Positions 1-64,000 of a stretch of 64,000 nt of DNA are shown in pieces. The notes below the pieces were generated by a model. The model was given only the letters and a program-made list of their open reading frames with translations, was not told the origin of the DNA and did not search any database. Both the position numbers and the translations under genes were made by a program. Positions within the stretch are counted from its first letter, which is position 1; each line of letters starts with the position of its first letter. This DNA is from Salinivirgaceae bacterium (GTDB taxonomy: Bacteria > Bacteroidota > Bacteroidia > Bacteroidales > SZUA-534): contig JAFYYJ010000117.1 in assembly GCA_017557605.1 (NCBI GenBank), forward strand, positions 9,366 through 73,365, in the 5' to 3' direction.

Positions 1-760
1 CGTCGAGACGGCGGCGCCAGTTGGTGTTGCCCTTGAGCGAGTCGATGGCGGCAATAACTTGCTCCATTGATGCAGCAAACTTCTGCCCACCGACCTTCAT
101 ATATGTATCGATAAGACCCACAGTGATAGGCGTTTGATAGATGAAGCCTCGTCCCGGACGGTCGAGTTTGGCCTGTTCTGCCAACAGTTGGGCAATGCTA
201 CTTGAATCCTGTTCAGGCATAATCAAATGCACAATCTCCTTCTCTGCCGGAATGGTCACACGGATAAGCCCCAGTTGGTCGCGAATGTCGTTGCCAGTTG
301 CATTGGTGAGCTGCGGCACGCATATGCCCAGGTCGAGTGCGTTTTTGGCCAGATTGTCGCCCTCACCGTTCTCCGACAGCACACAAATCATATAAGAAAG
401 ATGATTCAGCAGTGTAACATCTTCGTTATCAACTTTTTTACTTTCCAAAAAAGCCAGATTGATGGTTGGCGGCTGATTGCTGAACTCCATAAGGTCCTGC
501 GAGAAAATTGTTCCGCGACCAGGCACGTTCAAACCCGCCAAGGCAATAATGGCGTTGATGGTATCTTTGACGTTTTCGCGCGGCACGGTGAACCTGAAAA
601 TGGTTGAAGGCGTGCTTCTTAACTGAACCGTATCGCCAGGAATGCCAAACGGCAGCGGTTTTACAAGTTCGCGCACATTACGGGCTTGTTCAATGTAGGT
701 GTCGACCTCGAGCTGAGTCAGAAAATCCTGAAGCAGTGCGCTTAAATCGTTATTAATCAT
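1..760 (-). CDS. hypothetical protein, 3' end runs off the window (at least 253 aa); co-oriented 118 nt downstream of the DUF1538 gene
   Basis: It is absent from the ORF track because it is open at the window edge. Manual reverse-complement translation from the ATG at 760..758 gives MINNDLSALLQDFLTQLEVDTYIEQARNVRELVKPLPFGIPGDTVQLRS... with no stop down to nt 1. I recognise no family with confidence. A P-II-like regulator is only a context guess, because DUF1538 genes are often followed by one. Confidence 0.6.
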   Translation of the reverse strand, partial: MINNDLSALLQDFLTQLEVDTYIEQARNVRELVKPLPFGIPGDTVQLRSTPSTIFRFTVPRENVKDTINAIIALAGLNVPGRGTIFSQDLMEFSNQPPTINLAFLESKKVDNEDVTLLNHLSYMICVLSENGEGDNLAKNALDLGICVPQLTNATGNDIRDQLGLIRVTIPAEKEIVHLIMPEQDSSSIAQLLAEQAKLDRPGRGFIYQTPITVGLIDTYMKVGGQKFAASMEQVIAAIDSLKGNTNWRRRLD

Positions 761-878
761 ACAGGTTATAAGGCTCACACGATGCGGTGTATAGATGCCT
801 TTGGCCATTTGTGTCCGCCAGACTGTTCGCGACGGAGAGAATGCGCGGTTCTTGCCCGTTTTCTCCATTTCTATATTA

Positions 879-2936
879 TCATTCATTGTTATTGGTCTTT
901 AGGGTTTTACGTTGTTTCAGTCGGGTGAAGATTCCGAACACAAGTACAGTGATGATTGGCCAAGCCGAAGCCATTGCCAAAATGCCGAAACCGTCGGAAA
1001 TGTTGAGCGCTCCGCCGATTCCCAGTCCCAATGCCAGCACAAGTGGCACGGTTACAGGTCCTGTTGTCACACCGCCGCTATCCCATGCTATCGACGCGAA
1101 GCCGTCCTCGCTGAAGATGGTTAGAATTAGCAGCAAGCCGTACGAAATGATTATCAGCCAGACAAGCGGCAGGTCGAACAAGATGCGCGATAGACCGAGC
1201 ACAATGCCCATTCCCACGCCCACCGACACAACCTGCACAATCTGTTTGCGCTTGATGGCGCCAACAGTCAAGTCCTCGACGGTGATTCCCAAAGCGTTAA
1301 GCGCGGGCTCTGCGAGAGTTGCACCGTAGCCAAGGCCGAATGCGAACAGAAGCACCAGCACAATGCCAAGCACCGACAATTGGCTGTTGAACAGCGGTTT
1401 TTCGGTAATTATCTGTGTATAAGTATGTTTCTCACTGTCGTAATAATCAGGATTGTACTCAACGGGCTTCACTTGGCCGTTCTCGTAAAGATTGAAGAAT
1501 GTCAGGTTTTCGCCTTCGGGGCTGATGCCGCTGTAGAGCATTGTGCTATCGAAATTATTGATAACCACCTGTTCTACAAACTTCTCCTCACTTGCAAAAG
1601 CCTTCGGAAGTTGCGCTCCCACTTCGCCACCGAGCGAACCCAAACCAAGTTTGATACCCGATGTGAGCAGAATCATACCGATGAGCGTGAAACCAAGTCC
1701 CAAAGCCACTTCGTCTTTGTTACGGATTTTCTCGCGCAGGAAGAGTGTGAGCACCAGAATGAGCAGCAGCGTAAGCGGAATCACAGCCCGCAGACCGCCA
1801 GCGGTCTCCTCTTTGAGAGTCTTGCTCAACGGTTCGGTGACTGGCGCCTCGCTTGAAATCTCAACCGATGAGAGCAAGCCGCGCTCATAGTCACCAGCGC
1901 GATGTGCCAGCCAATCCTGAAGTGTTTGGTTACCAAGATATTGACGGCAAACCGACTCGTCGTTGGCTATGGCCAAAATGGTCTGATTGAATTTTGCCGA
2001 ATCGTTGCCAAACAAGGCGCGGCGGCCTTTCTCGCTTCCGTGAGTAAAAGCGTGTTCGGCAATCATTGCCTCGTTGCCGTTGAACAACTGTGCCGAAACG
2101 GCTTTGTTTTCAGGCGCGAAGAAGACTTCCTCCGTTGTAGCGGCAGGAATAAGCGTATTCAAATAGAGTCCGAGACCCAGCACGGCTGCAATCGGGAAAG
2201 CCGACGCAAGCATAATGATGCCGAATCCGCCGTCGTTGCCAGAACCTTTGTTTGCTGTTCGCGAAACACCGATACCCAACGCCAGCACAAGCGGCACGGT
2301 CACGGCTCCCGTTGTTACTGCACCGCAGTCCCAAGCCAAACCGATTATCTTCGACAGATTAACATTGAACGACGCGTAAACTGTGAGCGCCATTACCAAC
2401 GGAATGACCACGAATATTATCGGTTTGATGTTCCAACCATAGTAGAAACGGCACATACCGAGCGCCACGGCCAGTCCGACACCCGCTCCAACGGCGTTGA
2501 CCAACATTCCCGAGTATTTGTCGAGAATCATATATAGCAGCGGCGAGTCCCAGGCCGTAATGGTTGCTCCGGCTGTCTTCAGCGAACTGATGGCAGGTTC
2601 GGCAAGCGTTGAGCCGAAGCCCAGAATGATACCGAAAATGCAGATTGGAACAATTCCCACTTTTGCCGGCAGCTTCACACCCACGCGCTCGCCAATGGGC
2701 ATCATACCCAACACAAGGCCCTCAAGGAAGAACGCCAGACCAAACACCACAAGGGCTATGCCGCCCGCCGTTCCCAACGCATTGGCCAACGGTGTGCGCA
2801 AAATGGCCACCTGAAAAAACACAAGGTAGAGTATGATAAAAGCCACTGACTTTATCTGCCCTACAATCCGCGATTTGGCATAACCGCCTATCAATGCAAG
2901 CGAATCGCCAATCGGAAGACGTTTTCTATTCATCAT
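879..2936 (-). CDS. DUF1538 family integral membrane protein, internally duplicated
   Basis: 685-aa polytopic ORF. The DUF1538-type signature occurs once in each half (AWDCGAVTTGAVTVPLVLALGIG and AWDSGGVTTGPVTVPLVLALGLG). Confidence 0.85.
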   Translation of the reverse strand: MMNRKRLPIGDSLALIGGYAKSRIVGQIKSVAFIILYLVFFQVAILRTPLANALGTAGGIALVVFGLAFFLEGLVLGMMPIGERVGVKLPAKVGIVPICIFGIILGFGSTLAEPAISSLKTAGATITAWDSPLLYMILDKYSGMLVNAVGAGVGLAVALGMCRFYYGWNIKPIIFVVIPLVMALTVYASFNVNLSKIIGLAWDCGAVTTGAVTVPLVLALGIGVSRTANKGSGNDGGFGIIMLASAFPIAAVLGLGLYLNTLIPAATTEEVFFAPENKAVSAQLFNGNEAMIAEHAFTHGSEKGRRALFGNDSAKFNQTILAIANDESVCRQYLGNQTLQDWLAHRAGDYERGLLSSVEISSEAPVTEPLSKTLKEETAGGLRAVIPLTLLLILVLTLFLREKIRNKDEVALGLGFTLIGMILLTSGIKLGLGSLGGEVGAQLPKAFASEEKFVEQVVINNFDSTMLYSGISPEGENLTFFNLYENGQVKPVEYNPDYYDSEKHTYTQIITEKPLFNSQLSVLGIVLVLLFAFGLGYGATLAEPALNALGITVEDLTVGAIKRKQIVQVVSVGVGMGIVLGLSRILFDLPLVWLIIISYGLLLILTIFSEDGFASIAWDSGGVTTGPVTVPLVLALGLGIGGALNISDGFGILAMASAWPIITVLVFGIFTRLKQRKTLKTNNNE

Positions 2937-3050
2937 ATCACAGAATTATTAAAATACACTTTGAAATTCAACCAAAACACACAAGTATTCTGATTAAAAC
3001 CTCATATTTTTCCCAAAATTACCAATCTGATTTGAAAAAACAATGCTATT

Positions 3051-5009
3051 TCAACCTCCGGTTTCTAATCTTTCCTGTTCGGCAGTTAGTTTTTCCCAAT
3101 TGTTGAGCTCGTCGGCAAGTTGTTTTTTGGTAGCTTCGTATTTCTCGAAGAAGTCCGATGTGGCGCTCTCTGGGCGGTTCGCAAGCTGATTGTCCATGTC
3201 AGCAATGGCCGATTCAAGCCCCACAATCAGCGCCTCGCACTCCTCAACCGCTTTTTTCGCCTTGCGGATGCGCTTCTCTTGTTCCTTCTGTTCTTCGTAA
3301 CTCAATTTGCTTTGCGGCGCAACCGATTGAGCCTTAGCTTTTTGTTCGACAGCTTTTTCAGCCTTTTGAGTTTTAGGCGCTGCCTCAAGTTGCCGCATAT
3401 TATCCAACTTTTTGTGGTATAGGAAATCGCTGATGCCGCCCAAATGCTGCTTCATCTTATGATTGCGGAACTCATAAACGATGTTCACCATACCGTCAAG
3501 GAAATCGCGGTCGTGCGAGACGACAATCAAAGTGCCGTCATAGGCCATAAGTGCTTGTTTCAGAATATCTTTAGAACGCATATCGAGGTGGTTGGTCGGC
3601 TCGTCAAGCACAAGCAGATTGGCTGGTTCAAGCAACAACTTCGCCATTGAAAGACGGGCTTTTTCACCACCACTTAAAACGCTAACTTTCTTATCGATAT
3701 CCTCGCCGCGGAACAAGAACGCCGCCAGAATATCGCGGATTTTGGTGCGGATTTCGCCTTTTGCCACATCATCAATAGTCTGAAAAACAGTTTTGTTAAA
3801 ATCGAGCATTTCGCTCTGATTCTGAGCATAATAACCAATTTTCACGCCGTGACCGATTTTTACTGTTCCCTCGCACGGATGAATACCGAGAATCACCTTG
3901 GCCATAGTGGTTTTGCCCTCGCCGTTACGTCCGACAAAAGCCACCTTCTGCCCTCTTTCAAGCGTAAAATCAATGTCGTTCAGCACCAATTTTTCGCCAA
4001 AGCACTTGGTCATCGACTTGGTTTCCACCACAATTTGCCCCGAATGCGGCGCAGGCGGAAACCGGAAATGAATTGACGATGTGTCGAACTCGTCAATCTC
4101 AATGCGCTCAACTTTTTCCAGTTGCTTAATACGCGACTGCACCTGCACCGCCTTGGTGGCCTTGTAACGAAAGCGCTCAATGAATTTCTCGGTGTCCTCA
4201 ATCATTTTCTGCTGATTCTCGTAGGCCGCCATTTGCTGTTCAAGCTGTTCCTGTCGTTGCACAACATATTGTGAATAAGGTACTTTGAAATCATAAATCT
4301 TACCAAGCGATATTTCAATGGTGCGGGTTGTCAGGTTGTCGAGAAAGGCGCGGTCGTGCGACACCACCATTACGGCGCCCTCGTAGGTTTTTAACATATC
4401 CTCAAACCACTGAACCGACTCAATATCAAGGTGATTGGTGGGCTCGTCGAGCAGCAGCACATCGGGGTGGCGCAGAATGACCTTTGCCAACTCGATACGC
4501 ATTCGCCAACCGCCGCTGAATTCTGCCGTCGGACGCTCAAAATCAGTGCGTTCAAAACCCAAACCGAGCAATGTGCTCTCAATCTCGCCGTCAATGTTAT
4601 GGCCGTTGAGCAAGTGGAAACGGTCATTTTTCTCCGTCAGGCGATTAATCAGTGCCATATACTCATCCGACTCGTAATCAGTACGTTCAGCAAGCTGATT
4701 GTTCAGCGCGGCAATCTCCTTCTCAAGCGCCTTAACCTCAACAAACGCGCTCTGAGCCTCGGCATACACCGTGCGCTTGTCCTCAACCGACAACTGTTGC
4801 GGCAGATAGCCGATTGTAACCCCTTTCGGCACCGACACCTGCCCACTGTCATACGGCTGCAAGCCGCACAGCACCTTGAGCAATGTCGATTTCCCGGCGC
4901 CGTTTTTGCCGGTCAGGCCAATGCGGTCGCGCGGGTTCATCAGGAAACTGATGTTGTTGAACAACGGAACGCCCGAAAACTCTACAGTTAGATTGCTTAC
5001 TGAAATCAT
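3051..5009 (-). CDS. ABC-F family ATPase (two ABC cassettes, no membrane domain, charged C-terminal coiled coil)
   Basis: Walker A motifs GKNGAGKST and GRNGEGKTT. ABC signatures LSGGWRMR and LSGGEKAR. K/E-rich C-terminal tail. 652 aa. Confidence 0.9.
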   Translation of the reverse strand: MISVSNLTVEFSGVPLFNNISFLMNPRDRIGLTGKNGAGKSTLLKVLCGLQPYDSGQVSVPKGVTIGYLPQQLSVEDKRTVYAEAQSAFVEVKALEKEIAALNNQLAERTDYESDEYMALINRLTEKNDRFHLLNGHNIDGEIESTLLGLGFERTDFERPTAEFSGGWRMRIELAKVILRHPDVLLLDEPTNHLDIESVQWFEDMLKTYEGAVMVVSHDRAFLDNLTTRTIEISLGKIYDFKVPYSQYVVQRQEQLEQQMAAYENQQKMIEDTEKFIERFRYKATKAVQVQSRIKQLEKVERIEIDEFDTSSIHFRFPPAPHSGQIVVETKSMTKCFGEKLVLNDIDFTLERGQKVAFVGRNGEGKTTMAKVILGIHPCEGTVKIGHGVKIGYYAQNQSEMLDFNKTVFQTIDDVAKGEIRTKIRDILAAFLFRGEDIDKKVSVLSGGEKARLSMAKLLLEPANLLVLDEPTNHLDMRSKDILKQALMAYDGTLIVVSHDRDFLDGMVNIVYEFRNHKMKQHLGGISDFLYHKKLDNMRQLEAAPKTQKAEKAVEQKAKAQSVAPQSKLSYEEQKEQEKRIRKAKKAVEECEALIVGLESAIADMDNQLANRPESATSDFFEKYEATKKQLADELNNWEKLTAEQERLETGG

Positions 5010-5395
5010 AGCTCAAATTTTGGCGCAAAGGTAAAAGTTGAGTTAAAAGTTTAACGCTTTAAGTTCTATGTTTTAAGGCAAAAGTGAAAAGGCATAAGAA
5101 GTACAAAGCACGTTTTGCTATCAGCAAACTACGCCAATAAAAAAAGCCTCCGAATCGAAGGCCTTTCTTTTACTTAACCAAACCAACTTATTATGAAAAC
5201 TTTACATCATAAACGTGTATCATCGATTTATGTTTTGAAATTATTGGTGATAGATATGGTAAAAAAATGAAACACACGTCACTTTTTTTTCAACCCGACA
5301 ACATCTTTATCGCGATTTATTTCTACTTTACGTTTTGCAATTCACAATAAAAAAACCACTTTTATTGTTACTGCGCAACAGAAACAGAACAAGGA

Positions 5396-7612
5396 ATGAA
5401 ATTATCTCGCATCAGTTTGAATATCTGTTTAATATGGCTCATCGTAAGCATGCTGCCATTGGGTCTGTCTGCGCAAGATTCCGACGACTACGAGCAGCAT
5501 ATTTTAGACAGCGTGACCGACATTGCCAACAACTCTGCCGACATTAACGCGCGCCTCGAAGCACTAGACTTCATCACCATAAACCACCCAAATGTTGATT
5601 CGACACTAAAATACTGCGAGATTGAAGCCAAGCTTGCAAAAGAGCATGGCGATTATTTCAAGTTGGTGTCTTCGCTCCGGGTAGCAGCATGGTGCCACTA
5701 CTACAACTTCAACTACAACCTGGCTAACGAATACTATTTCAAAGCGTTGCACGTGAGTGACTCGGTTCAGTACAAATTTGGAATAGGCATGTGCTACCAC
5801 AGCATCGCCAACACCATGGCCATGATGAGCAACTTTGCCGAAGCCGACAAGTACGACTACCTAGCCTTGCAGATTTTCTACGAGCTGAACGATACCGCCA
5901 ACATCAGCGAGATTCACCGGTCGCTAGGCCTCATGTATGCAGATTTCCAGCTGTACACAACCGCCGAAGAGCATTTCAGCAAAGCCCTCGAACTCGACAT
6001 CCTTCAAAACAACACAAAAAAAATAGCCGACGACTATCGGCATTTTGCTGTTACAAACCTGTGCCGGTACGACGATTTGCTACAAGACAGCCTTATTCTG
6101 AAATCGCGCAACTACGCACTGAAAAGCTACCGACTGATTAAAAAGATAGGAACCGACTTTGACATGATGATAGCCTGCCTCAACCTGATGAGGATTTACT
6201 ACGAATTTGCCGAAGACAACACCTCTCGACAGCAGCAACTAATGGACAGCAGCCGATTTTTCTTCCGCAAAGGCCGTTCTATAGCTGCTAAAGACGGCTT
6301 CCTCGAAAAATCGTGCGACTTCAAGATGCAAGAAGCGCGTTATGCCATTTTGGACAAGGACTTCGGGAAGGCGCTCCAACTCATAAAAGAGACTGAGGAT
6401 ATTATGCGCGACGATTCATCGGCATTGTTCTTCATGGACTTGTATTCCATTTACAGCCAATACTATACGGCCACTGGCGACCACAAAAAAGCCTACGAGT
6501 ATCTGTGTCGGAGAACCGAGCTGAAAGACAAATTTCTGAACAGCAACTCCTCGCTTTACACCTCGAAATCGAATGTGCAGAACGAGTTTGACGAGATGAT
6601 GACAAAAATCAGTCTCGAAGACCAGAAGAAACGAATCCGCAAAATGGAGGAAGAGCGCCTATGGCAGATAATCAACGGTTCGGCTATCGGACTTACGATA
6701 CTGACAATCATCATTATAATAACAATACGCCGCGGACGCCGCCACAAACGGGTGCTGGGCCGCATACTCGAGCAGCGCATGGAAGAAGTTGAAGCACAGC
6801 GAAATCAGCTTGAAATGATGAACAATCAGATGAAACAAAGCATCAACTTCGCACAGCATATACAAGATTCGATACTTCCCCAGAATCAAGCTCTTGAGAA
6901 GATATTCGGGGAGATGCTGATTCTATGGAAGCCGCTCGACATTGTGTCGGGCGATTTCTACTGGGGCACCGCAATGGATGACAACAAACTGCTGGCAGTG
7001 GTCGACTGTACCGGCCACGGAGTTCCGGGCGCGTTCATGAGCATGCTTGGCGTGCGCTCGCTGGGCGACATTGTGGCCTCTGTAAAAACGGACGGCAGAG
7101 AGCTTAACGCCGCCGACATCCTAAATCGCATGCGCGACAAAGTGATAACATCACTCCACCAAACCGAGCAGAACAGCCTGACACTCGACGGAATGGACAT
7201 GGCGCTGATTATACTGAACGATAGCACTTTGGAAATGCAATACGCCGGTGCGTTCCGTCCGCTCATAATAATCCGCGGCGACGAGGTAATAATGATAAAA
7301 GCCGACAAGATGCCCGTCAGCTTCATAAAAGCCGACGACCGCCCGTTCCGCAACAATGTTTTAGAGATGCAGAAAGGCGACACCGTCTATATGTTCTCCG
7401 ACGGCATCCCCGACCAGTTCGGCTTAAGAAAAGACGGCAGCGAAGGCAAATTCAGCACAAAACGACTGATTACGCTGCTTCAGGAAATACACGACAAACC
7501 ATTTGCCGAGCAGAAAACACTCATCGAGGAAGAACTTGACAAGTGGCGGCAGAACGGCAACTCGTCTTATCCGCAAACCGATGACATAGTCATATGCGGC
7601 TTCAAAATCTGA
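5396..7612 (+). CDS. TPR-repeat / single-TM / coiled-coil / PP2C (SpoIIE-family) Ser/Thr phosphatase receptor
   Basis: 738 aa. Signal-like N-terminus (MLPLGLSAQ), TPR-like repeats, one TM helix (AIGLTILTIIIIITI) and a coiled coil. C-terminal SpoIIE motifs are VSGDFYW, DCTGHGVPGAFMSM, FSDGIPDQ and TDDIVICGF. Confidence 0.85.
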   Translation: MKLSRISLNICLIWLIVSMLPLGLSAQDSDDYEQHILDSVTDIANNSADINARLEALDFITINHPNVDSTLKYCEIEAKLAKEHGDYFKLVSSLRVAAWCHYYNFNYNLANEYYFKALHVSDSVQYKFGIGMCYHSIANTMAMMSNFAEADKYDYLALQIFYELNDTANISEIHRSLGLMYADFQLYTTAEEHFSKALELDILQNNTKKIADDYRHFAVTNLCRYDDLLQDSLILKSRNYALKSYRLIKKIGTDFDMMIACLNLMRIYYEFAEDNTSRQQQLMDSSRFFFRKGRSIAAKDGFLEKSCDFKMQEARYAILDKDFGKALQLIKETEDIMRDDSSALFFMDLYSIYSQYYTATGDHKKAYEYLCRRTELKDKFLNSNSSLYTSKSNVQNEFDEMMTKISLEDQKKRIRKMEEERLWQIINGSAIGLTILTIIIIITIRRGRRHKRVLGRILEQRMEEVEAQRNQLEMMNNQMKQSINFAQHIQDSILPQNQALEKIFGEMLILWKPLDIVSGDFYWGTAMDDNKLLAVVDCTGHGVPGAFMSMLGVRSLGDIVASVKTDGRELNAADILNRMRDKVITSLHQTEQNSLTLDGMDMALIILNDSTLEMQYAGAFRPLIIIRGDEVIMIKADKMPVSFIKADDRPFRNNVLEMQKGDTVYMFSDGIPDQFGLRKDGSEGKFSTKRLITLLQEIHDKPFAEQKTLIEEELDKWRQNGNSSYPQTDDIVICGFKI

Positions 7613-7625
7613 AAAGCACAATGAA

Positions 7626-9830
7626 ATGAGAAAATTAGCATCCAAAATATTGATATTAATATTGCTCACGGCATTGTGCACAACACGCGCAACCGCGCAA
7701 GACATGCATGAGATTGACAGCCTTGTGCAAGTTGCCGATACCATGCCCAACGACACCAACAAACTGGCTGTGCTTAATTTAATATGCCGCATGCACTCCA
7801 ACGCCGATTCGGTTTACAAATACGCAGATGAAATGCTCAACCTGGCCAAAGCCAAACATTTAAAAAAATGGGAAGCCCAAGCCTACCACATGCAGGCTTG
7901 GTATTTATACAACGTTAATGAACTTGAAAAAGCGTTGGAATACAACTACAAATCGCTCCGAATAAACGACTCGTTGGGTTTACGATTCGAAACAGCCATG
8001 AGCTATACGGCGGCGGGCGAGTGCCTGAACGAATTAGGCGACAGGCAAGCCGCCAACAAATATTACAACATTGCGCTCGACATTCTGGCGGAAATCGAAA
8101 ATACTTCAGCATCCGCCCCTATATTACGTGACTTGGGAGTCATGTGTATTACCACAAAACTGTACGACAACGCCCGCAAATACATGTACGATGCCCTCAA
8201 AATAAACGTTCAGGAAGGCAACACCCGAGAGGTTCTCATCGACCACCTCTACTTGGGTTTCATAGACTGCGCCGAATACGAAACAACCAAAAACGCGCTG
8301 ACTATTCTTGACGCCCGCCGGCACAGCGACGCCGCCTACAACCTGGCACTCAAGCTTGACAACGACTACTACCTCTGCCATACCGAGCAAGTCCAAATGG
8401 AAGTGTACTTGAACTATGCAACAGTTCTTAACGAGCCGCTGCGCACCGTTATGCTCGATAGCAGCCTTCGTTTCTACAACGACGCCGTCGAACTTGCCAA
8501 GAGACTTGGCTACTACGAGGGCTATTACTATGGACTCGAATTATGGAAAGCGAAATATCTGCTCACCACAAAATCAGTAAAGAAAAGCCTTGAACTGCTC
8601 CGCACTATTGAGAAAAAGGCCGAAAGCGACTCCGCAACTATCGCCTTCATCGACATCTACGGACTCTATACCCAGTGCTATGCGGCCTTAGGCAACTACC
8701 AGAAAGCACTGGAATACAAGAGAAAACAGATGCTGCGTGAAAACATCGACAACAACCGTGACTTTACGGTAAACTCAATGCGTGTGAACGCAAAAGAGGA
8801 GTTCGAACGCAGCCTGCGCCAACACCAACTCGACGAAGAGCGCGAAGCCATAATATACAACCTGCACAAACTGCACATGCGCATTGTCAGCTTCATCATC
8901 TTCGGGTTCCTGCTTATCATAAGCGTATTCGCCATAATAGTTTTCCGCAACTGGAAACGCGAGCATCATACCAACATAGTGCTGATGCAGCAGAACAAGA
9001 AATTCGTCGAACAGCGCGACAAACTTGCCGACATCAACTACCAGATGACATCGAGCCTGATGTACGCACGCGGCATACAGACAGCTATAATGTCGTCGCC
9101 CGAAAGTTTGAACAAAATTTTCGGCAACAGCCTGATAATATGGAACCCAATGGAGATAGTGTCAGGCGACTTCTACTGGGCTGCGCAGATTGGACGTCAC
9201 AAGATTATAGCCGCCGCCGACTGCACCGGACACGGCGTCCAGGGCGCGTTCATGAGCATCCTTGGCATGATTGCCCTCAACGACATTACCTCAGACGACA
9301 GTTTCACAATTGGCGACAACGCGGCTGCTGAACTGCTTAACCTGCTCAGAGCCAAGATGATTGAAACGCTCCACCAGCAGGATAAAGACTGGACCAACTC
9401 GAAACCCGAAGGAATGCACATCGCCCTCTGCATATTGGACACCGAGACGCGCAAGATGCAATACGCCGGCGCTTACCGCCCGCTCATCATAGCCCGCCGC
9501 AAAGGACTAATCCTATATCAGCCCGACAAGATGATTATAGGCTACCAACCGGGCAAAAACGACTCGTTCACCAACAACACTATCAAATTGTCGGAGGATG
9601 ACACTATATATATGTATACCAACGGCATATCCGAGCAGCTCAACAACGACAAAAAAGGTGTCAAATTCACATCGATAAGGCTGAACAACCTGCTTGAAGC
9701 AAACTACACCAAACCGTTTGCCGAGCAACGCCAGATAATTGAAGACTCCGTCAAGAAATGGCGCACCGAATCGGGCAACATCAGCGAACAAACCGATGAC
9801 CAGCTGCTTATCGGGTTCCGCATCGATTAA
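7626..9830 (+). CDS. TPR-repeat / single-TM / coiled-coil / PP2C (SpoIIE-family) phosphatase receptor, tandem paralog of the preceding gene
   Basis: 734 aa with the same architecture. Signal-like LLTALCTTRATAQ and TM helix IVSFIIFGFLLIISVFAIIVF. SpoIIE motifs VSGDFYW, DCTGHGVQGAFMSI, YTNGISEQ and TDDQLLIGF. It starts 13 nt after the previous stop. Confidence 0.85.
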   Translation: MRKLASKILILILLTALCTTRATAQDMHEIDSLVQVADTMPNDTNKLAVLNLICRMHSNADSVYKYADEMLNLAKAKHLKKWEAQAYHMQAWYLYNVNELEKALEYNYKSLRINDSLGLRFETAMSYTAAGECLNELGDRQAANKYYNIALDILAEIENTSASAPILRDLGVMCITTKLYDNARKYMYDALKINVQEGNTREVLIDHLYLGFIDCAEYETTKNALTILDARRHSDAAYNLALKLDNDYYLCHTEQVQMEVYLNYATVLNEPLRTVMLDSSLRFYNDAVELAKRLGYYEGYYYGLELWKAKYLLTTKSVKKSLELLRTIEKKAESDSATIAFIDIYGLYTQCYAALGNYQKALEYKRKQMLRENIDNNRDFTVNSMRVNAKEEFERSLRQHQLDEEREAIIYNLHKLHMRIVSFIIFGFLLIISVFAIIVFRNWKREHHTNIVLMQQNKKFVEQRDKLADINYQMTSSLMYARGIQTAIMSSPESLNKIFGNSLIIWNPMEIVSGDFYWAAQIGRHKIIAAADCTGHGVQGAFMSILGMIALNDITSDDSFTIGDNAAAELLNLLRAKMIETLHQQDKDWTNSKPEGMHIALCILDTETRKMQYAGAYRPLIIARRKGLILYQPDKMIIGYQPGKNDSFTNNTIKLSEDDTIYMYTNGISEQLNNDKKGVKFTSIRLNNLLEANYTKPFAEQRQIIEDSVKKWRTESGNISEQTDDQLLIGFRID

Positions 9831-9957
9831 GACTCGCAAAGATTTGAAGGATACCGCAAAAGATTCCCATGCGAAGTGTTCTGCTTTCGCTTATATAAAA
9901 CGAAAAAAGCGATACCAACAGTTGTTGACATCGCCTTAATTATTTAGTTCAATACCT

Positions 9958-10638
9958 TTATTTCATATATTTCTCCACCAGTTTGGCGGCCTTTTCTCTC
10001 GGGTAGTTGTTCTGACTTGCCACTCTAAAAATCAATTCAGCTTCTTCATCTGTAATCTTGCCATCAGCGGCTATCATGGCTGCGATGTTTTTGATTAGTT
10101 CGGGAATCTGAGAATCTTGAATAGCATACGTTAAATCGCCATCCTCTATTTCCTTCTGAATTTCTTTAAGTTCATCGTCATTGAAGCACAATTTCTCTTT
10201 GAATATTCTTCTGAAGAATTGTTTTTCCTCCTTGCTTTCAGAACCATCAACCGTTTCCGCAACCAGCACAGCCTTTGCAATCATTCGGTCTGAGATAGCT
10301 CTTTTACCGAAGAAGACAGTTGTCAGGAGTTTCAGAATGGCACCCATTACGACAAGAATGCCCAAAATTCCAAATATCCAGAACCAAACCAGATAGCTGT
10401 TGGTACGGGCGACAGCAGGAGCTATCCAAAGCACACCGTCGGTAAGATAATTATGTATAATATTTCCCTGAAGATTGATGCCGTGCCAGATGCCATTATA
10501 CCAGCAATAACTTTTTGCACCATCGATTACGCACAACCAACCTGCTATTAACCACAGTATAGTATAGGTGCCTACTATTGTCACCAATAATGTTAATATT
10601 TCCTTAATCCAAAATTTTGTTACCGATTTCTTCTCCAT
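9958..10638 (-). CDS. membrane protein with TerB-like C-terminal domain (function unknown)
   Basis: 226 aa. Several hydrophobic helices lie in the N-terminal half. The soluble C-terminal part has a TerB-like pattern (AADGKITDEEAELIFRVA). Confidence 0.6.
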   Translation of the reverse strand: MEKKSVTKFWIKEILTLLVTIVGTYTILWLIAGWLCVIDGAKSYCWYNGIWHGINLQGNIIHNYLTDGVLWIAPAVARTNSYLVWFWIFGILGILVVMGAILKLLTTVFFGKRAISDRMIAKAVLVAETVDGSESKEEKQFFRRIFKEKLCFNDDELKEIQKEIEDGDLTYAIQDSQIPELIKNIAAMIAADGKITDEEAELIFRVASQNNYPREKAAKLVEKYMK

Positions 10639-10802
10639 TTCATTATTTTTTAGATAGTTAACAATTACTTAATTAGCTGTGTAATATTATAAAAAAATTC
10701 AAAAACATTTTTCAAACTTGTTTTTTTCTGTCTTTTTCAGCTCAAAATCAAACTATTTCATTCCTCAAAAATGGGGAAAAGACATGCTCCAAACGATGCC
10801 TA

Positions 10803-11231
10803 TTAACGTTTCTTCGCAAAAAATTCCTTAACCAAGGCCGCACACTCATCGGCAAGAACTCCGCCGACAACAACCGTTTTGGGGTGATAGATTCCTTCGA
10901 AATGGTGGCTGCCGCGCTTCTCATCGACTGCGCCGTAAACAACGCGGCTTATCTGCGCCCAAGCCAACGCACCGGCACACATCGGGCACGGCTCAACGGT
11001 TACATACAATGTGCAATCGGTAAGATATTTGCCGCCGATATAACCGGCCGCAGCCGTTATGGCCTGCATTTCGGCGTGCGCGGTCACATCGTTGAGAGTT
11101 TCGGTCAAGTTGCAGGCTCGGCCAATTATCTGCCCGTTGCTCACCACAACCGCACCAATAGGCACTTCATCCTTCTCAAATGCTATTTTGGCCTGTTCAA
11201 GGGCCTTGCGCATATAGAAAATGTCGTCCAT
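10803..11231 (-). CDS. tadA: tRNA-specific adenosine deaminase
   Basis: 142 aa with the cytidine/deoxycytidylate deaminase zinc motifs HAEMQAI and PCPMCAGAL. Size and sequence are typical of TadA. Confidence 0.9.
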   Translation of the reverse strand: MDDIFYMRKALEQAKIAFEKDEVPIGAVVVSNGQIIGRACNLTETLNDVTAHAEMQAITAAAGYIGGKYLTDCTLYVTVEPCPMCAGALAWAQISRVVYGAVDEKRGSHHFEGIYHPKTVVVGGVLADECAALVKEFFAKKR

Positions 11232-11450
11232 AAACGGTAAGAGTTTAGAGTTGAGCGCTTCGCTGTTTAGAAGGTTGAAAGTTTTAAGTTTTAGAAGTTT
11301 AAAGTTTAGAATGTTTAGAGCTTCGCTGTTTAGAAAGTTGAGTTCTAAAACATCTCGACTTTCTAAATCTTCTCAATCTTTTAAATTCATTACATTCCTA
11401 CATTTTTCCAAAACACTAATGCCTTTTGCCTTCTGCCTAATGCCTTTCTT

Positions 11451-13295
11451 CTATTGCATCACATCAACTCCGGCTTTCAAATCGGCCACAAACTGCTGAA
11501 TCAAAGGCCAGCACTCTTCGGCTGTCGAAACATCGCGCAAGCGGTTGTCGAGCGGGCACTGCCCTGTCTTCCTGCGATTCTCGATATAAGGCGATTCGGT
11601 ATCGAAATAAACCTTTATGCCGCTGTCGCGAAGCATTTTCAGCGCCGGGGTGCTGATTGTGTGCGTGTTAACTGCCTTAACGCCACCAAGAACCATCATC
11701 GCGGCAGCGCCTTTGCCAATAATTTTGTCGGCCACAAGCGCGCCTTTGAGTGGGCCGCCGCCTGCACTAATCATATCGTAAAGGTCGAGAACGCCGCTTT
11801 GCTTGTAGGTGCTCACCTCGCCCCCATTGCTCACCACGCACGAGTAACGGCCGGCATCGAGCTGCTTCAGAAGCGTTGCCAACGTGACAATCTCGCCCAA
11901 TTCAACCTCGCCAGTCTTGAGCGCCTCAACAAAACGGTCGATACGGTGCATCTCCTGCGGAATGTTGATTCGCTGCGGACACTCCGGAATACAATGGTTG
12001 CAACTTATGCAGTGGTTGGCCTGACGCAGACGCGGCACGCTGCGGTCGTAGCCGACAAGGAACGCCTTGCGCGCCTTTTTGTATTCGGGGTCTTTTATAT
12101 CTTCAATGACAAGTCCCTCGTTGATACACTTGTTGTAATGGCTGAAAATGCCCGGAATGTCGAGACCATAAGGGCACGGCATACAATACTGGCAAGTGTT
12201 GCAAGGCACCATCGGGAACGACGCATAAAGGTCGGCTATCTGCGCAAGCAAGTGCAAATCATCGTCGGACAAGGGTTTGAGCGGCGAGTAAGTTTTAACG
12301 TTGTCCTGCAAGTGCTCCATATAAGTCATTCCACTCAAAACCGACAATATGCGCGGCTGCGAACCTGCGAAACGGAAAGCCCATGAAGCCACACTGGCAT
12401 CAGGTTCACGTTCTTTTAGCATGGCAGTTGCATGGTCGTTCAGATTGGCCAACCGACCGCCCAAAAGCGGTTCCATAACCAGAACAGGAATATTGCGTTT
12501 CTCAAGTTCAGAGTAGGTGTATTCCGAATTCTGATTCATCGAGTTCATCATGGTGGCATGCTTCCAATCCACATAATTGTGCTGAATCAGAATGAAATCC
12601 CAATGATAGGTTTCGTTCAGGGTGAGAAGATAGTCGAAGCCTTCCTTGTCGCCGTGGAACGAAAATCCAAGGTTGCGGATACGTCCCGCCTCGCGCTCTC
12701 CGACAAGGAAATCCAACATTCCGTTGTCGACGTATCGCGACTGCATCTGCTGCTTGCTGCCAATGCCGTGAAGAAGGTAGTAGTCGATATAATCGACCTG
12801 CAACTCCTGGAACGACCTCTTGTACATTGCCATCGACGATTCGCGGGTATTGTTGGCGAAGTTCGACAATTTGGTCGATACCAAGAACTCGCTGCGCTTA
12901 TGGCGGCTCAAGGCCTTGCCAAGCGCTCCCTCCGACTTGCCCTGACAATAGGCCGGCGACGTGTCGAAAAGATTGACACCGTGCTCTATCGCATAGTCAA
13001 TCAGTCGGTTAATCTGCTCTTGGTCGAGTTCGCCGTTGCGGTCCTCTCGGCCGCTCATTCCGCCCTTGGTGGGGAAACGCATACAGCCGTAGCCCAACAG
13101 CGAAACCTTCTGTCCGTGAAGGTCGGTGCGATAGGTCATTTTGCCTTCCGATTCACCATCCGAGCTTTTCGAAGCCGAAGTTTTTTTGTTGCTGCCACCG
13201 CAAGCCGACACTGCTGCCGCTGCCGCTATGCCTCCGCCCAAGGTCTTCAAGAACTGGCGGCGGCTGATTGTTACGTCGTTAGCCATAGTTTTCAA
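11451..13295 (-). CDS. Tat-signal lipoprotein-type aldo/keto reductase fused to a 4Fe-4S module and a C-terminal DUF1893 (TM1506-like) domain
   Basis: 614 aa. Twin-arginine motif SRRQFLKTLGGG followed by the lipobox-like AVSAC. AKR core (LLGYGCMRFP, FDTSPAYCQGKSE, STKL). Cys clusters CNTCQYCMPCPYG and CISCNHCIPECP. The C-terminal about 140 aa resembles DUF1893 (VVSNGGEV...DKIIGKGAAAMMVLGGVKAVNTHTISTPALKML). Confidence 0.8.
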   Translation of the reverse strand: MKTMANDVTISRRQFLKTLGGGIAAAAAVSACGGSNKKTSASKSSDGESEGKMTYRTDLHGQKVSLLGYGCMRFPTKGGMSGREDRNGELDQEQINRLIDYAIEHGVNLFDTSPAYCQGKSEGALGKALSRHKRSEFLVSTKLSNFANNTRESSMAMYKRSFQELQVDYIDYYLLHGIGSKQQMQSRYVDNGMLDFLVGEREAGRIRNLGFSFHGDKEGFDYLLTLNETYHWDFILIQHNYVDWKHATMMNSMNQNSEYTYSELEKRNIPVLVMEPLLGGRLANLNDHATAMLKEREPDASVASWAFRFAGSQPRILSVLSGMTYMEHLQDNVKTYSPLKPLSDDDLHLLAQIADLYASFPMVPCNTCQYCMPCPYGLDIPGIFSHYNKCINEGLVIEDIKDPEYKKARKAFLVGYDRSVPRLRQANHCISCNHCIPECPQRINIPQEMHRIDRFVEALKTGEVELGEIVTLATLLKQLDAGRYSCVVSNGGEVSTYKQSGVLDLYDMISAGGGPLKGALVADKIIGKGAAAMMVLGGVKAVNTHTISTPALKMLRDSGIKVYFDTESPYIENRRKTGQCPLDNRLRDVSTAEECWPLIQQFVADLKAGVDVMQ

Positions 13296-13443
13296 TTTTG
13301 TTCAAATATATTCATTTATAAAGACCTACAACAACGACGGACTTTTAGTGGTAGATTTTTTTAGGAAAAATGTAGTTAAAATAAGCACCTTTGCAGCGAA
13401 AGAACAATAATGGCCGCGTAAATCGACGGACGATAGGAAAACA

Positions 13444-14631
13444 ATGAGTCAAGACGACAAACCGAAACTTTGGAACAGCAACTACATAAAGATTTGGTGC
13501 GCCAACTTTATGATTTTTTTCTCGTTTATGCTGCTGGCACCGCTGCTGCCGCTCTACCTGAGCGACACTTTCGGCACCGACAAGGACACCATTGGCCTAG
13601 TGCTGTCGGGATATACACTCACAGCTTTGCTTTTCAGGCCGTTCAGCGGTTTTCTGGTCGATAGTTTTCCGCGCAAACAGGTGCTTCTGGTGGTTTATTT
13701 TCTGTTCTTCGCATTTTTTGCCGGATATTTGGTTGCAGGCTCACTGCTAATGTTCGCCATTGTGCGCACAATGCACGGCGCACCGTTTGGCGCCACCACC
13801 GTAGCCAACAGCACCGTGGCCATCGACGTGCTGCACCCCGAGCGTCGCGCTGAAGGCATCGGCTACTACGGATTGAGCAACAACATTGCCACCGCCCTCG
13901 CTCCCACCATTGCGCTTTATGTTTTTCAGATTTGGCACAACTACGACGTGCTGTTTGCCATATCGCTTGCGTGCGCCGGCATCGGCTTTGCCATAAACTC
14001 GACGCTGAAAATCGCACCGCGCGAACTGGTGAAACCGCAAACACCCATATCGCTCGACCGTTTCTTTCTTGTGAAAGGTTTCAGCGCCGCAGCCACACAA
14101 GCCTGCTACGCCTTCTCGTACGGCGTGCTCTCGACCTACATCGCCATCTACGGTAAAGAAGAACTTGGCATTACAAGCGGAACGGGCTTGTTTTTTATGC
14201 TGCTGGCCGGCGGTCTCATTGTGGCACGGATTGTCGGCAGCCGCTCACTGCGCAAGGGGTTGATTACTCGCAACGCATCGTTTGGCGTGGTTGTTTCAAT
14301 GTTCGGATATCTGCTTTTTGCCGCCGTGCACTCACCGATAGGCTACTATGGTGCCGCATTTATCATCGGATTTGGCAACGGGCATATGTTTCCGGCTTTT
14401 CAGACAATGTTCATCAATTTGGCACCCAACAGTTTACGCGGAACGGCAAATGCCACACAACTCACTTCGTGGGACGTAGGCGTAGGTGCCGGCGTGCTGA
14501 TTGGCGGAATTTTTGCCGAGAATTACGGCTATCACGCTGCGTTCTGGGCGGCTCTGGCGGTCAATGTTGTTGGTGTGCTGGCGTTGTTTCTGCACACAAA
14601 CGGTTATTTTGCGAAGAACCGACTACGCTAA
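13444..14631 (+). CDS. MFS transporter
   Basis: 395 aa with about 12 hydrophobic helices and an MFS-type loop motif after TM2 (GFLVDSFPRKQVL). Confidence 0.85.
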   Translation: MSQDDKPKLWNSNYIKIWCANFMIFFSFMLLAPLLPLYLSDTFGTDKDTIGLVLSGYTLTALLFRPFSGFLVDSFPRKQVLLVVYFLFFAFFAGYLVAGSLLMFAIVRTMHGAPFGATTVANSTVAIDVLHPERRAEGIGYYGLSNNIATALAPTIALYVFQIWHNYDVLFAISLACAGIGFAINSTLKIAPRELVKPQTPISLDRFFLVKGFSAAATQACYAFSYGVLSTYIAIYGKEELGITSGTGLFFMLLAGGLIVARIVGSRSLRKGLITRNASFGVVVSMFGYLLFAAVHSPIGYYGAAFIIGFGNGHMFPAFQTMFINLAPNSLRGTANATQLTSWDVGVGAGVLIGGIFAENYGYHAAFWAALAVNVVGVLALFLHTNGYFAKNRLR

Positions 14632-14715
14632 CGTAAAACGATTTACGTTTTTCACTTCAACTAAAACCCAATCCCCGACACCAAAAAATTGTATTTTCGC
14701 ATAATCTTTAACAGT

Positions 14716-16329
14716 ATGTATTCCACAAAAAAGAACATACAGCAATTGCTGTCGCTGATGGAGCAGCACGGTGTGACGGATGTTGTGCTGTCGCCAGGCT
14801 CACGGAATATGCCACTGGCGCAGTCGTTTGCCGCGCACCCGAGTTTTACCTGCCATGCCGTTACCGATGAGCGAAGTGCAGGATTTTTTGCCATTGGGCT
14901 GTCACTCAACACAAAACGGCCAGCCGCAGTGTGCGTAACGTCAGGTTCGGCATTGCTCAATCTGGCATCAGCGGTGTCGGAAGCCTACTATCAGCAAGTG
15001 CCGCTTCTGGTCATTTCCGCCGACCGCCCAGCCGCTTGGATTGGGCAAATGGACGGTCAGACCATTCCGCAGACGGGCGTTTTCGGAACACTTGTGCGCA
15101 AAGAGGTATCGCTGCCCGAACCCGCAAACGAAACCGACATCTGGCACTGCAACCGACTGATTAACGAGGCTTTACTCGAACTAAACCACCATGCATGCGG
15201 GCCAGTCCACATCAATGTGCCAATCAGCGAGCCGTTTTTCGACTGCACTGAAACACAATTGCCCGCCGAGCGCGCAATAAAACGCTGCGTACCCGACATC
15301 GAAAAATGGCAGACCGCACGCAAGCCGCTGATAATTGTCGGCCAATTACAAAAAGCTGAAGCAGAACAACTTAAGCCGATACTTTCACAACTTGGATGCC
15401 CGATATTTTGCGAGCATATCTCAAATTTAGGCAGTCACCCGAATTTCATCAGCAATACTGATTTAATTCTTAATTCGGCTGACACAAAGCAATTTACACC
15501 AGATTTAGTCATATATCTTGGCGGACACATTGTTTCGAAACGGATAAAAAACTTCATAAGAACTGCAAAACCTCAACAATGCTGGCGCGTAGATGCCGAA
15601 GGTGCTTGCACCGACACGTTCCAATGCGTGACACATATTATAGAAATGCAGCCGAATGATTTTCTGCAAATGCTGACACCAGCAAACTGTAACTGGCTGA
15701 AAACGTGGCAAGATGCAAGCAAAAACGTTGAAGCGGAAATGCAAAAATTGGATTTTGGTTTCTCTCCTTTCAGCATAGTCAAACAAGTTTTGAAGCAGAT
15801 ACCGCCGCAATCGGCTATTGTGTTGGCAAACAGCAGTATGGTGCGTTACGCGCAACTATTCAGTCTGAACACCGATATTGAAGTGCTATGCAATCGCGGC
15901 GTGAACGGAATTGACGGAACTCTCTCAACAGCAGTCGGTTACGCATCGGCAAATCCCAATAAAAAAGTCTTTGTAATGATTGGCGATTTGAGTTTCTTCT
16001 ACGACATAAACGCCCTTTGGCAGACCAATCTGCCGCAGAATCTGCGAATTGTTCTTATTAATAATGGTTGCGGCGAGATATTCAGAGTGCTACCAGGACT
16101 GACCAAAAATGCCGATACCGAACGATTTGTTATGGCATCGCACAACACATCGGCAAAAGGTTGGACGGAATCGTTAGGCATTGAATATCAATCGGCTAAA
16201 AGCACATCAGAAATAGAAAAATGCATCGGATTAATAATGCAAAGCCAGAAAACGGCACTTGCGGAATTCTTCACAAATCCGTCAACCGATGAATCTGTAT
16301 TTAACAACATTCAAAACTTAAGAATATGA
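14716..16329 (+). CDS. menD: 2-succinyl-5-enolpyruvyl-6-hydroxy-3-cyclohexene-1-carboxylate synthase
   Basis: ThDP-enzyme pattern: [12 protein letters not shown] near the N-terminus and [16 protein letters not shown]...IGDLSFFYD. The ORF opens at 14689, but I prefer the ATG at 14716 ([12 protein letters not shown]). The stop overlaps the menB start (ATGA at 16326). It sits in the men gene cluster. Confidence 0.9.
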
Positions 16330-17144
16330 CACACGATTGGAAAACGATAAAAAAATATCAGGACATCCTGTTCGAGATGTACAACGGCATTGCACGCATC
16401 ACTATCAACCGCGAGCGCTACCGCAACGCCTTCACGCCAACCACAACCGCCGAAATGGGCGACGCACTCACCTATTGCCGTGAGTGTCAAGACATTTACG
16501 TGGTTGTGTTCACTGGTGCGGGCGACAAAGCGTTCTGCAGCGGTGGCGATATGCACGTGAAAGGCCGCGGCGGCTACATCGACGAATCGGGCAAACCGCG
16601 CCTGACAGTGCTCGATGTTCAGAAGCAAATCCGCTCGCTGCCGAAGCCCGTTATTGCTGCGGTGAACGGCTACGCGATTGGCGGCGGCAACGTGCTGCAG
16701 GTGGTTTGCGACCTGACAATAGCATCAGAAAACGCTATTTTCGGACAGACAGGCCCCAAGGTCGGCAGTTTTGACGCAGGTTTCGGCTCGTCGTATCTGG
16801 CAAGCATTGTCGGGCAGAAAAAGGCACGCGAGATATGGTTTATGTGCCGTCAATATTCGGCTCAAGAAGCGCTGGAAATGGGGATGGTGAACAAGGTTGT
16901 GCCACTCAATCAACTTGAAGATGAGTATGTTGCGTGGGCCGAAAAGATGATGGAATACTCTCCCCTCGCCTTGCGTATGATTAAGCGCGGACTGAACGCC
17001 GAACTTGACGGACAGGCTGGTATTCAGGAATTTGCGGGCGATATGACAATGCTCTACTATTGCCTTGACGAGGCGCAGGAAGGCGGCCGCGCTTTCCTCG
17101 AAAAGCGGAAACCTGACTTTAAGAAATATCCAAAATTTCCGTAA
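16326..17144 (+). CDS. menB: 1,4-dihydroxy-2-naphthoyl-CoA synthase
   Basis: 272-aa crotonase-fold protein with [50 protein letters not shown] and the C-terminal FLEKRKPDF. This is a classic MenB sequence. Confidence 0.95.
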
Positions 17145-17176
17145 CATACAGAAAAAGAACTTATTAAGAAACGCCA

Positions 17177-18295
17177 ATGGTAGAAAACGAAATTGAAAAT
17201 CGCAGCAAGGTTATTGTTCGCACAAGCATTGTGGGCATAGCAACCAACGTGGTGCTTTCGGCATTCAAGACGGCTGTCGGCTTTGTGACTGGTTCCATTG
17301 CCGTCACGCTTGACGCTGTGAACAACCTTTCCGACGCACTCTCGTCGGTGATAACGATAGTGGGCGCAAAACTGTCGAACAGACGCCCCAACAAGAAACA
17401 TCCGCTGGGCTACGGCCGCATCGAGTATTTGAGCGCTATGATTGTGGCGGCTATTGTGCTGTACGCAGGCGGCACGTCGGCAGTGGAGTCTGTCAAGAAG
17501 ATTATCAATCCTGAAGAAGCCGACTACAGCACTGTCTCGCTTGTGATTATCGCGGCAGCGGTAGTTGTGAAACTGGTGCTCGGCAAGTATGTGAAGCGTC
17601 AGGGCGAGCGCGTGAATTCGGGTGCTCTGGTGGCATCGGGTGCCGACGCGTTGTTCGACGCCATTCTGTCGCTTTCGGTGCTGGCTTCCGCCATTGTGTT
17701 CCTGACAACGGGCATCTCGCTCGAAGCCTACGTGGGCGTTGCAATATCGCTGTTCATCATCAAGGCGGGAGTTGAAATGCTCAAGGAGACGCTGGACGAT
17801 ATTCTGGGCAAGCGCACCGACAAGGAAATGGCCAAACGCATCAAGGCGATTCTCACCGCCGAAGAACCTGTGCGTGGCGCTTACGACCTGATTCTGAACG
17901 ATTACGGCCCGAACAAACATATAGGTTCTGTTCATTTGGAATTGCCTGATAATATGACCGTTGAAGAACTCGACGTACTGACCCGCAAATTGCAGACCCG
18001 CGTTTTCAAGGAGACAGGCGTTATTCTTGCGGGAGTGGGCGTTTATTCCTACAACACAAAGAACGACGAGGCAGCCGAAATCCGAAATAAAGTCTTGAAG
18101 ATTGTCAAATCGCACCCTTGGGCACTGCAGTTGCACGGCTTCTATGTCGATATGAATGAACGCACTATGCGCTTCGACGTGGTGATGAGTTTCGACATTG
18201 TGGCTGAAGAAGGCGCGGCAATTCTCTGCAAAGAGGTCGGCGAGGCCTTCCCTGGATACGAAGTCTTCATTTCGCCCGATGTGGATTTGGGATAG
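17177..18295 (+). CDS. cation diffusion facilitator (CDF) family transporter
   Basis: 372 aa with six N-terminal helices, a CDF signature region (NNLSDALSSVITIVGAKLSNRRPNKKHPLGYGRIEYL) and a cytoplasmic C-terminal domain. Confidence 0.9.
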   Translation: MVENEIENRSKVIVRTSIVGIATNVVLSAFKTAVGFVTGSIAVTLDAVNNLSDALSSVITIVGAKLSNRRPNKKHPLGYGRIEYLSAMIVAAIVLYAGGTSAVESVKKIINPEEADYSTVSLVIIAAAVVVKLVLGKYVKRQGERVNSGALVASGADALFDAILSLSVLASAIVFLTTGISLEAYVGVAISLFIIKAGVEMLKETLDDILGKRTDKEMAKRIKAILTAEEPVRGAYDLILNDYGPNKHIGSVHLELPDNMTVEELDVLTRKLQTRVFKETGVILAGVGVYSYNTKNDEAAEIRNKVLKIVKSHPWALQLHGFYVDMNERTMRFDVVMSFDIVAEEGAAILCKEVGEAFPGYEVFISPDVDLG

Positions 18296-18319
18296 AAGAA
18301 AAATTGGAAGATTGAGCGA

Positions 18320-19372
18320 ATGCAACTCACGGTAATTCCATATACGCTTAATTTTAAGCAACCTGCGGGCACGTCGCGGGGTGTTTACACCGAACACAAG
18401 GTCTGGTTTCTGCGGATGCAGGACGACCGTGGCCGCATTGGTTGGGGCGAGGTGGCGCCGCTGCCGAATTTGAGTTGCGACGATGTGCCTGATTTTGAAT
18501 CGGTTCTGCACGATGTTGCAGCCAATTTCAACGGCAAAATCGATTACGAGCGGTTGCGCAACTATCCTTCGATTCTGTTCGGGTTGGAGTGTGCGCAAAT
18601 GGCTTGCAATGAGTTCGATACAATGGATATGAGCACGCCTTTCGCCATTGGAACCGACGGAATAACAATCAACGGACTTGTGTGGATGGGCAGTTTTGAG
18701 GAGATGAGCGCACGGGTTGAAGACAAACTGCGACAAGGCTTCAGTTGTATCAAGATAAAAATCGGCGCTATCGATTTCAAGAAGGAATACGAACTGTTAC
18801 AACTTGTGCGTCAGCGCTTTCCTGCCGACAAGATAACAATTCGCGTTGATGCCAACGGCGGTTTCGGTCCCGACGATGCACCGCAAAAATTGGAGCGGTT
18901 GGCTCGGCTCGACATTCACTCAATCGAGCAGCCGATAAGGGCTGGGCAGTGGCTGAAAATGGCCGAATTGTGCCGCACATCGCCCATTAAAATTGCTTTG
19001 GATGAGGAACTTATCGGTGTGAACGACCCGAAACGAAAACTCGAACTTCTTGACACCATAAAACCGCAGTATATAATCTTGAAACCGTCGCTGCACGGCG
19101 GATTGAGCGGTTGCAACGAGTGGATTCGGCTTGCACGCGAGCGCGGTATCGGCTTTTGGGCAACATCGGCGCTGGAGTCGAACATCGGGCTGTATTACAT
19201 TGCGCTTTGGGCCGCAACGCTCGGAATCGACATCCCGCAAGGACTTGGCACAGGAGCGCTCTACACCAACAACATCGATTTGCCGCTGCAAGTTGTTGGA
19301 GAAAAACTATGGGTGAAAGGGTGCGTGGGGAAGAAAATGAGAGAGTTAGATATTAGAGAATTAGAGAGTTAG
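18320..19372 (+). CDS. menC: o-succinylbenzoate synthase (enolase superfamily)
   Basis: 350 aa with enolase-superfamily metal-ligand regions (KIKIG, IRVDANGGF, IEQP, ALDEEL) in men-cluster context. The last about 11 codons (MRELDIRELES) read into a C-free tandem repeat, so the true C-terminus is uncertain. Confidence 0.85.
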   Translation: MQLTVIPYTLNFKQPAGTSRGVYTEHKVWFLRMQDDRGRIGWGEVAPLPNLSCDDVPDFESVLHDVAANFNGKIDYERLRNYPSILFGLECAQMACNEFDTMDMSTPFAIGTDGITINGLVWMGSFEEMSARVEDKLRQGFSCIKIKIGAIDFKKEYELLQLVRQRFPADKITIRVDANGGFGPDDAPQKLERLARLDIHSIEQPIRAGQWLKMAELCRTSPIKIALDEELIGVNDPKRKLELLDTIKPQYIILKPSLHGGLSGCNEWIRLARERGIGFWATSALESNIGLYYIALWAATLGIDIPQGLGTGALYTNNIDLPLQVVGEKLWVKGCVGKKMRELDIRELES

Positions 19373-19390
19373 AGAATTAGAGAGTTAGTG
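19339..19390 (+). repeat. tandem 16-mer AGAGAATTAGAGAGTT (two perfect copies at 19355-19386 plus a degenerate copy upstream), spanning the menC stop codon
   Basis: Read directly from the sequence: gagagagttagatatt / agagaattagagagtt / agagaattagagagtt / agtg. Confidence 0.9.
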
Positions 19391-19463
19391 TAAAGTAGGA
19401 CTGTGGTCTTATGTCTGTAGTCCATTGTCAATTCAGTTATTCAATTAGTCAATCAATCAGTTA

Positions 19464-20438
19464 ATGTCTTTGTCCGATTTTTTAAAGGAATGGAACAACT
19501 CGGCTGACACCGTTCTGGTGCACACTTCAGGCTCAACGGGCGCGCCAAAAACGTTGCTTGTTGAGAAACGGCGGATGCTTGCCAGCGCTCGTATGACTTG
19601 CGACTTCCTGAATCTGCAAACTGGACAAACGGCTTTGCTCTGCATGTCGCTCGACTATATTGGCGCCAAAATGATGGTTGTCAGGGCGATAGAGCGCAAT
19701 TTGCGGCTGATTGAGGTTGAACCAACGGGGCATCCGCTTGCCAACATTTCCGATGCGATAGATTTTGCAGCAATGGTTCCATTACAGGTTTACAACTCAC
19801 TACAAGAGCCAGATGAGCGCAAAAAACTAATGAATATCAGGAACTTAATAATAGGCGGCGGAGCCATTGACAATAGTTTACAATCCGAACTGAACAATTT
19901 TCCCAATGCCGTCTGGTCAACCTACGGAATGACCGAGACGCTGTCGCACATTGCTCTGCGGCGCCTCAACGGGCCATTGGCAAGCGAGTGGTACACGCCG
20001 TTAGGCGGTGTCAGTGTTGGGCTTTCGGCCAACGGATGCCTGACGATTGACGCTCCTCACCTATCCGACTCTACACTGATAACCAATGATATAGCGGAAT
20101 TGAACAGCACAGGAGGGTTCCGCATTTTAGGCCGAGCCGACAACGTGATAAACAGCGGTGGCGTGAAAATTCAGATTGAAGAGGTTGAGCGCATGTTGCT
20201 CGACTACGGCATTGACAATGTGGCGGTTAGTTGTTGTTCCGATGAAAAATTCGGGCAGGTCGTGGTGTTTGTCACAACGCGCAACACCAACGACAAGGCG
20301 CTAAACAACGCCATTAGTCTTCTGCCAAAATACTGGCAACCCAAGCATATAGTCAAAGTTGACGCAATACCAATGGCTGGCAACGGTAAAATTGCACGGG
20401 GCGAGGTAAGGAGGATTGCAGAAAGGCTAAATGGTTGA
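19464..20438 (+). CDS. menE: o-succinylbenzoate-CoA ligase (short AMP-binding enzyme)
   Basis: 324 aa with the AMP-binding motif HTSGSTGAPK, plus YGMTET and GRADNVINSGGVKI. It is the last gene of the men cluster. Confidence 0.8.
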   Translation: MSLSDFLKEWNNSADTVLVHTSGSTGAPKTLLVEKRRMLASARMTCDFLNLQTGQTALLCMSLDYIGAKMMVVRAIERNLRLIEVEPTGHPLANISDAIDFAAMVPLQVYNSLQEPDERKKLMNIRNLIIGGGAIDNSLQSELNNFPNAVWSTYGMTETLSHIALRRLNGPLASEWYTPLGGVSVGLSANGCLTIDAPHLSDSTLITNDIAELNSTGGFRILGRADNVINSGGVKIQIEEVERMLLDYGIDNVAVSCCSDEKFGQVVVFVTTRNTNDKALNNAISLLPKYWQPKHIVKVDAIPMAGNGKIARGEVRRIAERLNG

Positions 20439-20473
20439 ATGCATAACACACGCTCTTAATTTCTAAAAACAAA

Positions 20474-20508
20474 CACCGCCGCAAACTGTTCTTAGGTTTG
20501 CGGCGGTG
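20474..20508. terminator. bidirectional intrinsic terminator hairpin between convergent menE and the large surface-protein gene
   Basis: Perfect 13-bp stem, caccgccgcaaac (20474-20486) with gtttgcggcggtg (20496-20508), and a 9-nt loop. Confidence 0.7.
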
Positions 20509-20574
20509 AGTGTTATTGATGGTATTGGTTAGAGGCTTGTCTTGCAAACAAAACTAATAGCCTATCAATCATTA

Positions 20575-23500
20575 TTAATCCACTTTTTTGATAACACACC
20601 AACCATCTTTTATCAATGAAACAACATCGTCTGTTGACTCAACGCATCCTTTTTCAACAGCATCACTCCACAAAATATCACCACGATACAAAGCCAAACC
20701 AAGCTCATCCTTATCGGAATAAGTTGTTCCATTAATCTCAACACTGCCATCTGGAATAATAACTTTATACCAATTATTGCTGTCAAAATTTTGAGTGTCG
20801 AATGTCCATGGACCTCTAGAAGTATTAAGGTACAGAGCATCGCTTCCAACATACTTCAAATTTGCCGACAAGATGACTTTATGGTCGGATGTTCCTGCAT
20901 CGCCCGAACCATAGAACGCATATTCTCTTATACACTCAACCTCATCACCCAAATCAATATAAGAAAGATTCTTGCATCCATAGAATGCCTTCTTACCAAT
21001 TGTTTTCACACCATCAAGAAATACTGAAAAGAGATAACTTCCTGTATTAGAAAAATTATAGTTGCCGATAAACTGATTTTCTGTAATTTCTACCACACCT
21101 GAACCTTCCATCTTAATGTATGCAAGTTGTGTGCTTGAATAATTATTTTCAATCATATGAATAGTGTTAGGTGCACCATCAACACCCTTTTCTACAAGAA
21201 TCAAGCCATCGGAAACAGCCAAATATTTGGTGTTCGTTTCCGCAGTTGCGAAATACGAAACTTTGGCACCATTGCTATTGGTAAACAAATTCTTAACACT
21301 GCCCGTGTAGTTTCCTATGTTTAAAGTGTTGATTGTGGTTTTATTTAGGTTATCAGAAGAATAGAATACATCATTTGCTATATCTATATCGCTATTCGTT
21401 CCTAAATTCAAAATTAGAATACGGGCTTTGCCAAATGCCTGACTTCCAATTTCTTCGATATTAGGCAATGACAAACTATCAATGCCATAGTAAAGGTTAT
21501 TGTAGAAAGCTGACTCGCCAATTTCTGTAATATTGTCAGTATTCAAAACTGTTATAGCTCCGCAACCAGAGAATGCGTATGCTCCAATTTTTGTGGTGGA
21601 ATTAGATAGCTTTATAGTCCAATTTTTACATTCAGTATGTGCAAACGCTGCCTCTGCCACCTCTGTAACCCATGGACCACTGCAAGCCGAGAAATCCAAC
21701 TCTGCTTCTGTGTTATAGTCAAAAGTGTAATCTGAAATGCAATCGTTGATACAGTTCTTCACCACCTCATAAAGATTAACATCTGCAATGTTGTTGGTAC
21801 CTTCGAATTTTAACCTGATTTTTTCAACGCCGAAACTTTTGAATGCTTCGGTTATATCATCACCAAGCTCATCAGCCGTGAAATATTCTGCCAAATTCAA
21901 AACAACCGGGTCCATTAGTGTTACTTCAAACGGAATGCTTTCGCATACAGGTTTGCCACCCTCTGTTATTTCGACTTTGTATGAGCCTTCTGTCAAATTA
22001 TACGCAGTTATTGTTACCATTCTTTCATTTAGCGACTTATTAAAAAACCATTGTCCGTCACCATCATCGGTATATTGCTCTTCCCATATACCATAATTCT
22101 GACGGTAAACAGTTATTTTCAAATCGTTGATGTCATCAGCATAATCTTTTATTTCAAAGCCAAAACTTCCACTATGCGGATGGATACTAATCGCATCCTG
22201 AAGCATTTCTATATTGGGCTTTTGACCAATACCTCTGTCTTTGTTAGTAACAAGGCGGACAGAGTAACCATAGTAACGTGAGTTATCACTAGTATAGAAG
22301 CCCCCACTATAGAATTTCAAATAATTCGCATAGCTACTCCAGTTGGCTGATGCCGACCAATAATAACCATAAGAATCTGCATTATCGATTGAGGTATTAT
22401 AACGGTAACCTGCCGCAGGAAGGAACACTGCACCAGCAGCTTCCATTTGTTCCCATTCTTCAGCGGTGTAGATGTTTGTTTCAAAGCCACTACCGGTTCC
22501 AGAAATAAAATCATCAATATCATCGGGTGTTTCCCATTCATCTGGCAACAAAACCAGACCATTTATATCATCCACCTGTGCCAATCCACACAAGTCGCCA
22601 TCCTCTCGGTCCAACAGGTACTCCCACTGATTGTTAGAGAGTGTGCGCCACAAACCAATCTGCTTTCCGCCATTTTCTATAGCGTTGTACCTTCCCCAGT
22701 CGTAGTTTGTTTTTATTATGTCATCTTCATTATTACCATAGCTATACGAATCATCGTCGGTCATATATGGATATTTCTCGTCATAGCCGCTTGTGCCCCA
22801 ACCAAACAAATCAATCCAGCCATCATAATCTTTACTAACCAAATTGTTTCCATAAGCCGTTTCTGAGTTTGGACTTGACTCACCGCCGATATAGTCATAC
22901 TGATTCTCGGCGAACTGCCATTTGTCAGTGCTGGCATTGTATTGCAGATTGCCTTTACTGAAATAAACTTTAACACCATCGGCAACAGAGAACTCTCCGT
23001 TGATAGCGCCTTGCGGCAATGTTGAGTTGGAAGTGGTGAAATAGGCTACCATTTCCATATCATTATCAACAACTATGTCACGATTTGATTCGTTACTGTC
23101 GCTCCAGCCATTGAATCTTTCTCCAGCGGCAGGACTGACTCTGGCATGCAGAATTGTGCCAGCCTTATAAACGCCGCTCGATATACCTGTAACTCTATCA
23201 TTCACAGCGTCAACAATCTCGCCATCCACTGCTATTTTTACTGTTACATGGTAAGAGTTTGCCACAGGCCTAATAGGGAGTCCATAATAAACGTATATTT
23301 CATCATCAAGGAGTTCTTTATAAAATCCATCATCCGATGCAAAATACGCGACCCAACCATATCCGTTTGAAGCATCAGCCAAATTGCGGCACCAATAGTA
23401 GGCGAAATTCTGACTGTATAATTCGTCTTCATAATAATAACCAGTTACAGGCAATGTTATGCTGTTGTTGTTGATACGACTGGTTACAGTAGCTAAATTA

Positions 23501-23985
23501 CCATTGATTGTCCAATCACATTCATCAAACAGTTCCTCCCATTCTTTTTTGGTGGGCACACGGTAGTTGTCGCCCAAATTGATTGTTGCGGCATCTTTGA
23601 AATTTGATTCCTTAATATTGTATGGATACGTTACGTAATCATCATAGCCATAACTATCTTTAATTCCGGTTTCGCCCCAAGAATAATAATTACCTATTTG
23701 GCCTTCACTCGCACCAATGTTATGGGTTGCCCATTTCACGCTAAGGCCAAGGTCAACCAAATCGTCGGCATCAATCCCCTGATTATTAGTAGTGGTATCC
23801 GGATACATTTCCAAAATCTCGCCTGAAGCTGTTTGAAACTCACCTGACACGTATGCGTTTATGTTAATCAACGTACTATCTCTATTAATATACAATAAAT
23901 CTTCATTTTGAATTGCATCAACTATAGCAAAATTTGAGCTGCCACTTGTCTTGTCATTTATATAAGCGGGTGCTATCTTCTTCAA
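20575..23985 (-). CDS. large surface protein, C-terminal part: two FISUMP/DUF1566-like modules, an Ig-like repeat and BspA-type leucine-rich repeats. Probably the downstream piece of a frameshifted gene.
   Basis: 1136-aa ORF whose only start is a TTG inside the upstream ORF. Its N-terminus (INDKTSGSSNFAIVDAIQNEDLLYINRDSTLININAYVSGEFQTASGE) is collinear with an internal segment of the intact paralog at 32975-36922. Recognisable motifs include LGLSVKWATHNIG...YYSWGE...RVPTKKEWEEL...YYW...IRPV and LRR_5-like AFSGC...ITEIGESAF repeats. Confidence 0.7.
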   Translation of the reverse strand: MKKIAPAYINDKTSGSSNFAIVDAIQNEDLLYINRDSTLININAYVSGEFQTASGEILEMYPDTTTNNQGIDADDLVDLGLSVKWATHNIGASEGQIGNYYSWGETGIKDSYGYDDYVTYPYNIKESNFKDAATINLGDNYRVPTKKEWEELFDECDWTINGNLATVTSRINNNSITLPVTGYYYEDELYSQNFAYYWCRNLADASNGYGWVAYFASDDGFYKELLDDEIYVYYGLPIRPVANSYHVTVKIAVDGEIVDAVNDRVTGISSGVYKAGTILHARVSPAAGERFNGWSDSNESNRDIVVDNDMEMVAYFTTSNSTLPQGAINGEFSVADGVKVYFSKGNLQYNASTDKWQFAENQYDYIGGESSPNSETAYGNNLVSKDYDGWIDLFGWGTSGYDEKYPYMTDDDSYSYGNNEDDIIKTNYDWGRYNAIENGGKQIGLWRTLSNNQWEYLLDREDGDLCGLAQVDDINGLVLLPDEWETPDDIDDFISGTGSGFETNIYTAEEWEQMEAAGAVFLPAAGYRYNTSIDNADSYGYYWSASANWSSYANYLKFYSGGFYTSDNSRYYGYSVRLVTNKDRGIGQKPNIEMLQDAISIHPHSGSFGFEIKDYADDINDLKITVYRQNYGIWEEQYTDDGDGQWFFNKSLNERMVTITAYNLTEGSYKVEITEGGKPVCESIPFEVTLMDPVVLNLAEYFTADELGDDITEAFKSFGVEKIRLKFEGTNNIADVNLYEVVKNCINDCISDYTFDYNTEAELDFSACSGPWVTEVAEAAFAHTECKNWTIKLSNSTTKIGAYAFSGCGAITVLNTDNITEIGESAFYNNLYYGIDSLSLPNIEEIGSQAFGKARILILNLGTNSDIDIANDVFYSSDNLNKTTINTLNIGNYTGSVKNLFTNSNGAKVSYFATAETNTKYLAVSDGLILVEKGVDGAPNTIHMIENNYSSTQLAYIKMEGSGVVEITENQFIGNYNFSNTGSYLFSVFLDGVKTIGKKAFYGCKNLSYIDLGDEVECIREYAFYGSGDAGTSDHKVILSANLKYVGSDALYLNTSRGPWTFDTQNFDSNNWYKVIIPDGSVEINGTTYSDKDELGLALYRGDILWSDAVEKGCVESTDDVVSLIKDGWCVIKKVD

Positions 23986-25402
23986 TAGTCAGATATTTAT
24001 CAAGATAGTTATCACCTTTCCCCGAGCGTCCGGCCACGGCAAACTTGGCTTTGGCGGCCTTGCCGTTTTCGCTGTCATCATCAATATAAACCAACGAACC
24101 GAACCTGTCGATAATGAAATATGGCTCGGGCTCGGTTTTTCCACGGCGTACGCTTGCCACGGCGAATGTGCTTTTGGCAGCTTTATCGCTTTCGTTTTCA
24201 TCCAAATCGATATAGAATGTCGCCTGGTCACCGTCGACATTCAGCACATCGTCGTCGCCCTTACCCGAGCGACCAGCCACAGCAAATTTGGCTTTGGCAG
24301 CCTTGTCTGTTGTATTGAAATCGACATAGACTGTTGAGCCGTCACCATCAATAGTGAACATGTTCTCTTCGCTCTTGTTGCGGCGTATGCTTGACACGGC
24401 AAATTTAGCTTTGGCGGCTTTTCCGCTTTGATTATCATCAACATAGATTGTCGCGCCTTGACCGTCAACAGTCATTAGGTTTTCCTCGCCTTTGTTGCGG
24501 CGTATGCTTGACACGGCAAATTTGGCTTTGGCGGCTTTTTCGCTTTGGTTATCATCAACATAGATTGTCGCACCTTGACCGTCAACAGTCATCAGGTTTT
24601 CATCGCCCTTGTTGCGGCGTATGCTTGACACGGCAAATTTGGCTTTGGCGGCTTTTCCGCTTTGGTTATCATCAACATAGATTGTCGCGCCTTGATTGTC
24701 AATGGTCAACAGATTTTCATCGCCCTTATTGCGACGTATGCTTGACACGGCAAATTTGGCTTTGGCGGCTTTATCATTTTGGTTATCGTCATCTTCAACA
24801 TAGATTGTCGCACCTTGGTTGTCAACAGTAAGCAAGTCTTCCTCTCCTTTGTTGCGACGTATGCTTGACACGGCGAACTTCGCTTTTGCGGCCTTCGAGT
24901 CATCGTCATAATCTACAAAAACCTTAACGCCCGTCTCATAAACAGCAAACAGCATGTTGCCATCGTTGTCCTTGATTTGGAAGATAGGCTCGTCAGTAGC
25001 CTCTTTAGGCTGAATGACAGTGGTTGTGCGTGGAGTGTACATGGTGTATGGCACCGGTTGAATCTGCAGCGCACCCATGTTGGTATAGGTGGAGCCGTCG
25101 GTGCTCACCTCAACTTGCATCATTACCCGCATTGTCTCCCACGGGATGGCAGTAAAGCTGCCTTGCAGACCTGTTCCTTCGCCAACATTGACATTGACAT
25201 TGCCATAGGCGTTGGTGGTTGTCTGGTGCACTTCTTTGTAATAGACACTGTCGGCCAGCATCACACTTAACCGCAGACTCACGGTTTTGTTTTCGAGCAC
25301 TTTGCCATCGTCGCGGATAACAGCTTGATAGCTAAACGAATTCTGTGCAACAGCCGTTGCAACTGCCAACAGCGCAACAAAACCCAACAATAATTTTTTC
25401 AT
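23954..25402 (-). CDS. large surface protein, N-terminal part: signal peptide, conserved N-domain and eight KAAKAKFAV-type repeats. Probably the upstream piece of a frameshifted gene.
   Basis: 482 aa. Signal peptide MKKLLLGFVALLAVATAVAQ. An N-domain (NSFSYQAVIRDDG...IPWETMRVMMQVEVSTDG...IQPVPYT) is shared with the 32975 gene. Eight repeats are built on KAAKAKFAV(S/A)(S/G)(I/R)(R/S). The ORF overlaps the next ORF by 32 nt in another frame. Confidence 0.75.
   Translation of the reverse strand: MKKLLLGFVALLAVATAVAQNSFSYQAVIRDDGKVLENKTVSLRLSVMLADSVYYKEVHQTTTNAYGNVNVNVGEGTGLQGSFTAIPWETMRVMMQVEVSTDGSTYTNMGALQIQPVPYTMYTPRTTTVIQPKEATDEPIFQIKDNDGNMLFAVYETGVKVFVDYDDDSKAAKAKFAVSSIRRNKGEEDLLTVDNQGATIYVEDDDNQNDKAAKAKFAVSSIRRNKGDENLLTIDNQGATIYVDDNQSGKAAKAKFAVSSIRRNKGDENLMTVDGQGATIYVDDNQSEKAAKAKFAVSSIRRNKGEENLMTVDGQGATIYVDDNQSGKAAKAKFAVSSIRRNKSEENMFTIDGDGSTVYVDFNTTDKAAKAKFAVAGRSGKGDDDVLNVDGDQATFYIDLDENESDKAAKSTFAVASVRRGKTEPEPYFIIDRFGSLVYIDDDSENGKAAKAKFAVAGRSGKGDNYLDKYLTIEEDSTRLYK
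24377..24850 (-). repeat. in-frame tandem repeat of four near-identical units (117, 117, 117 and 123 nt), flanked by more diverged copies from about 23990 to 24900
   Basis: The word gttgcg(g/a)cgtatgcttgacacggc(a/g)aa recurs at 24377, 24494, 24611 and 24851, with the variant attgcgacgtatgcttgacacggcaaa at 24728. Units 24494 and 24611 are almost identical over their first about 75 nt. Confidence 0.9.
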
Positions 25403-25582
25403 ATCAAAATTATATTAACTTATTGAACATAAAATATTTGCCATACGATTTCAGCTCATAAGGCATGGGGTAATAGGCCACAAACTTATAAAATAAAGCT
25501 GAATGGCGAGTGCGAATAATTGATTGGATTTAGGATTTTATCAAGAAAGCGAACCGGACAACAGATAAGTTCTTTTATGCCA

Positions 25583-26497
25583 TCAAAACACATTGAAATT
25601 GATACGCATTTTGGCGCGAATCTGCTCACAGGCTATGTGAGTGCGGATTTCATTTTCGATGCTGTTGCCAATGCTGCCGCCCTCCATAATCGACGAATAG
25701 AAAGCGTTCAATTGCCGCACTTTGCTTGTGGCATCGGTGCTGCTACCGGTCCACAGTGCTGGTTGGTCGGTGTTGGTGCTGCATATACTTGTTATGGTCG
25801 ATTTAAGCATGTCGGCCATTGCCATATTATTGTAGTTAAGCACTTTAATACTGTGCGACGATGCCATTCCGTATTTGTCGATGATAATGTTGCCAATGGT
25901 TCCGTTGTCAAAATCGAGGCGAACGCGCAACGCATCAGGCAGGGTGCTGAAACTTGAAAACACATTAACGGCTACACGGTGGATGTCGGAATGCAGAAGT
26001 GTGAGCATCAGGCTTATCTCATTGTGCGCCAGCAACATCAAATTATCGTTGCTTGTGCGCGAAATGTTGCATTGTATGTCGAGCGGTTGCCGGCAGTGTT
26101 CACGTAGCTGTTGATAAACATCGGAATAGATGAACGGATGCCCGACAAGTATTGTGGTGTCGGCCTCGTCGCGCAGACGCATCAACGAGCGCAACTCATC
26201 GGCGGTAAAATTGTAAGTGCCGTCGAGATAGACATCAAGCGAGTGACGCACAGCCTCCGCCACAAGCGGCATGTATAGGTTGTCGTCGATGGAGAAAACC
26301 ACAGCCTGACAGTTGTCACACAAGTCGGTAAACGACTGGAAAACATTGTATTCACTACACTGGTGGCGGTCAAACAGAAGGCTGGGGTCGTAGATGCCGC
26401 AGAAGTCGAAAGCGGGTGTCTGCGCCAGAGTTTTCATATAGACATCGGCGTTGCGTAAACCTACTATTCCAATCTTCAGCATATTATTGATAAGCAT
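25583..26497 (-). CDS. Gfo/Idh/MocA-like oxidoreductase family protein (divergent, function unknown)
   Basis: 304 aa. The N-terminus MLKIGIVGLRNADVYMKTL...FCGIYDPS resembles the Rossmann start of Gfo/Idh/MocA proteins, but the glycine motif is degenerate. The start could be 26482. Confidence 0.5.
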   Translation of the reverse strand: MLINNMLKIGIVGLRNADVYMKTLAQTPAFDFCGIYDPSLLFDRHQCSEYNVFQSFTDLCDNCQAVVFSIDDNLYMPLVAEAVRHSLDVYLDGTYNFTADELRSLMRLRDEADTTILVGHPFIYSDVYQQLREHCRQPLDIQCNISRTSNDNLMLLAHNEISLMLTLLHSDIHRVAVNVFSSFSTLPDALRVRLDFDNGTIGNIIIDKYGMASSHSIKVLNYNNMAMADMLKSTITSICSTNTDQPALWTGSSTDATSKVRQLNAFYSSIMEGGSIGNSIENEIRTHIACEQIRAKMRINFNVF

Positions 26498-26566
26498 TTA
26501 CGCAAATCTATACCTAAAAAATCCAGACGTACGGGCGTTTACGCGTTTGTTATCAACGCAACAATG

Positions 26567-26860
26567 TTAATAAGGAGCCTGATTTTGAGGCTCTGCGAGG
26601 GTGTCGGTTTGGGCTTTTTTCTTCCACCAATGCCGAGGCGGAACGGGGTCGTATCCATGACCGCCCCAAGGATTGCAGCGCACTATCCGCCGCAGCGTCA
26701 GCCATAGGCCTATTATCGGGCCATGCACGCGCAGCGCCTCTATCGCATAAGCCGAGCAAGTAGGCGTAAACCGACAGCTGTTGGGCAACAATGGCGAAAT
26801 TAACAGTTGGTAGAGCCTGATAGGTATTGTCAACAATATGACGAAAAATCTGCCAATCAT
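26567..26860 (-). CDS. yidD: membrane protein insertion efficiency factor YidD
   Basis: 97 aa containing [31 protein letters not shown]...[18 protein letters not shown], the conserved YidD core. Confidence 0.9.
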
Positions 26861-27020
26861 GACACAAAAGTAGTTTTAAGTTCTGAGTTATAAGTGATAA
26901 GTTAAATGTTTAACAAGTTGAGACCTTACACTTTTTAATCATGGTCATCGTTATTTGATTTAGTTTAAGTTTTCTGTTTTACGTTTACGTTTTTATCTTT
27001 ACCACCTCAACAAAACCGAT

Positions 27021-29291
27021 ATGTCACGATTCCGTTTTCTTAGTCTGATTCTGACAATGCTAAGTGTCAATGCCATGGCGCAGCTGTCGGCCAACTCGTG
27101 GCGCGACCACCTCAGCTATCGCGACGGGCGCATAGTGGCTGTGAGCGACTCAAAGGTTTACTGCGCCACCGACCTCAGCCTCTTCTATCTCGACAAAGAC
27201 GACCACTCGCTCAACCACCTGTCGCCCATTGAAGGAATGACTGAAACGGGTGCTGGTTACATTGCCTATTGCGACAAGCTGCACTTGCTTGTGGTGGCCT
27301 ACAACAGCGGCAACATCGACCTTGTGTACGACAACGGCAAGATTATCAACTTGTCTGGACTTAAAGACGCACAGTTCACTACCGACAAACGGACAAACCA
27401 CATCTGCATCGACGGGCACATGGCGTATCTGTCATGTAACTTCGGCATAACGGCTGTCAATCTTGAAAAACGTGAGTTTGCCGACACATACATTCTTGGC
27501 AAAGGCGGCAACCTGTTAAAAATAAACTGCACAGCGGTTTGCGGCGACTATCTTTACGCCTTCACCAATTCAGGACTGATGCGCGGCCGGCTCGACAATC
27601 CGTTCCTCAGCGACCTGAAAAACTGGGAGCTGGTGCCGGGAAGCGACCTCACACATTTCTACAACACAGGTTGCGTATTCAACGGCCAGCTGATTGTGGG
27701 CGAGCGTTTCGCCAATGACTCAACATCGCGTGTGTCAGTTTTCGATGGTGAAAAGATGACTGTGCTGTGGGACAGCCTGCCTATGCTGAAATCGCTGACA
27801 AGCCGCGGAGACTACCTTGTGCGAACCACATACGCCGACATCGACTTGTTCGATACCAAAATGCAAAGCCGAAGCCATTACAGTGACGTTCTGATACAAA
27901 TGGGCATAGCCGACGGCGCGGATAGAATATGGTTCGCTCACTCGTATGACGGACTTGCCTGCATCAACAAAGGACAACACGATTATTACACTCCATTGGG
28001 ACCAGCACGTAACCGTTTCTTCAAGATAAGCTACAACGCCGGCGACATTCTTCTGGCACCCGGTGGAAAAAAAGATATTGGCACAGGCGAGAACAAATGG
28101 CTACCAGCCAACATTTACCGATTTACAGACGGACAATGGACCAGCATCAGCTATTCGGAATATCCTGAAATAGCCAAATGCTTTGATGTGTGCGATTTTA
28201 TCACGCACGGCAACCGCAATCATTTTCTTGCGTCGTCTTGGTTTTCAGGACTGATTGAGTACAACAACGGCACCTACCGCTACATCGACACCACAACGGC
28301 TGGCGTCAACATCTACCGCGTGAGTTCAGGCTGCTACGACTCAAAAGGCAACCTTTGGGTTAACTGTTCACACACAAGCAATTACATAGCCGTCCGCAAA
28401 CCCGACGGTCAATGGTTCAGCTACGCCTACGACCCAAAACTGTCGAACGAGAACCTGGGCAAGATGCTGCGCACCTACAAAGGCGACTTCTGGATAACAA
28501 CACCCAAGGGCACCGGCATCCTTGTCTTCAACACAAACGACACCCCCGAAACCAAAGCTGACGACAACTACACTTATTTTATGCCGACCGACGAGAACGG
28601 AAACGCCTTCAACGCCTACATCAACGATATTGTGGAGGACAACAACGGTCAGCTGTGGGTAGCTTCCGACGAAGGCGTTTATGTGTTCGACCACCCCGAA
28701 CAGGCTCTTGACGGCGAGACAGACGCACGCCGTCCGCAGATGATTGTCGAGGGTTTCTACCAGCCGTTACTCTCAACCGAGCGCGTGACATCAATTGTAA
28801 TTGACGGCGGCAACCGCAAATGGTTCGGCACCGATGGCGGCGGCATCTTCCTTATATCGCCCGATGGCACCAAGCAATTAGCCGAGTACAACACCTCCAA
28901 TTCACCGCTTTTCTCAAACAATGTGCAGTCGATGACACTAGACTATGACAAAGGCATTCTTTACATAATAACTGACATGGGATTGCAGTCGGCCATGATA
29001 TCATCATCAATACCAAAATCAACGTTTTCTGATATTTACGCCTACCCCAACCCTGTTGAACCCGACTATCAGGGCGATGTGCATATACACGGCCTGATGA
29101 ACAATACCACTGTGCGCATAACCGACCTTTACGGCAATCTGGTGTTTGAAACGATGAGCAACGGCGGCGGCGCAACCTGGAACCTGCGCAATATGAGCAA
29201 TCGTCCGGTGGTTACAGGTATCTACCTGATACACTGCGTAACCAAAAATGGTGAAAACCGCGAGGCTGGGACAATTCATGTAGTAAGATAA
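27021..29291 (+). CDS. beta-propeller protein with T9SS C-terminal sorting domain (PorZ-like)
   Basis: 756 aa. Signal peptide LSLILTMLSVNAMAQ, then two-component-regulator-propeller-like repeats. The C-terminal about 85 aa (YAYPNPVEPD...VRITDLYGNLVFE...TGIYLIHCVTKNG) fits a T9SS CTD. Size and architecture match PorZ. Confidence 0.7.
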   Translation: MSRFRFLSLILTMLSVNAMAQLSANSWRDHLSYRDGRIVAVSDSKVYCATDLSLFYLDKDDHSLNHLSPIEGMTETGAGYIAYCDKLHLLVVAYNSGNIDLVYDNGKIINLSGLKDAQFTTDKRTNHICIDGHMAYLSCNFGITAVNLEKREFADTYILGKGGNLLKINCTAVCGDYLYAFTNSGLMRGRLDNPFLSDLKNWELVPGSDLTHFYNTGCVFNGQLIVGERFANDSTSRVSVFDGEKMTVLWDSLPMLKSLTSRGDYLVRTTYADIDLFDTKMQSRSHYSDVLIQMGIADGADRIWFAHSYDGLACINKGQHDYYTPLGPARNRFFKISYNAGDILLAPGGKKDIGTGENKWLPANIYRFTDGQWTSISYSEYPEIAKCFDVCDFITHGNRNHFLASSWFSGLIEYNNGTYRYIDTTTAGVNIYRVSSGCYDSKGNLWVNCSHTSNYIAVRKPDGQWFSYAYDPKLSNENLGKMLRTYKGDFWITTPKGTGILVFNTNDTPETKADDNYTYFMPTDENGNAFNAYINDIVEDNNGQLWVASDEGVYVFDHPEQALDGETDARRPQMIVEGFYQPLLSTERVTSIVIDGGNRKWFGTDGGGIFLISPDGTKQLAEYNTSNSPLFSNNVQSMTLDYDKGILYIITDMGLQSAMISSSIPKSTFSDIYAYPNPVEPDYQGDVHIHGLMNNTTVRITDLYGNLVFETMSNGGGATWNLRNMSNRPVVTGIYLIHCVTKNGENREAGTIHVVR

Positions 29292-29398
29292 GTGAGTAGA
29301 GTGTTAAGTTTAGAGTTTAATGTTTTAAAAGATGCGGCATTGCCTTGTCAGCAAACCGTTCAGTCGTAATTCTAAATTCGTAATTCATAATTCAAAAG

Positions 29399-30118
29399 AT
29401 GCTCTGTACCGACCGCATAATAGTCCTATCACACACACGATACACCGACACATCGGTTATTGTACAGGCGCTGTCGGAGCAACATGGACGCATATCGCTG
29501 ATGGTTCGCGGCTTTGGCGGAAAAAGCCGGTCGAAGTTGGGCATGTTCCATCCTATGGCACTGCTCGATGCGGTTTACAGCTACCGCGAGGAACGGCAGG
29601 TGCAGCAGCTGACTGAATACAAACCGTCACCAGCACTGCCCAACTGCACTACCGACCTGCGCAAAAGCACCTTGCTGATGTTTCTGGCAGAGGTTGTCTG
29701 CAAAAGCATTCGCGAGGAGACAGCCGACCCGTCGCAGTTCACTTTTATCGGCACCGCCGTTCAGATTTTGGAGCAGATGCAGGCCGGAATACAGAATTTT
29801 CATATCGCTTTTCTGCTGAAACTGAGCCGGCATCTGGGTTTCAACCTCAATCCGCTTGAGCCTGGCCAGCATTTTTTCGACCTCGAGTCGGGGTTGGGAA
29901 CCGTGGCGCGGCCCATGCACCGCAATTTCATCACCGACGAGCAGTTTGTGCAGCTATACCAGTTTGCCGACTGCCCGTTCGACCAGCTCCAGCAAATTCC
30001 GTTGAGCCGCACCGACCGCGATTTTCTACTGACAACCACACTGTTATGGTACGGATTCCGCATCCCGACAATGAAAGGTGTCAATTCATACAGCATTCTG
30101 CACGAGGTGTTTAGCTAA
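29399..30118 (+). CDS. recO: DNA repair protein RecO
   Basis: 239 aa. The N-terminal OB-fold region (IVLSHTRYTDTSVIVQALSEQHGRISLMVRG) and overall length are typical of Bacteroidota RecO. Confidence 0.8.
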   Translation: MLCTDRIIVLSHTRYTDTSVIVQALSEQHGRISLMVRGFGGKSRSKLGMFHPMALLDAVYSYREERQVQQLTEYKPSPALPNCTTDLRKSTLLMFLAEVVCKSIREETADPSQFTFIGTAVQILEQMQAGIQNFHIAFLLKLSRHLGFNLNPLEPGQHFFDLESGLGTVARPMHRNFITDEQFVQLYQFADCPFDQLQQIPLSRTDRDFLLTTTLLWYGFRIPTMKGVNSYSILHEVFS

Positions 30119-30205
30119 CAATCAAAACCTTGCGCTGGGCGGCAGCCACAAAATTTTGCATTGTATATTTTCTTTTATAATATTGTGCTTCAATAAAAAA
30201 CAACG

Positions 30206-30520
30206 ATGGGCAAAATAGTGATAATCATATTATCCGCAATCGCAATTTTCAGCTGCTCAGCCGAAGATGCCGAAAAGGAAACCGCGGTTTTGTCGGAAAC
30301 GGGAATTTTGGTCGACATGTCGAAGTTCGACGGTTGCGGCTGGGTTTTCAAGTACGACAACATCACGCTTGAGCCCTACAATCTATCAAAATTCGACATC
30401 ACTCCCACCGACAGCATGCCCGTAGGAATCCGTTACTTTCTGTCCGCCAGTCAGAACTCAACATGCATGATTGGCACAGTTATCTCACTTGTCGAAATTT
30501 GGAAAATTCCTGAAGATTAA
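30206..30520 (+). CDS. small lipoprotein, function unknown
   Basis: 104 aa with a lipoprotein signal (IILSAIAIFSCSAED). It is followed by a strong terminator. Confidence 0.6.
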   Translation: MGKIVIIILSAIAIFSCSAEDAEKETAVLSETGILVDMSKFDGCGWVFKYDNITLEPYNLSKFDITPTDSMPVGIRYFLSASQNSTCMIGTVISLVEIWKIPED

Positions 30521-30541
30521 CAGATTAATTGAATGATAAAA

Positions 30542-30580
30542 AAGGTCGGAAAACAAACGCTTTCCGACCTTTTGCTTTTC
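30542..30580. terminator. bidirectional intrinsic terminator between convergent genes
   Basis: Perfect 11-bp stem, aaggtcggaaa (30542-30552) with tttccgacctt (30561-30571), flanked by an A-run upstream and a T-rich run downstream. Confidence 0.8.
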
Positions 30581-30591
30581 TGCCTCTCGAT

Positions 30592-31608
30592 TTATCTTTT
30601 ATAAGTTATCATGTCATCAGGTGTGTTCGATTTGCAAACATAATTGCCTGTGAGTGTGCCTTTGGCCGGAATGAGGGTGTTGTCGATAACACAGATTCCG
30701 CCGCACGAGTTGGTTGCCGTGTTGCCTGTCACCTCAACGTCCGATGCTTCAACCGTAACAAACTCATACACAACGAGTCCGCCAGCATCGTAAGCCGTGT
30801 TGCCGGATATCTTGGTGTTCTTGATTTTTATGGTGTAAGGTTCACGCTCAATGTCTCTGATGTTGGCGCAGATGCCGCCGCCGGTGTTATGCGCCTCGTT
30901 GCCCGATATCACACAGTTCTCAATCAGATAGCCGTCTTCGTATTTTTCAGTACCGTTCATTATATAAATGCCACCACCATTGGTCGATACTGATTCACCC
31001 ACGGTCTTATTATTGATAATCTGGCAGTTGTCAAGATGCATTGCTGTGTAGCTTGCCTCAATACCGGCACCGCTGCTTGTTTTCGTATTGTTTCTGACGA
31101 TGCAGTTTTTCATATACAGATAGCTGTCGAAACCTGTTCTGATTCCACCTTCGGTGCAGTTCTCAATAATGCAGTTTTCCATAAAGGCTCCCGAATTCTC
31201 GATATTGATGCCGCAGCCACTTACATTACTTATAGTCAGATTTTTAAGATTTGTCGGAGCTTCGTCTTCCAACCAAATGCCGTTATCTTTTTGCGAAAAC
31301 TTAAGAACGGCGTTGCCGCTGCCGTACCCGATGATATTGTTGTTGTGGTAATACAGCCCTGTTCCCCAATCATCGCCTTCAATTTCAAATGTTCCCTCAA
31401 GATAGAAAGTGAACGACGCCGTGTCTTCACCAATGCCGTTTTCAATGGCAAAATTGTGAGCTCGGGCAATAGTCTTGAACGGACTTTCCTGTGTTCCCAA
31501 ATTGTCGTCGGAGCCGTTGATGCTACTGATGTAAACCTCGTGGGTATAATGCTTGCAGCCAATCAAACCGAGTGCTGCAAAAGCACAAATCATAAGTTTC
31601 TGTTTCAT
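30592..31608 (-). CDS. right-handed parallel beta-helix repeat lipoprotein
   Basis: 338 aa with lipoprotein signal CAFAALGLIGCKH. Periodic beta-helix repeats of about 22-25 aa are present (NCIIENCTEGGI, NCIVRNNT, NCQIINNKT, NCVISGNEAHNTGGGI, ISGNTAYDAGG, VTGNTATNSCGGI). Confidence 0.75.
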   Translation of the reverse strand: MKQKLMICAFAALGLIGCKHYTHEVYISSINGSDDNLGTQESPFKTIARAHNFAIENGIGEDTASFTFYLEGTFEIEGDDWGTGLYYHNNNIIGYGSGNAVLKFSQKDNGIWLEDEAPTNLKNLTISNVSGCGINIENSGAFMENCIIENCTEGGIRTGFDSYLYMKNCIVRNNTKTSSGAGIEASYTAMHLDNCQIINNKTVGESVSTNGGGIYIMNGTEKYEDGYLIENCVISGNEAHNTGGGICANIRDIEREPYTIKIKNTKISGNTAYDAGGLVVYEFVTVEASDVEVTGNTATNSCGGICVIDNTLIPAKGTLTGNYVCKSNTPDDMITYKR

Positions 31609-31651
31609 ATTGATATTATTAATTAGTTCGTCTGCAAAAATATAATTTGGT

Positions 31652-32815
31652 TTATTCCATCCACCGCCGAATCTTGATTTTCATGGCGTTGGCAATAGGT
31701 TTGTCGGCAACCAAGGCCAGATAGCCGCCACCACCGGCGCCCGCAAGTTTCCATCCCAAAACATCGGGTTTGTATTGCTCTATCACATTCAGAATCTTAT
31801 CGTTGACCATATTGGGAAACATTGCCGTCTGCGCCTCGAACGATTCGGTAACGGCCTTGCTAAATTCTTGCAAATCTTTCGCCATAATTGCATTCCAGCA
31901 ATGGTCAGCAGCAGCGGTTAATGCACAGATTTTCTGCGGAGTGATGTCGGTGTTGCAGAGCAGGTCAGTGCCATCAGGACGTGGCCAAAGCGTGACAAGA
32001 TAGATATGGTCTTCGAGCCAGGTAAGTATGGCTTCATCATCGACGCGCTCAATTCGCTCGGGCCAGTAAACGCCGTTGTAGTAGTGCCGCACAAGTCCCG
32101 GAACGCAGATTCCGATGGCGTCCTGCGCTCCCGAAATTATTGTGCGTCCCGGCTCATTCTCGTAACGGAAAAGCAGCTCAGCAAGTTTTTCGGGCTTTTC
32201 GAGCGGCAGTTGGTACGGCCACAGTTGTTTGGCGGCGTTGCGTGTCGATGTTGACATTCCGCTACGCTCGTTGTATTCCACAATAGGCTCAAGCGATATG
32301 GTGATGGCCCATCCGGGGCGGATTTTCGACAGCATAGGCTGGTCAATCCATGTGCCGGCAATGTCGAGACGGTAAGGCAGTTGGCAGCCGATGCCGCCAC
32401 GCAAGGCGGTTGTTGAGCGAGTGGGCAGTCCGGCTTCGGGCGTGCGTTTTAGCACAATATATTCGATGCCCAACTCACGGCAGAGGTCAGCTTTGGCAGG
32501 CGAGTGTCCGTCTTCGTTCACCACATAGCGGTCAGGTTTGAGGCGGCGAAGTTCATCAACAAAATCGAGCAGTCCGCTACCGCTGTTAATCCACGCGTCA
32601 GTCACATAACGGATTGATTTAACCATATATAGCCGTTCCTGCTCGGAGTTGATGGTTTTGCGCCCCTTCAACTCTTCAATTGTCCGGTCCGACCCGATGC
32701 CCACATACAAATCGCCATACGTGGCCGCCTCTTTGAAAAACGCCACGTGGCCGCTGTGCAGCATATCGTAGCAACCCGAAACAAAAACTTTCATAGTCTG
32801 ATTTTTATTGGCCAA
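31652..32815 (-). CDS. fusion protein: N-terminal cytidylyltransferase-like nucleotidyltransferase plus C-terminal GHMP/fucokinase-like sugar kinase domain
   Basis: 387 aa. The N-terminus VFVSGCYDMLHSGHVAFFKEA...GIGSD carries the (H/T)xGH nucleotidyltransferase motif. The C-terminal part has a GHMP-like ERSGMSTST motif and the GHMP C-terminal signature WKLAGAGGGGYLALV. Confidence 0.7.
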   Translation of the reverse strand: MANKNQTMKVFVSGCYDMLHSGHVAFFKEAATYGDLYVGIGSDRTIEELKGRKTINSEQERLYMVKSIRYVTDAWINSGSGLLDFVDELRRLKPDRYVVNEDGHSPAKADLCRELGIEYIVLKRTPEAGLPTRSTTALRGGIGCQLPYRLDIAGTWIDQPMLSKIRPGWAITISLEPIVEYNERSGMSTSTRNAAKQLWPYQLPLEKPEKLAELLFRYENEPGRTIISGAQDAIGICVPGLVRHYYNGVYWPERIERVDDEAILTWLEDHIYLVTLWPRPDGTDLLCNTDITPQKICALTAAADHCWNAIMAKDLQEFSKAVTESFEAQTAMFPNMVNDKILNVIEQYKPDVLGWKLAGAGGGGYLALVADKPIANAMKIKIRRWME

Positions 32816-32974
32816 AGGTGGCGAAAATTTTAGGATATCGGTGTCTCAATTTAGAATTTTGACCTGACAATCGTTCCGAATCAGATATATGATTGTTATA
32901 GCTAAACAAAAAATCCTTATAATTGTAAGTTGTATTAGAAAATACATTAAGCAACTTAATTAATCTTTTGCAAG

Positions 32975-35900
32975 ATGAAGAAAATATTCTCACACATGAT
33001 GCTCATAGCTGCAATGGCGATAATTTCGGCCAGTGCTATGGCGCAAAACTCATTCAGTTATCAAGCCGTTATTCGCAACAATGGCGAAGTTGTCAGCAAC
33101 CAAGATGTCAGCTTGCTCATCAGTATTTTAAACGGCAGCGATGTCTGCTACCAGGAGACTCAGAAAGTCAAGACCAACGCCTACGGCAACATAAGCGTCA
33201 GCGTTGGTGAGGGCGAACCCAAAACCGGCAGTTTTGCGGCCATTCCGTGGGAGACAATGCAAGTGATGATGCAGGTTGAAGTGAGCACCGACGGCTCGGA
33301 AAATTACGTGAATATGGGGCAAATGCAGATTCAGCCAGTGCCATACGCCATCTACGCGGCTCGCACTGCCACAGTCATACAACCGGCTGTTGCCAGCGAA
33401 GACCCCATTTTTGAAGTCCGCGACAACAATGGCGAGCTGATGTTCGCTGTTTACGAGACCGGCGTAAAGGTTTATGTTGACCAAGACGGCTCAAAAGCCG
33501 CCAAAGCCAAATTTGCCGTGGCCGGACGCTCGACAAGCAAGGGCGAAGAAAACCTTCTGACTATAAACAACGAAGGAACAACTGTTTATGTTGACGAAAG
33601 CCAAAGTAGCAAGGCGGCTAAAAGTAAGTTTGCTGTTGCTGGCCGCTCAGCCGGCAAAACCGACACCGACCTGCTGACTATCGATGGCTCGGGCTCAACC
33701 ATCTATGTCGATGGTGATGGGAAGGCCGCCAAAAGCAAGTTCGCTGTGGCTGGACGTTCGGGCAGAGGCAAAAAATCAGCCAACAACTACTCAATCGACA
33801 ACAACAACTCAACGCTGTATGTCGATTTCAACGATAATGCCGAGGGCAAAGGCGCCCAAGCCGATGTGCTGACCATCGACGGCGGCCAGGCGACATTCTA
33901 CATCGATGAAACAGAAAGTGGCAAGGCCGCTAAAAGCAAGTTCGCCGTGGCAGGACGCTCAGCCGACAAATCGGTGCAGACCGCCTTCGTTATCGACGGA
34001 ACCGGCACACTTATCTATATTGACGACAACGATAATCAAAATGGCAAGGCCGCCAAAAGCACCTTTGCCGTGGCCGGACGCTCAACGGGAAAAGGCAACA
34101 GCAAATTCTTCTCAATCACTCCCGACAGCACCCGCATCTATGTGAACGATGATGTTGACAACACTAACAACGGAAGTCTGTCCGCTGGTTTCGCCATTGT
34201 CGGCATGACACAAAACACTGATTTGCTTTTTATTAACAAAGACAGTACCGTCATAAAGGCCAACACCTACGTTGCCGAAGAGGTGCAAAGCTCCACCGGC
34301 GAGGTTAGTAAACTTGATGTTGTATTTGGCATTTGGAGCGGAAGTTTGAAATATCAGTATACTCATTATGGACCAAGCGATATGTCAACCGATACAATTG
34401 ACTATTACTTCAGCAGTGGCGGCCGCAACAACTTCTACGGCGTTGATGATTCCAAAAATGCGGAATATTATCCTGGACGCGGCAAATATAGTATTGTAAC
34501 ACACTACAATTCATTAGTTGCCGACGCCAACAGTGTTGAGGACTTAAACTGCTTTTGGGAATATATGTCGGATGGGATATGGTATACTGATAATACTTAT
34601 CCATTCGTTCAGCCAATATTCTCAAAGGAAGGCGTCAACACAATGGTAAATAATATCTTTTTCAACAACTTTAGTAGTATATCTGGTGAAGTGTTCAATT
34701 GGGATGCCGTAAACATAACTAACAATGGCACAGCAACCATCAATATTGGCAATCAAGCATACGAAACCGATAAATATACTTACACAACCGACAGTAGCGG
34801 CGCCACAATAATCCTAACATATTATGTGTATAAAGGTATTGTGTTGCAGATAAATAAATTAAAAACGGAGTTTGACGTAACTACAGAAACCATCATTCTC
34901 AAATGTTTCGAATTCAATGAAGGCGAAGCCATACCGTCATTCCTCAGCTGGCTCAAAAACAGCGGTGTCACCAACTTCTCAGGCATGACTAGCGCCTATT
35001 TGGGCGAAGATTATGGCGAAGGGCATTATTTTGTCGACCTTGGCTTGCCGAGCGGCAACATCTGGGCATCGTGCAATGTGGGCGCACCGTCGTCGTACGA
35101 TTTGGGTAGCTATCTGGCTTGGGGCGAGACCGCAGAAAAAGCGGCATACGAGCAAGATGGCTATTCGGTGGCAGAGTTGATTAGCGGTGGCGACAACAAT
35201 AACGACGCCGCTTGGTTGTGGGGAACAAGCGACAAATTTCCAAATGCAAGCGACTGGTGTATGCCAACTAATGCCGACTGGCAAGAGCTTATCGACGAAT
35301 GTGTGTGGATTTGGGTGAAAGACGAGAAAGGCGTGTATGTTTCTGCTTATGACGAATCGCTCCGCGAATACAAAGGGCAAAACCTCGTGATAAACTCTGT
35401 CGGTGAATTACGAGAGGGTTATAATATCGAACTTATAAATTATATTTTCCTACCCGCAACAGGTTTCTTCGACTATTCAAACATCAACAATACCGGCCAA
35501 GGTTACTATTGGTCTAGCAACAAACAAGACTACGGAGTCAACTGCCTTGTATTCGGCGAAAGCTACCAGCAGATTGGCAACAATCCCGGCTACCAAGGCT
35601 TGCAAGTGCGTCCGGTGATGCATAAGAGCAAAGCATATTGGGTAAAAAAGCCTGAAGGAACGCCTACCGGAGAAGCAACCGGCTCATCGAGTAATCCATT
35701 TAGTTCAATAGATGAGGCTTTAAGTACAATAACGAACGATTTTGAACAAAACAGCGACGCGCTAATGACTTATACCATAATGGTTAACGGCGATGTGGAG
35801 CCTGCCGAAATCTCTGCTCCGGAACGAATCAAACAGATAACTCTTTGTGGCGCCAATGGATTATTAAATGGCGAACCGCAAGATGCCATTGTGGGCAACA

Positions 35901-36922
35901 TTAACACTCGTCCGTTAACCGTCTATAACGGAACAGTTAGAATCAAAAACCTGAAACTCACAGGCGGTGGTATCAATCCTGAAAACCAGAATGCACCAAG
36001 TCAGATAGCTGTGGGCGGCGGTTTGTATTTAGATATGTACGCCAAGGTGACACTCGACAGCGGCGCGTTTGTAATGAAAAACGTTGCTTGCACAACAGAC
36101 ATCAGCTATGGAGGCGGTGTGTACGTATTCCGAGGTGGTGAACTTACCATGCTCGGCGGTTCAAAAATCAGCGAAAACCAAGTTGGTGGTGACGGTTATT
36201 ATGGTTGTGGCGCAGGTGTATATATTAATGGTTCTGACTATGGCGGAAAATTAACTATATATGGTGGCGAGATTAGCGAAAACAAGTGCGTTGGCTCATT
36301 TAGCAATGATAAAACTAATACAATTGAGTATTCGAAAGGTGGAGGTGTTTATATCGATGACTTTGCCGAATTTTATATGTATGGTGGACTTATAACAAAA
36401 AACACAATAGAAGAAAGCGCCAGTGCCGCAGAAGGCCAAACAGTAATTCACGGCACGGGTGGAGGTGTATGTCGTGATGCATTTGATAGTAGATATCAGA
36501 TGTTTGGTGGCATGATTACCGATAACACTGCGGCAAATGCGCCTGGATTATATGTTTTTAGCAGTTCCTCCAGCAATTTTGAACCTATTTTTATTGGCGG
36601 CAGCTCATACATCAGCGATATTCATTTTAATTTCAATGAACAATCAGGATGCATCGGCATTGTGTTAAGCGAACCCTTGACAACTAACAAAAACATGTCG
36701 CTTACAGTAGAAAATGTTGGCAGCGATGTGGGTATTAACATATTGACATACTATACTGAAGATAGTAATTATAACGGACAAATTCTTAGAGATGCTAAAA
36801 ACCTATTTACTCTGACAAATGAAAACTACTCAATTGGTGATGAAATTGAGCAAAGCTCTTGGTATGATGGTTATCATAATTATTATCAGTATAGTTTCAT
36901 GTTAGTACCTCAGAGCAAATAG
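32975..36922 (+). CDS. giant surface protein: signal peptide, conserved N-domain, five to six KAAKSKFAVAGRS-type repeats, middle region, FISUMP/DUF1566-like module and C-terminal parallel beta-helix
   Basis: 1315-aa intact ORF, paralogous over its first about 440 aa to ORFs 23954-25402 and 20575-23985. It contains YFVDLGLPSGNIWASCNVG...YLAWGET...CMPTNADWQELI...LPATG...YYWSS...QVRPV, then beta-helix repeats with GGGLY/GGGVY/GAGVY. Confidence 0.85.
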   Translation: MKKIFSHMMLIAAMAIISASAMAQNSFSYQAVIRNNGEVVSNQDVSLLISILNGSDVCYQETQKVKTNAYGNISVSVGEGEPKTGSFAAIPWETMQVMMQVEVSTDGSENYVNMGQMQIQPVPYAIYAARTATVIQPAVASEDPIFEVRDNNGELMFAVYETGVKVYVDQDGSKAAKAKFAVAGRSTSKGEENLLTINNEGTTVYVDESQSSKAAKSKFAVAGRSAGKTDTDLLTIDGSGSTIYVDGDGKAAKSKFAVAGRSGRGKKSANNYSIDNNNSTLYVDFNDNAEGKGAQADVLTIDGGQATFYIDETESGKAAKSKFAVAGRSADKSVQTAFVIDGTGTLIYIDDNDNQNGKAAKSTFAVAGRSTGKGNSKFFSITPDSTRIYVNDDVDNTNNGSLSAGFAIVGMTQNTDLLFINKDSTVIKANTYVAEEVQSSTGEVSKLDVVFGIWSGSLKYQYTHYGPSDMSTDTIDYYFSSGGRNNFYGVDDSKNAEYYPGRGKYSIVTHYNSLVADANSVEDLNCFWEYMSDGIWYTDNTYPFVQPIFSKEGVNTMVNNIFFNNFSSISGEVFNWDAVNITNNGTATINIGNQAYETDKYTYTTDSSGATIILTYYVYKGIVLQINKLKTEFDVTTETIILKCFEFNEGEAIPSFLSWLKNSGVTNFSGMTSAYLGEDYGEGHYFVDLGLPSGNIWASCNVGAPSSYDLGSYLAWGETAEKAAYEQDGYSVAELISGGDNNNDAAWLWGTSDKFPNASDWCMPTNADWQELIDECVWIWVKDEKGVYVSAYDESLREYKGQNLVINSVGELREGYNIELINYIFLPATGFFDYSNINNTGQGYYWSSNKQDYGVNCLVFGESYQQIGNNPGYQGLQVRPVMHKSKAYWVKKPEGTPTGEATGSSSNPFSSIDEALSTITNDFEQNSDALMTYTIMVNGDVEPAEISAPERIKQITLCGANGLLNGEPQDAIVGNINTRPLTVYNGTVRIKNLKLTGGGINPENQNAPSQIAVGGGLYLDMYAKVTLDSGAFVMKNVACTTDISYGGGVYVFRGGELTMLGGSKISENQVGGDGYYGCGAGVYINGSDYGGKLTIYGGEISENKCVGSFSNDKTNTIEYSKGGGVYIDDFAEFYMYGGLITKNTIEESASAAEGQTVIHGTGGGVCRDAFDSRYQMFGGMITDNTAANAPGLYVFSSSSSNFEPIFIGGSSYISDIHFNFNEQSGCIGIVLSEPLTTNKNMSLTVENVGSDVGINILTYYTEDSNYNGQILRDAKNLFTLTNENYSIGDEIEQSSWYDGYHNYYQYSFMLVPQSK

Positions 36923-36943
36923 CATTGGCTGTTTACAACATTC

Positions 36944-36991
36944 AAACGGGCATCAGGGAAAAACCTTGGTACCCGTTTTTTTATGTGGATT
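36944..36991 (+). terminator. probable intrinsic terminator of the 32975 gene
   Basis: Imperfect hairpin aaacgggcatcaggg...ccttggtacccgttt followed by a T-run (tttttttatg). Confidence 0.55.
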
Positions 36992-37182
36992 TTTGAAACA
37001 ACTGACTTATTAAAATATTCAGCCATCACCCCACATTTTCTTTTTCTTTTTGCAATAAAACTATCAGCAAATCGTTTTATTTTTCCGAGCCTTAAATAGG
37101 CCGCATGGCATGAATGCAAGAGACTGGTTTTGAGCTTGTTTCCGATATTCGCCATTATGATTGAGCAACTAACAAAACACTT

Positions 37183-38607
37183 ATGGAGGCAAAACGACCT
37201 TGCTTGCAGGTTCTTAAATACCTTACTGCCGACTATCTGGCGGCTCTGCTGTCGTGGGTGTTGTTCTTTGTCTTCCGCAAAAAGCTGGTTCTGAATGATA
37301 TCACCAATTTCGATATTATCACATCTGGCGAGCCAACGCTGATTATCGGCATCATTGTCATTCCTATTTTTTGGATTCTGCTTTATTACATAGCCGGTCA
37401 CTACGACAACATCTATCACAAATCGAGGTTGAAGGAGCTTGGCAACACCGCCTTTATAAGCATTCTGGGTGTGGTTATCATATTCTTCGTATTGATTCTT
37501 GACGATAATATCATAACATATCGGAACTACTATCAATCGTTCTTTTATCTGCTTGGTTGTCAGTTCGGTATAACCTACACTTTCCGTCTTTTCCTGACGA
37601 ATGCGGTGGTGCGTAAAATCAGAAACCGTCAGATAGGTTTCCGCACGCTTATCATCGGCAGCGGCGACCAGGCCTACAAGCTCTATCACGACTTAAGCAA
37701 CAAACCCAAATCGGCGGGCGAGTATTTTGTGGGTTACATCACAATCAACGGTAGCCGCAGCGCCGAGTTGGCCTCATCACTGCCGAATATGGGCAACATC
37801 GACAACCTTATTTCGGTTATCAACGACGAGAAGATTGAGGAGGTGATAATCGCCATTGAGTCGCACGAACGCTCTAAGATTCAAGAGATTGTGGTCAAGG
37901 TGAAATCGACCAACGTCCAAATCCGCGCCGTCCCCGACATTCTGGATATCATTTCGGGTAACGTGAAAATGTCGTCAATCTTTGGCGTTCCGCTCATCGA
38001 GATGTCACACGACACAATGCCCGCATGGCAGATTAATGTCAAACGGCTAATCGATATTGTGGTGTCGCTTATGGCTATTATATTGCTCATTCCGACTTAC
38101 ATTGTTCTTGCCATTTGCGTTAAATTCTCATCTAAAGGACCGATTTTCTATTGTCAGGAACGGTTGGGAAGATACGCAAAGCCATTCAAAATCATAAAGT
38201 TCCGCACAATGTATGTCGATGCCGAGAAAGACGGCCCGGCTCTTTCGAGCGACAACGACCCGCGTATAACTCCGCTTGGCCGGTTTATGCGCAAAGTCCG
38301 CTTCGACGAGCTTCCGCAGTTTGTCAATGTGCTTAAAGGCGATATGTCGCTTGTGGGACCACGTCCGGAGCGCGAGTTCTACATTGAACAGATTGTGCAG
38401 CGGGCTCCACACTACTATTCTGTTTTCAAGGTTCGCCCGGGAATAACATCGTGGGGACAAGTAAAATACGGCTATGCCGAGAACGTCGACGAAATGGTCG
38501 ACCGCCTGAAATACGACATCATCTACCTCGAAAACATGTCGCTCTATCTCGACATAAAAATTCTCATCTACACCGTTAAGATAGTGTTTGAGGGCAGCGG
38601 CAAATAG
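37183..38607 (+). CDS. polyprenyl glycosylphosphotransferase (bacterial sugar transferase, WbaP/WcaJ-like)
   Basis: 474 aa with N-terminal TM helices. The C-terminal sugar-transferase domain reads KRLIDIVVSLMAIILLIP...GPIFYCQERLG...FKIIKFRTM...DPRITPLGRFMRKVRFDELPQFVNVLKGDMSLVGPRPER. Confidence 0.9.
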   Translation: MEAKRPCLQVLKYLTADYLAALLSWVLFFVFRKKLVLNDITNFDIITSGEPTLIIGIIVIPIFWILLYYIAGHYDNIYHKSRLKELGNTAFISILGVVIIFFVLILDDNIITYRNYYQSFFYLLGCQFGITYTFRLFLTNAVVRKIRNRQIGFRTLIIGSGDQAYKLYHDLSNKPKSAGEYFVGYITINGSRSAELASSLPNMGNIDNLISVINDEKIEEVIIAIESHERSKIQEIVVKVKSTNVQIRAVPDILDIISGNVKMSSIFGVPLIEMSHDTMPAWQINVKRLIDIVVSLMAIILLIPTYIVLAICVKFSSKGPIFYCQERLGRYAKPFKIIKFRTMYVDAEKDGPALSSDNDPRITPLGRFMRKVRFDELPQFVNVLKGDMSLVGPRPEREFYIEQIVQRAPHYYSVFKVRPGITSWGQVKYGYAENVDEMVDRLKYDIIYLENMSLYLDIKILIYTVKIVFEGSGK

Positions 38608-38719
38608 CTGGCTTCCGACTCAAGAATATGCATATTTTCTGCATATATATGCAATTTGCAAATATTTAACGCAAGCCTAATAAAATTGCATTTTATTGTA
38701 TCAGTATAAAAGAAATGTA

Positions 38720-38727
38720 TATTTTTG
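38720..38727 (+). promoter_or_regulatory. Bacteroides-type -7 promoter box (TATTTTTG matches TAnnTTTG) upstream of the CoA-transferase gene
   Basis: Exact match to the TAnnTTTG consensus 35 nt upstream of the ATG at 38762. No clear -33 element was checked. Confidence 0.4.
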
Positions 38728-38761
38728 CGCTCCGTTATAATTGTATAATAATGCAATAAAA

Positions 38762-40075
38762 ATGAATAAGAATACTTCTATTAAATTCGTATCGGCGGCT
38801 GAGGCTGTCAAGGTTATAAAATCGGGCGACCATGTGCATTTGAGCGCCATAGGCAACGCGCCGCAAGTGCTGATTAAGGCCATGTGCGACCGCGGCCGCA
38901 GCGGCGAACTGAAAAATGTTCACATCCACCACTTCCACACCGAAGGCGACGCCCCTTATTCCGCACCCGAGTTTGAAGGAGTATTCCAACACGATGCATT
39001 TTTTGTAGGAGCCAATACGCGCAAGAACGTGCAATCAGGCTACGCCGATTACATTCCTGTCTTTCTTGGCGAGGCCGCAAGGCTCTATCGCGAAGGCTAT
39101 CTGCCATGCAACGTGGCAATGATTCAGGTCTGCCCCCCTGACGAGCACGGCTTTGTGTCGCTCGGCACATCGGTCGACGCCTGCCTTGCCGCAATGGAAG
39201 TTGCCGATTATGTGATAGCTGTTGTCAACAAGAACGCGCCGCGTGCCTTCGGACACGCCATGATACACATGAGCCGCATCAACATTTTTGTCGAGGACGA
39301 CTCCCCGCTTATTGAGAAATTTTACGAAGAACCAAGCGAGACCGACCTTGCCATTGGCCGCCATTGTGCCGAGCTGATTGATGACGGCGCCTGCCTGCAA
39401 TTGGGCATCGGCTCGTTGCCAAATGCAACGCTGGCTTGTCTAGGCAACCACAAAAACCTTGGTTTGCACACCGAGATGTTTGCCGACGGTGTTTTGAATC
39501 TGGTTGAGAAAGGAGTCATCAACGGCGCCAACAAAGCCCTCGACCGCGGTAAAATTGTATCGACATTCCTATTGGGGACCAACAAGGTATACAACTTTGT
39601 CAACAACAACCCGCAGGTTCTGATGCAGGATGTGGCCTACACCAACGACCCATTCATCATTGCTCAGCAACCAAAAATGACGGCTATCAACTCCGCCATT
39701 GAAATTGACCTTACCGGTCAGGTTTGCGCCGATTCGATAGGTACAAAACAATTCTCGGGCGCGGGCGGTCAGATTGACTTCATCTATGGTGCTTCGCGCG
39801 CCAAAGAGGGCAAGGCGATAATTGCAATGCCGTCAATTACAAAGAAAGGCGTGAGCAAGATTGTGCCGACACTGACACCCGGCGCAAGCGTGGTAACAAC
39901 ACGTTTCCACATTCACTGGTTTGTTACCGAATACGGAGCCGTCAACCTCTACGGCCGCACCATGCAGGAGCGCGCAAAGCTAATAACAAGCATCGCCCAC
40001 CCGAGTGTCCGCGAAGATTTGGACCGCGCTGCATTTGAGCGCTTTGGCCCGCATTATCATTACATAGGGAAATAA
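38762..40075 (+). CDS. acetyl-CoA hydrolase/transferase family protein (4-hydroxybutyrate / butyryl-CoA:acetate CoA-transferase-like)
   Basis: 437 aa counted from the ATG at 38762; the track ORF opens at a TTG at 38741. Family-typical segments are present (SAAEAVKVIKSGDHV, LQLGIGSLPNA, SGAGGQIDFIYGA, VTEYGAVNLYGRT). Confidence 0.85.
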   Translation: MNKNTSIKFVSAAEAVKVIKSGDHVHLSAIGNAPQVLIKAMCDRGRSGELKNVHIHHFHTEGDAPYSAPEFEGVFQHDAFFVGANTRKNVQSGYADYIPVFLGEAARLYREGYLPCNVAMIQVCPPDEHGFVSLGTSVDACLAAMEVADYVIAVVNKNAPRAFGHAMIHMSRINIFVEDDSPLIEKFYEEPSETDLAIGRHCAELIDDGACLQLGIGSLPNATLACLGNHKNLGLHTEMFADGVLNLVEKGVINGANKALDRGKIVSTFLLGTNKVYNFVNNNPQVLMQDVAYTNDPFIIAQQPKMTAINSAIEIDLTGQVCADSIGTKQFSGAGGQIDFIYGASRAKEGKAIIAMPSITKKGVSKIVPTLTPGASVVTTRFHIHWFVTEYGAVNLYGRTMQERAKLITSIAHPSVREDLDRAAFERFGPHYHYIGK

Positions 40076-40184
40076 TAGCCAAAAGGCACAAGGCATAAGA
40101 GTAAGGAGTAAAGAATAAGGTGTAAAGCTAAAACCTTTCACGCTCATTTACGTTTTAGTTATCGTTATCGTCAGCGTTATCGTC

Positions 40185-41615
40185 CTACTTAATCAGCGTC
40201 TTATAAATATTGTAACGCTCGATTATATCGCGGACAAAATTGTGCGTTTCGTCGCCGCGGCAATAGCCCGTGCGCACAAGTTCCGGATTGTAATACAGCT
40301 TGTCCGATTTGTGGCGCAGGAAAAAATCAACATTACCGTCGCCGTCCCAAACATCGGGATTGCCGCCATTGGCACGGGCCACACGACGCGCGTCGAGCAC
40401 ATGCCCCAGCCCGATATTGTATGACGCCAGGATGAATTTCACCCTCTCCTCCTCGTTGGCCACAGAGTCTTTGAGCTGCTTGTTGAGCCATTTTATAAAC
40501 TTCACTCCGGCTTTAATGTTGGCTTCGGCGCTTGCTGTGGTGTCGATACCAAAATGCTGCGCCGTTTCGGGCATCAGTTGCATCAGACCGAAAGCTCCGC
40601 ACCATGAGCGGGCGTTCTCGTTGAACCGCGACTCCTGATAGATAAGCGAGGCCAGCAGCCGCCAGTCCCAGTCAATCTGTTTGCTATATTTTTTAATAAT
40701 GTCGTCGTACTTCGATATTGAGCCGCCACGGAACGACTGATACGGACTTTGCGCGCGAGTGAGCGTCTTCGGGTCTTTGAAATATTTTTTGTAGAGTACC
40801 ATGTGAAAAGCCGAGTTCCGCATTCCCGCAATCCAATTGTTGGCGGCCTCAAGCAGCTGCGGATTGTCTTTGCTGACAGCCCACGCCATGTTTTGCGGGA
40901 ACGACACTGCCGTAGCAATATCCAGCACCGGATAATATGTCTGGTTTATCATGGCCACATCCTCGTCGGTAACGCAATAGTCAATCTCACCCTTCGCTAC
41001 CTGCTCAATAAGTTGCTCTGAATCAATATTTTCCACCTCGACAATATTGATAGTGTCACCTATTTCCGACTCAATATTGTGAAGTCTTTCGGCAAAAGCG
41101 GAATTCTTAACCACATGAATGGTCTTTCCGGCCATGTCAAGTGTCGATTTTATGTGCATTTCGCCCTTGTAGTTGCGGTTATTGCGCTGCCGTTGGCGCT
41201 CCGACAGTTGCACAAGCACTTGCCGGGTCTGCATAATTGGCATGGTGAAATTCATCTGTTTCTGACGGTCGGCTGTAACAGTCAGATTTATAGCGATAAT
41301 ATCAGTTTCGTGATTTGCCAATTCCTCAAAATCATTTTCCAGATTGTTCGACACTTTAACCTCAAGGTCTAAATTGAGCGAGTTGGCGAAATCGCGCAGC
41401 AACTCATACTGATAGCCCATAAGCGTGCCGCGATAGATGAAGTAGCTTATCGAGTTGTAATCGGTTGTCGCAATCAGTTTGCCGCGTTGGGTTATTTCAG
41501 GCAGGTCATGGCCTTCGATAGCAGCATTGGGAGTTTTGCTGCCGCACGCGCAGAATAGTAGTGCCGCGCTTATCAGAACTGATATTTTCCGTAGCAGTCT
41601 CATATCAATCTGCAA
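40185..41615 (-). CDS. lytic murein transglycosylase with N-terminal solute-binding-like domain (MltF-like)
   Basis: 476 aa with lipoprotein signal LFCACGS and an SBP_bac_3-like N-domain. The C-terminal SLT catalytic region reads LIYQESRFNENARSWCGAFGLMQLMPETA. Confidence 0.85.
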   Translation of the reverse strand: MQIDMRLLRKISVLISAALLFCACGSKTPNAAIEGHDLPEITQRGKLIATTDYNSISYFIYRGTLMGYQYELLRDFANSLNLDLEVKVSNNLENDFEELANHETDIIAINLTVTADRQKQMNFTMPIMQTRQVLVQLSERQRQRNNRNYKGEMHIKSTLDMAGKTIHVVKNSAFAERLHNIESEIGDTINIVEVENIDSEQLIEQVAKGEIDYCVTDEDVAMINQTYYPVLDIATAVSFPQNMAWAVSKDNPQLLEAANNWIAGMRNSAFHMVLYKKYFKDPKTLTRAQSPYQSFRGGSISKYDDIIKKYSKQIDWDWRLLASLIYQESRFNENARSWCGAFGLMQLMPETAQHFGIDTTASAEANIKAGVKFIKWLNKQLKDSVANEEERVKFILASYNIGLGHVLDARRVARANGGNPDVWDGDGNVDFFLRHKSDKLYYNPELVRTGYCRGDETHNFVRDIIERYNIYKTLIK

Positions 41616-41701
41616 AAAGCAGATAAATATAATAAAAAAATCCGGCTTTGCACAAACGGCTTGCCGGACTTTCTATAAGTTATGCGGAAAAACTTTGATT
41701 T

Positions 41702-42316
41702 TCAACACAATTCACCTTTTCCCTGTCTTATTATCTCAAATTCGTCGGTGGTGCAATCGACAACGGTTGAAGGCTGATTATCACCATATCCGCCGTCGAT
41801 GACCGCATCAACCACGTTGCCGTAGCGCTCGTGTATCAGTTCGGGGTCAGTAATATACTCCGTCACTTCGTCTTGGTCGTCATGCACCGACGACGACAGC
41901 AGCGGCCTTCCCAATTCCGACACAATAGCCCTGACTATATTGTTGTCTGGCAAGCGAATGCCTATGGTTTTGCGACGCGTTTTAAAGAGTTTGGGGATAT
42001 TGTTGTTAGCCTCAAAAATGAAAGTGAACGGCCCGGGCACATTGCGCTTCAACAACTTAAATGCCGGATTCGACATCGGTTTAGTATATTCCGACAATTG
42101 GCTCAAATCGTTGAAAATAAATGAGAAAAAGGCTTTATCCATATCCAAACCCTGAATCTGCGCCAACCGCGCCACCGCTTTCGGCTTGGTTATGTCGCAG
42201 CCGATGCCGTATATGGTGTCGGTGGGGTAAATGACAAGCCCTCCGTCATCAATAATCTGCGCTATCTTTTCGATTTCGCGCGGATTCGGGTTCTCGGGAT
42301 AAATCTTGATTAACAT
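41702..42316 (-). CDS. L-threonylcarbamoyladenylate synthase family protein (YrdC/TsaC/YciO domain)
   Basis: 204 aa with YrdC-domain motifs (GGLVIYPTDTIYGIGCD, KPMSNPAFKLLKRNVPGPFTFI, SSSVH). Confidence 0.8.
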   Translation of the reverse strand: MLIKIYPENPNPREIEKIAQIIDDGGLVIYPTDTIYGIGCDITKPKAVARLAQIQGLDMDKAFFSFIFNDLSQLSEYTKPMSNPAFKLLKRNVPGPFTFIFEANNNIPKLFKTRRKTIGIRLPDNNIVRAIVSELGRPLLSSSVHDDQDEVTEYITDPELIHERYGNVVDAVIDGGYGDNQPSTVVDCTTDEFEIIRQGKGELC

Positions 42317-42414
42317 CTGAATTTTAAAGTATAACGTGTAAAGAGTAAAGTTTTAAAGTGTTTTAAGTTTCATTAATCATTACTCTTTAATCATTTACCA
42401 TTACACACTAACAC

Positions 42415-43065
42415 CTAGTCTTTTTCACCGAAACAAAGGTCGCCGGCATCGCCCAATCCTGGAACTATATACGATTTGGCTGTCATTTCGCTGTCGATAG
42501 CGGCGGTCCAAATGGTAACAGGCTTGCCGTATGTGTTGCGCTGCAGATAGTCAAGTCCCTCAGTGCTTGCAATCACCGATACGATATGCGTGTGGACGGG
42601 CGTTCCTTTCTTCAACAACTCCTGGTACGACAGCACCATTGAAGCGCCGCTGGCCAGCATCGGGTCGACAAGGATGAGCGTTTTGCCTTCAATTGACGGT
42701 CCCGACACATTGCCGAAATTGATATGGAACGTGCCGTCTTTCTCATACTTGCGATAGGCCGAAATGAAAGCGTTTTCGGCATTGTCGAATACGTTCAAGA
42801 AGCCGTTGTGAATAGGCAGACCGGCCCGCAAAACACTTGCAATGACAGGCTGCGACACAAGTTTTGGCACTTGGGCCACCCCAAGAGGTGTGGCGACATC
42901 GGCAACTTCAAACTTCATCTGCTTGCTGATTTCGTATGCTATCATCTCTCCAATACGTTCCATGTTGCGACGGAAACGCATGCGGTCGCGCTGAATGCCG
43001 CTATCGCGCAGTTCGGCCATAAACTGATTCAGAATACTATTCTGTGCACCAAGATTGTTAACCAT
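42415..43065 (-). CDS. upp: uracil phosphoribosyltransferase
   Basis: 216 aa with PRPP-binding motif LILVDPMLASGASM and the C-terminal YIVPGLGDAGD motif typical of Upp. Confidence 0.9.
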   Translation of the reverse strand: MVNNLGAQNSILNQFMAELRDSGIQRDRMRFRRNMERIGEMIAYEISKQMKFEVADVATPLGVAQVPKLVSQPVIASVLRAGLPIHNGFLNVFDNAENAFISAYRKYEKDGTFHINFGNVSGPSIEGKTLILVDPMLASGASMVLSYQELLKKGTPVHTHIVSVIASTEGLDYLQRNTYGKPVTIWTAAIDSEMTAKSYIVPGLGDAGDLCFGEKD

Positions 43066-43185
43066 AATTTCAAGTTTTAAAACGATTTATAAAAATGCAT
43101 TTATTTGTTGAATTTCAAACCCAAATAAGTCAAAAAAAAAGAGCCGCATCTGCGACTCCTTTTTCTTATCAATCATTTGTGACAA

Positions 43186-45414
43186 TTACTCTTGCTTGTT
43201 GTCTTTATCCGGACGATTGCCATGGTGCGAATGGTGCGGACGGCCACCTTCGCGACGCTCACCACCCTCGCGGCGCTCTGGACGTTCGCGCTCAACATAG
43301 CCTTCCGGTTTCGGAATCAGCACTTTGTGCGACAGACGAAGTTTACCTGCCTTGTCAATCTCAAGCAGCTTGACCTCAATCTCGTCGCCCTCTTTCAGAC
43401 CGGCATCCTCAATCTTCTCAAGACGGCGCCATTCAATCTCTGAAATGTGCAGCAGGCCTTCCTTGCCCGGCAGAATCTCAACGAATACGCCGAACTGAAC
43501 TACTGATTTGATTTTGCCTTTGTAAATCTCGCCTACCTCAGGGACAGCAACAATTCCCTTGATGCGTGCGATTGCTGCATCGATAGAATCCTTGTTGGCT
43601 GCAACAACCTCAACTTTACCCTCGTTGTCAACCTCATCGATTGTAATGATAGTTCCGGTTGAAGCCTGGATTTCCTGAATAATCTTTCCACCAGGGCCGA
43701 TAACTGCTCCAATGCAATCTTTCGGAATCGACATTGTAACAATGCGCGGTGCGTGCGGTTTCAGGTCGGCGCGTGGCTCGGCGATTGTCTCCTGAATCTT
43801 GTCCAAGATATACATACGGCCCTCGTGAGCCTGTGCAAGTGCGTTTTCAAGAATCTCGTACGACAGACCGTCAACCTTGATATCCATCTGGCAAGCGGTC
43901 AAACCGTCGCGTGTACCAGTGGTCTTGAAGTCCATATCGCCAAGGTGGTCCTCATCGCCAAGAATGTCGGACAGAACAGCGTAGTTGGTACCCTTGTTCT
44001 CCGAAATCAGACCCATTGCAATACCCGAAACTGGTTTCTTAATCTTAACACCGGCATCCATAAGTGCCAGAGTACCAGCGCAAACTGTTGCCATTGACGA
44101 TGAACCGTTCGATTCAAGAATGTCAGAAACAACACGAACAACATACGGGTAGTCTGCCGGAACCATTTTCTTCAATGCGCGGCAGGCAAGGTTTCCGTGA
44201 CCAATCTCGCGGCGGCCTACACCACGTTGTGCTTTGGCCTCGCCAGTCGAGAACGGCGGGAAGTTATAGTGGAGAAGGAATCTGTCGCGGCCTTGGATAA
44301 GAGCCTCATCGACAATCTTCTCGTCGAGTTTTGTTCCCAGGGTAACGGTGCAGAGCGATTGGGTCTCACCGCGGGTAAAGATTGATGAACCGTGAGGTCC
44401 TGGCAGGTAACCAACCTCCGACCAAATCGGGCGGATTTCGTTGGTTTTGCGGCCATCGAGACGTTTGCCTTCGTCCAAAACGGCGCGGCGCATAGCCTCT
44501 TTCTCTACATCGTGATAGTAGCGGTCGATGAGAGCGCCTTTAATTTCAAGCTCTTCTTCGGTGAACTGTGCCTTGAACTCGTCGCGGATAGCGGTGAACA
44601 TTGCCTCACGGTGATGTTTGTCGGTGTCAGCGGCGGTTGCCTGAGCGTATGCCTTTGCGTAGCAGGCATCGTGAACTTGCTGACGAAGTTCCTCGTCGTT
44701 CTCCTCGTGGCAGTACTCGCGTTTAACGGTCTTGCCAGCGGCCTCCATCAGCTCAAGCTGAGCCTGGCACTGCGGTTTGATGGCCTCGTGAGCGGCTTTG
44801 ATGGCCTCGAGCATGTCGTGCTCGCTAACCTCGTTCATTTCGCCTTCAACCATCATTATGTTGTCGAGGGTTGCTGCTACAACCAACTCGATATCAGCGT
44901 TTTCTGCTTGTTCGAATGTCGGGTCGATAACAAATTCGCCATTGACGCGGGCCACGCGAACCTCTGAAATAGGTCCTTCGAACGGAATGTCAGAAACAGC
45001 CAGTGCGGCCGAAGCTGCAAGACCGGCGAAGTTATCGGGCATATCAATGCCGTCCGATGAGTAAAGTGTTACGTTTACAAATGTTTCAGCGTGATAATTC
45101 GATGGGAAGAGTGGGCGCAGTGCGCGGTCAATCAGTCGGGCAATCAGAATCTCATAGTCTGATGCTTTGCCCTCGCGGCGTGTGAATCCGCCGGGGAAAC
45201 GGCCGTTCGACGCAAATTTCTCTTTGTACTCGACTGTCAACGGCATAAAATCGGTGCCCGGAACAGCGTCTTGAGCCGAGCAGACGGTTGCCAACAGCAT
45301 TGTGCTGCCGCATTTAACCATAACCGCACCGTCGGCTTGCTTGGCCAACTTTCCGGTTTCAATTTCAATCACCCTGCCATCAGGAAGTGTGATTTCTTTC
45401 TTTACTATGTTCAT
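43186..45414 (-). CDS. pnp: polyribonucleotide nucleotidyltransferase (PNPase)
   Basis: 742 aa with two RNase PH domains, a KH domain ([16 protein letters not shown]) and an S1 domain ([32 protein letters not shown]), plus a basic R/E-rich tail. It lies downstream of rpsO, the classical arrangement. Confidence 0.97.
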
Positions 45415-45523
45415 AATTCATCCATTTTGGTCCGCCGGATTCGTCTTTAGGCCGACAGACAATTTATACTGTGATTTGAAAAAAAATCGGATTAGGTGCG
45501 GCTGAACGCTGCAGAAACGATAA

Positions 45524-45551
45524 TAAACAAAAAAAGGCAACCGAAGTGCCT
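45524..45551 (-). terminator. rpsO terminator / attenuator hairpin ahead of the pnp leader
   Basis: The minus-strand reads aggca-cttcggt-tgcct followed by a T-run (seen as an A-run on the plus strand at 45526-45535). Confidence 0.55.
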
Positions 45552-45558
45552 CTTTTTG

Positions 45559-45828
45559 TTACTTCCTTAAGTTCAGTGCCTTAATAAGATTACGATATTT
45601 CTCAATGTCCTGTCTTTTCAGGTAAGCCAGCAAGTTGCGGCGTTTGCCGACCAACTGAAGGAGCGAGCGTTGTGTGCCTACATCCTTTTTGTTGTTTTTC
45701 ATGTGCTCTGTCAGATGATTGATTCTGTAGCTGAACAAAGCAACTTGACCTTCGATAGAACCTGTGTCTTTAGCTGACTTTCCGTAAGTTGAGAAAAACT
45801 CTTGTTTTTTTTCTGCTGTTAAATACAT
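45559..45828 (-). CDS. rpsO: 30S ribosomal protein S15
   Basis: The internal ATG at 45828 gives an 89-aa product, MYLTAEKKQEFFSTYGKSAKDTGSIEGQVALFSYRINHLTEHMKNNKKD...LLAYLKRQDIEKYRNLIKALNLRK. The 23-codon upstream extension in the track ORF is not S15-like. Confidence 0.95.
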   Translation of the reverse strand: MYLTAEKKQEFFSTYGKSAKDTGSIEGQVALFSYRINHLTEHMKNNKKDVGTQRSLLQLVGKRRNLLAYLKRQDIEKYRNLIKALNLRK

Positions 45829-46021
45829 GCTATTATTCTTAAAATCTGTTAATGTTTCCTTCAAATTTTGAACCGCAAATATCAGCATTTTTTTCAAAAT
45901 TCAAATAGATAAAAACATTTGTTGAACGCTTTTTTGTTTGATGACATTTTTTGTCCATTTTTATAGTCCGATTCATATAATATATATGTAACAAATCGGA
46001 TTAATATAAATCGATATTGAT

Positions 46022-46702
46022 ATGAAAAAAACTCTTTTTGCGTTACTCGCAATTACGATTTCCAGCTGTGTATCAGCGCAAAACAAGACATTCACAGCCA
46101 ACGGCGTTAGTTTTGAAATGGTTTATGTTGAAGGCGGCACATACGCCAAAGGCGACCCCGCCCAACCCGAGGATACCAAAGTGGGCAGTTTCCTAATAGC
46201 GCAAACCGAAGTTACCCAAACACTTTGGAAAGCTGTTATGGGAAAGAAATCGAACCCATTAAGCCGCGGCAAGAACTGCCCTGCCGACCAGGTAAGCTGG
46301 AACGATTGTCAGGAGTTTATCGCCAAACTGAACCAGATTACGGGTGCCAGTTTCCGTCTGCCTACTGAGGCCGAATGGGAGTATGCGGCTCGCGGCGGAA
46401 ACCTAACGCACAATTATAAACTGAGCGGCGGAACAGCCATGAGTAAAATTGGCTGGTACAACGGCAACTCGAATGGCGAACCACAGCCCGTAGCCACCAA
46501 AACCGCCAATGAATTAGGCATTTACGATATGAGCGGCAACCTTTGGGAATGGTGCTCCGACGAGTTTGCCAACGGCCAGCACGTGATGCGCGGCGGTTGC
46601 TGGAACAGCACCTCACAAGCCTGCTGGGTTTGGAACGCCACAAAGAGCGACGCCGCATACAAAAGCGACATCTGCGGATTCAGGCTGGCAATGGACAAAT
46701 AA
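46022..46702 (+). CDS. formylglycine-generating enzyme (FGE-sulfatase/SUMF1) domain lipoprotein
   Basis: 226 aa with lipoprotein signal LLAITISSCVSAQ. FGE-fold motifs are present (VTQTLWKAVMG, PADQVSWNDCQEFIAKLN, FRLPTEAEWEYAARGG, GIYDMSGNLWEWCSD, RGGCW, GFRLA). Confidence 0.85.
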   Translation: MKKTLFALLAITISSCVSAQNKTFTANGVSFEMVYVEGGTYAKGDPAQPEDTKVGSFLIAQTEVTQTLWKAVMGKKSNPLSRGKNCPADQVSWNDCQEFIAKLNQITGASFRLPTEAEWEYAARGGNLTHNYKLSGGTAMSKIGWYNGNSNGEPQPVATKTANELGIYDMSGNLWEWCSDEFANGQHVMRGGCWNSTSQACWVWNATKSDAAYKSDICGFRLAMDK

Positions 46703-46757
46703 GAGGTTGAATTATTATTGCACCACAACACATTTTATATACAACAAACGGAAATAT

Positions 46758-46765
46758 TACATTTG
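46758..46765 (+). promoter_or_regulatory. Bacteroides-type -7 promoter box (TACATTTG) upstream of the LRR protein gene
   Basis: Exact TAnnTTTG match 28 nt upstream of the ATG at 46793. Confidence 0.4.
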
Positions 46766-46792
46766 CCGCCTGTGATTTAAAAACGCTATAAT

Positions 46793-49714
46793 ATGAAACG
46801 CATTTTCACAATTCTATTTGCCGCAATGCTTACCGGACAGACGTGGGCAACCGATTATGATTTTAAAATTGACAACGTATGCTACAGCACTTGGTTTGGG
46901 GATGCATACGTCGAATGTGAGAATAGTTCCGACGACTATGCCAACAACTATTCCGGCCTGACAACTGTTACAATACCAGATACTATAGAGTACGATGGCG
47001 ACAAATATCCAGTTATAGGTATTTCCAGGAGCGCCTTTAAAAATTGCAGCAGCCTGACATCAATAACCCTACCCAATACTATTCATAATATTCGAGAATA
47101 TGCTTTCGAAGGCTGTAGTAGTTTGGAATCAGTTGTTATTCCGAGCTCAGTTACAAGTTTGGGTGAGAATGTATTTTGTAATTGCACCAGTCTGGCGTCT
47201 GTGACTTTGCCCGACACAATTACTTATATTTCCGCAGCTGCATTTGGTAATTGCAGCAGTCTGACATCCATTGAAATACCGAATACAGTTACGTTTATAG
47301 GCAACAGCGCATTTTCGGGAAGCGGATTGACTTCTATCGAAATACCGAAATCGGTTACGGAAATAGCAAGTTTTGCATTTAAAGAGTGCGATGGGTTGGA
47401 AACTATTACGATTCCGGCGACTGTTGAAAAAGTACAGTCCTGGGTGTTCCAAGGATGCGATAATTTGACAGTCAATTGCTGTGCAACTTCAATTCCAGCG
47501 GGTTGGAGTACTTATTGGAACGACTACAACATACCTTACAATTTAGGAAGTTGTGGAGAAGGAAGGACGTGGACTGTCAATCTTTCTGCCAACAACAGCT
47601 CGTACGGAAGCGTGAGCGGCGGCGGCACTTATGCCGATGGCTCAACCATTACAATCACAGCAACGCCAGCATCGGGTTACAAATTTGTAAAATGGAGCAA
47701 CGACTTGACAACTGCAACGGCAACCATAACCGTAACATCCGATTTGAATCTTGTGGCAGAATTTGCAGAAATATCGCTTCAATATGAAATCACAGGCAGT
47801 AATACGGTTCAGGTTGTACATTCAGAAGACTATAAAAATCTGACAGATGTTGTGATACCAGAAACAGTTGAAATTGAGGGAAAAACTTATTCTGTTGCTC
47901 AAATTGGTGATTCTGCATTTTATAATTGCAGTAAACTATCGTCACTGACTATACCAGAAACAGTTATAAGCATTGGTAGACATGCGTTTGCAAATTGCAG
48001 CAGTCTGACTTCGATAGCCATTCCTAATTCGGTTTGTGCTTACAGTTATGAAGGTTTATTCAAAGGGTGTTCATCGCTTCAGTCAATAACGTTGCCGTTT
48101 GTTTTCGGTCCGTTCGGAGAAATCTTTGGTTCGGAATATTACGAAGGCTGTATCGAAACAAAACAAGTCCGCTACGAAGGAAATATGAATGAAGAAGAAT
48201 ACACATCATATATACCATCATCGCTCAAGACGGTGACAATAAATGGTGGTGTTATTTGTAATGGCGAATTCCGCAACTGCAGAAATATAGAGTCAATCTT
48301 CATCTCCGGTACAACAACATCAATTGGATGGCATGCTTTTGCCAATTGCAGCAACTTGAAATCATTGACTATTTCCGAATCAGTCTCTTACATTGCCGAT
48401 GCTGCGTTCAACGATTGTGAGAGTATCGAGACTCTGAGTTACAACACTAACGCCGTCACTCAGCAATTTCGAGAAAAAAAAGCGCTTAAAACAATAAATA
48501 TTGGTGAATCGGTTACCAAAATCAGCAACTATGCATTTTTCCTTTGTTCTAATTTGACATCGGTAACTATTCCAAATTCAGTAGAATCCATTGGGGAATC
48601 TGCTTTCGACAATTGTTGCAACTTGAAAAATGTTTCCGTTCCAAGCTCTGTAAAAACAATCGGCGATGATGCATTTTGTCTTGTGGTCAACGTTATGTAT
48701 AGTGGAACAGCAAGCGGTAGTCCGTGGAAGGCTTGCAACATCAACGGAACAATTGACGGTGATTTTATCTATGCCGATAAAAAACTGACAAAACTTGTAG
48801 CATACATTGGTCAGGGAGGCGATGTTGTCATTCCTGAATCAGCAAAAAGCATTGGCGATTATGCATTCTCAAACACAGATATAACCTCGGTTATATTTCA
48901 CAACGGTGTTGATTCCATAGGATGGGGTGCGTTTAGTGGCTGTACGGGTCTAGCTTCTGTAGTTATTCCCGAAGGTGTTACTGGCATTGATTACTATGCA
49001 TTCGAAAATTGTACAAATCTGAAATCAATATCTATTCCTAATTCAGTAACATATGTCCCAGATGATGTGTTTGAAGGGTGCAATAGTCTTCAATACAACG
49101 AATATGGTAATGCTTTGTACTTAGGTAACGATAAAAATCCGTATTTATGGCTGACAACAGCAAAGTCAACAGATATAACGACTTGTACTATAAATGATAA
49201 TTGCCAACATGTTATGAATGAGGCATTTATGGGTTGTAAAAAACTCGAGTCTGTGAATATCCCGAATTCTGTGAAAACCATCGGTTGGTATGCATTTGAT
49301 GGATGCGACAAATTCACAACAGTAACCATACCCCAAACCGTTGAATTCGTCAGCAGCTATGCGTTCGGACATTGTGAAAACCTGACAGTGATTTATTGTG
49401 GTGCAAGTGAACGTCCTGATGACTGGGCTTACAACTGGTATTATTACGATTACGACGACAGCGACAAATACCAAATAGTATGGAGTGCTATAACCCCTAT
49501 CACCGAATCCGCCGCCAACACAGTGAACATCTATGCCTTCGGCAACAAAATTGTGGTTGAAAATGCCACGGATGAAATTCGTGTATATAATGCAATGGGC
49601 AAATTAATCTGCAGGGACGTGGCATGCCGCGTCTGCGCAGAAATAACCGTCAACGCCACAGGTGTTTACATTGTTAAAACCGGCAGCGCGGTGAAACGTG
49701 TTGTGGTGAATTAA
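46793..49714 (+). CDS. BspA-type leucine-rich repeat surface protein with T9SS C-terminal sorting domain
   Basis: 973 aa with signal peptide ILFAAMLTGQTWA. It has many LRR_5-like units (AF..CSSLTSI.IPN.V..IG..AF) and an Ig-like repeat (YGSVSGGGTYADGSTITITATPASGYKFVKWSN). The CTD reads VNIYAFGNKIVVENATDEIRVYNAMGKLI...GVYIVKTGSAVKRVVV. Confidence 0.85.
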   Translation: MKRIFTILFAAMLTGQTWATDYDFKIDNVCYSTWFGDAYVECENSSDDYANNYSGLTTVTIPDTIEYDGDKYPVIGISRSAFKNCSSLTSITLPNTIHNIREYAFEGCSSLESVVIPSSVTSLGENVFCNCTSLASVTLPDTITYISAAAFGNCSSLTSIEIPNTVTFIGNSAFSGSGLTSIEIPKSVTEIASFAFKECDGLETITIPATVEKVQSWVFQGCDNLTVNCCATSIPAGWSTYWNDYNIPYNLGSCGEGRTWTVNLSANNSSYGSVSGGGTYADGSTITITATPASGYKFVKWSNDLTTATATITVTSDLNLVAEFAEISLQYEITGSNTVQVVHSEDYKNLTDVVIPETVEIEGKTYSVAQIGDSAFYNCSKLSSLTIPETVISIGRHAFANCSSLTSIAIPNSVCAYSYEGLFKGCSSLQSITLPFVFGPFGEIFGSEYYEGCIETKQVRYEGNMNEEEYTSYIPSSLKTVTINGGVICNGEFRNCRNIESIFISGTTTSIGWHAFANCSNLKSLTISESVSYIADAAFNDCESIETLSYNTNAVTQQFREKKALKTINIGESVTKISNYAFFLCSNLTSVTIPNSVESIGESAFDNCCNLKNVSVPSSVKTIGDDAFCLVVNVMYSGTASGSPWKACNINGTIDGDFIYADKKLTKLVAYIGQGGDVVIPESAKSIGDYAFSNTDITSVIFHNGVDSIGWGAFSGCTGLASVVIPEGVTGIDYYAFENCTNLKSISIPNSVTYVPDDVFEGCNSLQYNEYGNALYLGNDKNPYLWLTTAKSTDITTCTINDNCQHVMNEAFMGCKKLESVNIPNSVKTIGWYAFDGCDKFTTVTIPQTVEFVSSYAFGHCENLTVIYCGASERPDDWAYNWYYYDYDDSDKYQIVWSAITPITESAANTVNIYAFGNKIVVENATDEIRVYNAMGKLICRDVACRVCAEITVNATGVYIVKTGSAVKRVVVN

Positions 49715-49740
49715 TGATTTGGTAAAATGTTGATTTTATG

Positions 49741-49775
49741 GTAGAGACGACGCACACATCGTCTCTACTTTTTTT
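49741..49775 (+). terminator. intrinsic terminator of the LRR gene
   Basis: Perfect 10-bp stem, gtagagacga (49741-49750) with tcgtctctac (49759-49768), followed by T7. Confidence 0.85.
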
Positions 49776-49964
49776 ATGACGTCAATTCGTGTTTTACTCG
49801 AGTTATCGATAATTCATGCCTCCTATTCACCTCTTTAAACTTTACTCATTACACTTAACACCTTACTCACTTTTTTTAATAATTTCGCACTCGAATTTCA
49901 CGCAAGTGTCATTGCTGCGTAAAATTCTGATTGTTAGATTATTAATTATTTAAACGATTATAAA

Positions 49965-51497
49965 ATGTCAAAAGGAAAAACACTGTTGATGATTCTCGAC
50001 GGATGGGGAATCGGCAACAAGACAAAAAGCGATGCAATCTACACCGCAGGTGCGCCTAACATGGAGAAACTGGCCGCCACTTATCCCAATGCCCAACTGC
50101 TTACTTGCGGCGAGGACGTTGGTCTGCCTAACGGACAGATGGGTAACTCTGAGGTAGGACACCTTAACATTGGTGCCGGACGTGTTGTTTATCAGGACCT
50201 TGTGAAAATCAATCGTGCCTGCGCCGACAACAGCATCCTGAAAAATCCCGAGATTGTTTCGGCTTACGAGTACGCTAAAAAGAACGGCAAGAGCATCCAC
50301 CTTATGGGCCTGACATCGAACGGCGGCGTGCACTCATCGCTCGACCACTTGTTCAAGCTCATCGACATTGCCAAGGTTTACGGCATCCAAAACACTTTCG
50401 TTCACTGCTTTATGGATGGCCGTGATACCGACCCGAAGAGCGGCAAGGGCTTTATTGCTGACCTTCAGAAGCATTGCGACGCCAACATCGGCCACATTGC
50501 AAGCATCATTGGTCGCTTCTATGCAATGGACCGCGACAAACGCTGGAATCGTATCAAAATAGCTTACGACCAATTGGTTAATGGCATCGGACGCAAGGTT
50601 ACCGATATGGTTGAAGGCGTGCAGAGCTGCTACGACACCGACTCTGAGGAGCACAAGAATACTGATGAGTTTATGGAGCCGCTCATCAACGCAAATGTTG
50701 ACGGCCGCATCAAAGACGGCGATGTTGTAATCTTCTTCAACTACCGCAACGACCGCGCTAAAGAGCTCACTATCGTCCTGACACAAAAGGATATGCCGGA
50801 AGAGGGAATGAACACCATCCCAAATCTGCAGTACTACTGTATGACACCGTACGACGCCACTTTCACCGGAGTGCATATTCTGTTCCCGAAAGAGAACGTC
50901 AACAACACTTTGGGCGAATATTTGAGCAGCAAAGGTTTGAAACAGTTGCACACTGCCGAGACCGAGAAGTACGCTCACGTTACGTTCTTCTTCAACGGCG
51001 GCCGCGAGGCTCCATACGACGGCGAGGAGCGCACACTGGTGGCATCGCCGAAGGTTGCAACCTACGACCTGCAACCCGAAATGAGCGCTTACGAGGTTAA
51101 AGACAAATTGATTGCAAGCATCAATACCAATAAGTTCGACTTTATTGTGGTGAACTTCGCCAATGGCGATATGGTTGGCCACACTGGTGTTTACGAAGCC
51201 ATCTGCAAAGCCGTTAAGGCTGTCGATTCTTGTGTTGGTGAGGTTGTTGAGGCCGCCAAAAAGAACGGCTACGACACCGTTATCATTGCCGACCACGGCA
51301 ACGCCGACAACGCCATCAACCCTGACGGCACGCCAAACACAGCACACTCACTCAACCCTGTTCCAATCATCGTTGTATCGGACGAGGTGAAGAAGGTTAA
51401 GAACGGCCGTCTGGCCGACGTGGCACCAACCGTCTTGACTCTTATGGGTCTTGATATCCCGGCCGAGATGGATGGCAACGTGCTGGTTGAATATTGA
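49965..51497 (+). CDS. gpmI: 2,3-bisphosphoglycerate-independent phosphoglycerate mutase
   Basis: 510 aa with [49 protein letters not shown] and ADHGNAD, the full iPGM signature set. Confidence 0.97.
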
Positions 51498-51519
51498 TAT
51501 ATAGTTTATAACACTGATA

Positions 51520-51553
51520 AATGCCGTTTCGGATTTCCGGAGCGGCATTTTTT
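51520..51553 (+). terminator. intrinsic terminator of gpmI
   Basis: Hairpin with outer stem atgccg / cggcat and inner stem ttcgga / tccgga, followed by TTTTT. Confidence 0.75.
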
Positions 51554-51646
51554 ATGTTGCTTTAAAAAGTGTTGCACCAATGTCTGAATACAACCTTTGA
51601 AACGATAAATATTCGATGTAGTTTTGCCTCGCGAAACAGCAAAACA

Positions 51647-52768
51647 ATGTACACCGACTTTCAGAATCAACTCCTGAGCAAACTGGCCGCCATCAACGAT
51701 GCGGGGCTCTTCAATGAGTGCGGTACAACTATGTCGGGTGAGGCCGTAATCAATTCCGACAACGGTCCTCTGCTGAATTTTCGCAACCCCTACCCTTTTC
51801 ATCTAAACATCTGCCCATCAGAACAATCGGTTAAGAACGCCTCTGTCAGCTCTCTTGAGAAGAAAATAGCAAACCTCCTTGATGCCGAAAGCTGCATTCT
51901 CTACAACTCGCCAGCCGATGCCTGTTGTGCACTTGCAAACCATCTGCTCGACCGCACCGATGCGCTAATTTACAACTCATTAGGTCAGTTCTCGATGAAC
52001 GGCGGGGCAACTTTCTGCCGCCCTACCAAATACAAGTACCACGGTTTCGACAGTCTTGACATTGAAAAACAACTGAAGCTGGCTCAAGCGCAACAAAACC
52101 GGCTTCTGATAATTGACGCCGTTGATATTGCAACGGGCAATATCGCACCGCTGAACTCCATTTTTGAACTTGCCGCCAAATACAACGCCATTGTGGCTAT
52201 CGACCAGACGCTTTCGGCTGGAATAATAGGCAACGGCGGTCGTGGCATCTGCACCCTTTTCGACACCGACAGCACTGCTGAAATTCAGATTGGCTCGCTG
52301 CAAAACCTTGGAACCAACAGCGGAGCCTACATTGCCGGACGACGCGAGATTATTGACCTTCTGCGCCAACGGACCTCAAGCATCCCGGCATCGGCACCTA
52401 TCACAACGCGCGACATTGCCGCCGCTGATGCCTCAATCGACGCCATTGCCGGAATGAACATCGAACGTCAATACATATTGCAAATTACCAACTATTTCAT
52501 AAAGAAGCTTTACTGCCTTGGGCTTGAAATTCCGCCAACTTTATCATCGCGTTTTGCGGTGATGACAGGCGACAGTAGCACAACCGAAGCCATTGCCGAA
52601 ACACTGGCGAAAAAAGGTGTGCTTGTAACGGCACTCATCGCTCCACACGTCAGCAAAGACCAATGCCGGCTTATTATAAGCCTTTCGGCTAGCCACACAA
52701 AAGAAGATGTGGAAAAAGCGACAAGTGTTTTCGAGTCAATTACCGCGATGTTCCCCGCGAGAGAATAG
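51647..52768 (+). CDS. alpha-oxoamine synthase (KBL/AONS/SPT) family homolog lacking the PLP-lysine (probable pseudoenzyme)
   Basis: 373 aa from the ATG at 51647; the track ORF opens at 51569. It is collinear with E. coli Kbl from FQNQLLSKLAAINDAGLF to the C-terminus. However, Kbl GTLGKALG corresponds to GSLQNLG here, and Kbl DDSHA corresponds to DQTLS. Confidence 0.75.
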   Translation: MYTDFQNQLLSKLAAINDAGLFNECGTTMSGEAVINSDNGPLLNFRNPYPFHLNICPSEQSVKNASVSSLEKKIANLLDAESCILYNSPADACCALANHLLDRTDALIYNSLGQFSMNGGATFCRPTKYKYHGFDSLDIEKQLKLAQAQQNRLLIIDAVDIATGNIAPLNSIFELAAKYNAIVAIDQTLSAGIIGNGGRGICTLFDTDSTAEIQIGSLQNLGTNSGAYIAGRREIIDLLRQRTSSIPASAPITTRDIAAADASIDAIAGMNIERQYILQITNYFIKKLYCLGLEIPPTLSSRFAVMTGDSSTTEAIAETLAKKGVLVTALIAPHVSKDQCRLIISLSASHTKEDVEKATSVFESITAMFPARE

Positions 52769-52851
52769 CCTTCTTGTAACATTCTGTATCCCAAAATATT
52801 ACACAGTTCGATTTCGTCGTCCACTTTTTTAGTCAGCCACCAAACAAAACT

Positions 52852-52881
52852 CTTGCACTTACAAAAACTTGCATTACTTTT
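52852..52881 (+). promoter_or_regulatory. probable tRNA-Gln promoter: CTTG (-33-like) and TACTTTTG (-7 box)
   Basis: TACTTTTG at 52874-52881 matches TAnnTTTG and lies 18 nt upstream of the tRNA 5' end. A TTG-containing element sits about 19 nt further upstream. Confidence 0.5.
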
Positions 52882-52898
52882 GCACCCGCGTAAAAGCA

Positions 52899-52969
52899 CT
52901 GGCGTATGGTGTAATGGTAGCACATCAGATTTTGGTTCTGCCAGTCAAGGTTCGAGTCCTTGTACGCCA
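52899..52969 (+). tRNA. tRNA-Gln (anticodon TTG)
   Basis: Manual cloverleaf of 71 nt with no encoded CCA. Acceptor stem is TGGCGTA/TACGCCA with U1-A72. D-stem is GTGT/GCAC. The anticodon stem TCAGA/TCTGC has one mismatch. The loop is TTTTGGT with the anticodon TTG at 52931-52933. T-arm is CAAGG-TTCGAGT-CCTTG and the discriminator is A. Confidence 0.9.
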
Positions 52970-52972
52970 ACA

Positions 52973-53000
52973 ACCTTCAGATTTTTTCTGAAGGTTTTTT
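52973..53000 (+). terminator. intrinsic terminator after tRNA-Gln
   Basis: Perfect 8-bp stem, ccttcaga (52973-52980) with tctgaagg (52986-52993), with loop ttttt, followed by T7. Confidence 0.85.
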
Positions 53001-53015
53001 TATTTTTACACCGAT

Positions 53016-53588
53016 ATGAGACATTTTCCGACAATATTACTCACGCTTACAGCAATTGCTTGCTCGTCAGGCAATTATTACCAGTCGCAAATTGCAGATT
53101 ACGAGTTGCAGGCGCACCATATAATAATTGACAGAATTGACTCTATCGCAAGCGAAACGCCTTTCACCGCCGCCGACAGCATCGCATTGTGCCAATCGGA
53201 GCTGGAGCGCGCCAAAGCTGGCCTGATTGCCATCCAGCAAAGCAACATCGACACGCTGATTGTGAAGATTGCAAAAAGCAAGGACGACATGCAAAAGACT
53301 CAAAGTGAGGCAATGCGTAACATGATTCAGAAAGGCATCAAATCAATGGAAAACAAATGCGAGCTGTCACGGAAAATAATCGACTTGTACGAAAATCATC
53401 CTGAGCAAACAAGTTTGAATAAGATTGTCAGCAAGATAGACGCTTACAAACAATTCCCCGACTCAGTGCTTGCGCGCACAATAAAATGCACCTTCAGCGG
53501 CCGTCAGGGACAACTCCCTACTGAAAAATTCGCACGCCACTACATAATAACCGACGGCAAAATCAGCGGCGAGATTACGGAACCTTAA
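53016..53588 (+). CDS. lipoprotein, function unknown (helical/coiled-coil rich)
   Basis: 190 aa with lipoprotein signal LLTLTAIACSSG. No family recognised. Confidence 0.6.
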   Translation: MRHFPTILLTLTAIACSSGNYYQSQIADYELQAHHIIIDRIDSIASETPFTAADSIALCQSELERAKAGLIAIQQSNIDTLIVKIAKSKDDMQKTQSEAMRNMIQKGIKSMENKCELSRKIIDLYENHPEQTSLNKIVSKIDAYKQFPDSVLARTIKCTFSGRQGQLPTEKFARHYIITDGKISGEITEP

Positions 53589-54759
53589 CGTAGCGGCCTG
53601 CAAAAAGCATCAGTTCGTTTTCCGAATCCCAAATAAAATATATGAACGGGTGGTCGGCAAAGAACCGCTTTAATTGTGGCATATGTGCTGATTTCAAGCC
53701 CATTATAACAGCCGTGGCGGCTGCAGCCTCAGTCCCTTTCTCCTCCACTTCGATAACCGCCTTATGAAGCACCTGCGTAATCTTCAAATCGTTTTTCTTG
53801 GTCATTGCCGTAAAATCCGCATTATTGCCAAATGCCTCAACCACACCCATTTGCTGCAAAAGCGAGGTAAAATCGACATCAGTTTCCATTTTGAATTTCG
53901 GAATTGTAACCGAAACCTGCTCCTCTACCATTTTCGACATGGCATCTTTCAGAAAATCAACATTTAGCGATGACTCAATGCTGTCAAAACATTGTGCCGC
54001 AGGCATCATGAAAACCATTTGGAACCTGTCGGTTGAATACGGCAGGCTGATAATCTGATAATCAGCACATTCGGCATATTTATAATGCTCGGTCTGCTTC
54101 ATATAAGTTGTCTCAACGGCTTTGCCGTCAATCTGTTTGAACTTAAGATTGACGTTGTTGCTGCTGCGGAACTGACTCTGCCAGTTGCACTTAAAATAAA
54201 TGGCATTGGTAAGCACCAGGCGGGTTGTGCAGCTGAGCGACTCGTCGCTGACAAGCTGTTTTATCATCCCGTTGGTCGATTGCGACACCCATTTATTTAT
54301 GGCGACAACGGCCTTTTTGCGGTTTTTGTTTTTCACAAAATCGACATTCCGCACATCAGCCCCGAATTTGTTTCTGACAATGTCAACATAATCCGACCTC
54401 AAGTCGTATTTCTGCTGAAGCCAGGCGGCGTTGACAAGTTTCAGCTTGTAGTCGCCCTCATCGGCAAAGCTTGACATCAGCCGCGCAATATTCTCATTGG
54501 CAGCTGATTGCGACTCATACCGACTCACCACCGCCGCCATCTCCTCAAGCGTTTTTCCTTGTGCGCCCGCCTCGGCCATTCGCATGGCCATATTGACGCT
54601 CAACGGCGAGAAGATGAAATTAGCGCCGCTTTTTACTGCCGCCACCTGCCGGTAAGCTGAGAGCGAAAAATCATTCATGCTCTGCGACAACAAGCTGTCA
54701 GTCTGCGCGTTAGCGACGCAACTTGCACAAACAGCTATAATGGAAATCAATCTTTTCAT
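53575..54759 (-). CDS. serpin family protease inhibitor (secreted)
   Basis: 394 aa with signal peptide IIAVCASCVANAQ. It has a serpin hinge and reactive-centre loop (EEKGTEAAAATAVIMGLKS) and the C-terminal serpin signature FFADHPFIYFIWD. Its start overlaps the stop of the upstream aminopeptidase gene (ATGA). Confidence 0.9.
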   Translation of the reverse strand: MKRLISIIAVCASCVANAQTDSLLSQSMNDFSLSAYRQVAAVKSGANFIFSPLSVNMAMRMAEAGAQGKTLEEMAAVVSRYESQSAANENIARLMSSFADEGDYKLKLVNAAWLQQKYDLRSDYVDIVRNKFGADVRNVDFVKNKNRKKAVVAINKWVSQSTNGMIKQLVSDESLSCTTRLVLTNAIYFKCNWQSQFRSSNNVNLKFKQIDGKAVETTYMKQTEHYKYAECADYQIISLPYSTDRFQMVFMMPAAQCFDSIESSLNVDFLKDAMSKMVEEQVSVTIPKFKMETDVDFTSLLQQMGVVEAFGNNADFTAMTKKNDLKITQVLHKAVIEVEEKGTEAAAATAVIMGLKSAHMPQLKRFFADHPFIYFIWDSENELMLFAGRYVKVP

Positions 54760-56171
54760 AACGAGAATGTTTTTTGCATTTCGGCCTCAACATCGGCAAT
54801 CTCGGCAGGAATGCGCCGTTCACCCAATCGGCGCGCGCCGTTGGCGGTTATCAGCAGGTCGTCTTCGATACGAATACCGCCGAAATCAAGATATTTTGCC
54901 ACCTCGGCATAGTTGATAAACTGCTCGTGAAGGTGCTCGCCGCGCCATTTTTCGAACAATTCGGGAATGAAATAAATTCCAGGCTCGTCGGTCACCACAA
55001 AGCCAGGCTGCAACTTGCGGCCCATCCGCAGCGACTTTGTGCCAAACTGCTCAATCGGCTGCGTTTCAGCATTATAGCCAACGTAAATCTGTCCCAAATT
55101 CTCCATATCGTGAACATCAAGCCCCATCATATGACCTATTCCGTGCGGCATAAACAACGCGTGGGCACCAGCGGCCACAGCCTCGTCAACATCGCCGCGC
55201 ATCAGCCCCAAAGCCTTCAGCCCTGCGGCCAACACCTTGCAGCACTCCAAATGCACGGTCTGATAAGTGACACCAGGCCTTGAAAGTTCAAGGGCACGGT
55301 GGTTGGCATCGAGTACAATCTGATATATATCGCGCTGACGTTGAGTAAATTGTCCGCTGACGGGGAACGTTCGCGTGAAGTCCGATGCATAGCCCATAGG
55401 CGTTTCGGCGCCAGCATCGACAAGCATCAGGCGTCCAGGCGTTATAGGTTTGTCGTGCAAATGGTTATGCAGTGTTTGACCGTTCTGCGTCAGAATGGTA
55501 GTGAACGACGTTGTGCCGCCGTATTTGAGCGGAATGCTATCGACAATGCTGTGAATAGCGCGCTCATTGGCGGCCGTCCGCACAAGGCGCATTGCGGCAG
55601 TGTGCATCTCGTAGCCAATAGCGCACGCACGCTCAATTTCGGCAATCTCCTCATCCGATTTCACCGCCCGCAGGTCAATTACGGCTTTTATCAGCTCGAG
55701 CGAGCATTGGCTGCGCATTTCGGCCATCGACACTTCCAAATCCGACGACAGTGCAAGTGCTACGCTAGCCGTGTATGGCGGCAGATAATGGACTTTTCGG
55801 CCTTTGCGTTTCGCTTCCGCAATGGCAGGCCGAAGGGCGCTCATCGGTGCCGTATTATCAACACCGCAGAATGCACCAAAACTACTCATAGTATATTGCG
55901 GGCCAGTCCACACAATATCGTCTATGTCAGCATCATTACCATAAAGACAAGTATTGCCCGAATCAAAATCGATAACCGCAACCATATTCGGATGTCTGAT
56001 ACCGAAGAAATAAAGGAATGTGCTGTCCTGACGGAACGGATAAGTGTTATCAGCATAGTTAATTGAAGCCTCGGAATTGCCGTAGAACACCGCAATTCCT
56101 TTGTTGCCCATTGCCGCTCTCAACTTCGCGCGACGAGCAATATAAGTACCTTTTGCAAATATTTCCTTCAT
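54756..56171 (-). CDS. Xaa-Pro aminopeptidase (M24B, aminopeptidase P family)
   Basis: 471 aa with an AMP_N-like N-domain and M24 metal-ligand regions (LVDAGAE, HGIGHMMGLDVHD, VVTDEPGIY, GIRIEDD). Confidence 0.9.
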   Translation of the reverse strand: MKEIFAKGTYIARRAKLRAAMGNKGIAVFYGNSEASINYADNTYPFRQDSTFLYFFGIRHPNMVAVIDFDSGNTCLYGNDADIDDIVWTGPQYTMSSFGAFCGVDNTAPMSALRPAIAEAKRKGRKVHYLPPYTASVALALSSDLEVSMAEMRSQCSLELIKAVIDLRAVKSDEEIAEIERACAIGYEMHTAAMRLVRTAANERAIHSIVDSIPLKYGGTTSFTTILTQNGQTLHNHLHDKPITPGRLMLVDAGAETPMGYASDFTRTFPVSGQFTQRQRDIYQIVLDANHRALELSRPGVTYQTVHLECCKVLAAGLKALGLMRGDVDEAVAAGAHALFMPHGIGHMMGLDVHDMENLGQIYVGYNAETQPIEQFGTKSLRMGRKLQPGFVVTDEPGIYFIPELFEKWRGEHLHEQFINYAEVAKYLDFGGIRIEDDLLITANGARRLGERRIPAEIADVEAEMQKTFSL

Positions 56172-56338
56172 AACTTTTCAAGTTTTGTTTGGCACGAATT
56201 TAAGAAAAATATTAACCACGGAAAGCGCGAAAAACACGGAAAGTTGCGGCCTTGTGGCAACCCACACCATATTTTATATATAACCCCCACCGCCTTTCCA
56301 ATAATGTTTACTTTTGCGGCCGATTAAAAAGAAGGAAA

Positions 56339-56593
56339 ATGGAACCAATAGAAATTGTAGGCTACGCGGCCGCAGTGCTCACAACCATATCATTTGTGCC
56401 GCAAGCCGCAAAAATCATCAAGACAAAAGACACCAAAAGCATCTCGCTCGGAATGTATGCGCTGTTCTCAATCGGAGTGCTGGGCTGGCTTATCTACGGC
56501 ATCGTAACGCGTACATTGCCAGTGGTTTTGGCCAATGGCGTCACTCTATGCTTCGCAAGCGTCATCCTGACATACAAAATCAAATACAAATGA
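56339..56593 (+). CDS. SemiSWEET family sugar transporter (single PQ-loop, 3 TM)
   Basis: The internal ATG at 56339 gives 84 aa, MEPIEIVGYAAAVLTTISFVPQAAKIIKTKDTKSISLGMYALFSIGVLGWLIYGI..., with three helices and a PQ motif. The upstream 29 codons of the track ORF look non-coding. Confidence 0.8.
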   Translation: MEPIEIVGYAAAVLTTISFVPQAAKIIKTKDTKSISLGMYALFSIGVLGWLIYGIVTRTLPVVLANGVTLCFASVILTYKIKYK

Positions 56594-57147
56594 GGCTACA
56601 CCTTATAATATTATTGGCAACACTGCTGGCTGTCGGGTGCTCGCAAAACCGCAAACCCAAGGCTGACCCGTCAATTCCACCCGCTTTTGTCAAACAGAAA
56701 CGCACGTTTGAGTCTAACGCGCAACTGTTTTTCGGAACACCGGACCGAAAGCTGAAACTCAGCATGTTGGATGTGATGCACGTACGGGTTGCCGACAACA
56801 CTCGGCTGACCGACATCTGCAGCGCAATCGGCCCCGGACAGGCCATAATTGCTGAATACGACAGCGAGCTGCGCCGCACATTGTCAATGGCCGATGTTGA
56901 ACAACCGCTCGACTTGATGTTCGTCAACTCAGCAAAAATGATTGTAGGTACAATCACCAACCTGCAGGCCTATTCCACTGAGAAGTTCACATCGTTCGAG
57001 TACGCACAATATATAATAGTGTCACCGGCCGGTTTTTGCGCCGAAAACAACATAACCGAGGGCGACTTTATTGATTTTGGGCAACGAAAAACAATCAGCT
57101 TATCAGATTCGGCAATGGCGCGTCCGGGCTATCAGACTGAGAGATAG
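56590..57147 (+). CDS. lipoprotein, DUF192-like
   Basis: The ATG at 56590 overlaps the SemiSWEET stop (ATGA). The 185-aa product has lipoprotein signal LLATLLAVGCSQ. The C-terminal half (PLDLMFVNSAKMIVGTITNL...YIIVSPAGFCAENNITEGDFIDF) resembles DUF192. The longer track ORF from 56314 overlaps SemiSWEET in another frame and is rejected. Confidence 0.6.
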   Translation: MRLHLIILLATLLAVGCSQNRKPKADPSIPPAFVKQKRTFESNAQLFFGTPDRKLKLSMLDVMHVRVADNTRLTDICSAIGPGQAIIAEYDSELRRTLSMADVEQPLDLMFVNSAKMIVGTITNLQAYSTEKFTSFEYAQYIIVSPAGFCAENNITEGDFIDFGQRKTISLSDSAMARPGYQTER

Positions 57148-57242
57148 CGAATAACAGAAATCAGGAATGATGACGCCACAAAATGGAAGGCAAAAACACA
57201 TTAAATAATTTCAGACAGAATGTTTTTATTTGCAAAAATTAC

Positions 57243-57250
57243 TACTTTTG
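57243..57250 (+). promoter_or_regulatory. Bacteroides-type -7 promoter box (TACTTTTG) ahead of the CheR-CheB-PP2C-SiaBC operon
   Basis: Exact TAnnTTTG match 57 nt upstream of the ATG at 57307, in the only sizeable gap (159 nt) before the operon. It is the same octamer as at the tRNA-Gln promoter. Confidence 0.45.
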
Positions 57251-57306
57251 AAATTATAGGTCAACGCAAAAAAGATGTTGCTGTAAAGGATTAGAAAGAA
57301 AATTGT

Positions 57307-58149
57307 ATGGTTACAAACGAAGATGCAGCGAGGTTAATTACAGCCATCAAGACGTCGTCGACGTACGATTTCACCGACTACTCCGACAAGTCATTCTGTC
57401 GGCGAATCGAGAAAATCCTGCTCGACAACAACATGGATTTAAACCAATTAATCCTGAAAATAAGCAAAGACAAGGCTTTCCTGGAGCAAACTGTAAAAGA
57501 CATCACTGTAAATACAACCGAACTTTTCCGCAATCCGGAAATGTGGCAGACACTGCGTTACCACATTCTTCCAAAGCTAAGGAAAAACAAATCGATATTC
57601 ATCTGGCATGCTGGCTGCTCAAGCGGACAGGAGATATACTCGATGCTCATCCTGCTTAATGAAATGGGATTGTTCGACCAGGCCAAAGTGTTCGCCACCG
57701 ATATCAACACCGATATGCTTGAGGCAGCCAAAGCTGGCACCTATAAATATAGGTTCAACCTCGGCTATCTTGACAATTTCGACAAGGTTATCAAAGAGAA
57801 TCCGTACAACTTCGAGGAGAAAATTGATGTGCCGTACGAGAAATATTTCGACATCGACAAGGTGAAAGACACCATACAGATGAAGCCGTTCCTGCGCGAG
57901 AAGGCCGTTTTCCGCAAACACGACCTGGTGAAGGACGGCAACGTCTTCTACTCAAAATTCGACCTGATATTGTGCCGTAACGTGATTATCTATTTCAACA
58001 ACAGGCTGCAGAGTCGTGTCATCGACATGTTCAACAACAGCTTGAGCCACGACGGCTACCTTATCTTAGGCTCGCATGAGAGCATTCTTGGCTCATCGGC
58101 CAACAATTTTGAGCGTTCAAAAAGTTTCTACAAGAAAAAAACGATATAG
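57307..58149 (+). CDS. CheR-type protein-glutamate O-methyltransferase
   Basis: 280 aa with a CheR N-terminal helical region (TELFRNPEMWQTL). SAM-binding motifs appear intact (IWHAGCSSGQEIYSMLILL, VFATDINTDMLEAAKAGTY, ILCRNVIIYF). Confidence 0.85.
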   Translation: MVTNEDAARLITAIKTSSTYDFTDYSDKSFCRRIEKILLDNNMDLNQLILKISKDKAFLEQTVKDITVNTTELFRNPEMWQTLRYHILPKLRKNKSIFIWHAGCSSGQEIYSMLILLNEMGLFDQAKVFATDINTDMLEAAKAGTYKYRFNLGYLDNFDKVIKENPYNFEEKIDVPYEKYFDIDKVKDTIQMKPFLREKAVFRKHDLVKDGNVFYSKFDLILCRNVIIYFNNRLQSRVIDMFNNSLSHDGYLILGSHESILGSSANNFERSKSFYKKKTI

Positions 58150-58151
58150 TT

Positions 58152-58979
58152 ATGGTAGATAATATAGGAATAGTAGATACAAGGAACATTATCAGTGCCA
58201 TAGCTGAGAAATTTGGCATCGACATGTCCGACTATGCCTCTACCATACTGCGTAGAAGGCTGGTTCACACAATAAACGCATACACTTGCCACTCGGCCGA
58301 CGATTTCATCGACAAGGTGAAACGTGGCGCAATCGATGTCGACGACTTCCTTTATGAAATGGCAGTTGAAACGACCGAGATTTTCCGCGACCCGTCGCTG
58401 TGGCGCGAGCTGCGCGACCGCTACCTGCCCGAAGTTTGCCGCACCCCCGACTGCCAGATTTGGATGCCGGGAATAACAACAGGCGACGAACTATACACAC
58501 TGGAGATAGTGCTTGCAGAATCGGGATTGCAAAACAAGGCCAAAGTGGTTGCCGGATGCCCGTCGAACAAGCACATCGAAAACATCAAGGACGGCGGACT
58601 GTACGACCCGAAGAAAATCGAGGTTAGCGAGGCCAACTACACACGCTACGTGGGCAAGTCGCAGTTCAACTCGTACTACACCATGGTCGACAATCACGCC
58701 AAAATGAAGAACGAGCTGCTGGCAAACGCCACAATATATCAGAAAGACATATTGAAAACCGAAGCCAACAAGCAATACCGGATGATTATCTACCGCAACA
58801 CTCTGCTGCAATTCAACATACCGCTCTACGAGAAGGTCATCCGCAAGCTGACAGAAAGCCTTGCCATTGGCGGATATCTGATTATCGGCAACATGGAGAC
58901 GCTGGAATATTCAGAGACCGGTAAGAAGATGCAAGTTGTTAACGAGAATGAGAAAATTTATAAAAAACGAATAGACTGA
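58152..58979 (+). CDS. CheR-like paralog with degenerate SAM-binding motifs
   Basis: 275 aa, collinear with the preceding CheR (TEIFRDPSLWRELR). The motifs read IWMPGITTGDELYTLEIVL, VVAGCPSNKHIENIKDGGLY and IIYRNTLLQF. Confidence 0.75.
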   Translation: MVDNIGIVDTRNIISAIAEKFGIDMSDYASTILRRRLVHTINAYTCHSADDFIDKVKRGAIDVDDFLYEMAVETTEIFRDPSLWRELRDRYLPEVCRTPDCQIWMPGITTGDELYTLEIVLAESGLQNKAKVVAGCPSNKHIENIKDGGLYDPKKIEVSEANYTRYVGKSQFNSYYTMVDNHAKMKNELLANATIYQKDILKTEANKQYRMIIYRNTLLQFNIPLYEKVIRKLTESLAIGGYLIIGNMETLEYSETGKKMQVVNENEKIYKKRID

Positions 58980-59542
58980 TGAGCGATTACAAAGCCATAA
59001 TGATAGGAGGTTCGGCGGGCAGCTTTCAGGTTGTTTCGCATATAATTGCCGCGCTGCCGGCAAATTATCCGCTGCCAATACTTATGTGTCTGCACCGGCT
59101 CAAACACATACGCTCAGGCTTTGTCGAGGCCCTGTCGATTAAATCGAAACTGCCGATAATCGAGCCTCATGACAAGGAGCCGCTCAAACCGGGCCGCATC
59201 TATCTGGCTCCGGCCAACTATCACATGTACATCGAGCTTGGCAACCGCTTTGCACTGTCGACAGAAGATGTCATCAACCACTCGCGTCCGTCTATCGACC
59301 TGTCGTTCTTCTCCGCCTCGTACAATTTCAAGAAGAAACTTGTGGGCATCATCCTGAGCGGAGCCAACAAAGACGGAGCAATGGGACTCAAGAGCGTGAC
59401 CGACAACGGCGGACTGACAATTGTCCAAGACCCGAAAGAGTGCCAGGTGCCGACAATGACACAGGCCTCGCTCAACGCAACAAAAGTGGATTATGTGTTC
59501 AGCACAAAACAGATTATAGATTTTTTACTTAAATTAGCCTAA
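58979..59542 (+). CDS. stand-alone CheB-type protein-glutamate methylesterase domain (no receiver domain)
   Basis: 187 aa with IGGSAGSFQ (Ser), MCLHRLKH (His) and ILSGANKDGAMGL (Asp) at CheB catalytic-triad positions, plus IYLAPANYHM. The start overlaps the previous stop (TGATG). Confidence 0.85.
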   Translation: MSDYKAIMIGGSAGSFQVVSHIIAALPANYPLPILMCLHRLKHIRSGFVEALSIKSKLPIIEPHDKEPLKPGRIYLAPANYHMYIELGNRFALSTEDVINHSRPSIDLSFFSASYNFKKKLVGIILSGANKDGAMGLKSVTDNGGLTIVQDPKECQVPTMTQASLNATKVDYVFSTKQIIDFLLKLA

Positions 59543-59545
59543 TCT

Positions 59546-60298
59546 ATGAACGAGTTGCTCAAATACAGAAAAGGGATTATCAGGCTGACCATTATATTAA
59601 TATTGGTAGAGGTTGCCGCCGTCGGCCTTCTGCTTGCGGCCTCCCCAAGTTTCGAACGCGGATACATCTCGCTTATCCTGTTGATTGTCATTCTTGTACA
59701 GATACTGCTGACCGCACGGCTCGGCATGGCCGGCAACAAGACTGCAGTAATCTTGATACAAGAGGAACAGGAGCGCGCTATGGCCGCATCCGATGAGCAA
59801 CAGATTGAGCATGCCGCACAAAGCGCTAACGACATTGTCGAGACAAAATTCGACATCAACGACATCACCAAGCTGATAAAAAAAGCCGACAACTGGAAAG
59901 ATTATGGCGACTCAATTCTATACTCACTGTCGAAACAGATAGACATTGCCGTGGGCATGGTTTACCAATACGCCAACGAGGAGTTCTACGCAGCCGCCAC
60001 ATTCGCCTACTACAACGACGAGGCACCCCGCAACTTCAAGATTGGCGAAGGCATATCGGGACAGGTTGCCAAAGACAAAAAAGCCATGTTCCTGAACGAC
60101 TTACCGAGCAAAAGTCTGATGATAGTTTCGGGTCTGGGACAGATTGAAGTGAACAATTTAGCAATTATTCCAATTTTAAAGGATGATAATGTACTTGGAT
60201 TAATAGAAATAGCTACCTTTAAGCCCTTTGATAATTGGTTTATAAACAAGATAGACGAAATTTCAAACGCTATAGGTGGCATGGCACCAGCACTATAA
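59546..60298 (+). CDS. two-TM membrane protein with a Q/E/A-rich juxtamembrane linker and a cytoplasmic GAF domain
   Basis: 250 aa with two hydrophobic helices (residues about 11-32 and 41-60). The GAF-like C-terminus (FKIGEGISGQVAKDKKAMFLNDLP...LAIIPILKDDNVLGLIEIATF) is paralogous to the GAF domain of the next gene. Confidence 0.75.
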   Translation: MNELLKYRKGIIRLTIILILVEVAAVGLLLAASPSFERGYISLILLIVILVQILLTARLGMAGNKTAVILIQEEQERAMAASDEQQIEHAAQSANDIVETKFDINDITKLIKKADNWKDYGDSILYSLSKQIDIAVGMVYQYANEEFYAAATFAYYNDEAPRNFKIGEGISGQVAKDKKAMFLNDLPSKSLMIVSGLGQIEVNNLAIIPILKDDNVLGLIEIATFKPFDNWFINKIDEISNAIGGMAPAL

Positions 60299-60310
60299 TA
60301 CGGAAGCGAA

Positions 60311-62938
60311 ATGGATACATTTATTGAAAAAATAAAGAAATTGTTCGTTTACAAGGTCGGCGAGAAAATCAACTACACTCCCGCCCTTATAAGCGTTGGT
60401 GTCGTTCTGCTCATCTTATCGTGGGTGCTGGGATTCATGAAAGCCGACGCCACAGTATCGCTGAGCGGACTGGCCGAATTGCACAAAAACGCTCCGTCGT
60501 ACTATCTGATTGACCTTCTGCCGATAATACTTGGCATTTTGGGCTACGCCTTCACCAGCTCGCATCAGGAGACAATACAACAGCTCGAAGACCAGATTAC
60601 ACAAAAAGACAGCGTCATAAACAAAAACGCGCACTTTGCAAAGAAAATCGGTGAGGGTGACTTCTCGGCAAACGACGAGGAGATTGACGACAACGACATT
60701 CTTGGTCACTCGCTGAAAAAGATGCGCGAGAACCTTGCAATGACCAACGAGAAAGAAAAGGAGCTCAACTGGATAGCCAAAGGAAAGGATAACATATCGA
60801 ACATCCTCCGTTTGCAGAACGACCTTGGCAATCTGTCTTACCTGACACTTGTTGAACTGATTAAATACATCGATGTTATCCAGGGTGCGTTCTACATCTA
60901 CAACGAAACCGACAACACTTTGGAGAACACGGCCACTTACGCCTACAACCGCCGCAAATATCTCGATACAAAGTTCCAGATTGGCGAAGGCCTTGTTGGT
61001 CAGTGCGCCTACGAAATGGATGTGATATTCCGCCGCGAGATACCGGAAGATTTCATCACCATTACCAGCGGCATATTGGGCGACCAAAAACCAACATCGT
61101 TGCTGCTTGTTCCGCTCATCACCGATGAGAAACTGCAAGGCGTGCTCGAATTCGCATCGTTGAAAGACGATATCAACGAACTGAAAATCAGATTCATCAA
61201 AGAACTTAGCGACATTATAGCTCGCACAATCTTCAACCTGAAAGTCAACACTCGGACTGAGAAACTGCTGAAAGACGCGCAGGAGATGACCGAGGAACTT
61301 CAGGAGAATGAGGAGCAACTGCGCCAGAACGCCGAGGAGATGCGCGCAACACATGAGGAACTGGAGAAAACCAACTCGAACCTGCAGACACAAATCCGCG
61401 AGGTTGAGAATGCGCAGAAACGTCAGCACGCATTGTTGGAGAACGCATCCGAAATCATCTCGATTTACGACGAGGAGATGAAGCTGAAATACATAAGTCC
61501 TTCAGTAACAAACATCTATGGTTACACCATACAGGAGATGATTGAAGGCAAAGACCTTGACCGACTGACCGCTAAAGACGCCAAAGAATATACCGAAACA
61601 TTCGGCAAACTGGCCGAGAAAGCCAATTCGTCGGCAACCATACAATACACCTACATGCGTAAGGACGGCCAGAAAATCTACATCGAATCAACTGGCCGCA
61701 ACCTGCTCGATGACCCTGCAATCAACGGTATCATCATCAACTCGCGCGATATTACCGAACGCAAACGCGCCGAGAAAGAGGAGCGCATGAAGAGTAAGAT
61801 GCAGTCGCTGTCGGAGAATTCACTCGATATGATTCTTCGTATCGGCACCAACGGACAGTTCTTCTACGCCAACCCAATGGTGAAGACATTCACCGAGAAC
61901 GAACCGAGCGAGCTGATAAATAAAAACTTAAGCGAAGCCAAATTCAACGAGACAATCAAGAATTTCTTTGTTGAAGCTGTCAAAACCGTCAACTCGACAA
62001 AAGAGAAACACGACGCCGAGGTTACATTCCCGACACACTTTGGCGACCGAATAATGCAGGTGAACGCCATTCCTGAGTTCAGCGACGACGGCAAAGAACT
62101 GGAAACCATTCTGTTTGTCGCACACGACATCACCGAGCAGAAAATGGTTGAAATGGAGATTCAGGAGAAGAACAAGGCCATTACCGAAAGTATCAACTAC
62201 GCAAAACGCATACAAACAGCCATACTTCCGAACACGAAATTTGTGCAGGAATTCCTGCCCAACTCGTTCATCTTCTACCGTCCGAAGGATGTGGTCAGCG
62301 GTGACTTCCCGTGGTTCTTCAAAAAAGGCGACGACATCTTCATTGCTGCCGTCGATTGCACTGGCCACGGCGTTCCTGGCGCGTTGCTGTCGTTCATCGG
62401 CTACTTCACGCTGAACAATGTTGTCGACCACTACGACAACCTGAATGCCGGCGAGGTTCTTGACAAGCTGCACGAAGGCGTGCGCACCACTTTGAAACAG
62501 GACCGCATCGACACCGACGCACGCGACGGTATGGACATTGCACTGTGCAAAATAAACTTGCAGAAAAATATACTTGAATTTGCAGGTGCTCACAGACCTC
62601 TTTATTTACTGAGAGGCAACGAGTTAACTCAATACAAAGGCAGTCACAAGGCCATTGGTGGCATACCATTAGGCAAAAAACCTGAAGCGGATTTTGAAAA
62701 TCATTTAATAAATTTGCAAGCTAAAGACAGAGTATTCTTCTTCTCTGACGGCCTGCCAGACCAAGTTAGCGGCGAGACGGGCAGAAAATATCAGGCGAGC
62801 AGAATACGCGACTTGCTTGTTGAGCACTATGACGTAGAGATTTTCGATTATGAGAACATAATCTACGAAGACTTTATGGCATATAAAGGTGATTACAAGC
62901 AAGTTGACGACATACTATTAATTGGAATTGAATTTTAA
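60311..62938 (+). CDS. 2-TM HAMP-GAF-coiled coil-PAS-PAS-PP2C (SpoIIE family) Ser/Thr phosphatase, SiaA-like
   Basis: 875 aa with two TM helices. HAMP-like segment: AKKIGEGDFSAN...DILGHSLKKMRENL. GAF: FQIGEGLVGQCAYEMD...LLLVPLITDEKLQGVLEFAS. E/Q-rich coiled coil. Two PAS-like modules (ISIYDEEMKLKYISPSVTNIYGYT and ILRIGTNGQFFYANP). PP2C motifs: VSGDFPWFF, VDCTGHGVPGA, FSDGLPDQ, VDDILLIGIEF. Confidence 0.85.
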   Translation: MDTFIEKIKKLFVYKVGEKINYTPALISVGVVLLILSWVLGFMKADATVSLSGLAELHKNAPSYYLIDLLPIILGILGYAFTSSHQETIQQLEDQITQKDSVINKNAHFAKKIGEGDFSANDEEIDDNDILGHSLKKMRENLAMTNEKEKELNWIAKGKDNISNILRLQNDLGNLSYLTLVELIKYIDVIQGAFYIYNETDNTLENTATYAYNRRKYLDTKFQIGEGLVGQCAYEMDVIFRREIPEDFITITSGILGDQKPTSLLLVPLITDEKLQGVLEFASLKDDINELKIRFIKELSDIIARTIFNLKVNTRTEKLLKDAQEMTEELQENEEQLRQNAEEMRATHEELEKTNSNLQTQIREVENAQKRQHALLENASEIISIYDEEMKLKYISPSVTNIYGYTIQEMIEGKDLDRLTAKDAKEYTETFGKLAEKANSSATIQYTYMRKDGQKIYIESTGRNLLDDPAINGIIINSRDITERKRAEKEERMKSKMQSLSENSLDMILRIGTNGQFFYANPMVKTFTENEPSELINKNLSEAKFNETIKNFFVEAVKTVNSTKEKHDAEVTFPTHFGDRIMQVNAIPEFSDDGKELETILFVAHDITEQKMVEMEIQEKNKAITESINYAKRIQTAILPNTKFVQEFLPNSFIFYRPKDVVSGDFPWFFKKGDDIFIAAVDCTGHGVPGALLSFIGYFTLNNVVDHYDNLNAGEVLDKLHEGVRTTLKQDRIDTDARDGMDIALCKINLQKNILEFAGAHRPLYLLRGNELTQYKGSHKAIGGIPLGKKPEADFENHLINLQAKDRVFFFSDGLPDQVSGETGRKYQASRIRDLLVEHYDVEIFDYENIIYEDFMAYKGDYKQVDDILLIGIEF

Positions 62939-62957
62939 CTAAAAAAGATATACAGCT

Positions 62958-63533
62958 ATGGATGGAAATACCTTTTTAGAATTTGTCTATAGTTTTAACG
63001 ATTCGATGGAAAGCAATGATGTGAAACTCGTTTACAAAGGCGAGATAACGCATCAGGTTACAAAAGCTTTCACCTCGCTTACCGAGACCAACATGATGGT
63101 CGACGAAGAGCCTAACTCGGTGCAGAAGAAGGTTTTCCATGTGATTGTGGAGTTCCTTCAGAACATAAGCAAGCATGCTGACCACTTACCGGAAGAGGCT
63201 GAAAAAGAGGAAGGAAGCGGGGTATTTCTGCTATGCCGCAACGACAGCAACTACATTATAACAACCGGAAACGTGCTGCAAAAAAGCAAAGAGCCTGTTA
63301 TCAGCGAAATATTAGACCGCATCAACGTGCTGGACAAAGACGGGCTGAAGGAGTTGTACAAACAGCAAATAAAAGAAGGTAAGCTGTCGGACAAAGGCGG
63401 AGCCGGACTGGGATTCATTGATATTGCCAAGAAGACTGGTAATCCACTGAATTACAAATTTATACCTATCGCCGATGATTATTCATTCTTTATGATATCA
63501 TCAACTATTTCAAGAACTCAAAATTTCGAATAA
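62958..63533 (+). CDS. SiaB-type GHKL protein kinase (partner-switch kinase)
   Basis: 191 aa. The pattern LVYKGEITHQV...VFHVIVEFLQNISKHAD...YIITTGNV...LKELYKQQIKEG...KGGAGLGFIDIAKKTGNPL closely parallels Pseudomonas SiaB-family kinases as I recall them. Confidence 0.8.
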   Translation: MDGNTFLEFVYSFNDSMESNDVKLVYKGEITHQVTKAFTSLTETNMMVDEEPNSVQKKVFHVIVEFLQNISKHADHLPEEAEKEEGSGVFLLCRNDSNYIITTGNVLQKSKEPVISEILDRINVLDKDGLKELYKQQIKEGKLSDKGGAGLGFIDIAKKTGNPLNYKFIPIADDYSFFMISSTISRTQNFE

Positions 63534-63551
63534 ACATAATTCTTATTTACT

Positions 63552-63935
63552 ATGGAGGTTATTAAAATTGTTGGAACAGACGACACCCCGAGTGTAACTT
63601 TAGATGTTGCAAATGAGATATTTGAAATATCAGGGCGCTCATTGCCTGAAGATGTTGCAGTATTCTATGAACCAATTCTCGACTGGATTGACCGCTACTC
63701 GGAAGAAGCAACCGGAAAAACCATATTCAATTTCAAACTGGTTTACTTCAACACCGCCTCGTCGAAAATGATTCTCGACATCCTTCTGAAACTGGAAGAG
63801 ATGCACGAAGCAGGAAAAGATGTGCTTATCAGATGGCACTATCCTGAAGACGACGAAGATATGGAAGAGGCAGGCGAAGAATATGCTGACATTGTTGATG
63901 TTCCGTTCGAACAGATAAGCTATTCGCTGGATTAA
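63552..63935 (+). CDS. SiaC-type regulatory phosphoprotein (DUF1987)
   Basis: 127 aa. The sequence IVGTDDTPSVTLDVANEIFEISGRSLPEDVAVFYEPILDWI...FNFKLVYFNTASSKMILDILLKLEE...IRWHYPEDDEDMEEAGEEY is the DUF1987 pattern, including the Thr in the YFNT(A/S)SSK motif. Confidence 0.8.
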   Translation: MEVIKIVGTDDTPSVTLDVANEIFEISGRSLPEDVAVFYEPILDWIDRYSEEATGKTIFNFKLVYFNTASSKMILDILLKLEEMHEAGKDVLIRWHYPEDDEDMEEAGEEYADIVDVPFEQISYSLD

Positions 63936-63966
63936 TCAGAAAATCAGCAAGAAAACAGTACTGTAG

Positions 63967-64000
63967 ATGAGTGAAGAGATTCTAAAAGCCTTAATGCAAC
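63967..64000 (+). CDS. 5' end of the next co-directional ORF (MSEEILKALMQ...), truncated by the window end; possible output gene of the operon
   Basis: An ATG lies 31 nt after the SiaC-like stop and the frame is open to the window end. Only 11 codons are visible, so no function can be called. Confidence 0.3.
   Translation, partial: MSEEILKALMQ

Follow-up and report, generated by a model that had tools for sequence, protein, structure and literature searches.

In a window of 64,000 nt from a rumen Bacteroidales genome (G000; window contig C107), ten tracts at gene borders lack one nucleotide entirely, seven of them being free of C and three free of G, which raises the question of what these sequences are and why the missing base depends on the neighboring gene. 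The original prediction described them as non-random, as sharing a vocabulary of words, and as C-depleted just after stop codons and G-depleted just before start codons when read in the sense of the flanking gene. All ten tracts are present in the window sequence, at the positions predicted apart from two 1-nt slips (base 49818 is a G, so that the G-free run is 49819-49885), their flanking genes (ABC-F, TadA, AKR fusion, MenC, YidD, PorZ, CoA-transferase, TsaC-type, Upp, and GpmI) were named correctly, and the orientation rule is obeyed by 10/10. The words said to recur in opposite orientation also do so, each with an offset of 1 nt: positions 29292-29310 match the reverse complement of 49852-49870 at 16/19 positions, and 42343-42358 equals the reverse complement of 49833-49847 except for one extra T. 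The tracts and the arrays next to them are listed in Table 1.

Table 1. Repeat tracts of the window, their flanking genes, and their composition.
Feature	Position	Strand	Context	Details
C-free tract	5027-5054	+	18 nt upstream of ABC-F gene start; G-free in ABC-F sense because the gene is on -	Weak periodicity (AAAGKT-type words); extends to about 5105 with AAGGCA words and few C
G-rich half of tadA/AKR gap	11232-11340	+	Upstream of tadA start; G-free in tadA sense	GTTTAGA/GTTTAAA-type arrays broken up at two places by a dispersed GCTTCGCTGTTTAG motif; C-free core 11264-11320 (TRF 11264-11319, 11279-11317)
C-rich half of tadA/AKR gap	11343-11450	-	After AKR-fusion stop; C-free in AKR-fusion sense	TTCTAAATC arrays (G-free core 11358-11420), then (TGCCTTT)x4, i.e., AAGGCA units in AKR-fusion sense (TRF 11343-11386, 11420-11447)
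Octamer array (AGAGAATT/AGAGAGTT)x7	19325-19400	+	Overlaps menC stop codon	TRF 19332-19388; MFE 0; final 47 nt of menC ORF read from the array
C-free tract	26884-26913	+	Just upstream of yidD start; G-free in yidD sense because the gene is on -	
(TTTACGT)n array	26959-27002	+	Upstream of porZ start	Unit family with one G and one C
C-free tract	29278-29334	+	Spans porZ stop (29289-29291)	TAGAGTT/TTTAATG heptamer array (TRF 29297-29325)
(TCGTAAT)x4.3 array	29364-29393	+	Second half of porZ gap; abuts start of next gene (29399)	Not complementary to first half of porZ gap
AAGGCA words, then (GAGTAAG/AATAAGG) heptamer array	40080-40127	+	After CoA-transferase stop, convergent gap	C-free core 40095-40127 (TRF 40097-40127)
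Hexamer array (GTTATC)x4.3	40158-40183	-	Abuts stop of convergent gene 40185-41603	GATAAC in sense of that gene
C-free array (TAAAGTTT / GAGTAAA units)	42336-42370	+	Upstream of tsaC-type start; G-free in tsaC sense	
G-free array (TCATTAA x4.9)	42368-42417	-	Runs into upp stop codon; C-free in upp sense	
G-free tract	49819-49885	-	Upstream of gpmI start 49965; G-free in gpmI sense	MFE 0; between a GTAGAGACG-hairpin terminator (about 49743-49780) on the 5' side and the gpmI start on the 3' side; shares inverted-orientation words with tracts at 29292 and 42343

Repeat Nature of the Tracts

A genome-wide exclusion scan, as the original prediction had proposed, finds such runs to be commoner in intergenic DNA than in genes or in per-gap shuffles. 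Intergenic DNA makes up only 13% of the genome but holds 338 C-free and G-free runs of at least 40 nt, vs. 122 in genes, as delimited by home-made gene calls with approximate start codons and some small genes missed, including four PF05635 genes. Runs of at least 40 nt that lack A or T number 10 in intergenic DNA genome-wide. Inside intergenic gaps, 233 runs of at least 40 nt and 90 of at least 50 nt were observed, against about 80 and about 18, respectively, in per-gap shuffles; 0/30 shuffles reached the observed counts, and the comparison is conservative because each gap retains its own composition. The excess over chance is clear, but the chance of 1e-7 first given for a 57-nt C-free run was overstated, since the intergenic frequency of C is 0.19 and not 0.25.

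The tracts are periodic at 7 nt, with identities of 0.46, 0.43, and 0.415 at lags 7, 14, and 21, compared to 0.36 after shuffling, and NAG/TAA words are regularly spaced at 7 nt within them. Their common vocabulary is real, because they are built from recurring units in tandem (GTTTAGA, GATTAAT, GAGTAAA, AAGGCAT, and GAGAGTTA among others). Genome-wide, TRF detects 278 arrays of period 7 (219 intergenic) and 96 of period 14 (88 intergenic); heptamers are the dominant unit length and octamers the second, and the units fall into dozens of families. The tracts are a population of tandem repeat arrays and not a quirk of composition. Head-to-tail copies of 5-11 nt units beyond chance, an intergenic location, and variation in copy number and sequence among close relatives are all found. 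The genome as a whole is populated by short tandem repeats of the long simple sequence repeat class, of which the tracts of the window are the purest in appearance.

Orientation Relative to Genes

In same-strand and convergent gaps, the G-carrying, C-free strand reads 5' to 3' away from the nearest gene. TRF arrays follow this orientation by 76:10 at tandem starts, 82:24 at tandem stops (40:3 for pure arrays), and 41:7 in convergent gaps, and exclusion runs no more than 10 nt from a convergent stop favor the outward G-strand by 42:2. The predicted rule therefore holds genome-wide in these contexts but fails in divergent gaps, where arrays are unpolarized (17:13, a sample of only 30 arrays) and sparser (0.5 arrays/kb vs. 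1.1-1.6 elsewhere). It is better put in geometric terms, as a G-rich strand that points away from the gene closest to it. The restriction of polarity to gaps lying downstream of a gene narrows the possible explanations. The AAGTTTT family occurs at both stops and starts in opposite orientation (7:0 at stops, 0:9 at starts), and the order within gaps is G then C in about 40 cases vs. 3 to 6 in reverse. About 163/207 array-bearing tandem gaps have arrays of one orientation, polarized and abutting a gene; where a tandem gap is filled by a single array, neither orientation prevails (10 vs. 6). Congeners follow the same rule (41:10). The start/stop rule is not absolute, because PF05635 four-helix-bundle genes have a G-rich array before their start and a C-rich one right after their stop.

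The best axis of orientation is G-C (178:36), compared with 166:53 for purine-pyrimidine and 109:103 for A-T asymmetry. An artifact of ORF calling was also considered for the stop side and rejected, as ORF 3' ends hide only 3 C-rich arrays vs. 15 G-rich ones.

Transcriptional Context and Turnover

Single tracts do not fold (MFE 0 kcal/mol), whole gaps give z-scores of +0.26 to -1.8, and an Rfam scan of the window matched only a tRNA and no family at the tracts. Lacking a hairpin, the tracts are not intrinsic terminators, which are defined by a GC-rich hairpin and a U-run, and visual inspection reveals no apparent hairpin-plus-U terminator in the convergent gap between the CoA-transferase gene and gene 40185-41603. 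Genome-wide, 17% of tandem gaps with arrays have an intrinsic terminator vs. 33% of other tandem gaps (Fisher p = 5e-6), and 4/18 convergent gaps of 40-120 nt with arrays have one vs. 137/190 without (p = 4e-5), while the -7 promoter box is present in 16% of array-bearing gaps vs. 36% of others (p = 2e-8). The arrays thus favor gaps without a -7 box and without an intrinsic terminator, and therefore they are probably co-transcribed spacers. Apparent avoidance of the box TAnnTTTG inside arrays (0 vs. 13.6 expected) was discounted because positions 1 and 8 of the motif differ, which is impossible in a perfect 7-mer; only a two-fold deficit of TTTG stands.

G-poor leaders had been explained by the unstructured 5' UTRs of Bacteroidota, which lack Shine-Dalgarno (SD) sequences. 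This is correct in part, but the G-free tracts consist of repeat arrays and occupy gaps most of which have no -7 box, and ordinary promoter-proximal leaders in divergent gaps, which do have TTTG promoter boxes, are more often C-free than G-free (15:5).

The arrays change rapidly, through unit-sized indels and wholesale replacement, and are individually dispensable. The upp/tsaC gap has 98 nt here, vs. 6 to 183 nt of unrelated sequence in 13 other species of the genus, one congener having only 6 nt. Compared with the relatives G009 and G015, respectively, orthologous gaps have identities of 0.92 and 0.75 where they hold tracts vs. 0.98 and 0.87 where they do not, and between relatives with 95-98% amino-acid identity arrays appear, vanish, or give way to hairpins. 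In annotation, such tracts should be treated as unstable repeat spacers and not as regulatory RNAs; contigs probably break at them, and spurious C-terminal extensions, the menC tail for example, are likely to stem from them. Two wider counts were set aside: GC content confounds the numbers of 50-nt C-free windows across 31 relatives, which cannot be interpreted by themselves, and a survey of 80 loci around one conserved operon had too few gaps, with counts confounded by low-GC genomes.

Relation to Known Repeats

Both the repeat class and its polarity are already published for other bacteria (PMC4692102, PMC4679880, PMC6344855). Intergenic tandem heptamers, GGGAATC in Xanthomonas and GGGGA(C/T)T in Nostoc, have their G-rich strand in sense orientation up to 50 bp after stops and in antisense orientation up to 50 bp before starts; they lie nearer to the 5' neighboring ORF whichever way that ORF is oriented, are under-represented between divergent ORFs, and differ in length and sequence between close species (Rehm 2015, PMC4692102). 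The arrays described here share the tandem heptamers, the intergenic location, the polarity, the scarcity in divergent gaps, and the variation between species. On the other hand, they comprise dozens of unit families and not one, many exclude C or G completely, and G stands singly in their AT-rich units (GTTTAGA, GATTAAT, etc.), from which a G-quadruplex should not be able to form; judging by the unit sequences, four G-tracts are not available and runs of G are confined to minor families (GGGTGTT). This genome is an extreme AT-rich case in which the polarity shows as complete exclusion of one base in units without apparent G-quadruplex potential, and therefore G-quadruplex formation would not be the general reason for the polarity.

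Direct repeats of TAACTGA and other heptamers occur in Beggiatoaceae, Cyanobacteria, and five Bacteroidetes, directly 5' of start codons and, in Flexibacter litoralis, in reverse orientation after a stop; the Bacteroidetes spacers are mixed assemblages of heptamers that are missing at the same junction in close relatives (MacGregor 2015, PMC4679880). The arrays here are alike in adjoining starts, in being reversed after stops, and in their lability between relatives. The translational regulator proposed for the TAACTGA repeats (PMC4679880) is opposed by the diversity of units in this genome. TAACTGA itself is not among its 60 commonest period-7 units and is absent from the window arrays, but in one relative (G021) the arms of a PF05635 cassette are built from it.

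Long simple sequence repeats with units of 5-11 nt (Mrazek et al. 2007, as summarized in PMC4679880), and the heptamers that outnumber every other intergenic periodic repeat across 7006 prokaryotic genomes (Mori et al. 2018, PMC6344855), are of the same class as these arrays and agree with them in dominant period, a proposed origin by slippage, and no established function. Single-nucleotide exclusion, polarity, and the link to junctions without promoter or terminator are not described in those accounts. The preference of arrays for such junctions, together with the complementary arms at every PF05635 gene described below, further limits the possibilities.

Origin of the Polarity

The reading that appears somewhat better than even is that the repeats are made by slippage and then filtered by orientation-dependent selection acting on the transcript. 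Arrays would arise through replication slippage or reiterative copying in spacers transcribed by read-through, and arrays in the wrong orientation would subsequently be purged. Before a start codon, a G-free leader would offer no AUG, GUG, or UUG and no G-C or G-U pairs, and so would suit SD-less initiation in Bacteroidota, which favors an unstructured, AUG-poor region; in Bacteroidetes, the surroundings of start codons are reported to be depleted in AUG and low in structure (PMC6847099). After a stop, the C-free orientation may be kept because untranslated spacer RNA then resists Rho loading, or because the rut-like complement faces antisense and convergent polymerases. Part of the polarity may also be inherited, since the small inserts that carry a PF05635 gene have complementary arms made of these arrays, with the G-rich arm coming first. 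The strongest polarity is found in convergent gaps, which have no downstream cistron to protect, and this is a point against selection.

PF05635 proteins belong to the family encoded by ORF-bearing intervening sequences (IVS) of 23S rRNA, and the closest solved relative of the proteins encoded here is Xanthomonas XCC0516 (PDB 2GSC; also PDB 2RLD); none of the copies in this genome lies within rRNA. Inverted, mutually complementary arrays, the G-rich one on the 5' side, flank all seven PF05635 genes of the genome (7/7), and arm duplexes with z < -2 are found at 14/19 PF05635 genes from 19 other genomes across the order. The arm units belong to the same families as the tracts of gene-less gaps. 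The arrays could accordingly derive from hairpin-armed inserts of the PF05635 type, as their arms or as what remains of a single arm after decay, with no need for selection: an inverted repeat has its G-rich arm first on both strands, so that the gene-relative rule would be a geometric by-product. The G-then-C order within gaps fits this alternative, as do the mirrored, nested appearance of multi-array gaps around central GC hairpins, the PF05635 genes themselves, which break the start/stop rule yet retain the arm order, and the independence of the rule from gene orientation (cf. PMC4692102). As the whole explanation it is nevertheless unlikely. Gene-less arm pairs are complementary (z < -2) in only 11/76 cases, with a median z of -0.09, and pairing between two arms of one gap is hardly stronger than between arms taken from different gaps (-12.5 vs. 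-11.5 kcal/mol, p = 0.04), which led specific hairpins between gap halves to be rejected; in the window, which has no PF05635 gene (its contig has none of the eight PF05635 matches of the genome), the two-armed gaps give z = +0.26 (11255-11400) and -1.1 to -1.5 (42317-42414). Furthermore, an orientation-blind insert would not predict the many one-orientation tandem gaps; divergent gaps are unpolarized, and arrays outnumber PF05635 genes by more than 30:1, with counts that do not run in parallel across 31 genomes. A dependence of array load on PF05635 copy number was dropped as too loose, given 2 copies in the array-rich G026 and the presence of arrays in G022, which lacks the gene.

A bolder form of this idea, and a distinctly improbable one, is that heptamer arrays and the PF05635 gene are two parts of one transposase-free element whose hairpin arms, G-rich arm first, seed most polar heptamer repeats between bacterial genes, those of Xanthomonas included. 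If so, the published polarity would have been built in when the arms were made and not selected afterwards.

The original prediction pointed to Rho utilization (rut) sites, and Rho could provide a checkpoint at gene borders. A polymerase entering a gene would transcribe the G-free, C-containing strand, a potential loading site for Rho, from which translation would rescue sense transcripts while antisense and convergent read-through would be terminated; a polymerase leaving a gene would make C-free RNA that does not load Rho, avoiding polarity in operons. One rule would then cover tandem and convergent gaps and explain why untranscribed divergent gaps are unpolarized. The genome encodes a long Rho (584 aa, C76:29643-31364), arrays tend to occupy gaps without an intrinsic terminator, most evidently the short convergent ones, and one strand of each tract resembles a rut in being unstructured, with G = 0 and C of about 0.24. 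That C content is low for a rut, and the tracts also differ from rut sites in being tandem, in lying on the sense strand before starts, and in not being conserved. A limit on the length of rut-like tracts was sought as a sign of Rho avoidance and none was found, G-free and C-free runs in the gene sense being equally long (up to 144 nt). The arrays are dispensable, as the 6-nt gap of the congener illustrates, and the same polarity has been described in Nostoc (PMC4692102), whereas cyanobacteria lack Rho (PMC13289151). A Rho checkpoint is therefore a doubtful explanation.

Regular spacing of NAG/TAA words, and the precedent of the proposal for TAACTGA repeats (PMC4679880), would suit arrays that bind a protein recognizing words at 7-nt intervals in RNA or DNA, with S1, cold-shock, or TRAP/HutP-like proteins as candidates, but such a function is very improbable given that dozens of unrelated unit families are interchangeable at orthologous sites, that no unit is conserved, and that close relatives lack arrays at the same junction.

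Hardly credible, finally, are a compositional accident of AT-rich spacers, which is excluded by the 7-nt periodicity and by run counts above those of per-gap shuffles, and REP/BIME palindromes mobilized by a RAYT, an alternative raised in the original prediction that had the repeat family right but its kind wrong: some words recur inverted and the genome has one RAYT-like (Y1_Tnp) gene, but the tandem heptamer tracts do not fold, contain no palindromic stem-loop of 20-40 nt, and do not match the flanks of that gene (C45:65894-66238), which consist of GC-rich GCCC..GGGC and CCCAAGGC..GCCTTGGG hairpins with no heptamer arrays.

Tandem heptamer arrays in the intergenic tracts

The genome is a 3.10-Mb MAG of 124 contigs (the window is C107:9366-73365), closely related to MAGs from rumen and gut that were submitted as "Salinivirgaceae bacterium" or Bacteroidales. 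Genes were called with a codon-usage-scored ORF picker, which gave 2307 genes covering 87% of the genome, with exact stop codons, approximate starts and part of the small genes missed. The ten C-free or G-free tracts of the original prediction are all present (with one coordinate slip, as position 49818 is a G), both inverted word matches between them are correct with an offset of 1 nt, and the flanking genes were correctly named. Intergenic DNA, 13% of the genome, contains 338 runs of 40 nt or more that lack C or G, vs. 122 within genes; intergenic runs of this length that lack A or T number 10. Separate shuffling of each gap (mono- and dinucleotide) yields about 80 C-free or G-free runs of 40 nt or more where 233 are observed; for runs of 50 nt or more, the shuffled and observed counts are about 18 and 90. 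Near gene ends, mean base composition is only mildly skewed, which sets the tracts apart as a discrete subpopulation rather than a general property of spacers. The observation of the tracts is thus confirmed, and the interpretation that accompanied it is partly supported.

The tracts have a 7-nt periodicity, and the longest are arrays of GTTTAGA, GATTAAT, GAGTAAA, GTGTAAT and GAGAGTTA units, including blocks of identical units. TRF detects 278 arrays of period 7 (219 intergenic), 96 of period 14 (88), 140 of period 8 (79) and 35 of period 16 (32), belonging to dozens of unit families. Many gaps combine several arrays in a mosaic that often surrounds either a small hairpin rich in GC or the dispersed motif GCGCTTCGCTGTTTAG. 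Because 112 of the 219 intergenic heptamer arrays lack any base of the minor G/C type, while others have a single C per unit (AAGGCAT and AATTACG, for example), base exclusion is the most visible face of a G-over-C strand asymmetry in the arrays.

Heptamer arrays between genes were already known as a class (PMC6344855; Mrazek, 2007, as cited in PMC4679880). Heptamer assemblages have been described from Bacteroidetes spacers, those before starts being oriented opposite to those after stops (PMC4679880), and repeats of Xanthomonas and Nostoc share with the present arrays their polarity, scarcity in divergent gaps and variability between species (PMC4692102). Within this class, the present arrays are AT-rich, lack G-quadruplex potential, fall into many unit families and exclude a single base completely.

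Two further observations concern array sequence. At many unrelated junctions, GTTTAGA-type arrays contain a motif, TTTAG(C)GCTTCGCTGTTTAG, that spans about 20 nt and includes a 4-bp mini-hairpin (AGCG-CTT-CGCT); its complexity suggests copying from site to site rather than independent origin. An octamer array supplies the final 47 nt of the menC ORF, so the annotated C-terminal tail of MenC is probably encoded by the repeat and variable.

Polarity relative to genes

Orientation follows a geometric rule: from the nearest gene outward, the G-rich strand reads 5' to 3'. Runs within 10 nt of convergent stops are C-free in the sense strand in 42 cases vs. 2; at tandem stops the C-free sense is commoner by 80:28, and at tandem starts the G-free sense by 58:22. 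The rule sharpens when TRF arrays are counted instead: 76:10 at tandem starts, 82:24 at tandem stops (pure arrays, 40:3) and 41:7 at convergent stops. The AAGTTTT family flips with context (7:0 at stops, 0:9 at starts), and tandem gaps with both kinds of array run from G-rich to C-rich in the sense of the gene about 40 times, vs. 3-6 in reverse. G-C skew predicts orientation best, ahead of purine/pyrimidine and A/T skews. The rule recurs in congeners (41:10), and a check of the calls excluded ORF calling as its source.

In divergent gaps the arrays are unpolarised (17:13) and threefold less dense per kb. Start-abutting C-free runs in these gaps are not arrays; they are ordinary promoter and leader DNA, rich in AT and carrying TTTG boxes. 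The organism's native leader is therefore not free of G. Hence the proposal that G-poor leaders are the usual 5' UTR without a Shine-Dalgarno (SD) sequence explains less than it seemed to.

Inverted arrays around PF05635 genes

Seven genes exceed the family cut-off of PF05635 (23S rRNA intervening-sequence protein), four of which the ORF picker overlooked. They encode four-helix-bundle proteins of 118-134 aa, the closest solved structure being XCC0516 of Xanthomonas campestris (2GSC). Each of the seven lies between inverted arrays built from unit families found in the tracts, with the G-rich arm mostly 5' of the ORF, for instance (GAGAGTTA)n ... (TAACTCTC)n and (GGATTGAA)n ... (CCTTCAAT)n; since only about 21% of tandem gaps hold an array, this is far from chance. 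PF05635 occurs in 1-15 copies per genome in 29 of 31 relatives. Of 19 cassettes sampled in as many genomes, 14 have flanks that pair as a duplex (z < -2), and 16 have more G than C upstream of the gene. The polarity rule is therefore not absolute, as these genes show its inverse. The cassette accounts for some arrays and not the bulk: the ratio of arrays to PF05635 genes exceeds 30:1, the arrays within a tandem gap mostly share a single orientation, and only 11 of 76 gene-less arm pairs are complementary.

Turnover among relatives

The 13 other species fetched from the genus all retain the upp/tsaC junction, where the gap measures 6-183 nt and holds unrelated repeats or a GC hairpin, usually in G-then-C order. 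Among 215 orthologous gaps, identity to the congener G009 (median amino-acid identity 98%) is 0.92 with tracts vs. 0.98 without, and to G015 (95%) 0.75 vs. 0.87. Alignments show entire arrays gained, lost or swapped for GTAGAGACG-type hairpins; no single array is sequence-conserved or indispensable.

Hairpins of the forms GTAGAGACG...CGTCTCTAC and GTAGGGACG recur in gaps (the two half-sites have 47 and 49 copies in the genome). In relatives, such hairpins hold junctions occupied here by heptamer arrays, as in the upp/tsaC gap and at C5:38927. A 973-aa gene of the window is absent from an otherwise syntenic locus on contig C46 of G015, a species at about 90% nucleotide identity, where the region spans about 1.8 kb vs. 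3.3 kb.

Transcriptional context and proposed origin

Intrinsic terminators occur in 17% of tandem gaps with arrays vs. 33% without, and in 4/18 vs. 137/190 of the convergent gaps that measure 40-120 nt. In tandem gaps, the Bacteroidota -7 box TAnnTTTG is found in 16% vs. 36%; in divergent gaps its frequency is 49%. Every difference is significant. Competition for space may be part of the cause; the deficit survives binning of gaps by total or non-array length. The simplest reading of these sequence data is that arrays build up in transcribed-through junctions, which would also account for polarity only downstream of a gene.

The arrays, tandem and rapidly turned over, are polarised only in gaps downstream of genes and prefer junctions lacking promoters and terminators. 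They would arise by slippage and then undergo transcript-level selection dependent on orientation. On the start side, AUG, GUG and UUG are all absent from a G-free leader, as is any pairing through G, in agreement with the known features of SD-less initiation in this phylum (PMC6847099). An attractive alternative is that C-free RNA would evade Rho while its complement would be rut-like for polymerases entering the gene. The terminator deficit agrees with this model, but rut-like sense tracts have no length cap, the arrays are dispensable, and Nostoc repeats share the polarity (PMC4692102) although cyanobacteria lack Rho (PMC13289151). The proposed degenerate REP-like family fails, as do terminators and known RNAs, because single tracts fold to 0 kcal/mol, an Rfam search of the window returned only one tRNA, and the single RAYT-like gene is flanked by GC-rich hairpins unlike the tracts. 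Entire two-armed gaps are no stabler than shuffles (z +0.26 to -1.8).

The rho gene has a 584-aa frame against a 415-position core model, consistent with the insertion-bearing Rho of Bacteroidota.

Other repeats

Coordinates of cassettes, repeats and neighbouring features in the genome under study (C, contig)
Feature	Location	Remarks
PF05635 gene 1	C46:20069-20467	outside window
PF05635 gene 2	C43:27939-28307	outside window
PF05635 gene 3	C48:75730-76086	outside window
PF05635 gene 4	C48:77751-78107	outside window
PF05635 gene 5	C33:3032-3427	outside window
PF05635 gene 6	C96:37020-37400	outside window
PF05635 gene 7	C49:26931-27335	outside window
Y1_Tnp (RAYT-like) gene, single	C45:65894-66238	flanks 65760-65860 and 66340-66430, hairpins GCCCTGAAAGGGC, CCCAAGGC..GCCTTGGG
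~75-nt two-hairpin units, tandem and dispersed	C40:20800-21140; C90:30000-30260; C109:29230-29370	GTCATTCCGAC..GTCGGAATC, ATGCTGAAA..TTCAGCAT
TTTAG(C)GCTTCGCTGTTTAG motif	window 11254-11275, 11318-11335	also in at least 25 other gaps
Array-read end of the menC ORF	window 19325-19372	
117-nt tandem repeat	window 24278-24892	- strand gene; 5.2 copies, 85% matches
973-aa gene	window 46793-49714	
GTAGAGACG...CGTCTCTAC/GTAGGGACG hairpin	window 49743-49780	T-run after one, terminator-like
rho	C76:29643-31364	

The Y1_Tnp gene with its flanking hairpins looks like a REPtron, a repeat family apart from the heptamer arrays. The two-hairpin units, 85-95% identical between distant gaps, are one more interspersed family. 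The 117-nt repeat, within a 482-aa gene, corresponds to a protein repeat of 39 aa.

Follow-up and report, generated by a model that had tools for sequence, protein, structure and literature searches.

A Bacteroidales operon in which CheR/CheB-type methylation enzymes adjoin a SiaABC-like partner switch and an ABCG-type exporter

The window analysed here, a 64,000-nt stretch of DNA from a Salinivirgaceae bacterium, carries seven co-directional open reading frames on the + strand, running from 57307 to 63935 as an earlier sequence-only reading had placed them. The gaps between them were recomputed as 2, -1, 3, 12, 19 and 18 nt, identical to those given before, and the eighth reading frame announced at 63967, 31 nt beyond gene 7, does begin there (ATG AGT GAA GAG...). 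The -7 box that had been reported upstream was read at its position, as part of a promoter that is a candidate. The features are as follows.

57243..57250, + strand: candidate Bacteroidetes-type -7 box TACTTTTG, a consensus match only, in the 159-nt gap 5' of the operon
57307..58149, + strand: gene 1, CheR-type protein-glutamate O-methyltransferase, predicted active (PF01739, 5.4e-41)
58152..58979, + strand: gene 2, CheR′, a CheR paralogue, possibly non-catalytic (PF01739, 9.3e-20, plus CheR_N)
58979..59542, + strand: gene 3, receiver-less CheB methylesterase/deamidase catalytic domain, 187 aa (PF01339, 1.6e-47)
59546..60298, + strand: gene 4, two TM segments (from hydrophobicity), a variable linker and a GAF domain (GAF_2, 2.8e-10)
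60311..62938, + strand: gene 5, membrane-anchored GAF–helix–PAS–PAS–PP2C (SpoIIE) phosphatase, SiaA analogue (Pfam GAF_2, two PAS, SpoIIE; two TM)
61277..61375, + strand: proposed methyl-accepting helix segment, gene 5 residues 323-355, AQEMTEELQENEEQLRQNAEEMRATHEELEKTN (conservation, E/Q toggle, site pattern)
62327..62932, + strand: PP2C/SpoIIE catalytic domain of gene 5, residues 673-874 (PF07228, 4.1e-17)
62958..63533, + strand: gene 6, SiaB-family protein kinase (NF038262, 162.5 bits against a cut-off of 85; PF19788, 1.4e-40)
63552..63935, + strand: gene 7, SiaC/DUF1987 phosphoprotein (PF09345, 1.6e-41; T68 codon at 63753-63755)
63967..64000, + strand: 5' end of gene 8, which runs on past the window (MSEEILKALMQ, matching L008 10416-13619)

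Extension of the contig past the window end gives a unit of ten genes; the single operon proposed earlier stands, but its count of seven or eight genes does not. The order is CheR, CheR′, receiver-less CheB, the TM-GAF protein and the GAF–helix–PAS–PAS–PP2C phosphatase (genes 1-5), followed by the SiaB-family kinase, SiaC, a TerB-like/ABCG-type exporter, a lipoprotein and a small secreted protein (genes 6-10). Because the gaps are short, no terminator-like site was found on the + strand inside the unit, and a terminator with a 14-bp stem, rated strong, lies 3' of gene 10 (L008 15053-15085, beyond the window), the ten genes are predicted to be co-transcribed as a single operon. It is read here as a signalling operon independent of CheA, CheW and MCPs.

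Profile HMMs bear out the annotations proposed earlier for all seven proteins, a HAMP domain in gene 5 excepted. Gene 1, a CheR with intact SAM motifs, keeps the equivalents of E. coli CheR R98, G-x-G-E-E, D154 ('ATDIN') and 'CRNVIIYF', at least 90% conserved among 74 orthologues. The AF2 model of gene 2 (pLDDT 89) shows a full CheR fold, with CheR structures 5FTW, 1BC5 and 1AF7 as its best PDB matches (TM 0.67-0.83). Its D154 equivalent is absent (AGCPS instead), and since the alignment shows this SAM-binding Asp to be lost in every orthologue, the label of pseudo-CheR is plausible. The label is also uncertain, as in two distant loci only an Asp-less CheR′-like enzyme adjoins the receptor; either the CheR′ type is active there, or an active enzyme is encoded elsewhere. 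In gene 3 CheB_methylest is the sole profile-HMM match, no REC domain being found, and the equivalents of Ser164, His190 and Asp286 (GGSAGS, LHRLKH, GANKDG) are at least 90% conserved among orthologues. The protein falls in a Bacteroidota-wide clade of stand-alone CheBs of ~185-205 aa. Precedent for a CheB without REC in a methylation system exists in the F3-class chemosensory systems of Campylobacterota, although CheA, CheV, CheW and MCPs are kept there and the output is flagellar motility (PMC9239204).

The expected two hydrophobic segments and GAF domain are present in gene 4. In gene 5 the two TM segments, GAF, paired PAS and PP2C/SpoIIE domains hold, whereas the HAMP domain had no match even when the isolated segment was scanned at E<=1. 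The NCBIfam SiaA model matches gene 5 over the PP2C part only (170.7 bits, cut-off 700), and the PP2C catalytic blocks VVSGDFPWF and DCTGHGVPGALLS are invariant among its orthologues. Gene 6, labelled DUF6272 in Pfam and SiaB_fam_kinase in NCBIfam, aligns with the P. aeruginosa SiaB structure 6KKO_A (3.6e-15), and gene 7 aligns with PaSiaC 6KKO_C (1e-18), with LVYFNTASSK over LLYLNTSSIK. T68 of gene 7, equivalent to the mapped phosphosite of SiaC in P. aeruginosa (PMC7647112), is invariant in 58 orthologues. The likeness to SiaABCD of Pseudomonas aeruginosa thus extends to a membrane PP2C phosphatase, a SiaB-family kinase and DUF1987/SiaC in the same order (PMC7647112, PMC8457831), to the aligned T68 acceptor, and probably to a shared logic in which SiaC, when unphosphorylated, binds the protein encoded immediately downstream. 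The operon differs in having no SiaD diguanylate cyclase, the next gene being the TerB-like/ABCG exporter, in a phosphatase sensor part of GAF–helix–PAS–PAS as against HAMP only in SiaA, in proteins that score below the SiaA, SiaB and SiaC equivalog cut-offs, and in the addition upstream of CheR, CheR′, CheB and the GAF protein.

Matches were obtained in 209 species-representative genomes, 80 of which were inspected for gene order. Conservation of the CheR–CheB–PP2C–SiaB–SiaC linkage, on which the sequence-only reading depended, was found throughout: none of the 80 violates the shared order, 58 being complete and 22 truncated at a contig end, and this includes loci with as little as 35% identity. 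The core module is found as well in MAGs of Cytophagales, Flavobacteriales and Tenuifilaceae and on metagenome contigs. The ±10 kb around each of the 80 inspected loci contain no MCP, CheA or CheW. The absence of MCP, CheA, CheW and CheY homologues from the 64 kb was likewise upheld by phmmer with E. coli Che proteins and by the Pfam annotation of called genes, which together span most of the window, and no Tar, Tap, CheA or CheW matches occur in the operon loci, the distant core-module loci or the window. An ordinary chemosensory pathway split over the genome, with CheR and CheB serving a distant MCP/CheA/CheW set and their adjacency to the SiaABC-like genes functionally meaningless, is therefore very improbable. 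Some Bacteroidetes do encode chemoreceptors (PMC7390727), genome content was viewed within ±10 kb of the loci only, and a canonical MCP–CheR–CheB(REC) cluster happens to neighbour one locus bearing the helix motif described below (L164). Set against this are the colinearity of all 80 loci, with overlapping or 2-3-nt junctions and across orders, the lack of the MCP, CheA and CheW genes in the flanks, and the distinct short receiver-less clade to which CheB belongs; moreover, T9SS genes such as PorZ are present in the organism, and flagellar genes are missing from the 64 kb.

A candidate substrate is found in gene 5, where residues 288-393 form one continuous predicted helix (pLDDT 75-94) and the part between GAF and PAS reads NEE[E/Q]LRQNAEEMRAT[H/Q]EEL. 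This helix carries four heptad-spaced Glu pairs and a classical EExxA[S/T] consensus, with heptad spacing like that of Tar EQ295/EE302/EQ309. Read by eye, the helix departs on the upstream side from the Alexander–Zhulin pattern in its strict form, [ASTG][ASTG]xx[EQ][EQ]xx[ASTG][ASTG], and no CheR-tethering pentapeptide is visible at the C-terminus. The block N-E-E-[E/Q]-L-R-Q-N-A-E-E-M-R-A-T is invariant or at least 90% identical among 66-72 orthologues, matching the PP2C catalytic motifs in conservation, and its sole variable site is the second residue of a pair, which is E in 49 and Q in 17, never D or K, with at least nine independent switches. EEMRAT is the only [EQ][EQ]xxA[ST] match across the ten operon proteins, and the EE-heptad motif is absent from the window's unrelated TPR–PP2C proteins. 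Judged from these sequence features, the helix is the likely methyl-acceptor for CheR/CheB, with E329, Q336, E343 and E350 as candidate acceptor or deamidation residues.

The sequence-only reading had named both the phosphatase and its GAF partner as possible targets; the invariant motif with its E/Q toggle favours the former. In the window the Q/E/A-rich linker of gene 4, QEEQERAMAASDEQQIEHAAQSAN, is compositionally like MCP methylation regions, and gene 4 is always directly 3' of CheB, its place between CheB and the phosphatase being kept in all loci. Its GAF domain is moderately conserved, but its TM and linker parts are among the least conserved of the operon, and the gene 4 products of other lineages, GAF proteins of 163-169 aa, have no such linker. 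Action of the methylation enzymes on another operon protein, whether the gene 4 linker, SiaB, SiaC or the TerB-like domain of the exporter, is accordingly improbable, genes 1-4 and 6-10 having no [EQ][EQ]xxA[ST] site.

The helix motif of the phosphatase is shared by a large family of HAMP–GAF(–PAS) receptors, most of them without an output domain. Among the best 56 motif-bearing proteins GAF is present in 55, PAS in 48, a PAS_10 match in 7 and a classical output domain of any kind in at most one (in one motif protein a weak PAS_10 match directly follows the motif); being nearly devoid of outputs, these proteins must signal through partners, like MCPs. In a metagenome sample, 7 of 65 motif-bearing genes with enough flank (~11%) have CheR/CheB directly 3' in the same orientation, as do a further three that lie on short contigs. 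About one third of the genomes, and more distant lineages, encode an extra output-less HAMP–GAF–helix(–PAS) receptor that shares the motif and adjoins CheR; the extra gene between CheR and CheR′ bears QEEEMRQNMEELxATQEE. Three distant systems in which a separate receptor has the canonical motif were examined, and in two of them the motif of the phosphatase itself is degenerate.

Because ~89% of motif-bearing genes in the metagenome sample have no adjacent CheR/CheB, the motif could be a purely structural GAF-to-PAS signalling helix, with CheR, CheR′ and CheB recruited to some other, perhaps non-catalytic, task: scaffolding, deamidation without methylation, or action on a small molecule or another protein. 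Coiled-coil linkers can show strong conservation, and CheR′ lacks the SAM-binding Asp, yet this explanation is rather unlikely: all catalytic residues are kept, with strong conservation, in the gene 1 CheR and in CheB, the exclusive E/Q toggle is hard to explain by packing alone, the 11% immediate adjacency is rated far above any background, and motif degeneracy is complementary between receptor and phosphatase.

The gene at 63967, on which the sequence-only reading had looked for the output, proved on extension to encode neither MCP, CheA nor CheW but a 1067-aa exporter of the ABCG/White type with a TerB-like N-domain (Pfam TerB, ABC_tran, ABC2_membrane; TIGR00955, 1e-77; nearest PDB entries ABCG1/2/5/8). 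Its first ~20 residues, where the TerB-like region starts, are ~99% conserved. Genes 9 (305 aa, with a lipobox) and 10 (142 aa, with a signal peptide) lie beyond the window. Rv1747 of Mycobacterium tuberculosis is an ABCG-like exporter with FHA domains that is regulated by Ser/Thr kinases. It resembles gene 8 in its build, an ABC-2/ABCG-type exporter with the NBD first and a regulatory domain at the N-terminus, and in its tie, putative for gene 8, to Ser/Thr phosphorylation signalling; it differs in that gene 8 is TerB-like, with no Pfam match to FHA, and would be served by a SiaC-type adaptor in place of direct phosphorylation.

A methylation-controlled partner switch might also hold with SiaC acting on an unlinked enzyme or regulator, the exporter and two secreted proteins being co-transcribed cargo. 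In the Flavobacteriales MAG L173 the gene after SiaC encodes a giant PKD/CHU_C protein in place of the ABC gene, and the known partner of SiaC is a diguanylate cyclase (PMC8457831). This alternative deserves serious consideration but is on balance unlikely, for the gene after SiaC is the ABC gene at every Bacteroidales locus, without violation, and likewise in Cytophagales and several metagenome lineages, the N-terminal domain of the exporter is nearly invariant, and the operon encodes no GGDEF protein.

Chemosensory enzymes are tied to other outputs elsewhere. The Wsp system comprises the MCP WspA, the CheR WspC, the CheB WspF, the CheA WspE and the output WspR. Wsp-type pathways attach CheR/CheB-type reversible glutamate methylation to a non-motility output, as the operon is predicted to do, and the heptad EE/EQ pairs of the operon's candidate acceptor occur as in MCP methylation helices; in contrast to them, the operon has no MCP signalling domain, CheA, CheW or CheY, its CheB has no receiver, and its transmitter is a PP2C/kinase partner switch, not a His–Asp phosphorelay. 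'CheB/CheR fusion proteins' are single-polypeptide sensors ending in histidine-kinase domains, with an EEL-heptad coiled coil after the CheR domain. They too tie methylation enzymes to PAS-type sensors outside classical chemotaxis, and the PAS_10 matches of some motif-bearing proteins may be a further likeness; by contrast, the operon has separate enzymes and a Ser/Thr partner switch as transmitter.

The overall picture of a methylation module joined to a SiaABC-type switch is thus supported, and the reading to which we lean, with moderate confidence, is that CheR/CheB methylation of the helix tunes the SiaABC-like partner switch, with SiaC acting on the ABCG exporter. CheR would methylate, and CheB demethylate, the second residue of the four heptad Glu/Gln pairs (E329, Q336, E343, E350) in the helix between the sensory GAF domain and the PAS–PP2C output part, and CheB would also deamidate Q336. 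These residues would occupy heptad position 'g', beside a coiled-coil core with polar 'd' residues, and charge neutralisation should therefore alter helix packing. The methylation state would determine how strongly, or from what baseline, the phosphatase acts on SiaC~P against the SiaB kinase, and the partner switch would thereby gain a slow, reversible layer of adaptation or memory. The extra output-less receptor beside CheR probably feeds signals into the same phosphatase. With its receiver domain missing, CheB offers no obvious route for feedback, which would have to operate, if at all, through conformation-dependent access to the sites. Unphosphorylated SiaC would bind and regulate the co-transcribed exporter, most plausibly through its TerB-like N-domain, a step modelled on the binding of SiaD by SiaC in Pseudomonas and suggested here by gene order.

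No published description of a CheR/CheB–SiaABC-type operon was found in the literature. In a rumen Bacteroidales bacterium and its relatives, the neighbours of chemotaxis-type methylation enzymes are not chemoreceptors but a phosphatase/kinase switch together with an ABC exporter and, because the phosphatase bears an invariant helix resembling a chemoreceptor methylation site, this arrangement appears to be an undescribed way to add "adaptation" to a non-motility signalling pathway.

The operon begins near the end of the window, and its features there are as follows.

Features of the operon within the window
57243-57250, in the 159-nt gap upstream of gene 1: TACTTTTG, read from the sequence
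57307-58149, + strand: gene 1, CheR (PF01739, 5.4e-41, 140.6 bits)
58152-58979, + strand: gene 2, CheR′ (weaker CheR plus CheR_N match, 9.3e-20)
58979-59542, + strand: gene 3, CheB methylesterase domain without receiver, 187 aa (PF01339, 1.6e-47, 161.9 bits)
59546-60298, + strand: gene 4, GAF protein with two hydrophobic segments (Pfam/NCBIfam; TM analysis)
60311-62938, + strand: gene 5, GAF–PAS–PAS–SpoIIE/PP2C phosphatase with two hydrophobic segments (Pfam/NCBIfam)
62958-63533, + strand: gene 6, SiaB-family kinase (NF038262, 162.5 bits, above the cut-off of 85)
63552-63935, + strand: gene 7, SiaC/DUF1987 (PF09345, 1.6e-41, 141.2 bits against a cut-off of 24.5)
63967, + strand: start of gene 8, the eighth ORF

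The junctions between the first seven ORFs measure 2, -1, 3, 12, 19, and 18 nt, so that the co-directional arrangement and spacings of an earlier, sequence-only reading were reproduced exactly. Searches of Pfam and NCBIfam likewise bore out its domain calls for CheR, CheB without a receiver, GAF, PAS–PAS–PP2C, SiaB, and SiaC, and two hydrophobic segments were found in each of genes 4 and 5, as claimed. The window is all but identical to a MAG of Salinivirgaceae (Bacteroidales) recovered from the rumen of water buffalo (L012, 100%). On longer contigs of the same species SiaC is followed by gene 8, whose 1067-aa product joins a TerB-like N-domain to an ABC ATPase and an ABC-2 membrane domain, and then by genes for a 305-aa product with a lipoprotein signal (gene 9) and a 142-aa product with a signal peptide (gene 10). 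The output gene expected beyond 63967 is therefore this TerB-like/ABC protein and not MCP, CheA, or CheW, none of which was found 3' of SiaC on these contigs. Since a terminator with a 14-bp stem lies directly 3' of gene 10 and no + strand terminator-like site was found within the unit, the transcription unit is ten genes.

Among eight loci of the same species from different samples, both flanks of the operon are strain-variable insertion points, and the ten genes are unaltered. Between the M24 peptidase and PQ-loop genes these strains carry a CoiA-like gene, an HSDR_N gene, a gene for a 514-aa unknown protein, or nothing; downstream of the HD-domain gene are HepT/MNT or ParE-type toxin–antitoxin pairs. 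Elsewhere in the window, two very large LRR_5 repeat genes, which fall in its two lowest-GC stretches, may be acquired surface-protein islands: one at 20575-23985 (-; 1136 aa), with a GC content of 0.40 at 20-24 kb, and one at 46793-49714 (+; 973 aa, with Flg_new_2), with 0.39 at 48-50 kb. A 1315-aa ORF without a Pfam family occupies 32975-36922 (+), between CTP_transf_like and Bac_transf (sugar transferase) genes.

Conservation of the gene linkage was surveyed by scanning one genome per species with an alignment of CheR′ homologues. The profile matched 209 genomes, and the best 80 of these 209 were fetched with ±10 kb of flank; their ORFs were searched for homologues of the ten operon proteins and of E. 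coli Tar, Tap, CheA, CheW, CheY, CheZ, CheR, and CheB. All 80 loci are colinear: 58 have genes 1-10 in order, 22 are ended by the contig, and none violates the order, a pattern that persists down to a CheR′ identity of 35%. No MCP, CheA, or CheW match was found in the 80 loci with their ±10 kb flanks. The core CheR–CheB–GAF–PP2C–SiaB–SiaC module is also present in a Tenuifilaceae MAG, a 1.5-Mb metagenome contig, several other metagenome contigs, and a Cytophagales MAG in which the phosphatase has a dCache sensor and the ABC gene is next. In a Flavobacteriales MAG (L173, 108-12730) a giant PKD/CHU_C protein (>1850 aa) takes the place of the ABC exporter; this locus also has a REC response-regulator gene ahead of the module and a small Cyt-b5-like ORF that separates the CheB and GAF genes. 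The linkage that the sequence-only reading had staked its case on is thus conserved in all 80 loci and in other orders of Bacteroidota, and judged from sequence a conserved, dedicated system almost certainly exists.

Reversible glutamate methylation by CheR and CheB is the textbook basis of sensory adaptation, and to our knowledge such adaptation has so far been tied to MCP–CheA–CheW arrays. The enzymes encoded here are genuine family members. CheR keeps the equivalents of E. coli R98, G-x-G-E-E, D154, and RNVxIYF at ≥90% among orthologues, and CheB keeps those of Ser164, His190, and Asp286, likewise ≥90% conserved. As in a Che/ACF pathway, both enzymes are present; unlike one, the operon has no MCP, CheA, CheW, or CheB receiver, gene 3 consisting of the catalytic domain only, without the N-terminal receiver domain. 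Receiver-less CheB has a precedent in F3 systems (PMC9239204). The stand-alone CheB of ~185-205 aa belongs to a large Bacteroidota clade (range 184-215 aa) with 3,899 index matches at E ≤ 1e-10. MCP, CheA, and CheW were not found in the operon, the 64-kb window, or ±10 kb of loci L009-L091 and L173-L181 (genome and further module loci) by phmmer with E. coli queries on simple ORF calls, a screen that may miss very divergent MCPs and with which the Pfam labels on called genes agree; for the window this upholds the absence noted from sequence. Among the metagenome loci carrying the helix motif described below, Tar-like matches occur only in L109, L161, and L164, all without the operon. An ordinary Che pathway whose parts are split across the genome is hard to reconcile with colinearity in 80 of 80 loci and with the overlapping junctions. 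The window also encodes a PorZ-type protein, a T9SS component (27021-29291, +), so that the organism possesses T9SS machinery, as would suit a Bacteroidota lifestyle without flagella.

Gene 2 had been called an eroded CheR paralog. The D154 equivalent is missing from all its orthologues (consensus 'ascpS'; AGCPS in the window), and R98 is kept. An Asp at this position is a ribose-binding residue in CheR and class I methyltransferases. Non-catalytic status is less certain, since in two distant loci (L106 and L115) the Asp-less type is the sole CheR-type enzyme beside a receptor. An AF2 model of CheR′ (pLDDT 89) shows a full CheR fold, with best matches to 5FTW, 1BC5, and 1AF7. The designation 'pseudo-CheR' is accordingly reasonable for the sequence, but not certain.

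The downstream half of the operon belongs to the SiaB and SiaC families but is not an equivalog of the P. aeruginosa SiaABCD system. The SiaC T68 equivalent (LVYFNT68ASSK, against LLYLNT68SSIK in PaSiaC) is invariant in 58 orthologues, and T68 is the mapped phosphosite of P. aeruginosa SiaC (PMC7647112). Gene 7 aligns to PaSiaC structures at 1e-18 and gene 6 to 6KKO_A at 3.6e-15. Scores for the NCBIfam equivalogs fall below their cut-offs: 89.9 against 150 for SiaC, a family member below equivalog level, 83.4 against 225 for SiaB, and 170.7 against 700 for SiaA, the last over the PP2C part only. The sensor architecture is also different, gene 5 having the PP2C domain and two TM segments without a HAMP match, extended by GAF, a helix, and two PAS domains. 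In P. aeruginosa the output is the diguanylate cyclase SiaD, whereas here no GGDEF domain was found in the operon, and the TerB-like/ABC exporter, the 305-aa lipoprotein, and the 142-aa secreted protein stand instead. The structural paper on SiaC describes DUF1987 proteins as widespread and as probable regulators of adjacent proteins (PMC8457831). The finding is built from known parts. Full-text literature searches returned no publication describing either a CheR/CheB–SiaABC system or the helix motif, in line with the earlier impression that no such hybrid had been described.

Gene 8 encodes an NBD-first half transporter of the ABCG/White type, with ABC_tran at residues 268-419 and ABC2_membrane after it at 614-802. 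TIGR00955 matches it at 1e-77 with 262 bits, below the 736 cut-off, and in the PDB the closest sequences to it are those of Cdr1/PDR pumps, ABCA transporters, and ABCG1/2/5/8. The first ~20 residues of the gene 8 product, in its TerB-like N-domain, are ~99% conserved. Genes 9 and 10 gave no Pfam, NCBIfam, or PDB sequence matches. A known anti-phage defence system is excluded as an explanation of the operon, PADLOC giving generic ABC ATPase matches only. A second PP2C/TerB-like neighborhood lies in the same 64 kb, where tandem paralogous TPR–SpoIIE (PP2C) proteins of 738 and 734 aa (5396-7612 and 7626-9830, +) are followed by a 226-aa protein with a faint TerB match (~9958-10638, -). The helix motif is absent from the TPR–PP2C pair.

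The candidate methyl-acceptor is a helix of gene 5, between GAF and PAS1, that contains the block N-E-E-[E/Q]-L-R-Q-N-A-E-E-M-R-A-T-[H/Q]-E-E-L. Across 66-72 orthologues, with overall identities down to ~50%, this block is invariant or at least 90% identical, and its conservation equals that of the PP2C catalytic motifs. Four Glu pairs recur in it at intervals of exactly seven residues (E328-E329, E335-Q336, E342-E343, and E349-E350), and the third lies in EEMRAT; nowhere else do the ten proteins of the operon match the classical methylation-site pattern Glu-Glu-X-X-Ala-Ser/Thr. E. coli Tar has the same geometry (EQ295, EE302, EQ309). In MCPs methylation falls on the second residue of the pair, and CheB deamidates sites that are encoded as Gln. 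Within the block only one position varies, the second of a pair, and it is E (49) or Q (17) and never D or K, with at least 9 independent switches on a neighbor-joining tree; the same alternation occurs one heptad upstream in the wider family (E75/Q15). A single-sequence AF2 run of GAF–helix–PAS, used for helix assignment only, was poor overall (pLDDT 48) and predicted an unbroken helix from residue 288 to residue 393, with a pLDDT of 75-94 across the motif. CheB–CheR fusion kinases carry a similar helix. The HAMP domain once assigned to gene 5 is the one element of its proposed architecture that was not confirmed, the TM segments, GAF, PAS–PAS, and PP2C all being found: the isolated segment has no Pfam match even at E ≤ 1, and HAMP is detectable only in separate receptors. 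The linker of the GAF membrane protein (gene 4), the other methylation target that had been suggested, must be rejected, since it is among the least conserved parts of the operon and the TM and linker region is missing from shorter homologues. More generally, a CheR/CheB substrate elsewhere in the operon would lack any conserved site, whereas heptad-spaced Glu/Gln pairs, as sequence features, are found in the phosphatase helix. This EE-heptad helix is somewhat more likely than not the methyl-acceptor.

The motif extends well beyond the phosphatase. In 27 of the 80 loci an extra gene between CheR and CheR′ encodes a membrane (weak HAMP)–GAF–helix–PAS(–PAS) protein that carries QEEEMRQNMEELxATQEE and has no output domain. 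A HMMER search of 1.84 billion representatives gave 9,436 matches, 1,468 of them at ≤1e-30; the best 56 of these 9,436 contain GAF (55), PAS (48), sCache (10), HAMP (8), and SpoIIE (1), and no other classical output family was found among them. Matches of a 71-aa motif profile to a 5.8-billion-protein index were all fragments of ≤125 aa and show the motif to be widespread; the label 'PF28175' on two fragments, a weak coiled-coil match to T4SS_LegC2C7, was rejected as its description. Some library proteins have an unusual receptor architecture of up to nine tandem GAF/PAS-plus-helix copies, essentially without output domains (e.g., P0355, 1989 aa). A metagenome scan with a general-motif profile gave at least 600 matches. 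In a sample picked by motif similarity, 7 of the 65 motif genes with at least 1.2 kb of downstream sequence are followed immediately, on the same strand, by CheR and/or receiver-less CheB, as are three more motif genes on short contigs. Motif proteins are mostly output-less receptors, as MCPs are, and a minority lie beside adaptation enzymes, as MCP genes do. That the helix is purely structural is compatible with part of these data, 89% of motif genes lying away from CheR/CheB, but a structural role fails to explain either the E/Q-only toggling or the adjacency enrichment.

Four motif/CheR/CheB loci (L096, L106, L160, and L172) continue with GAF–PP2C–SiaB–SiaC–ABC. Three systems with a separate canonical receptor were examined, and in two of them the motif in the phosphatase itself has degenerated (L096, 'REKLLENALEMQETQEEI'; L172, 'RQQLLNNAKAMELAQEEL'), whereas the third (L160) largely retains it; in systems without such a receptor it is intact. 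Four other metagenome contigs (L146, L148, L151, and L156) encode short-tailed motif receptors of ~550-570 aa, each with a divergent SiaC-like gene (76-84 bits) and with CheR/CheB not in view, a hint of some direct link between receptor and SiaC in a different lineage. No C-terminal CheR-tethering pentapeptide is evident on short-tailed receptors. A broader and tentative reading, which we hold a little less readily than its opposite, is that (Cache–)HAMP–GAF–EE-heptad helix(–PAS) proteins may form a phylum-wide Bacteroidota class of mostly output-less, non-MCP methyl-accepting receptors, adapted by a dedicated receiver-less CheB and CheR and signaling via the PP2C/SiaB/SiaC switch to the ABCG exporter, not via CheA/CheW.

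In the mechanism proposed for the operon, for which all the evidence is comparative sequence analysis, the second residue of each heptad pair would be methylated by CheR and demethylated or deamidated by CheB. Assigning heptads with a = L/M and d = N/T/S (polar) would put these acceptor residues at 'g', beside a coiled-coil core that is marginal, so that charge neutralization should alter helix packing and the coupling of GAF to PAS–PP2C. Phosphatase activity on SiaC~P would thereby be set against the SiaB kinase, and unphosphorylated SiaC would regulate the ABCG exporter via its TerB-like N-domain. As CheB has no receiver domain, feedback would need conformation dependence. The balance tips slightly toward the full chain being correct. 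That SiaC acts on some target besides the ABC protein is less likely but keeps some probability, as the variant in Flavobacteriales with its PKD/CHU_C gene indicates.

If the helix does tune a Ser/Thr partner switch, adaptation or memory would be a portable module for other types of transmitter, and four specific residues are now defined as mutation targets. SiaC-family adaptors would gain a new class of target, an ABCG exporter with a TerB-like domain. The many 'orphan' CheR and CheB genes labeled as chemotaxis components in non-flagellated Bacteroidota would be explained, and the motif-bearing GAF/PAS 'sensor' proteins that lack an output domain, which number in the thousands (9,436 representative clusters), would be given a function. 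Should the receptor-class reading be true, it would mean that bacterial signaling uses glutamate-methylation adaptation in a second, independent way.
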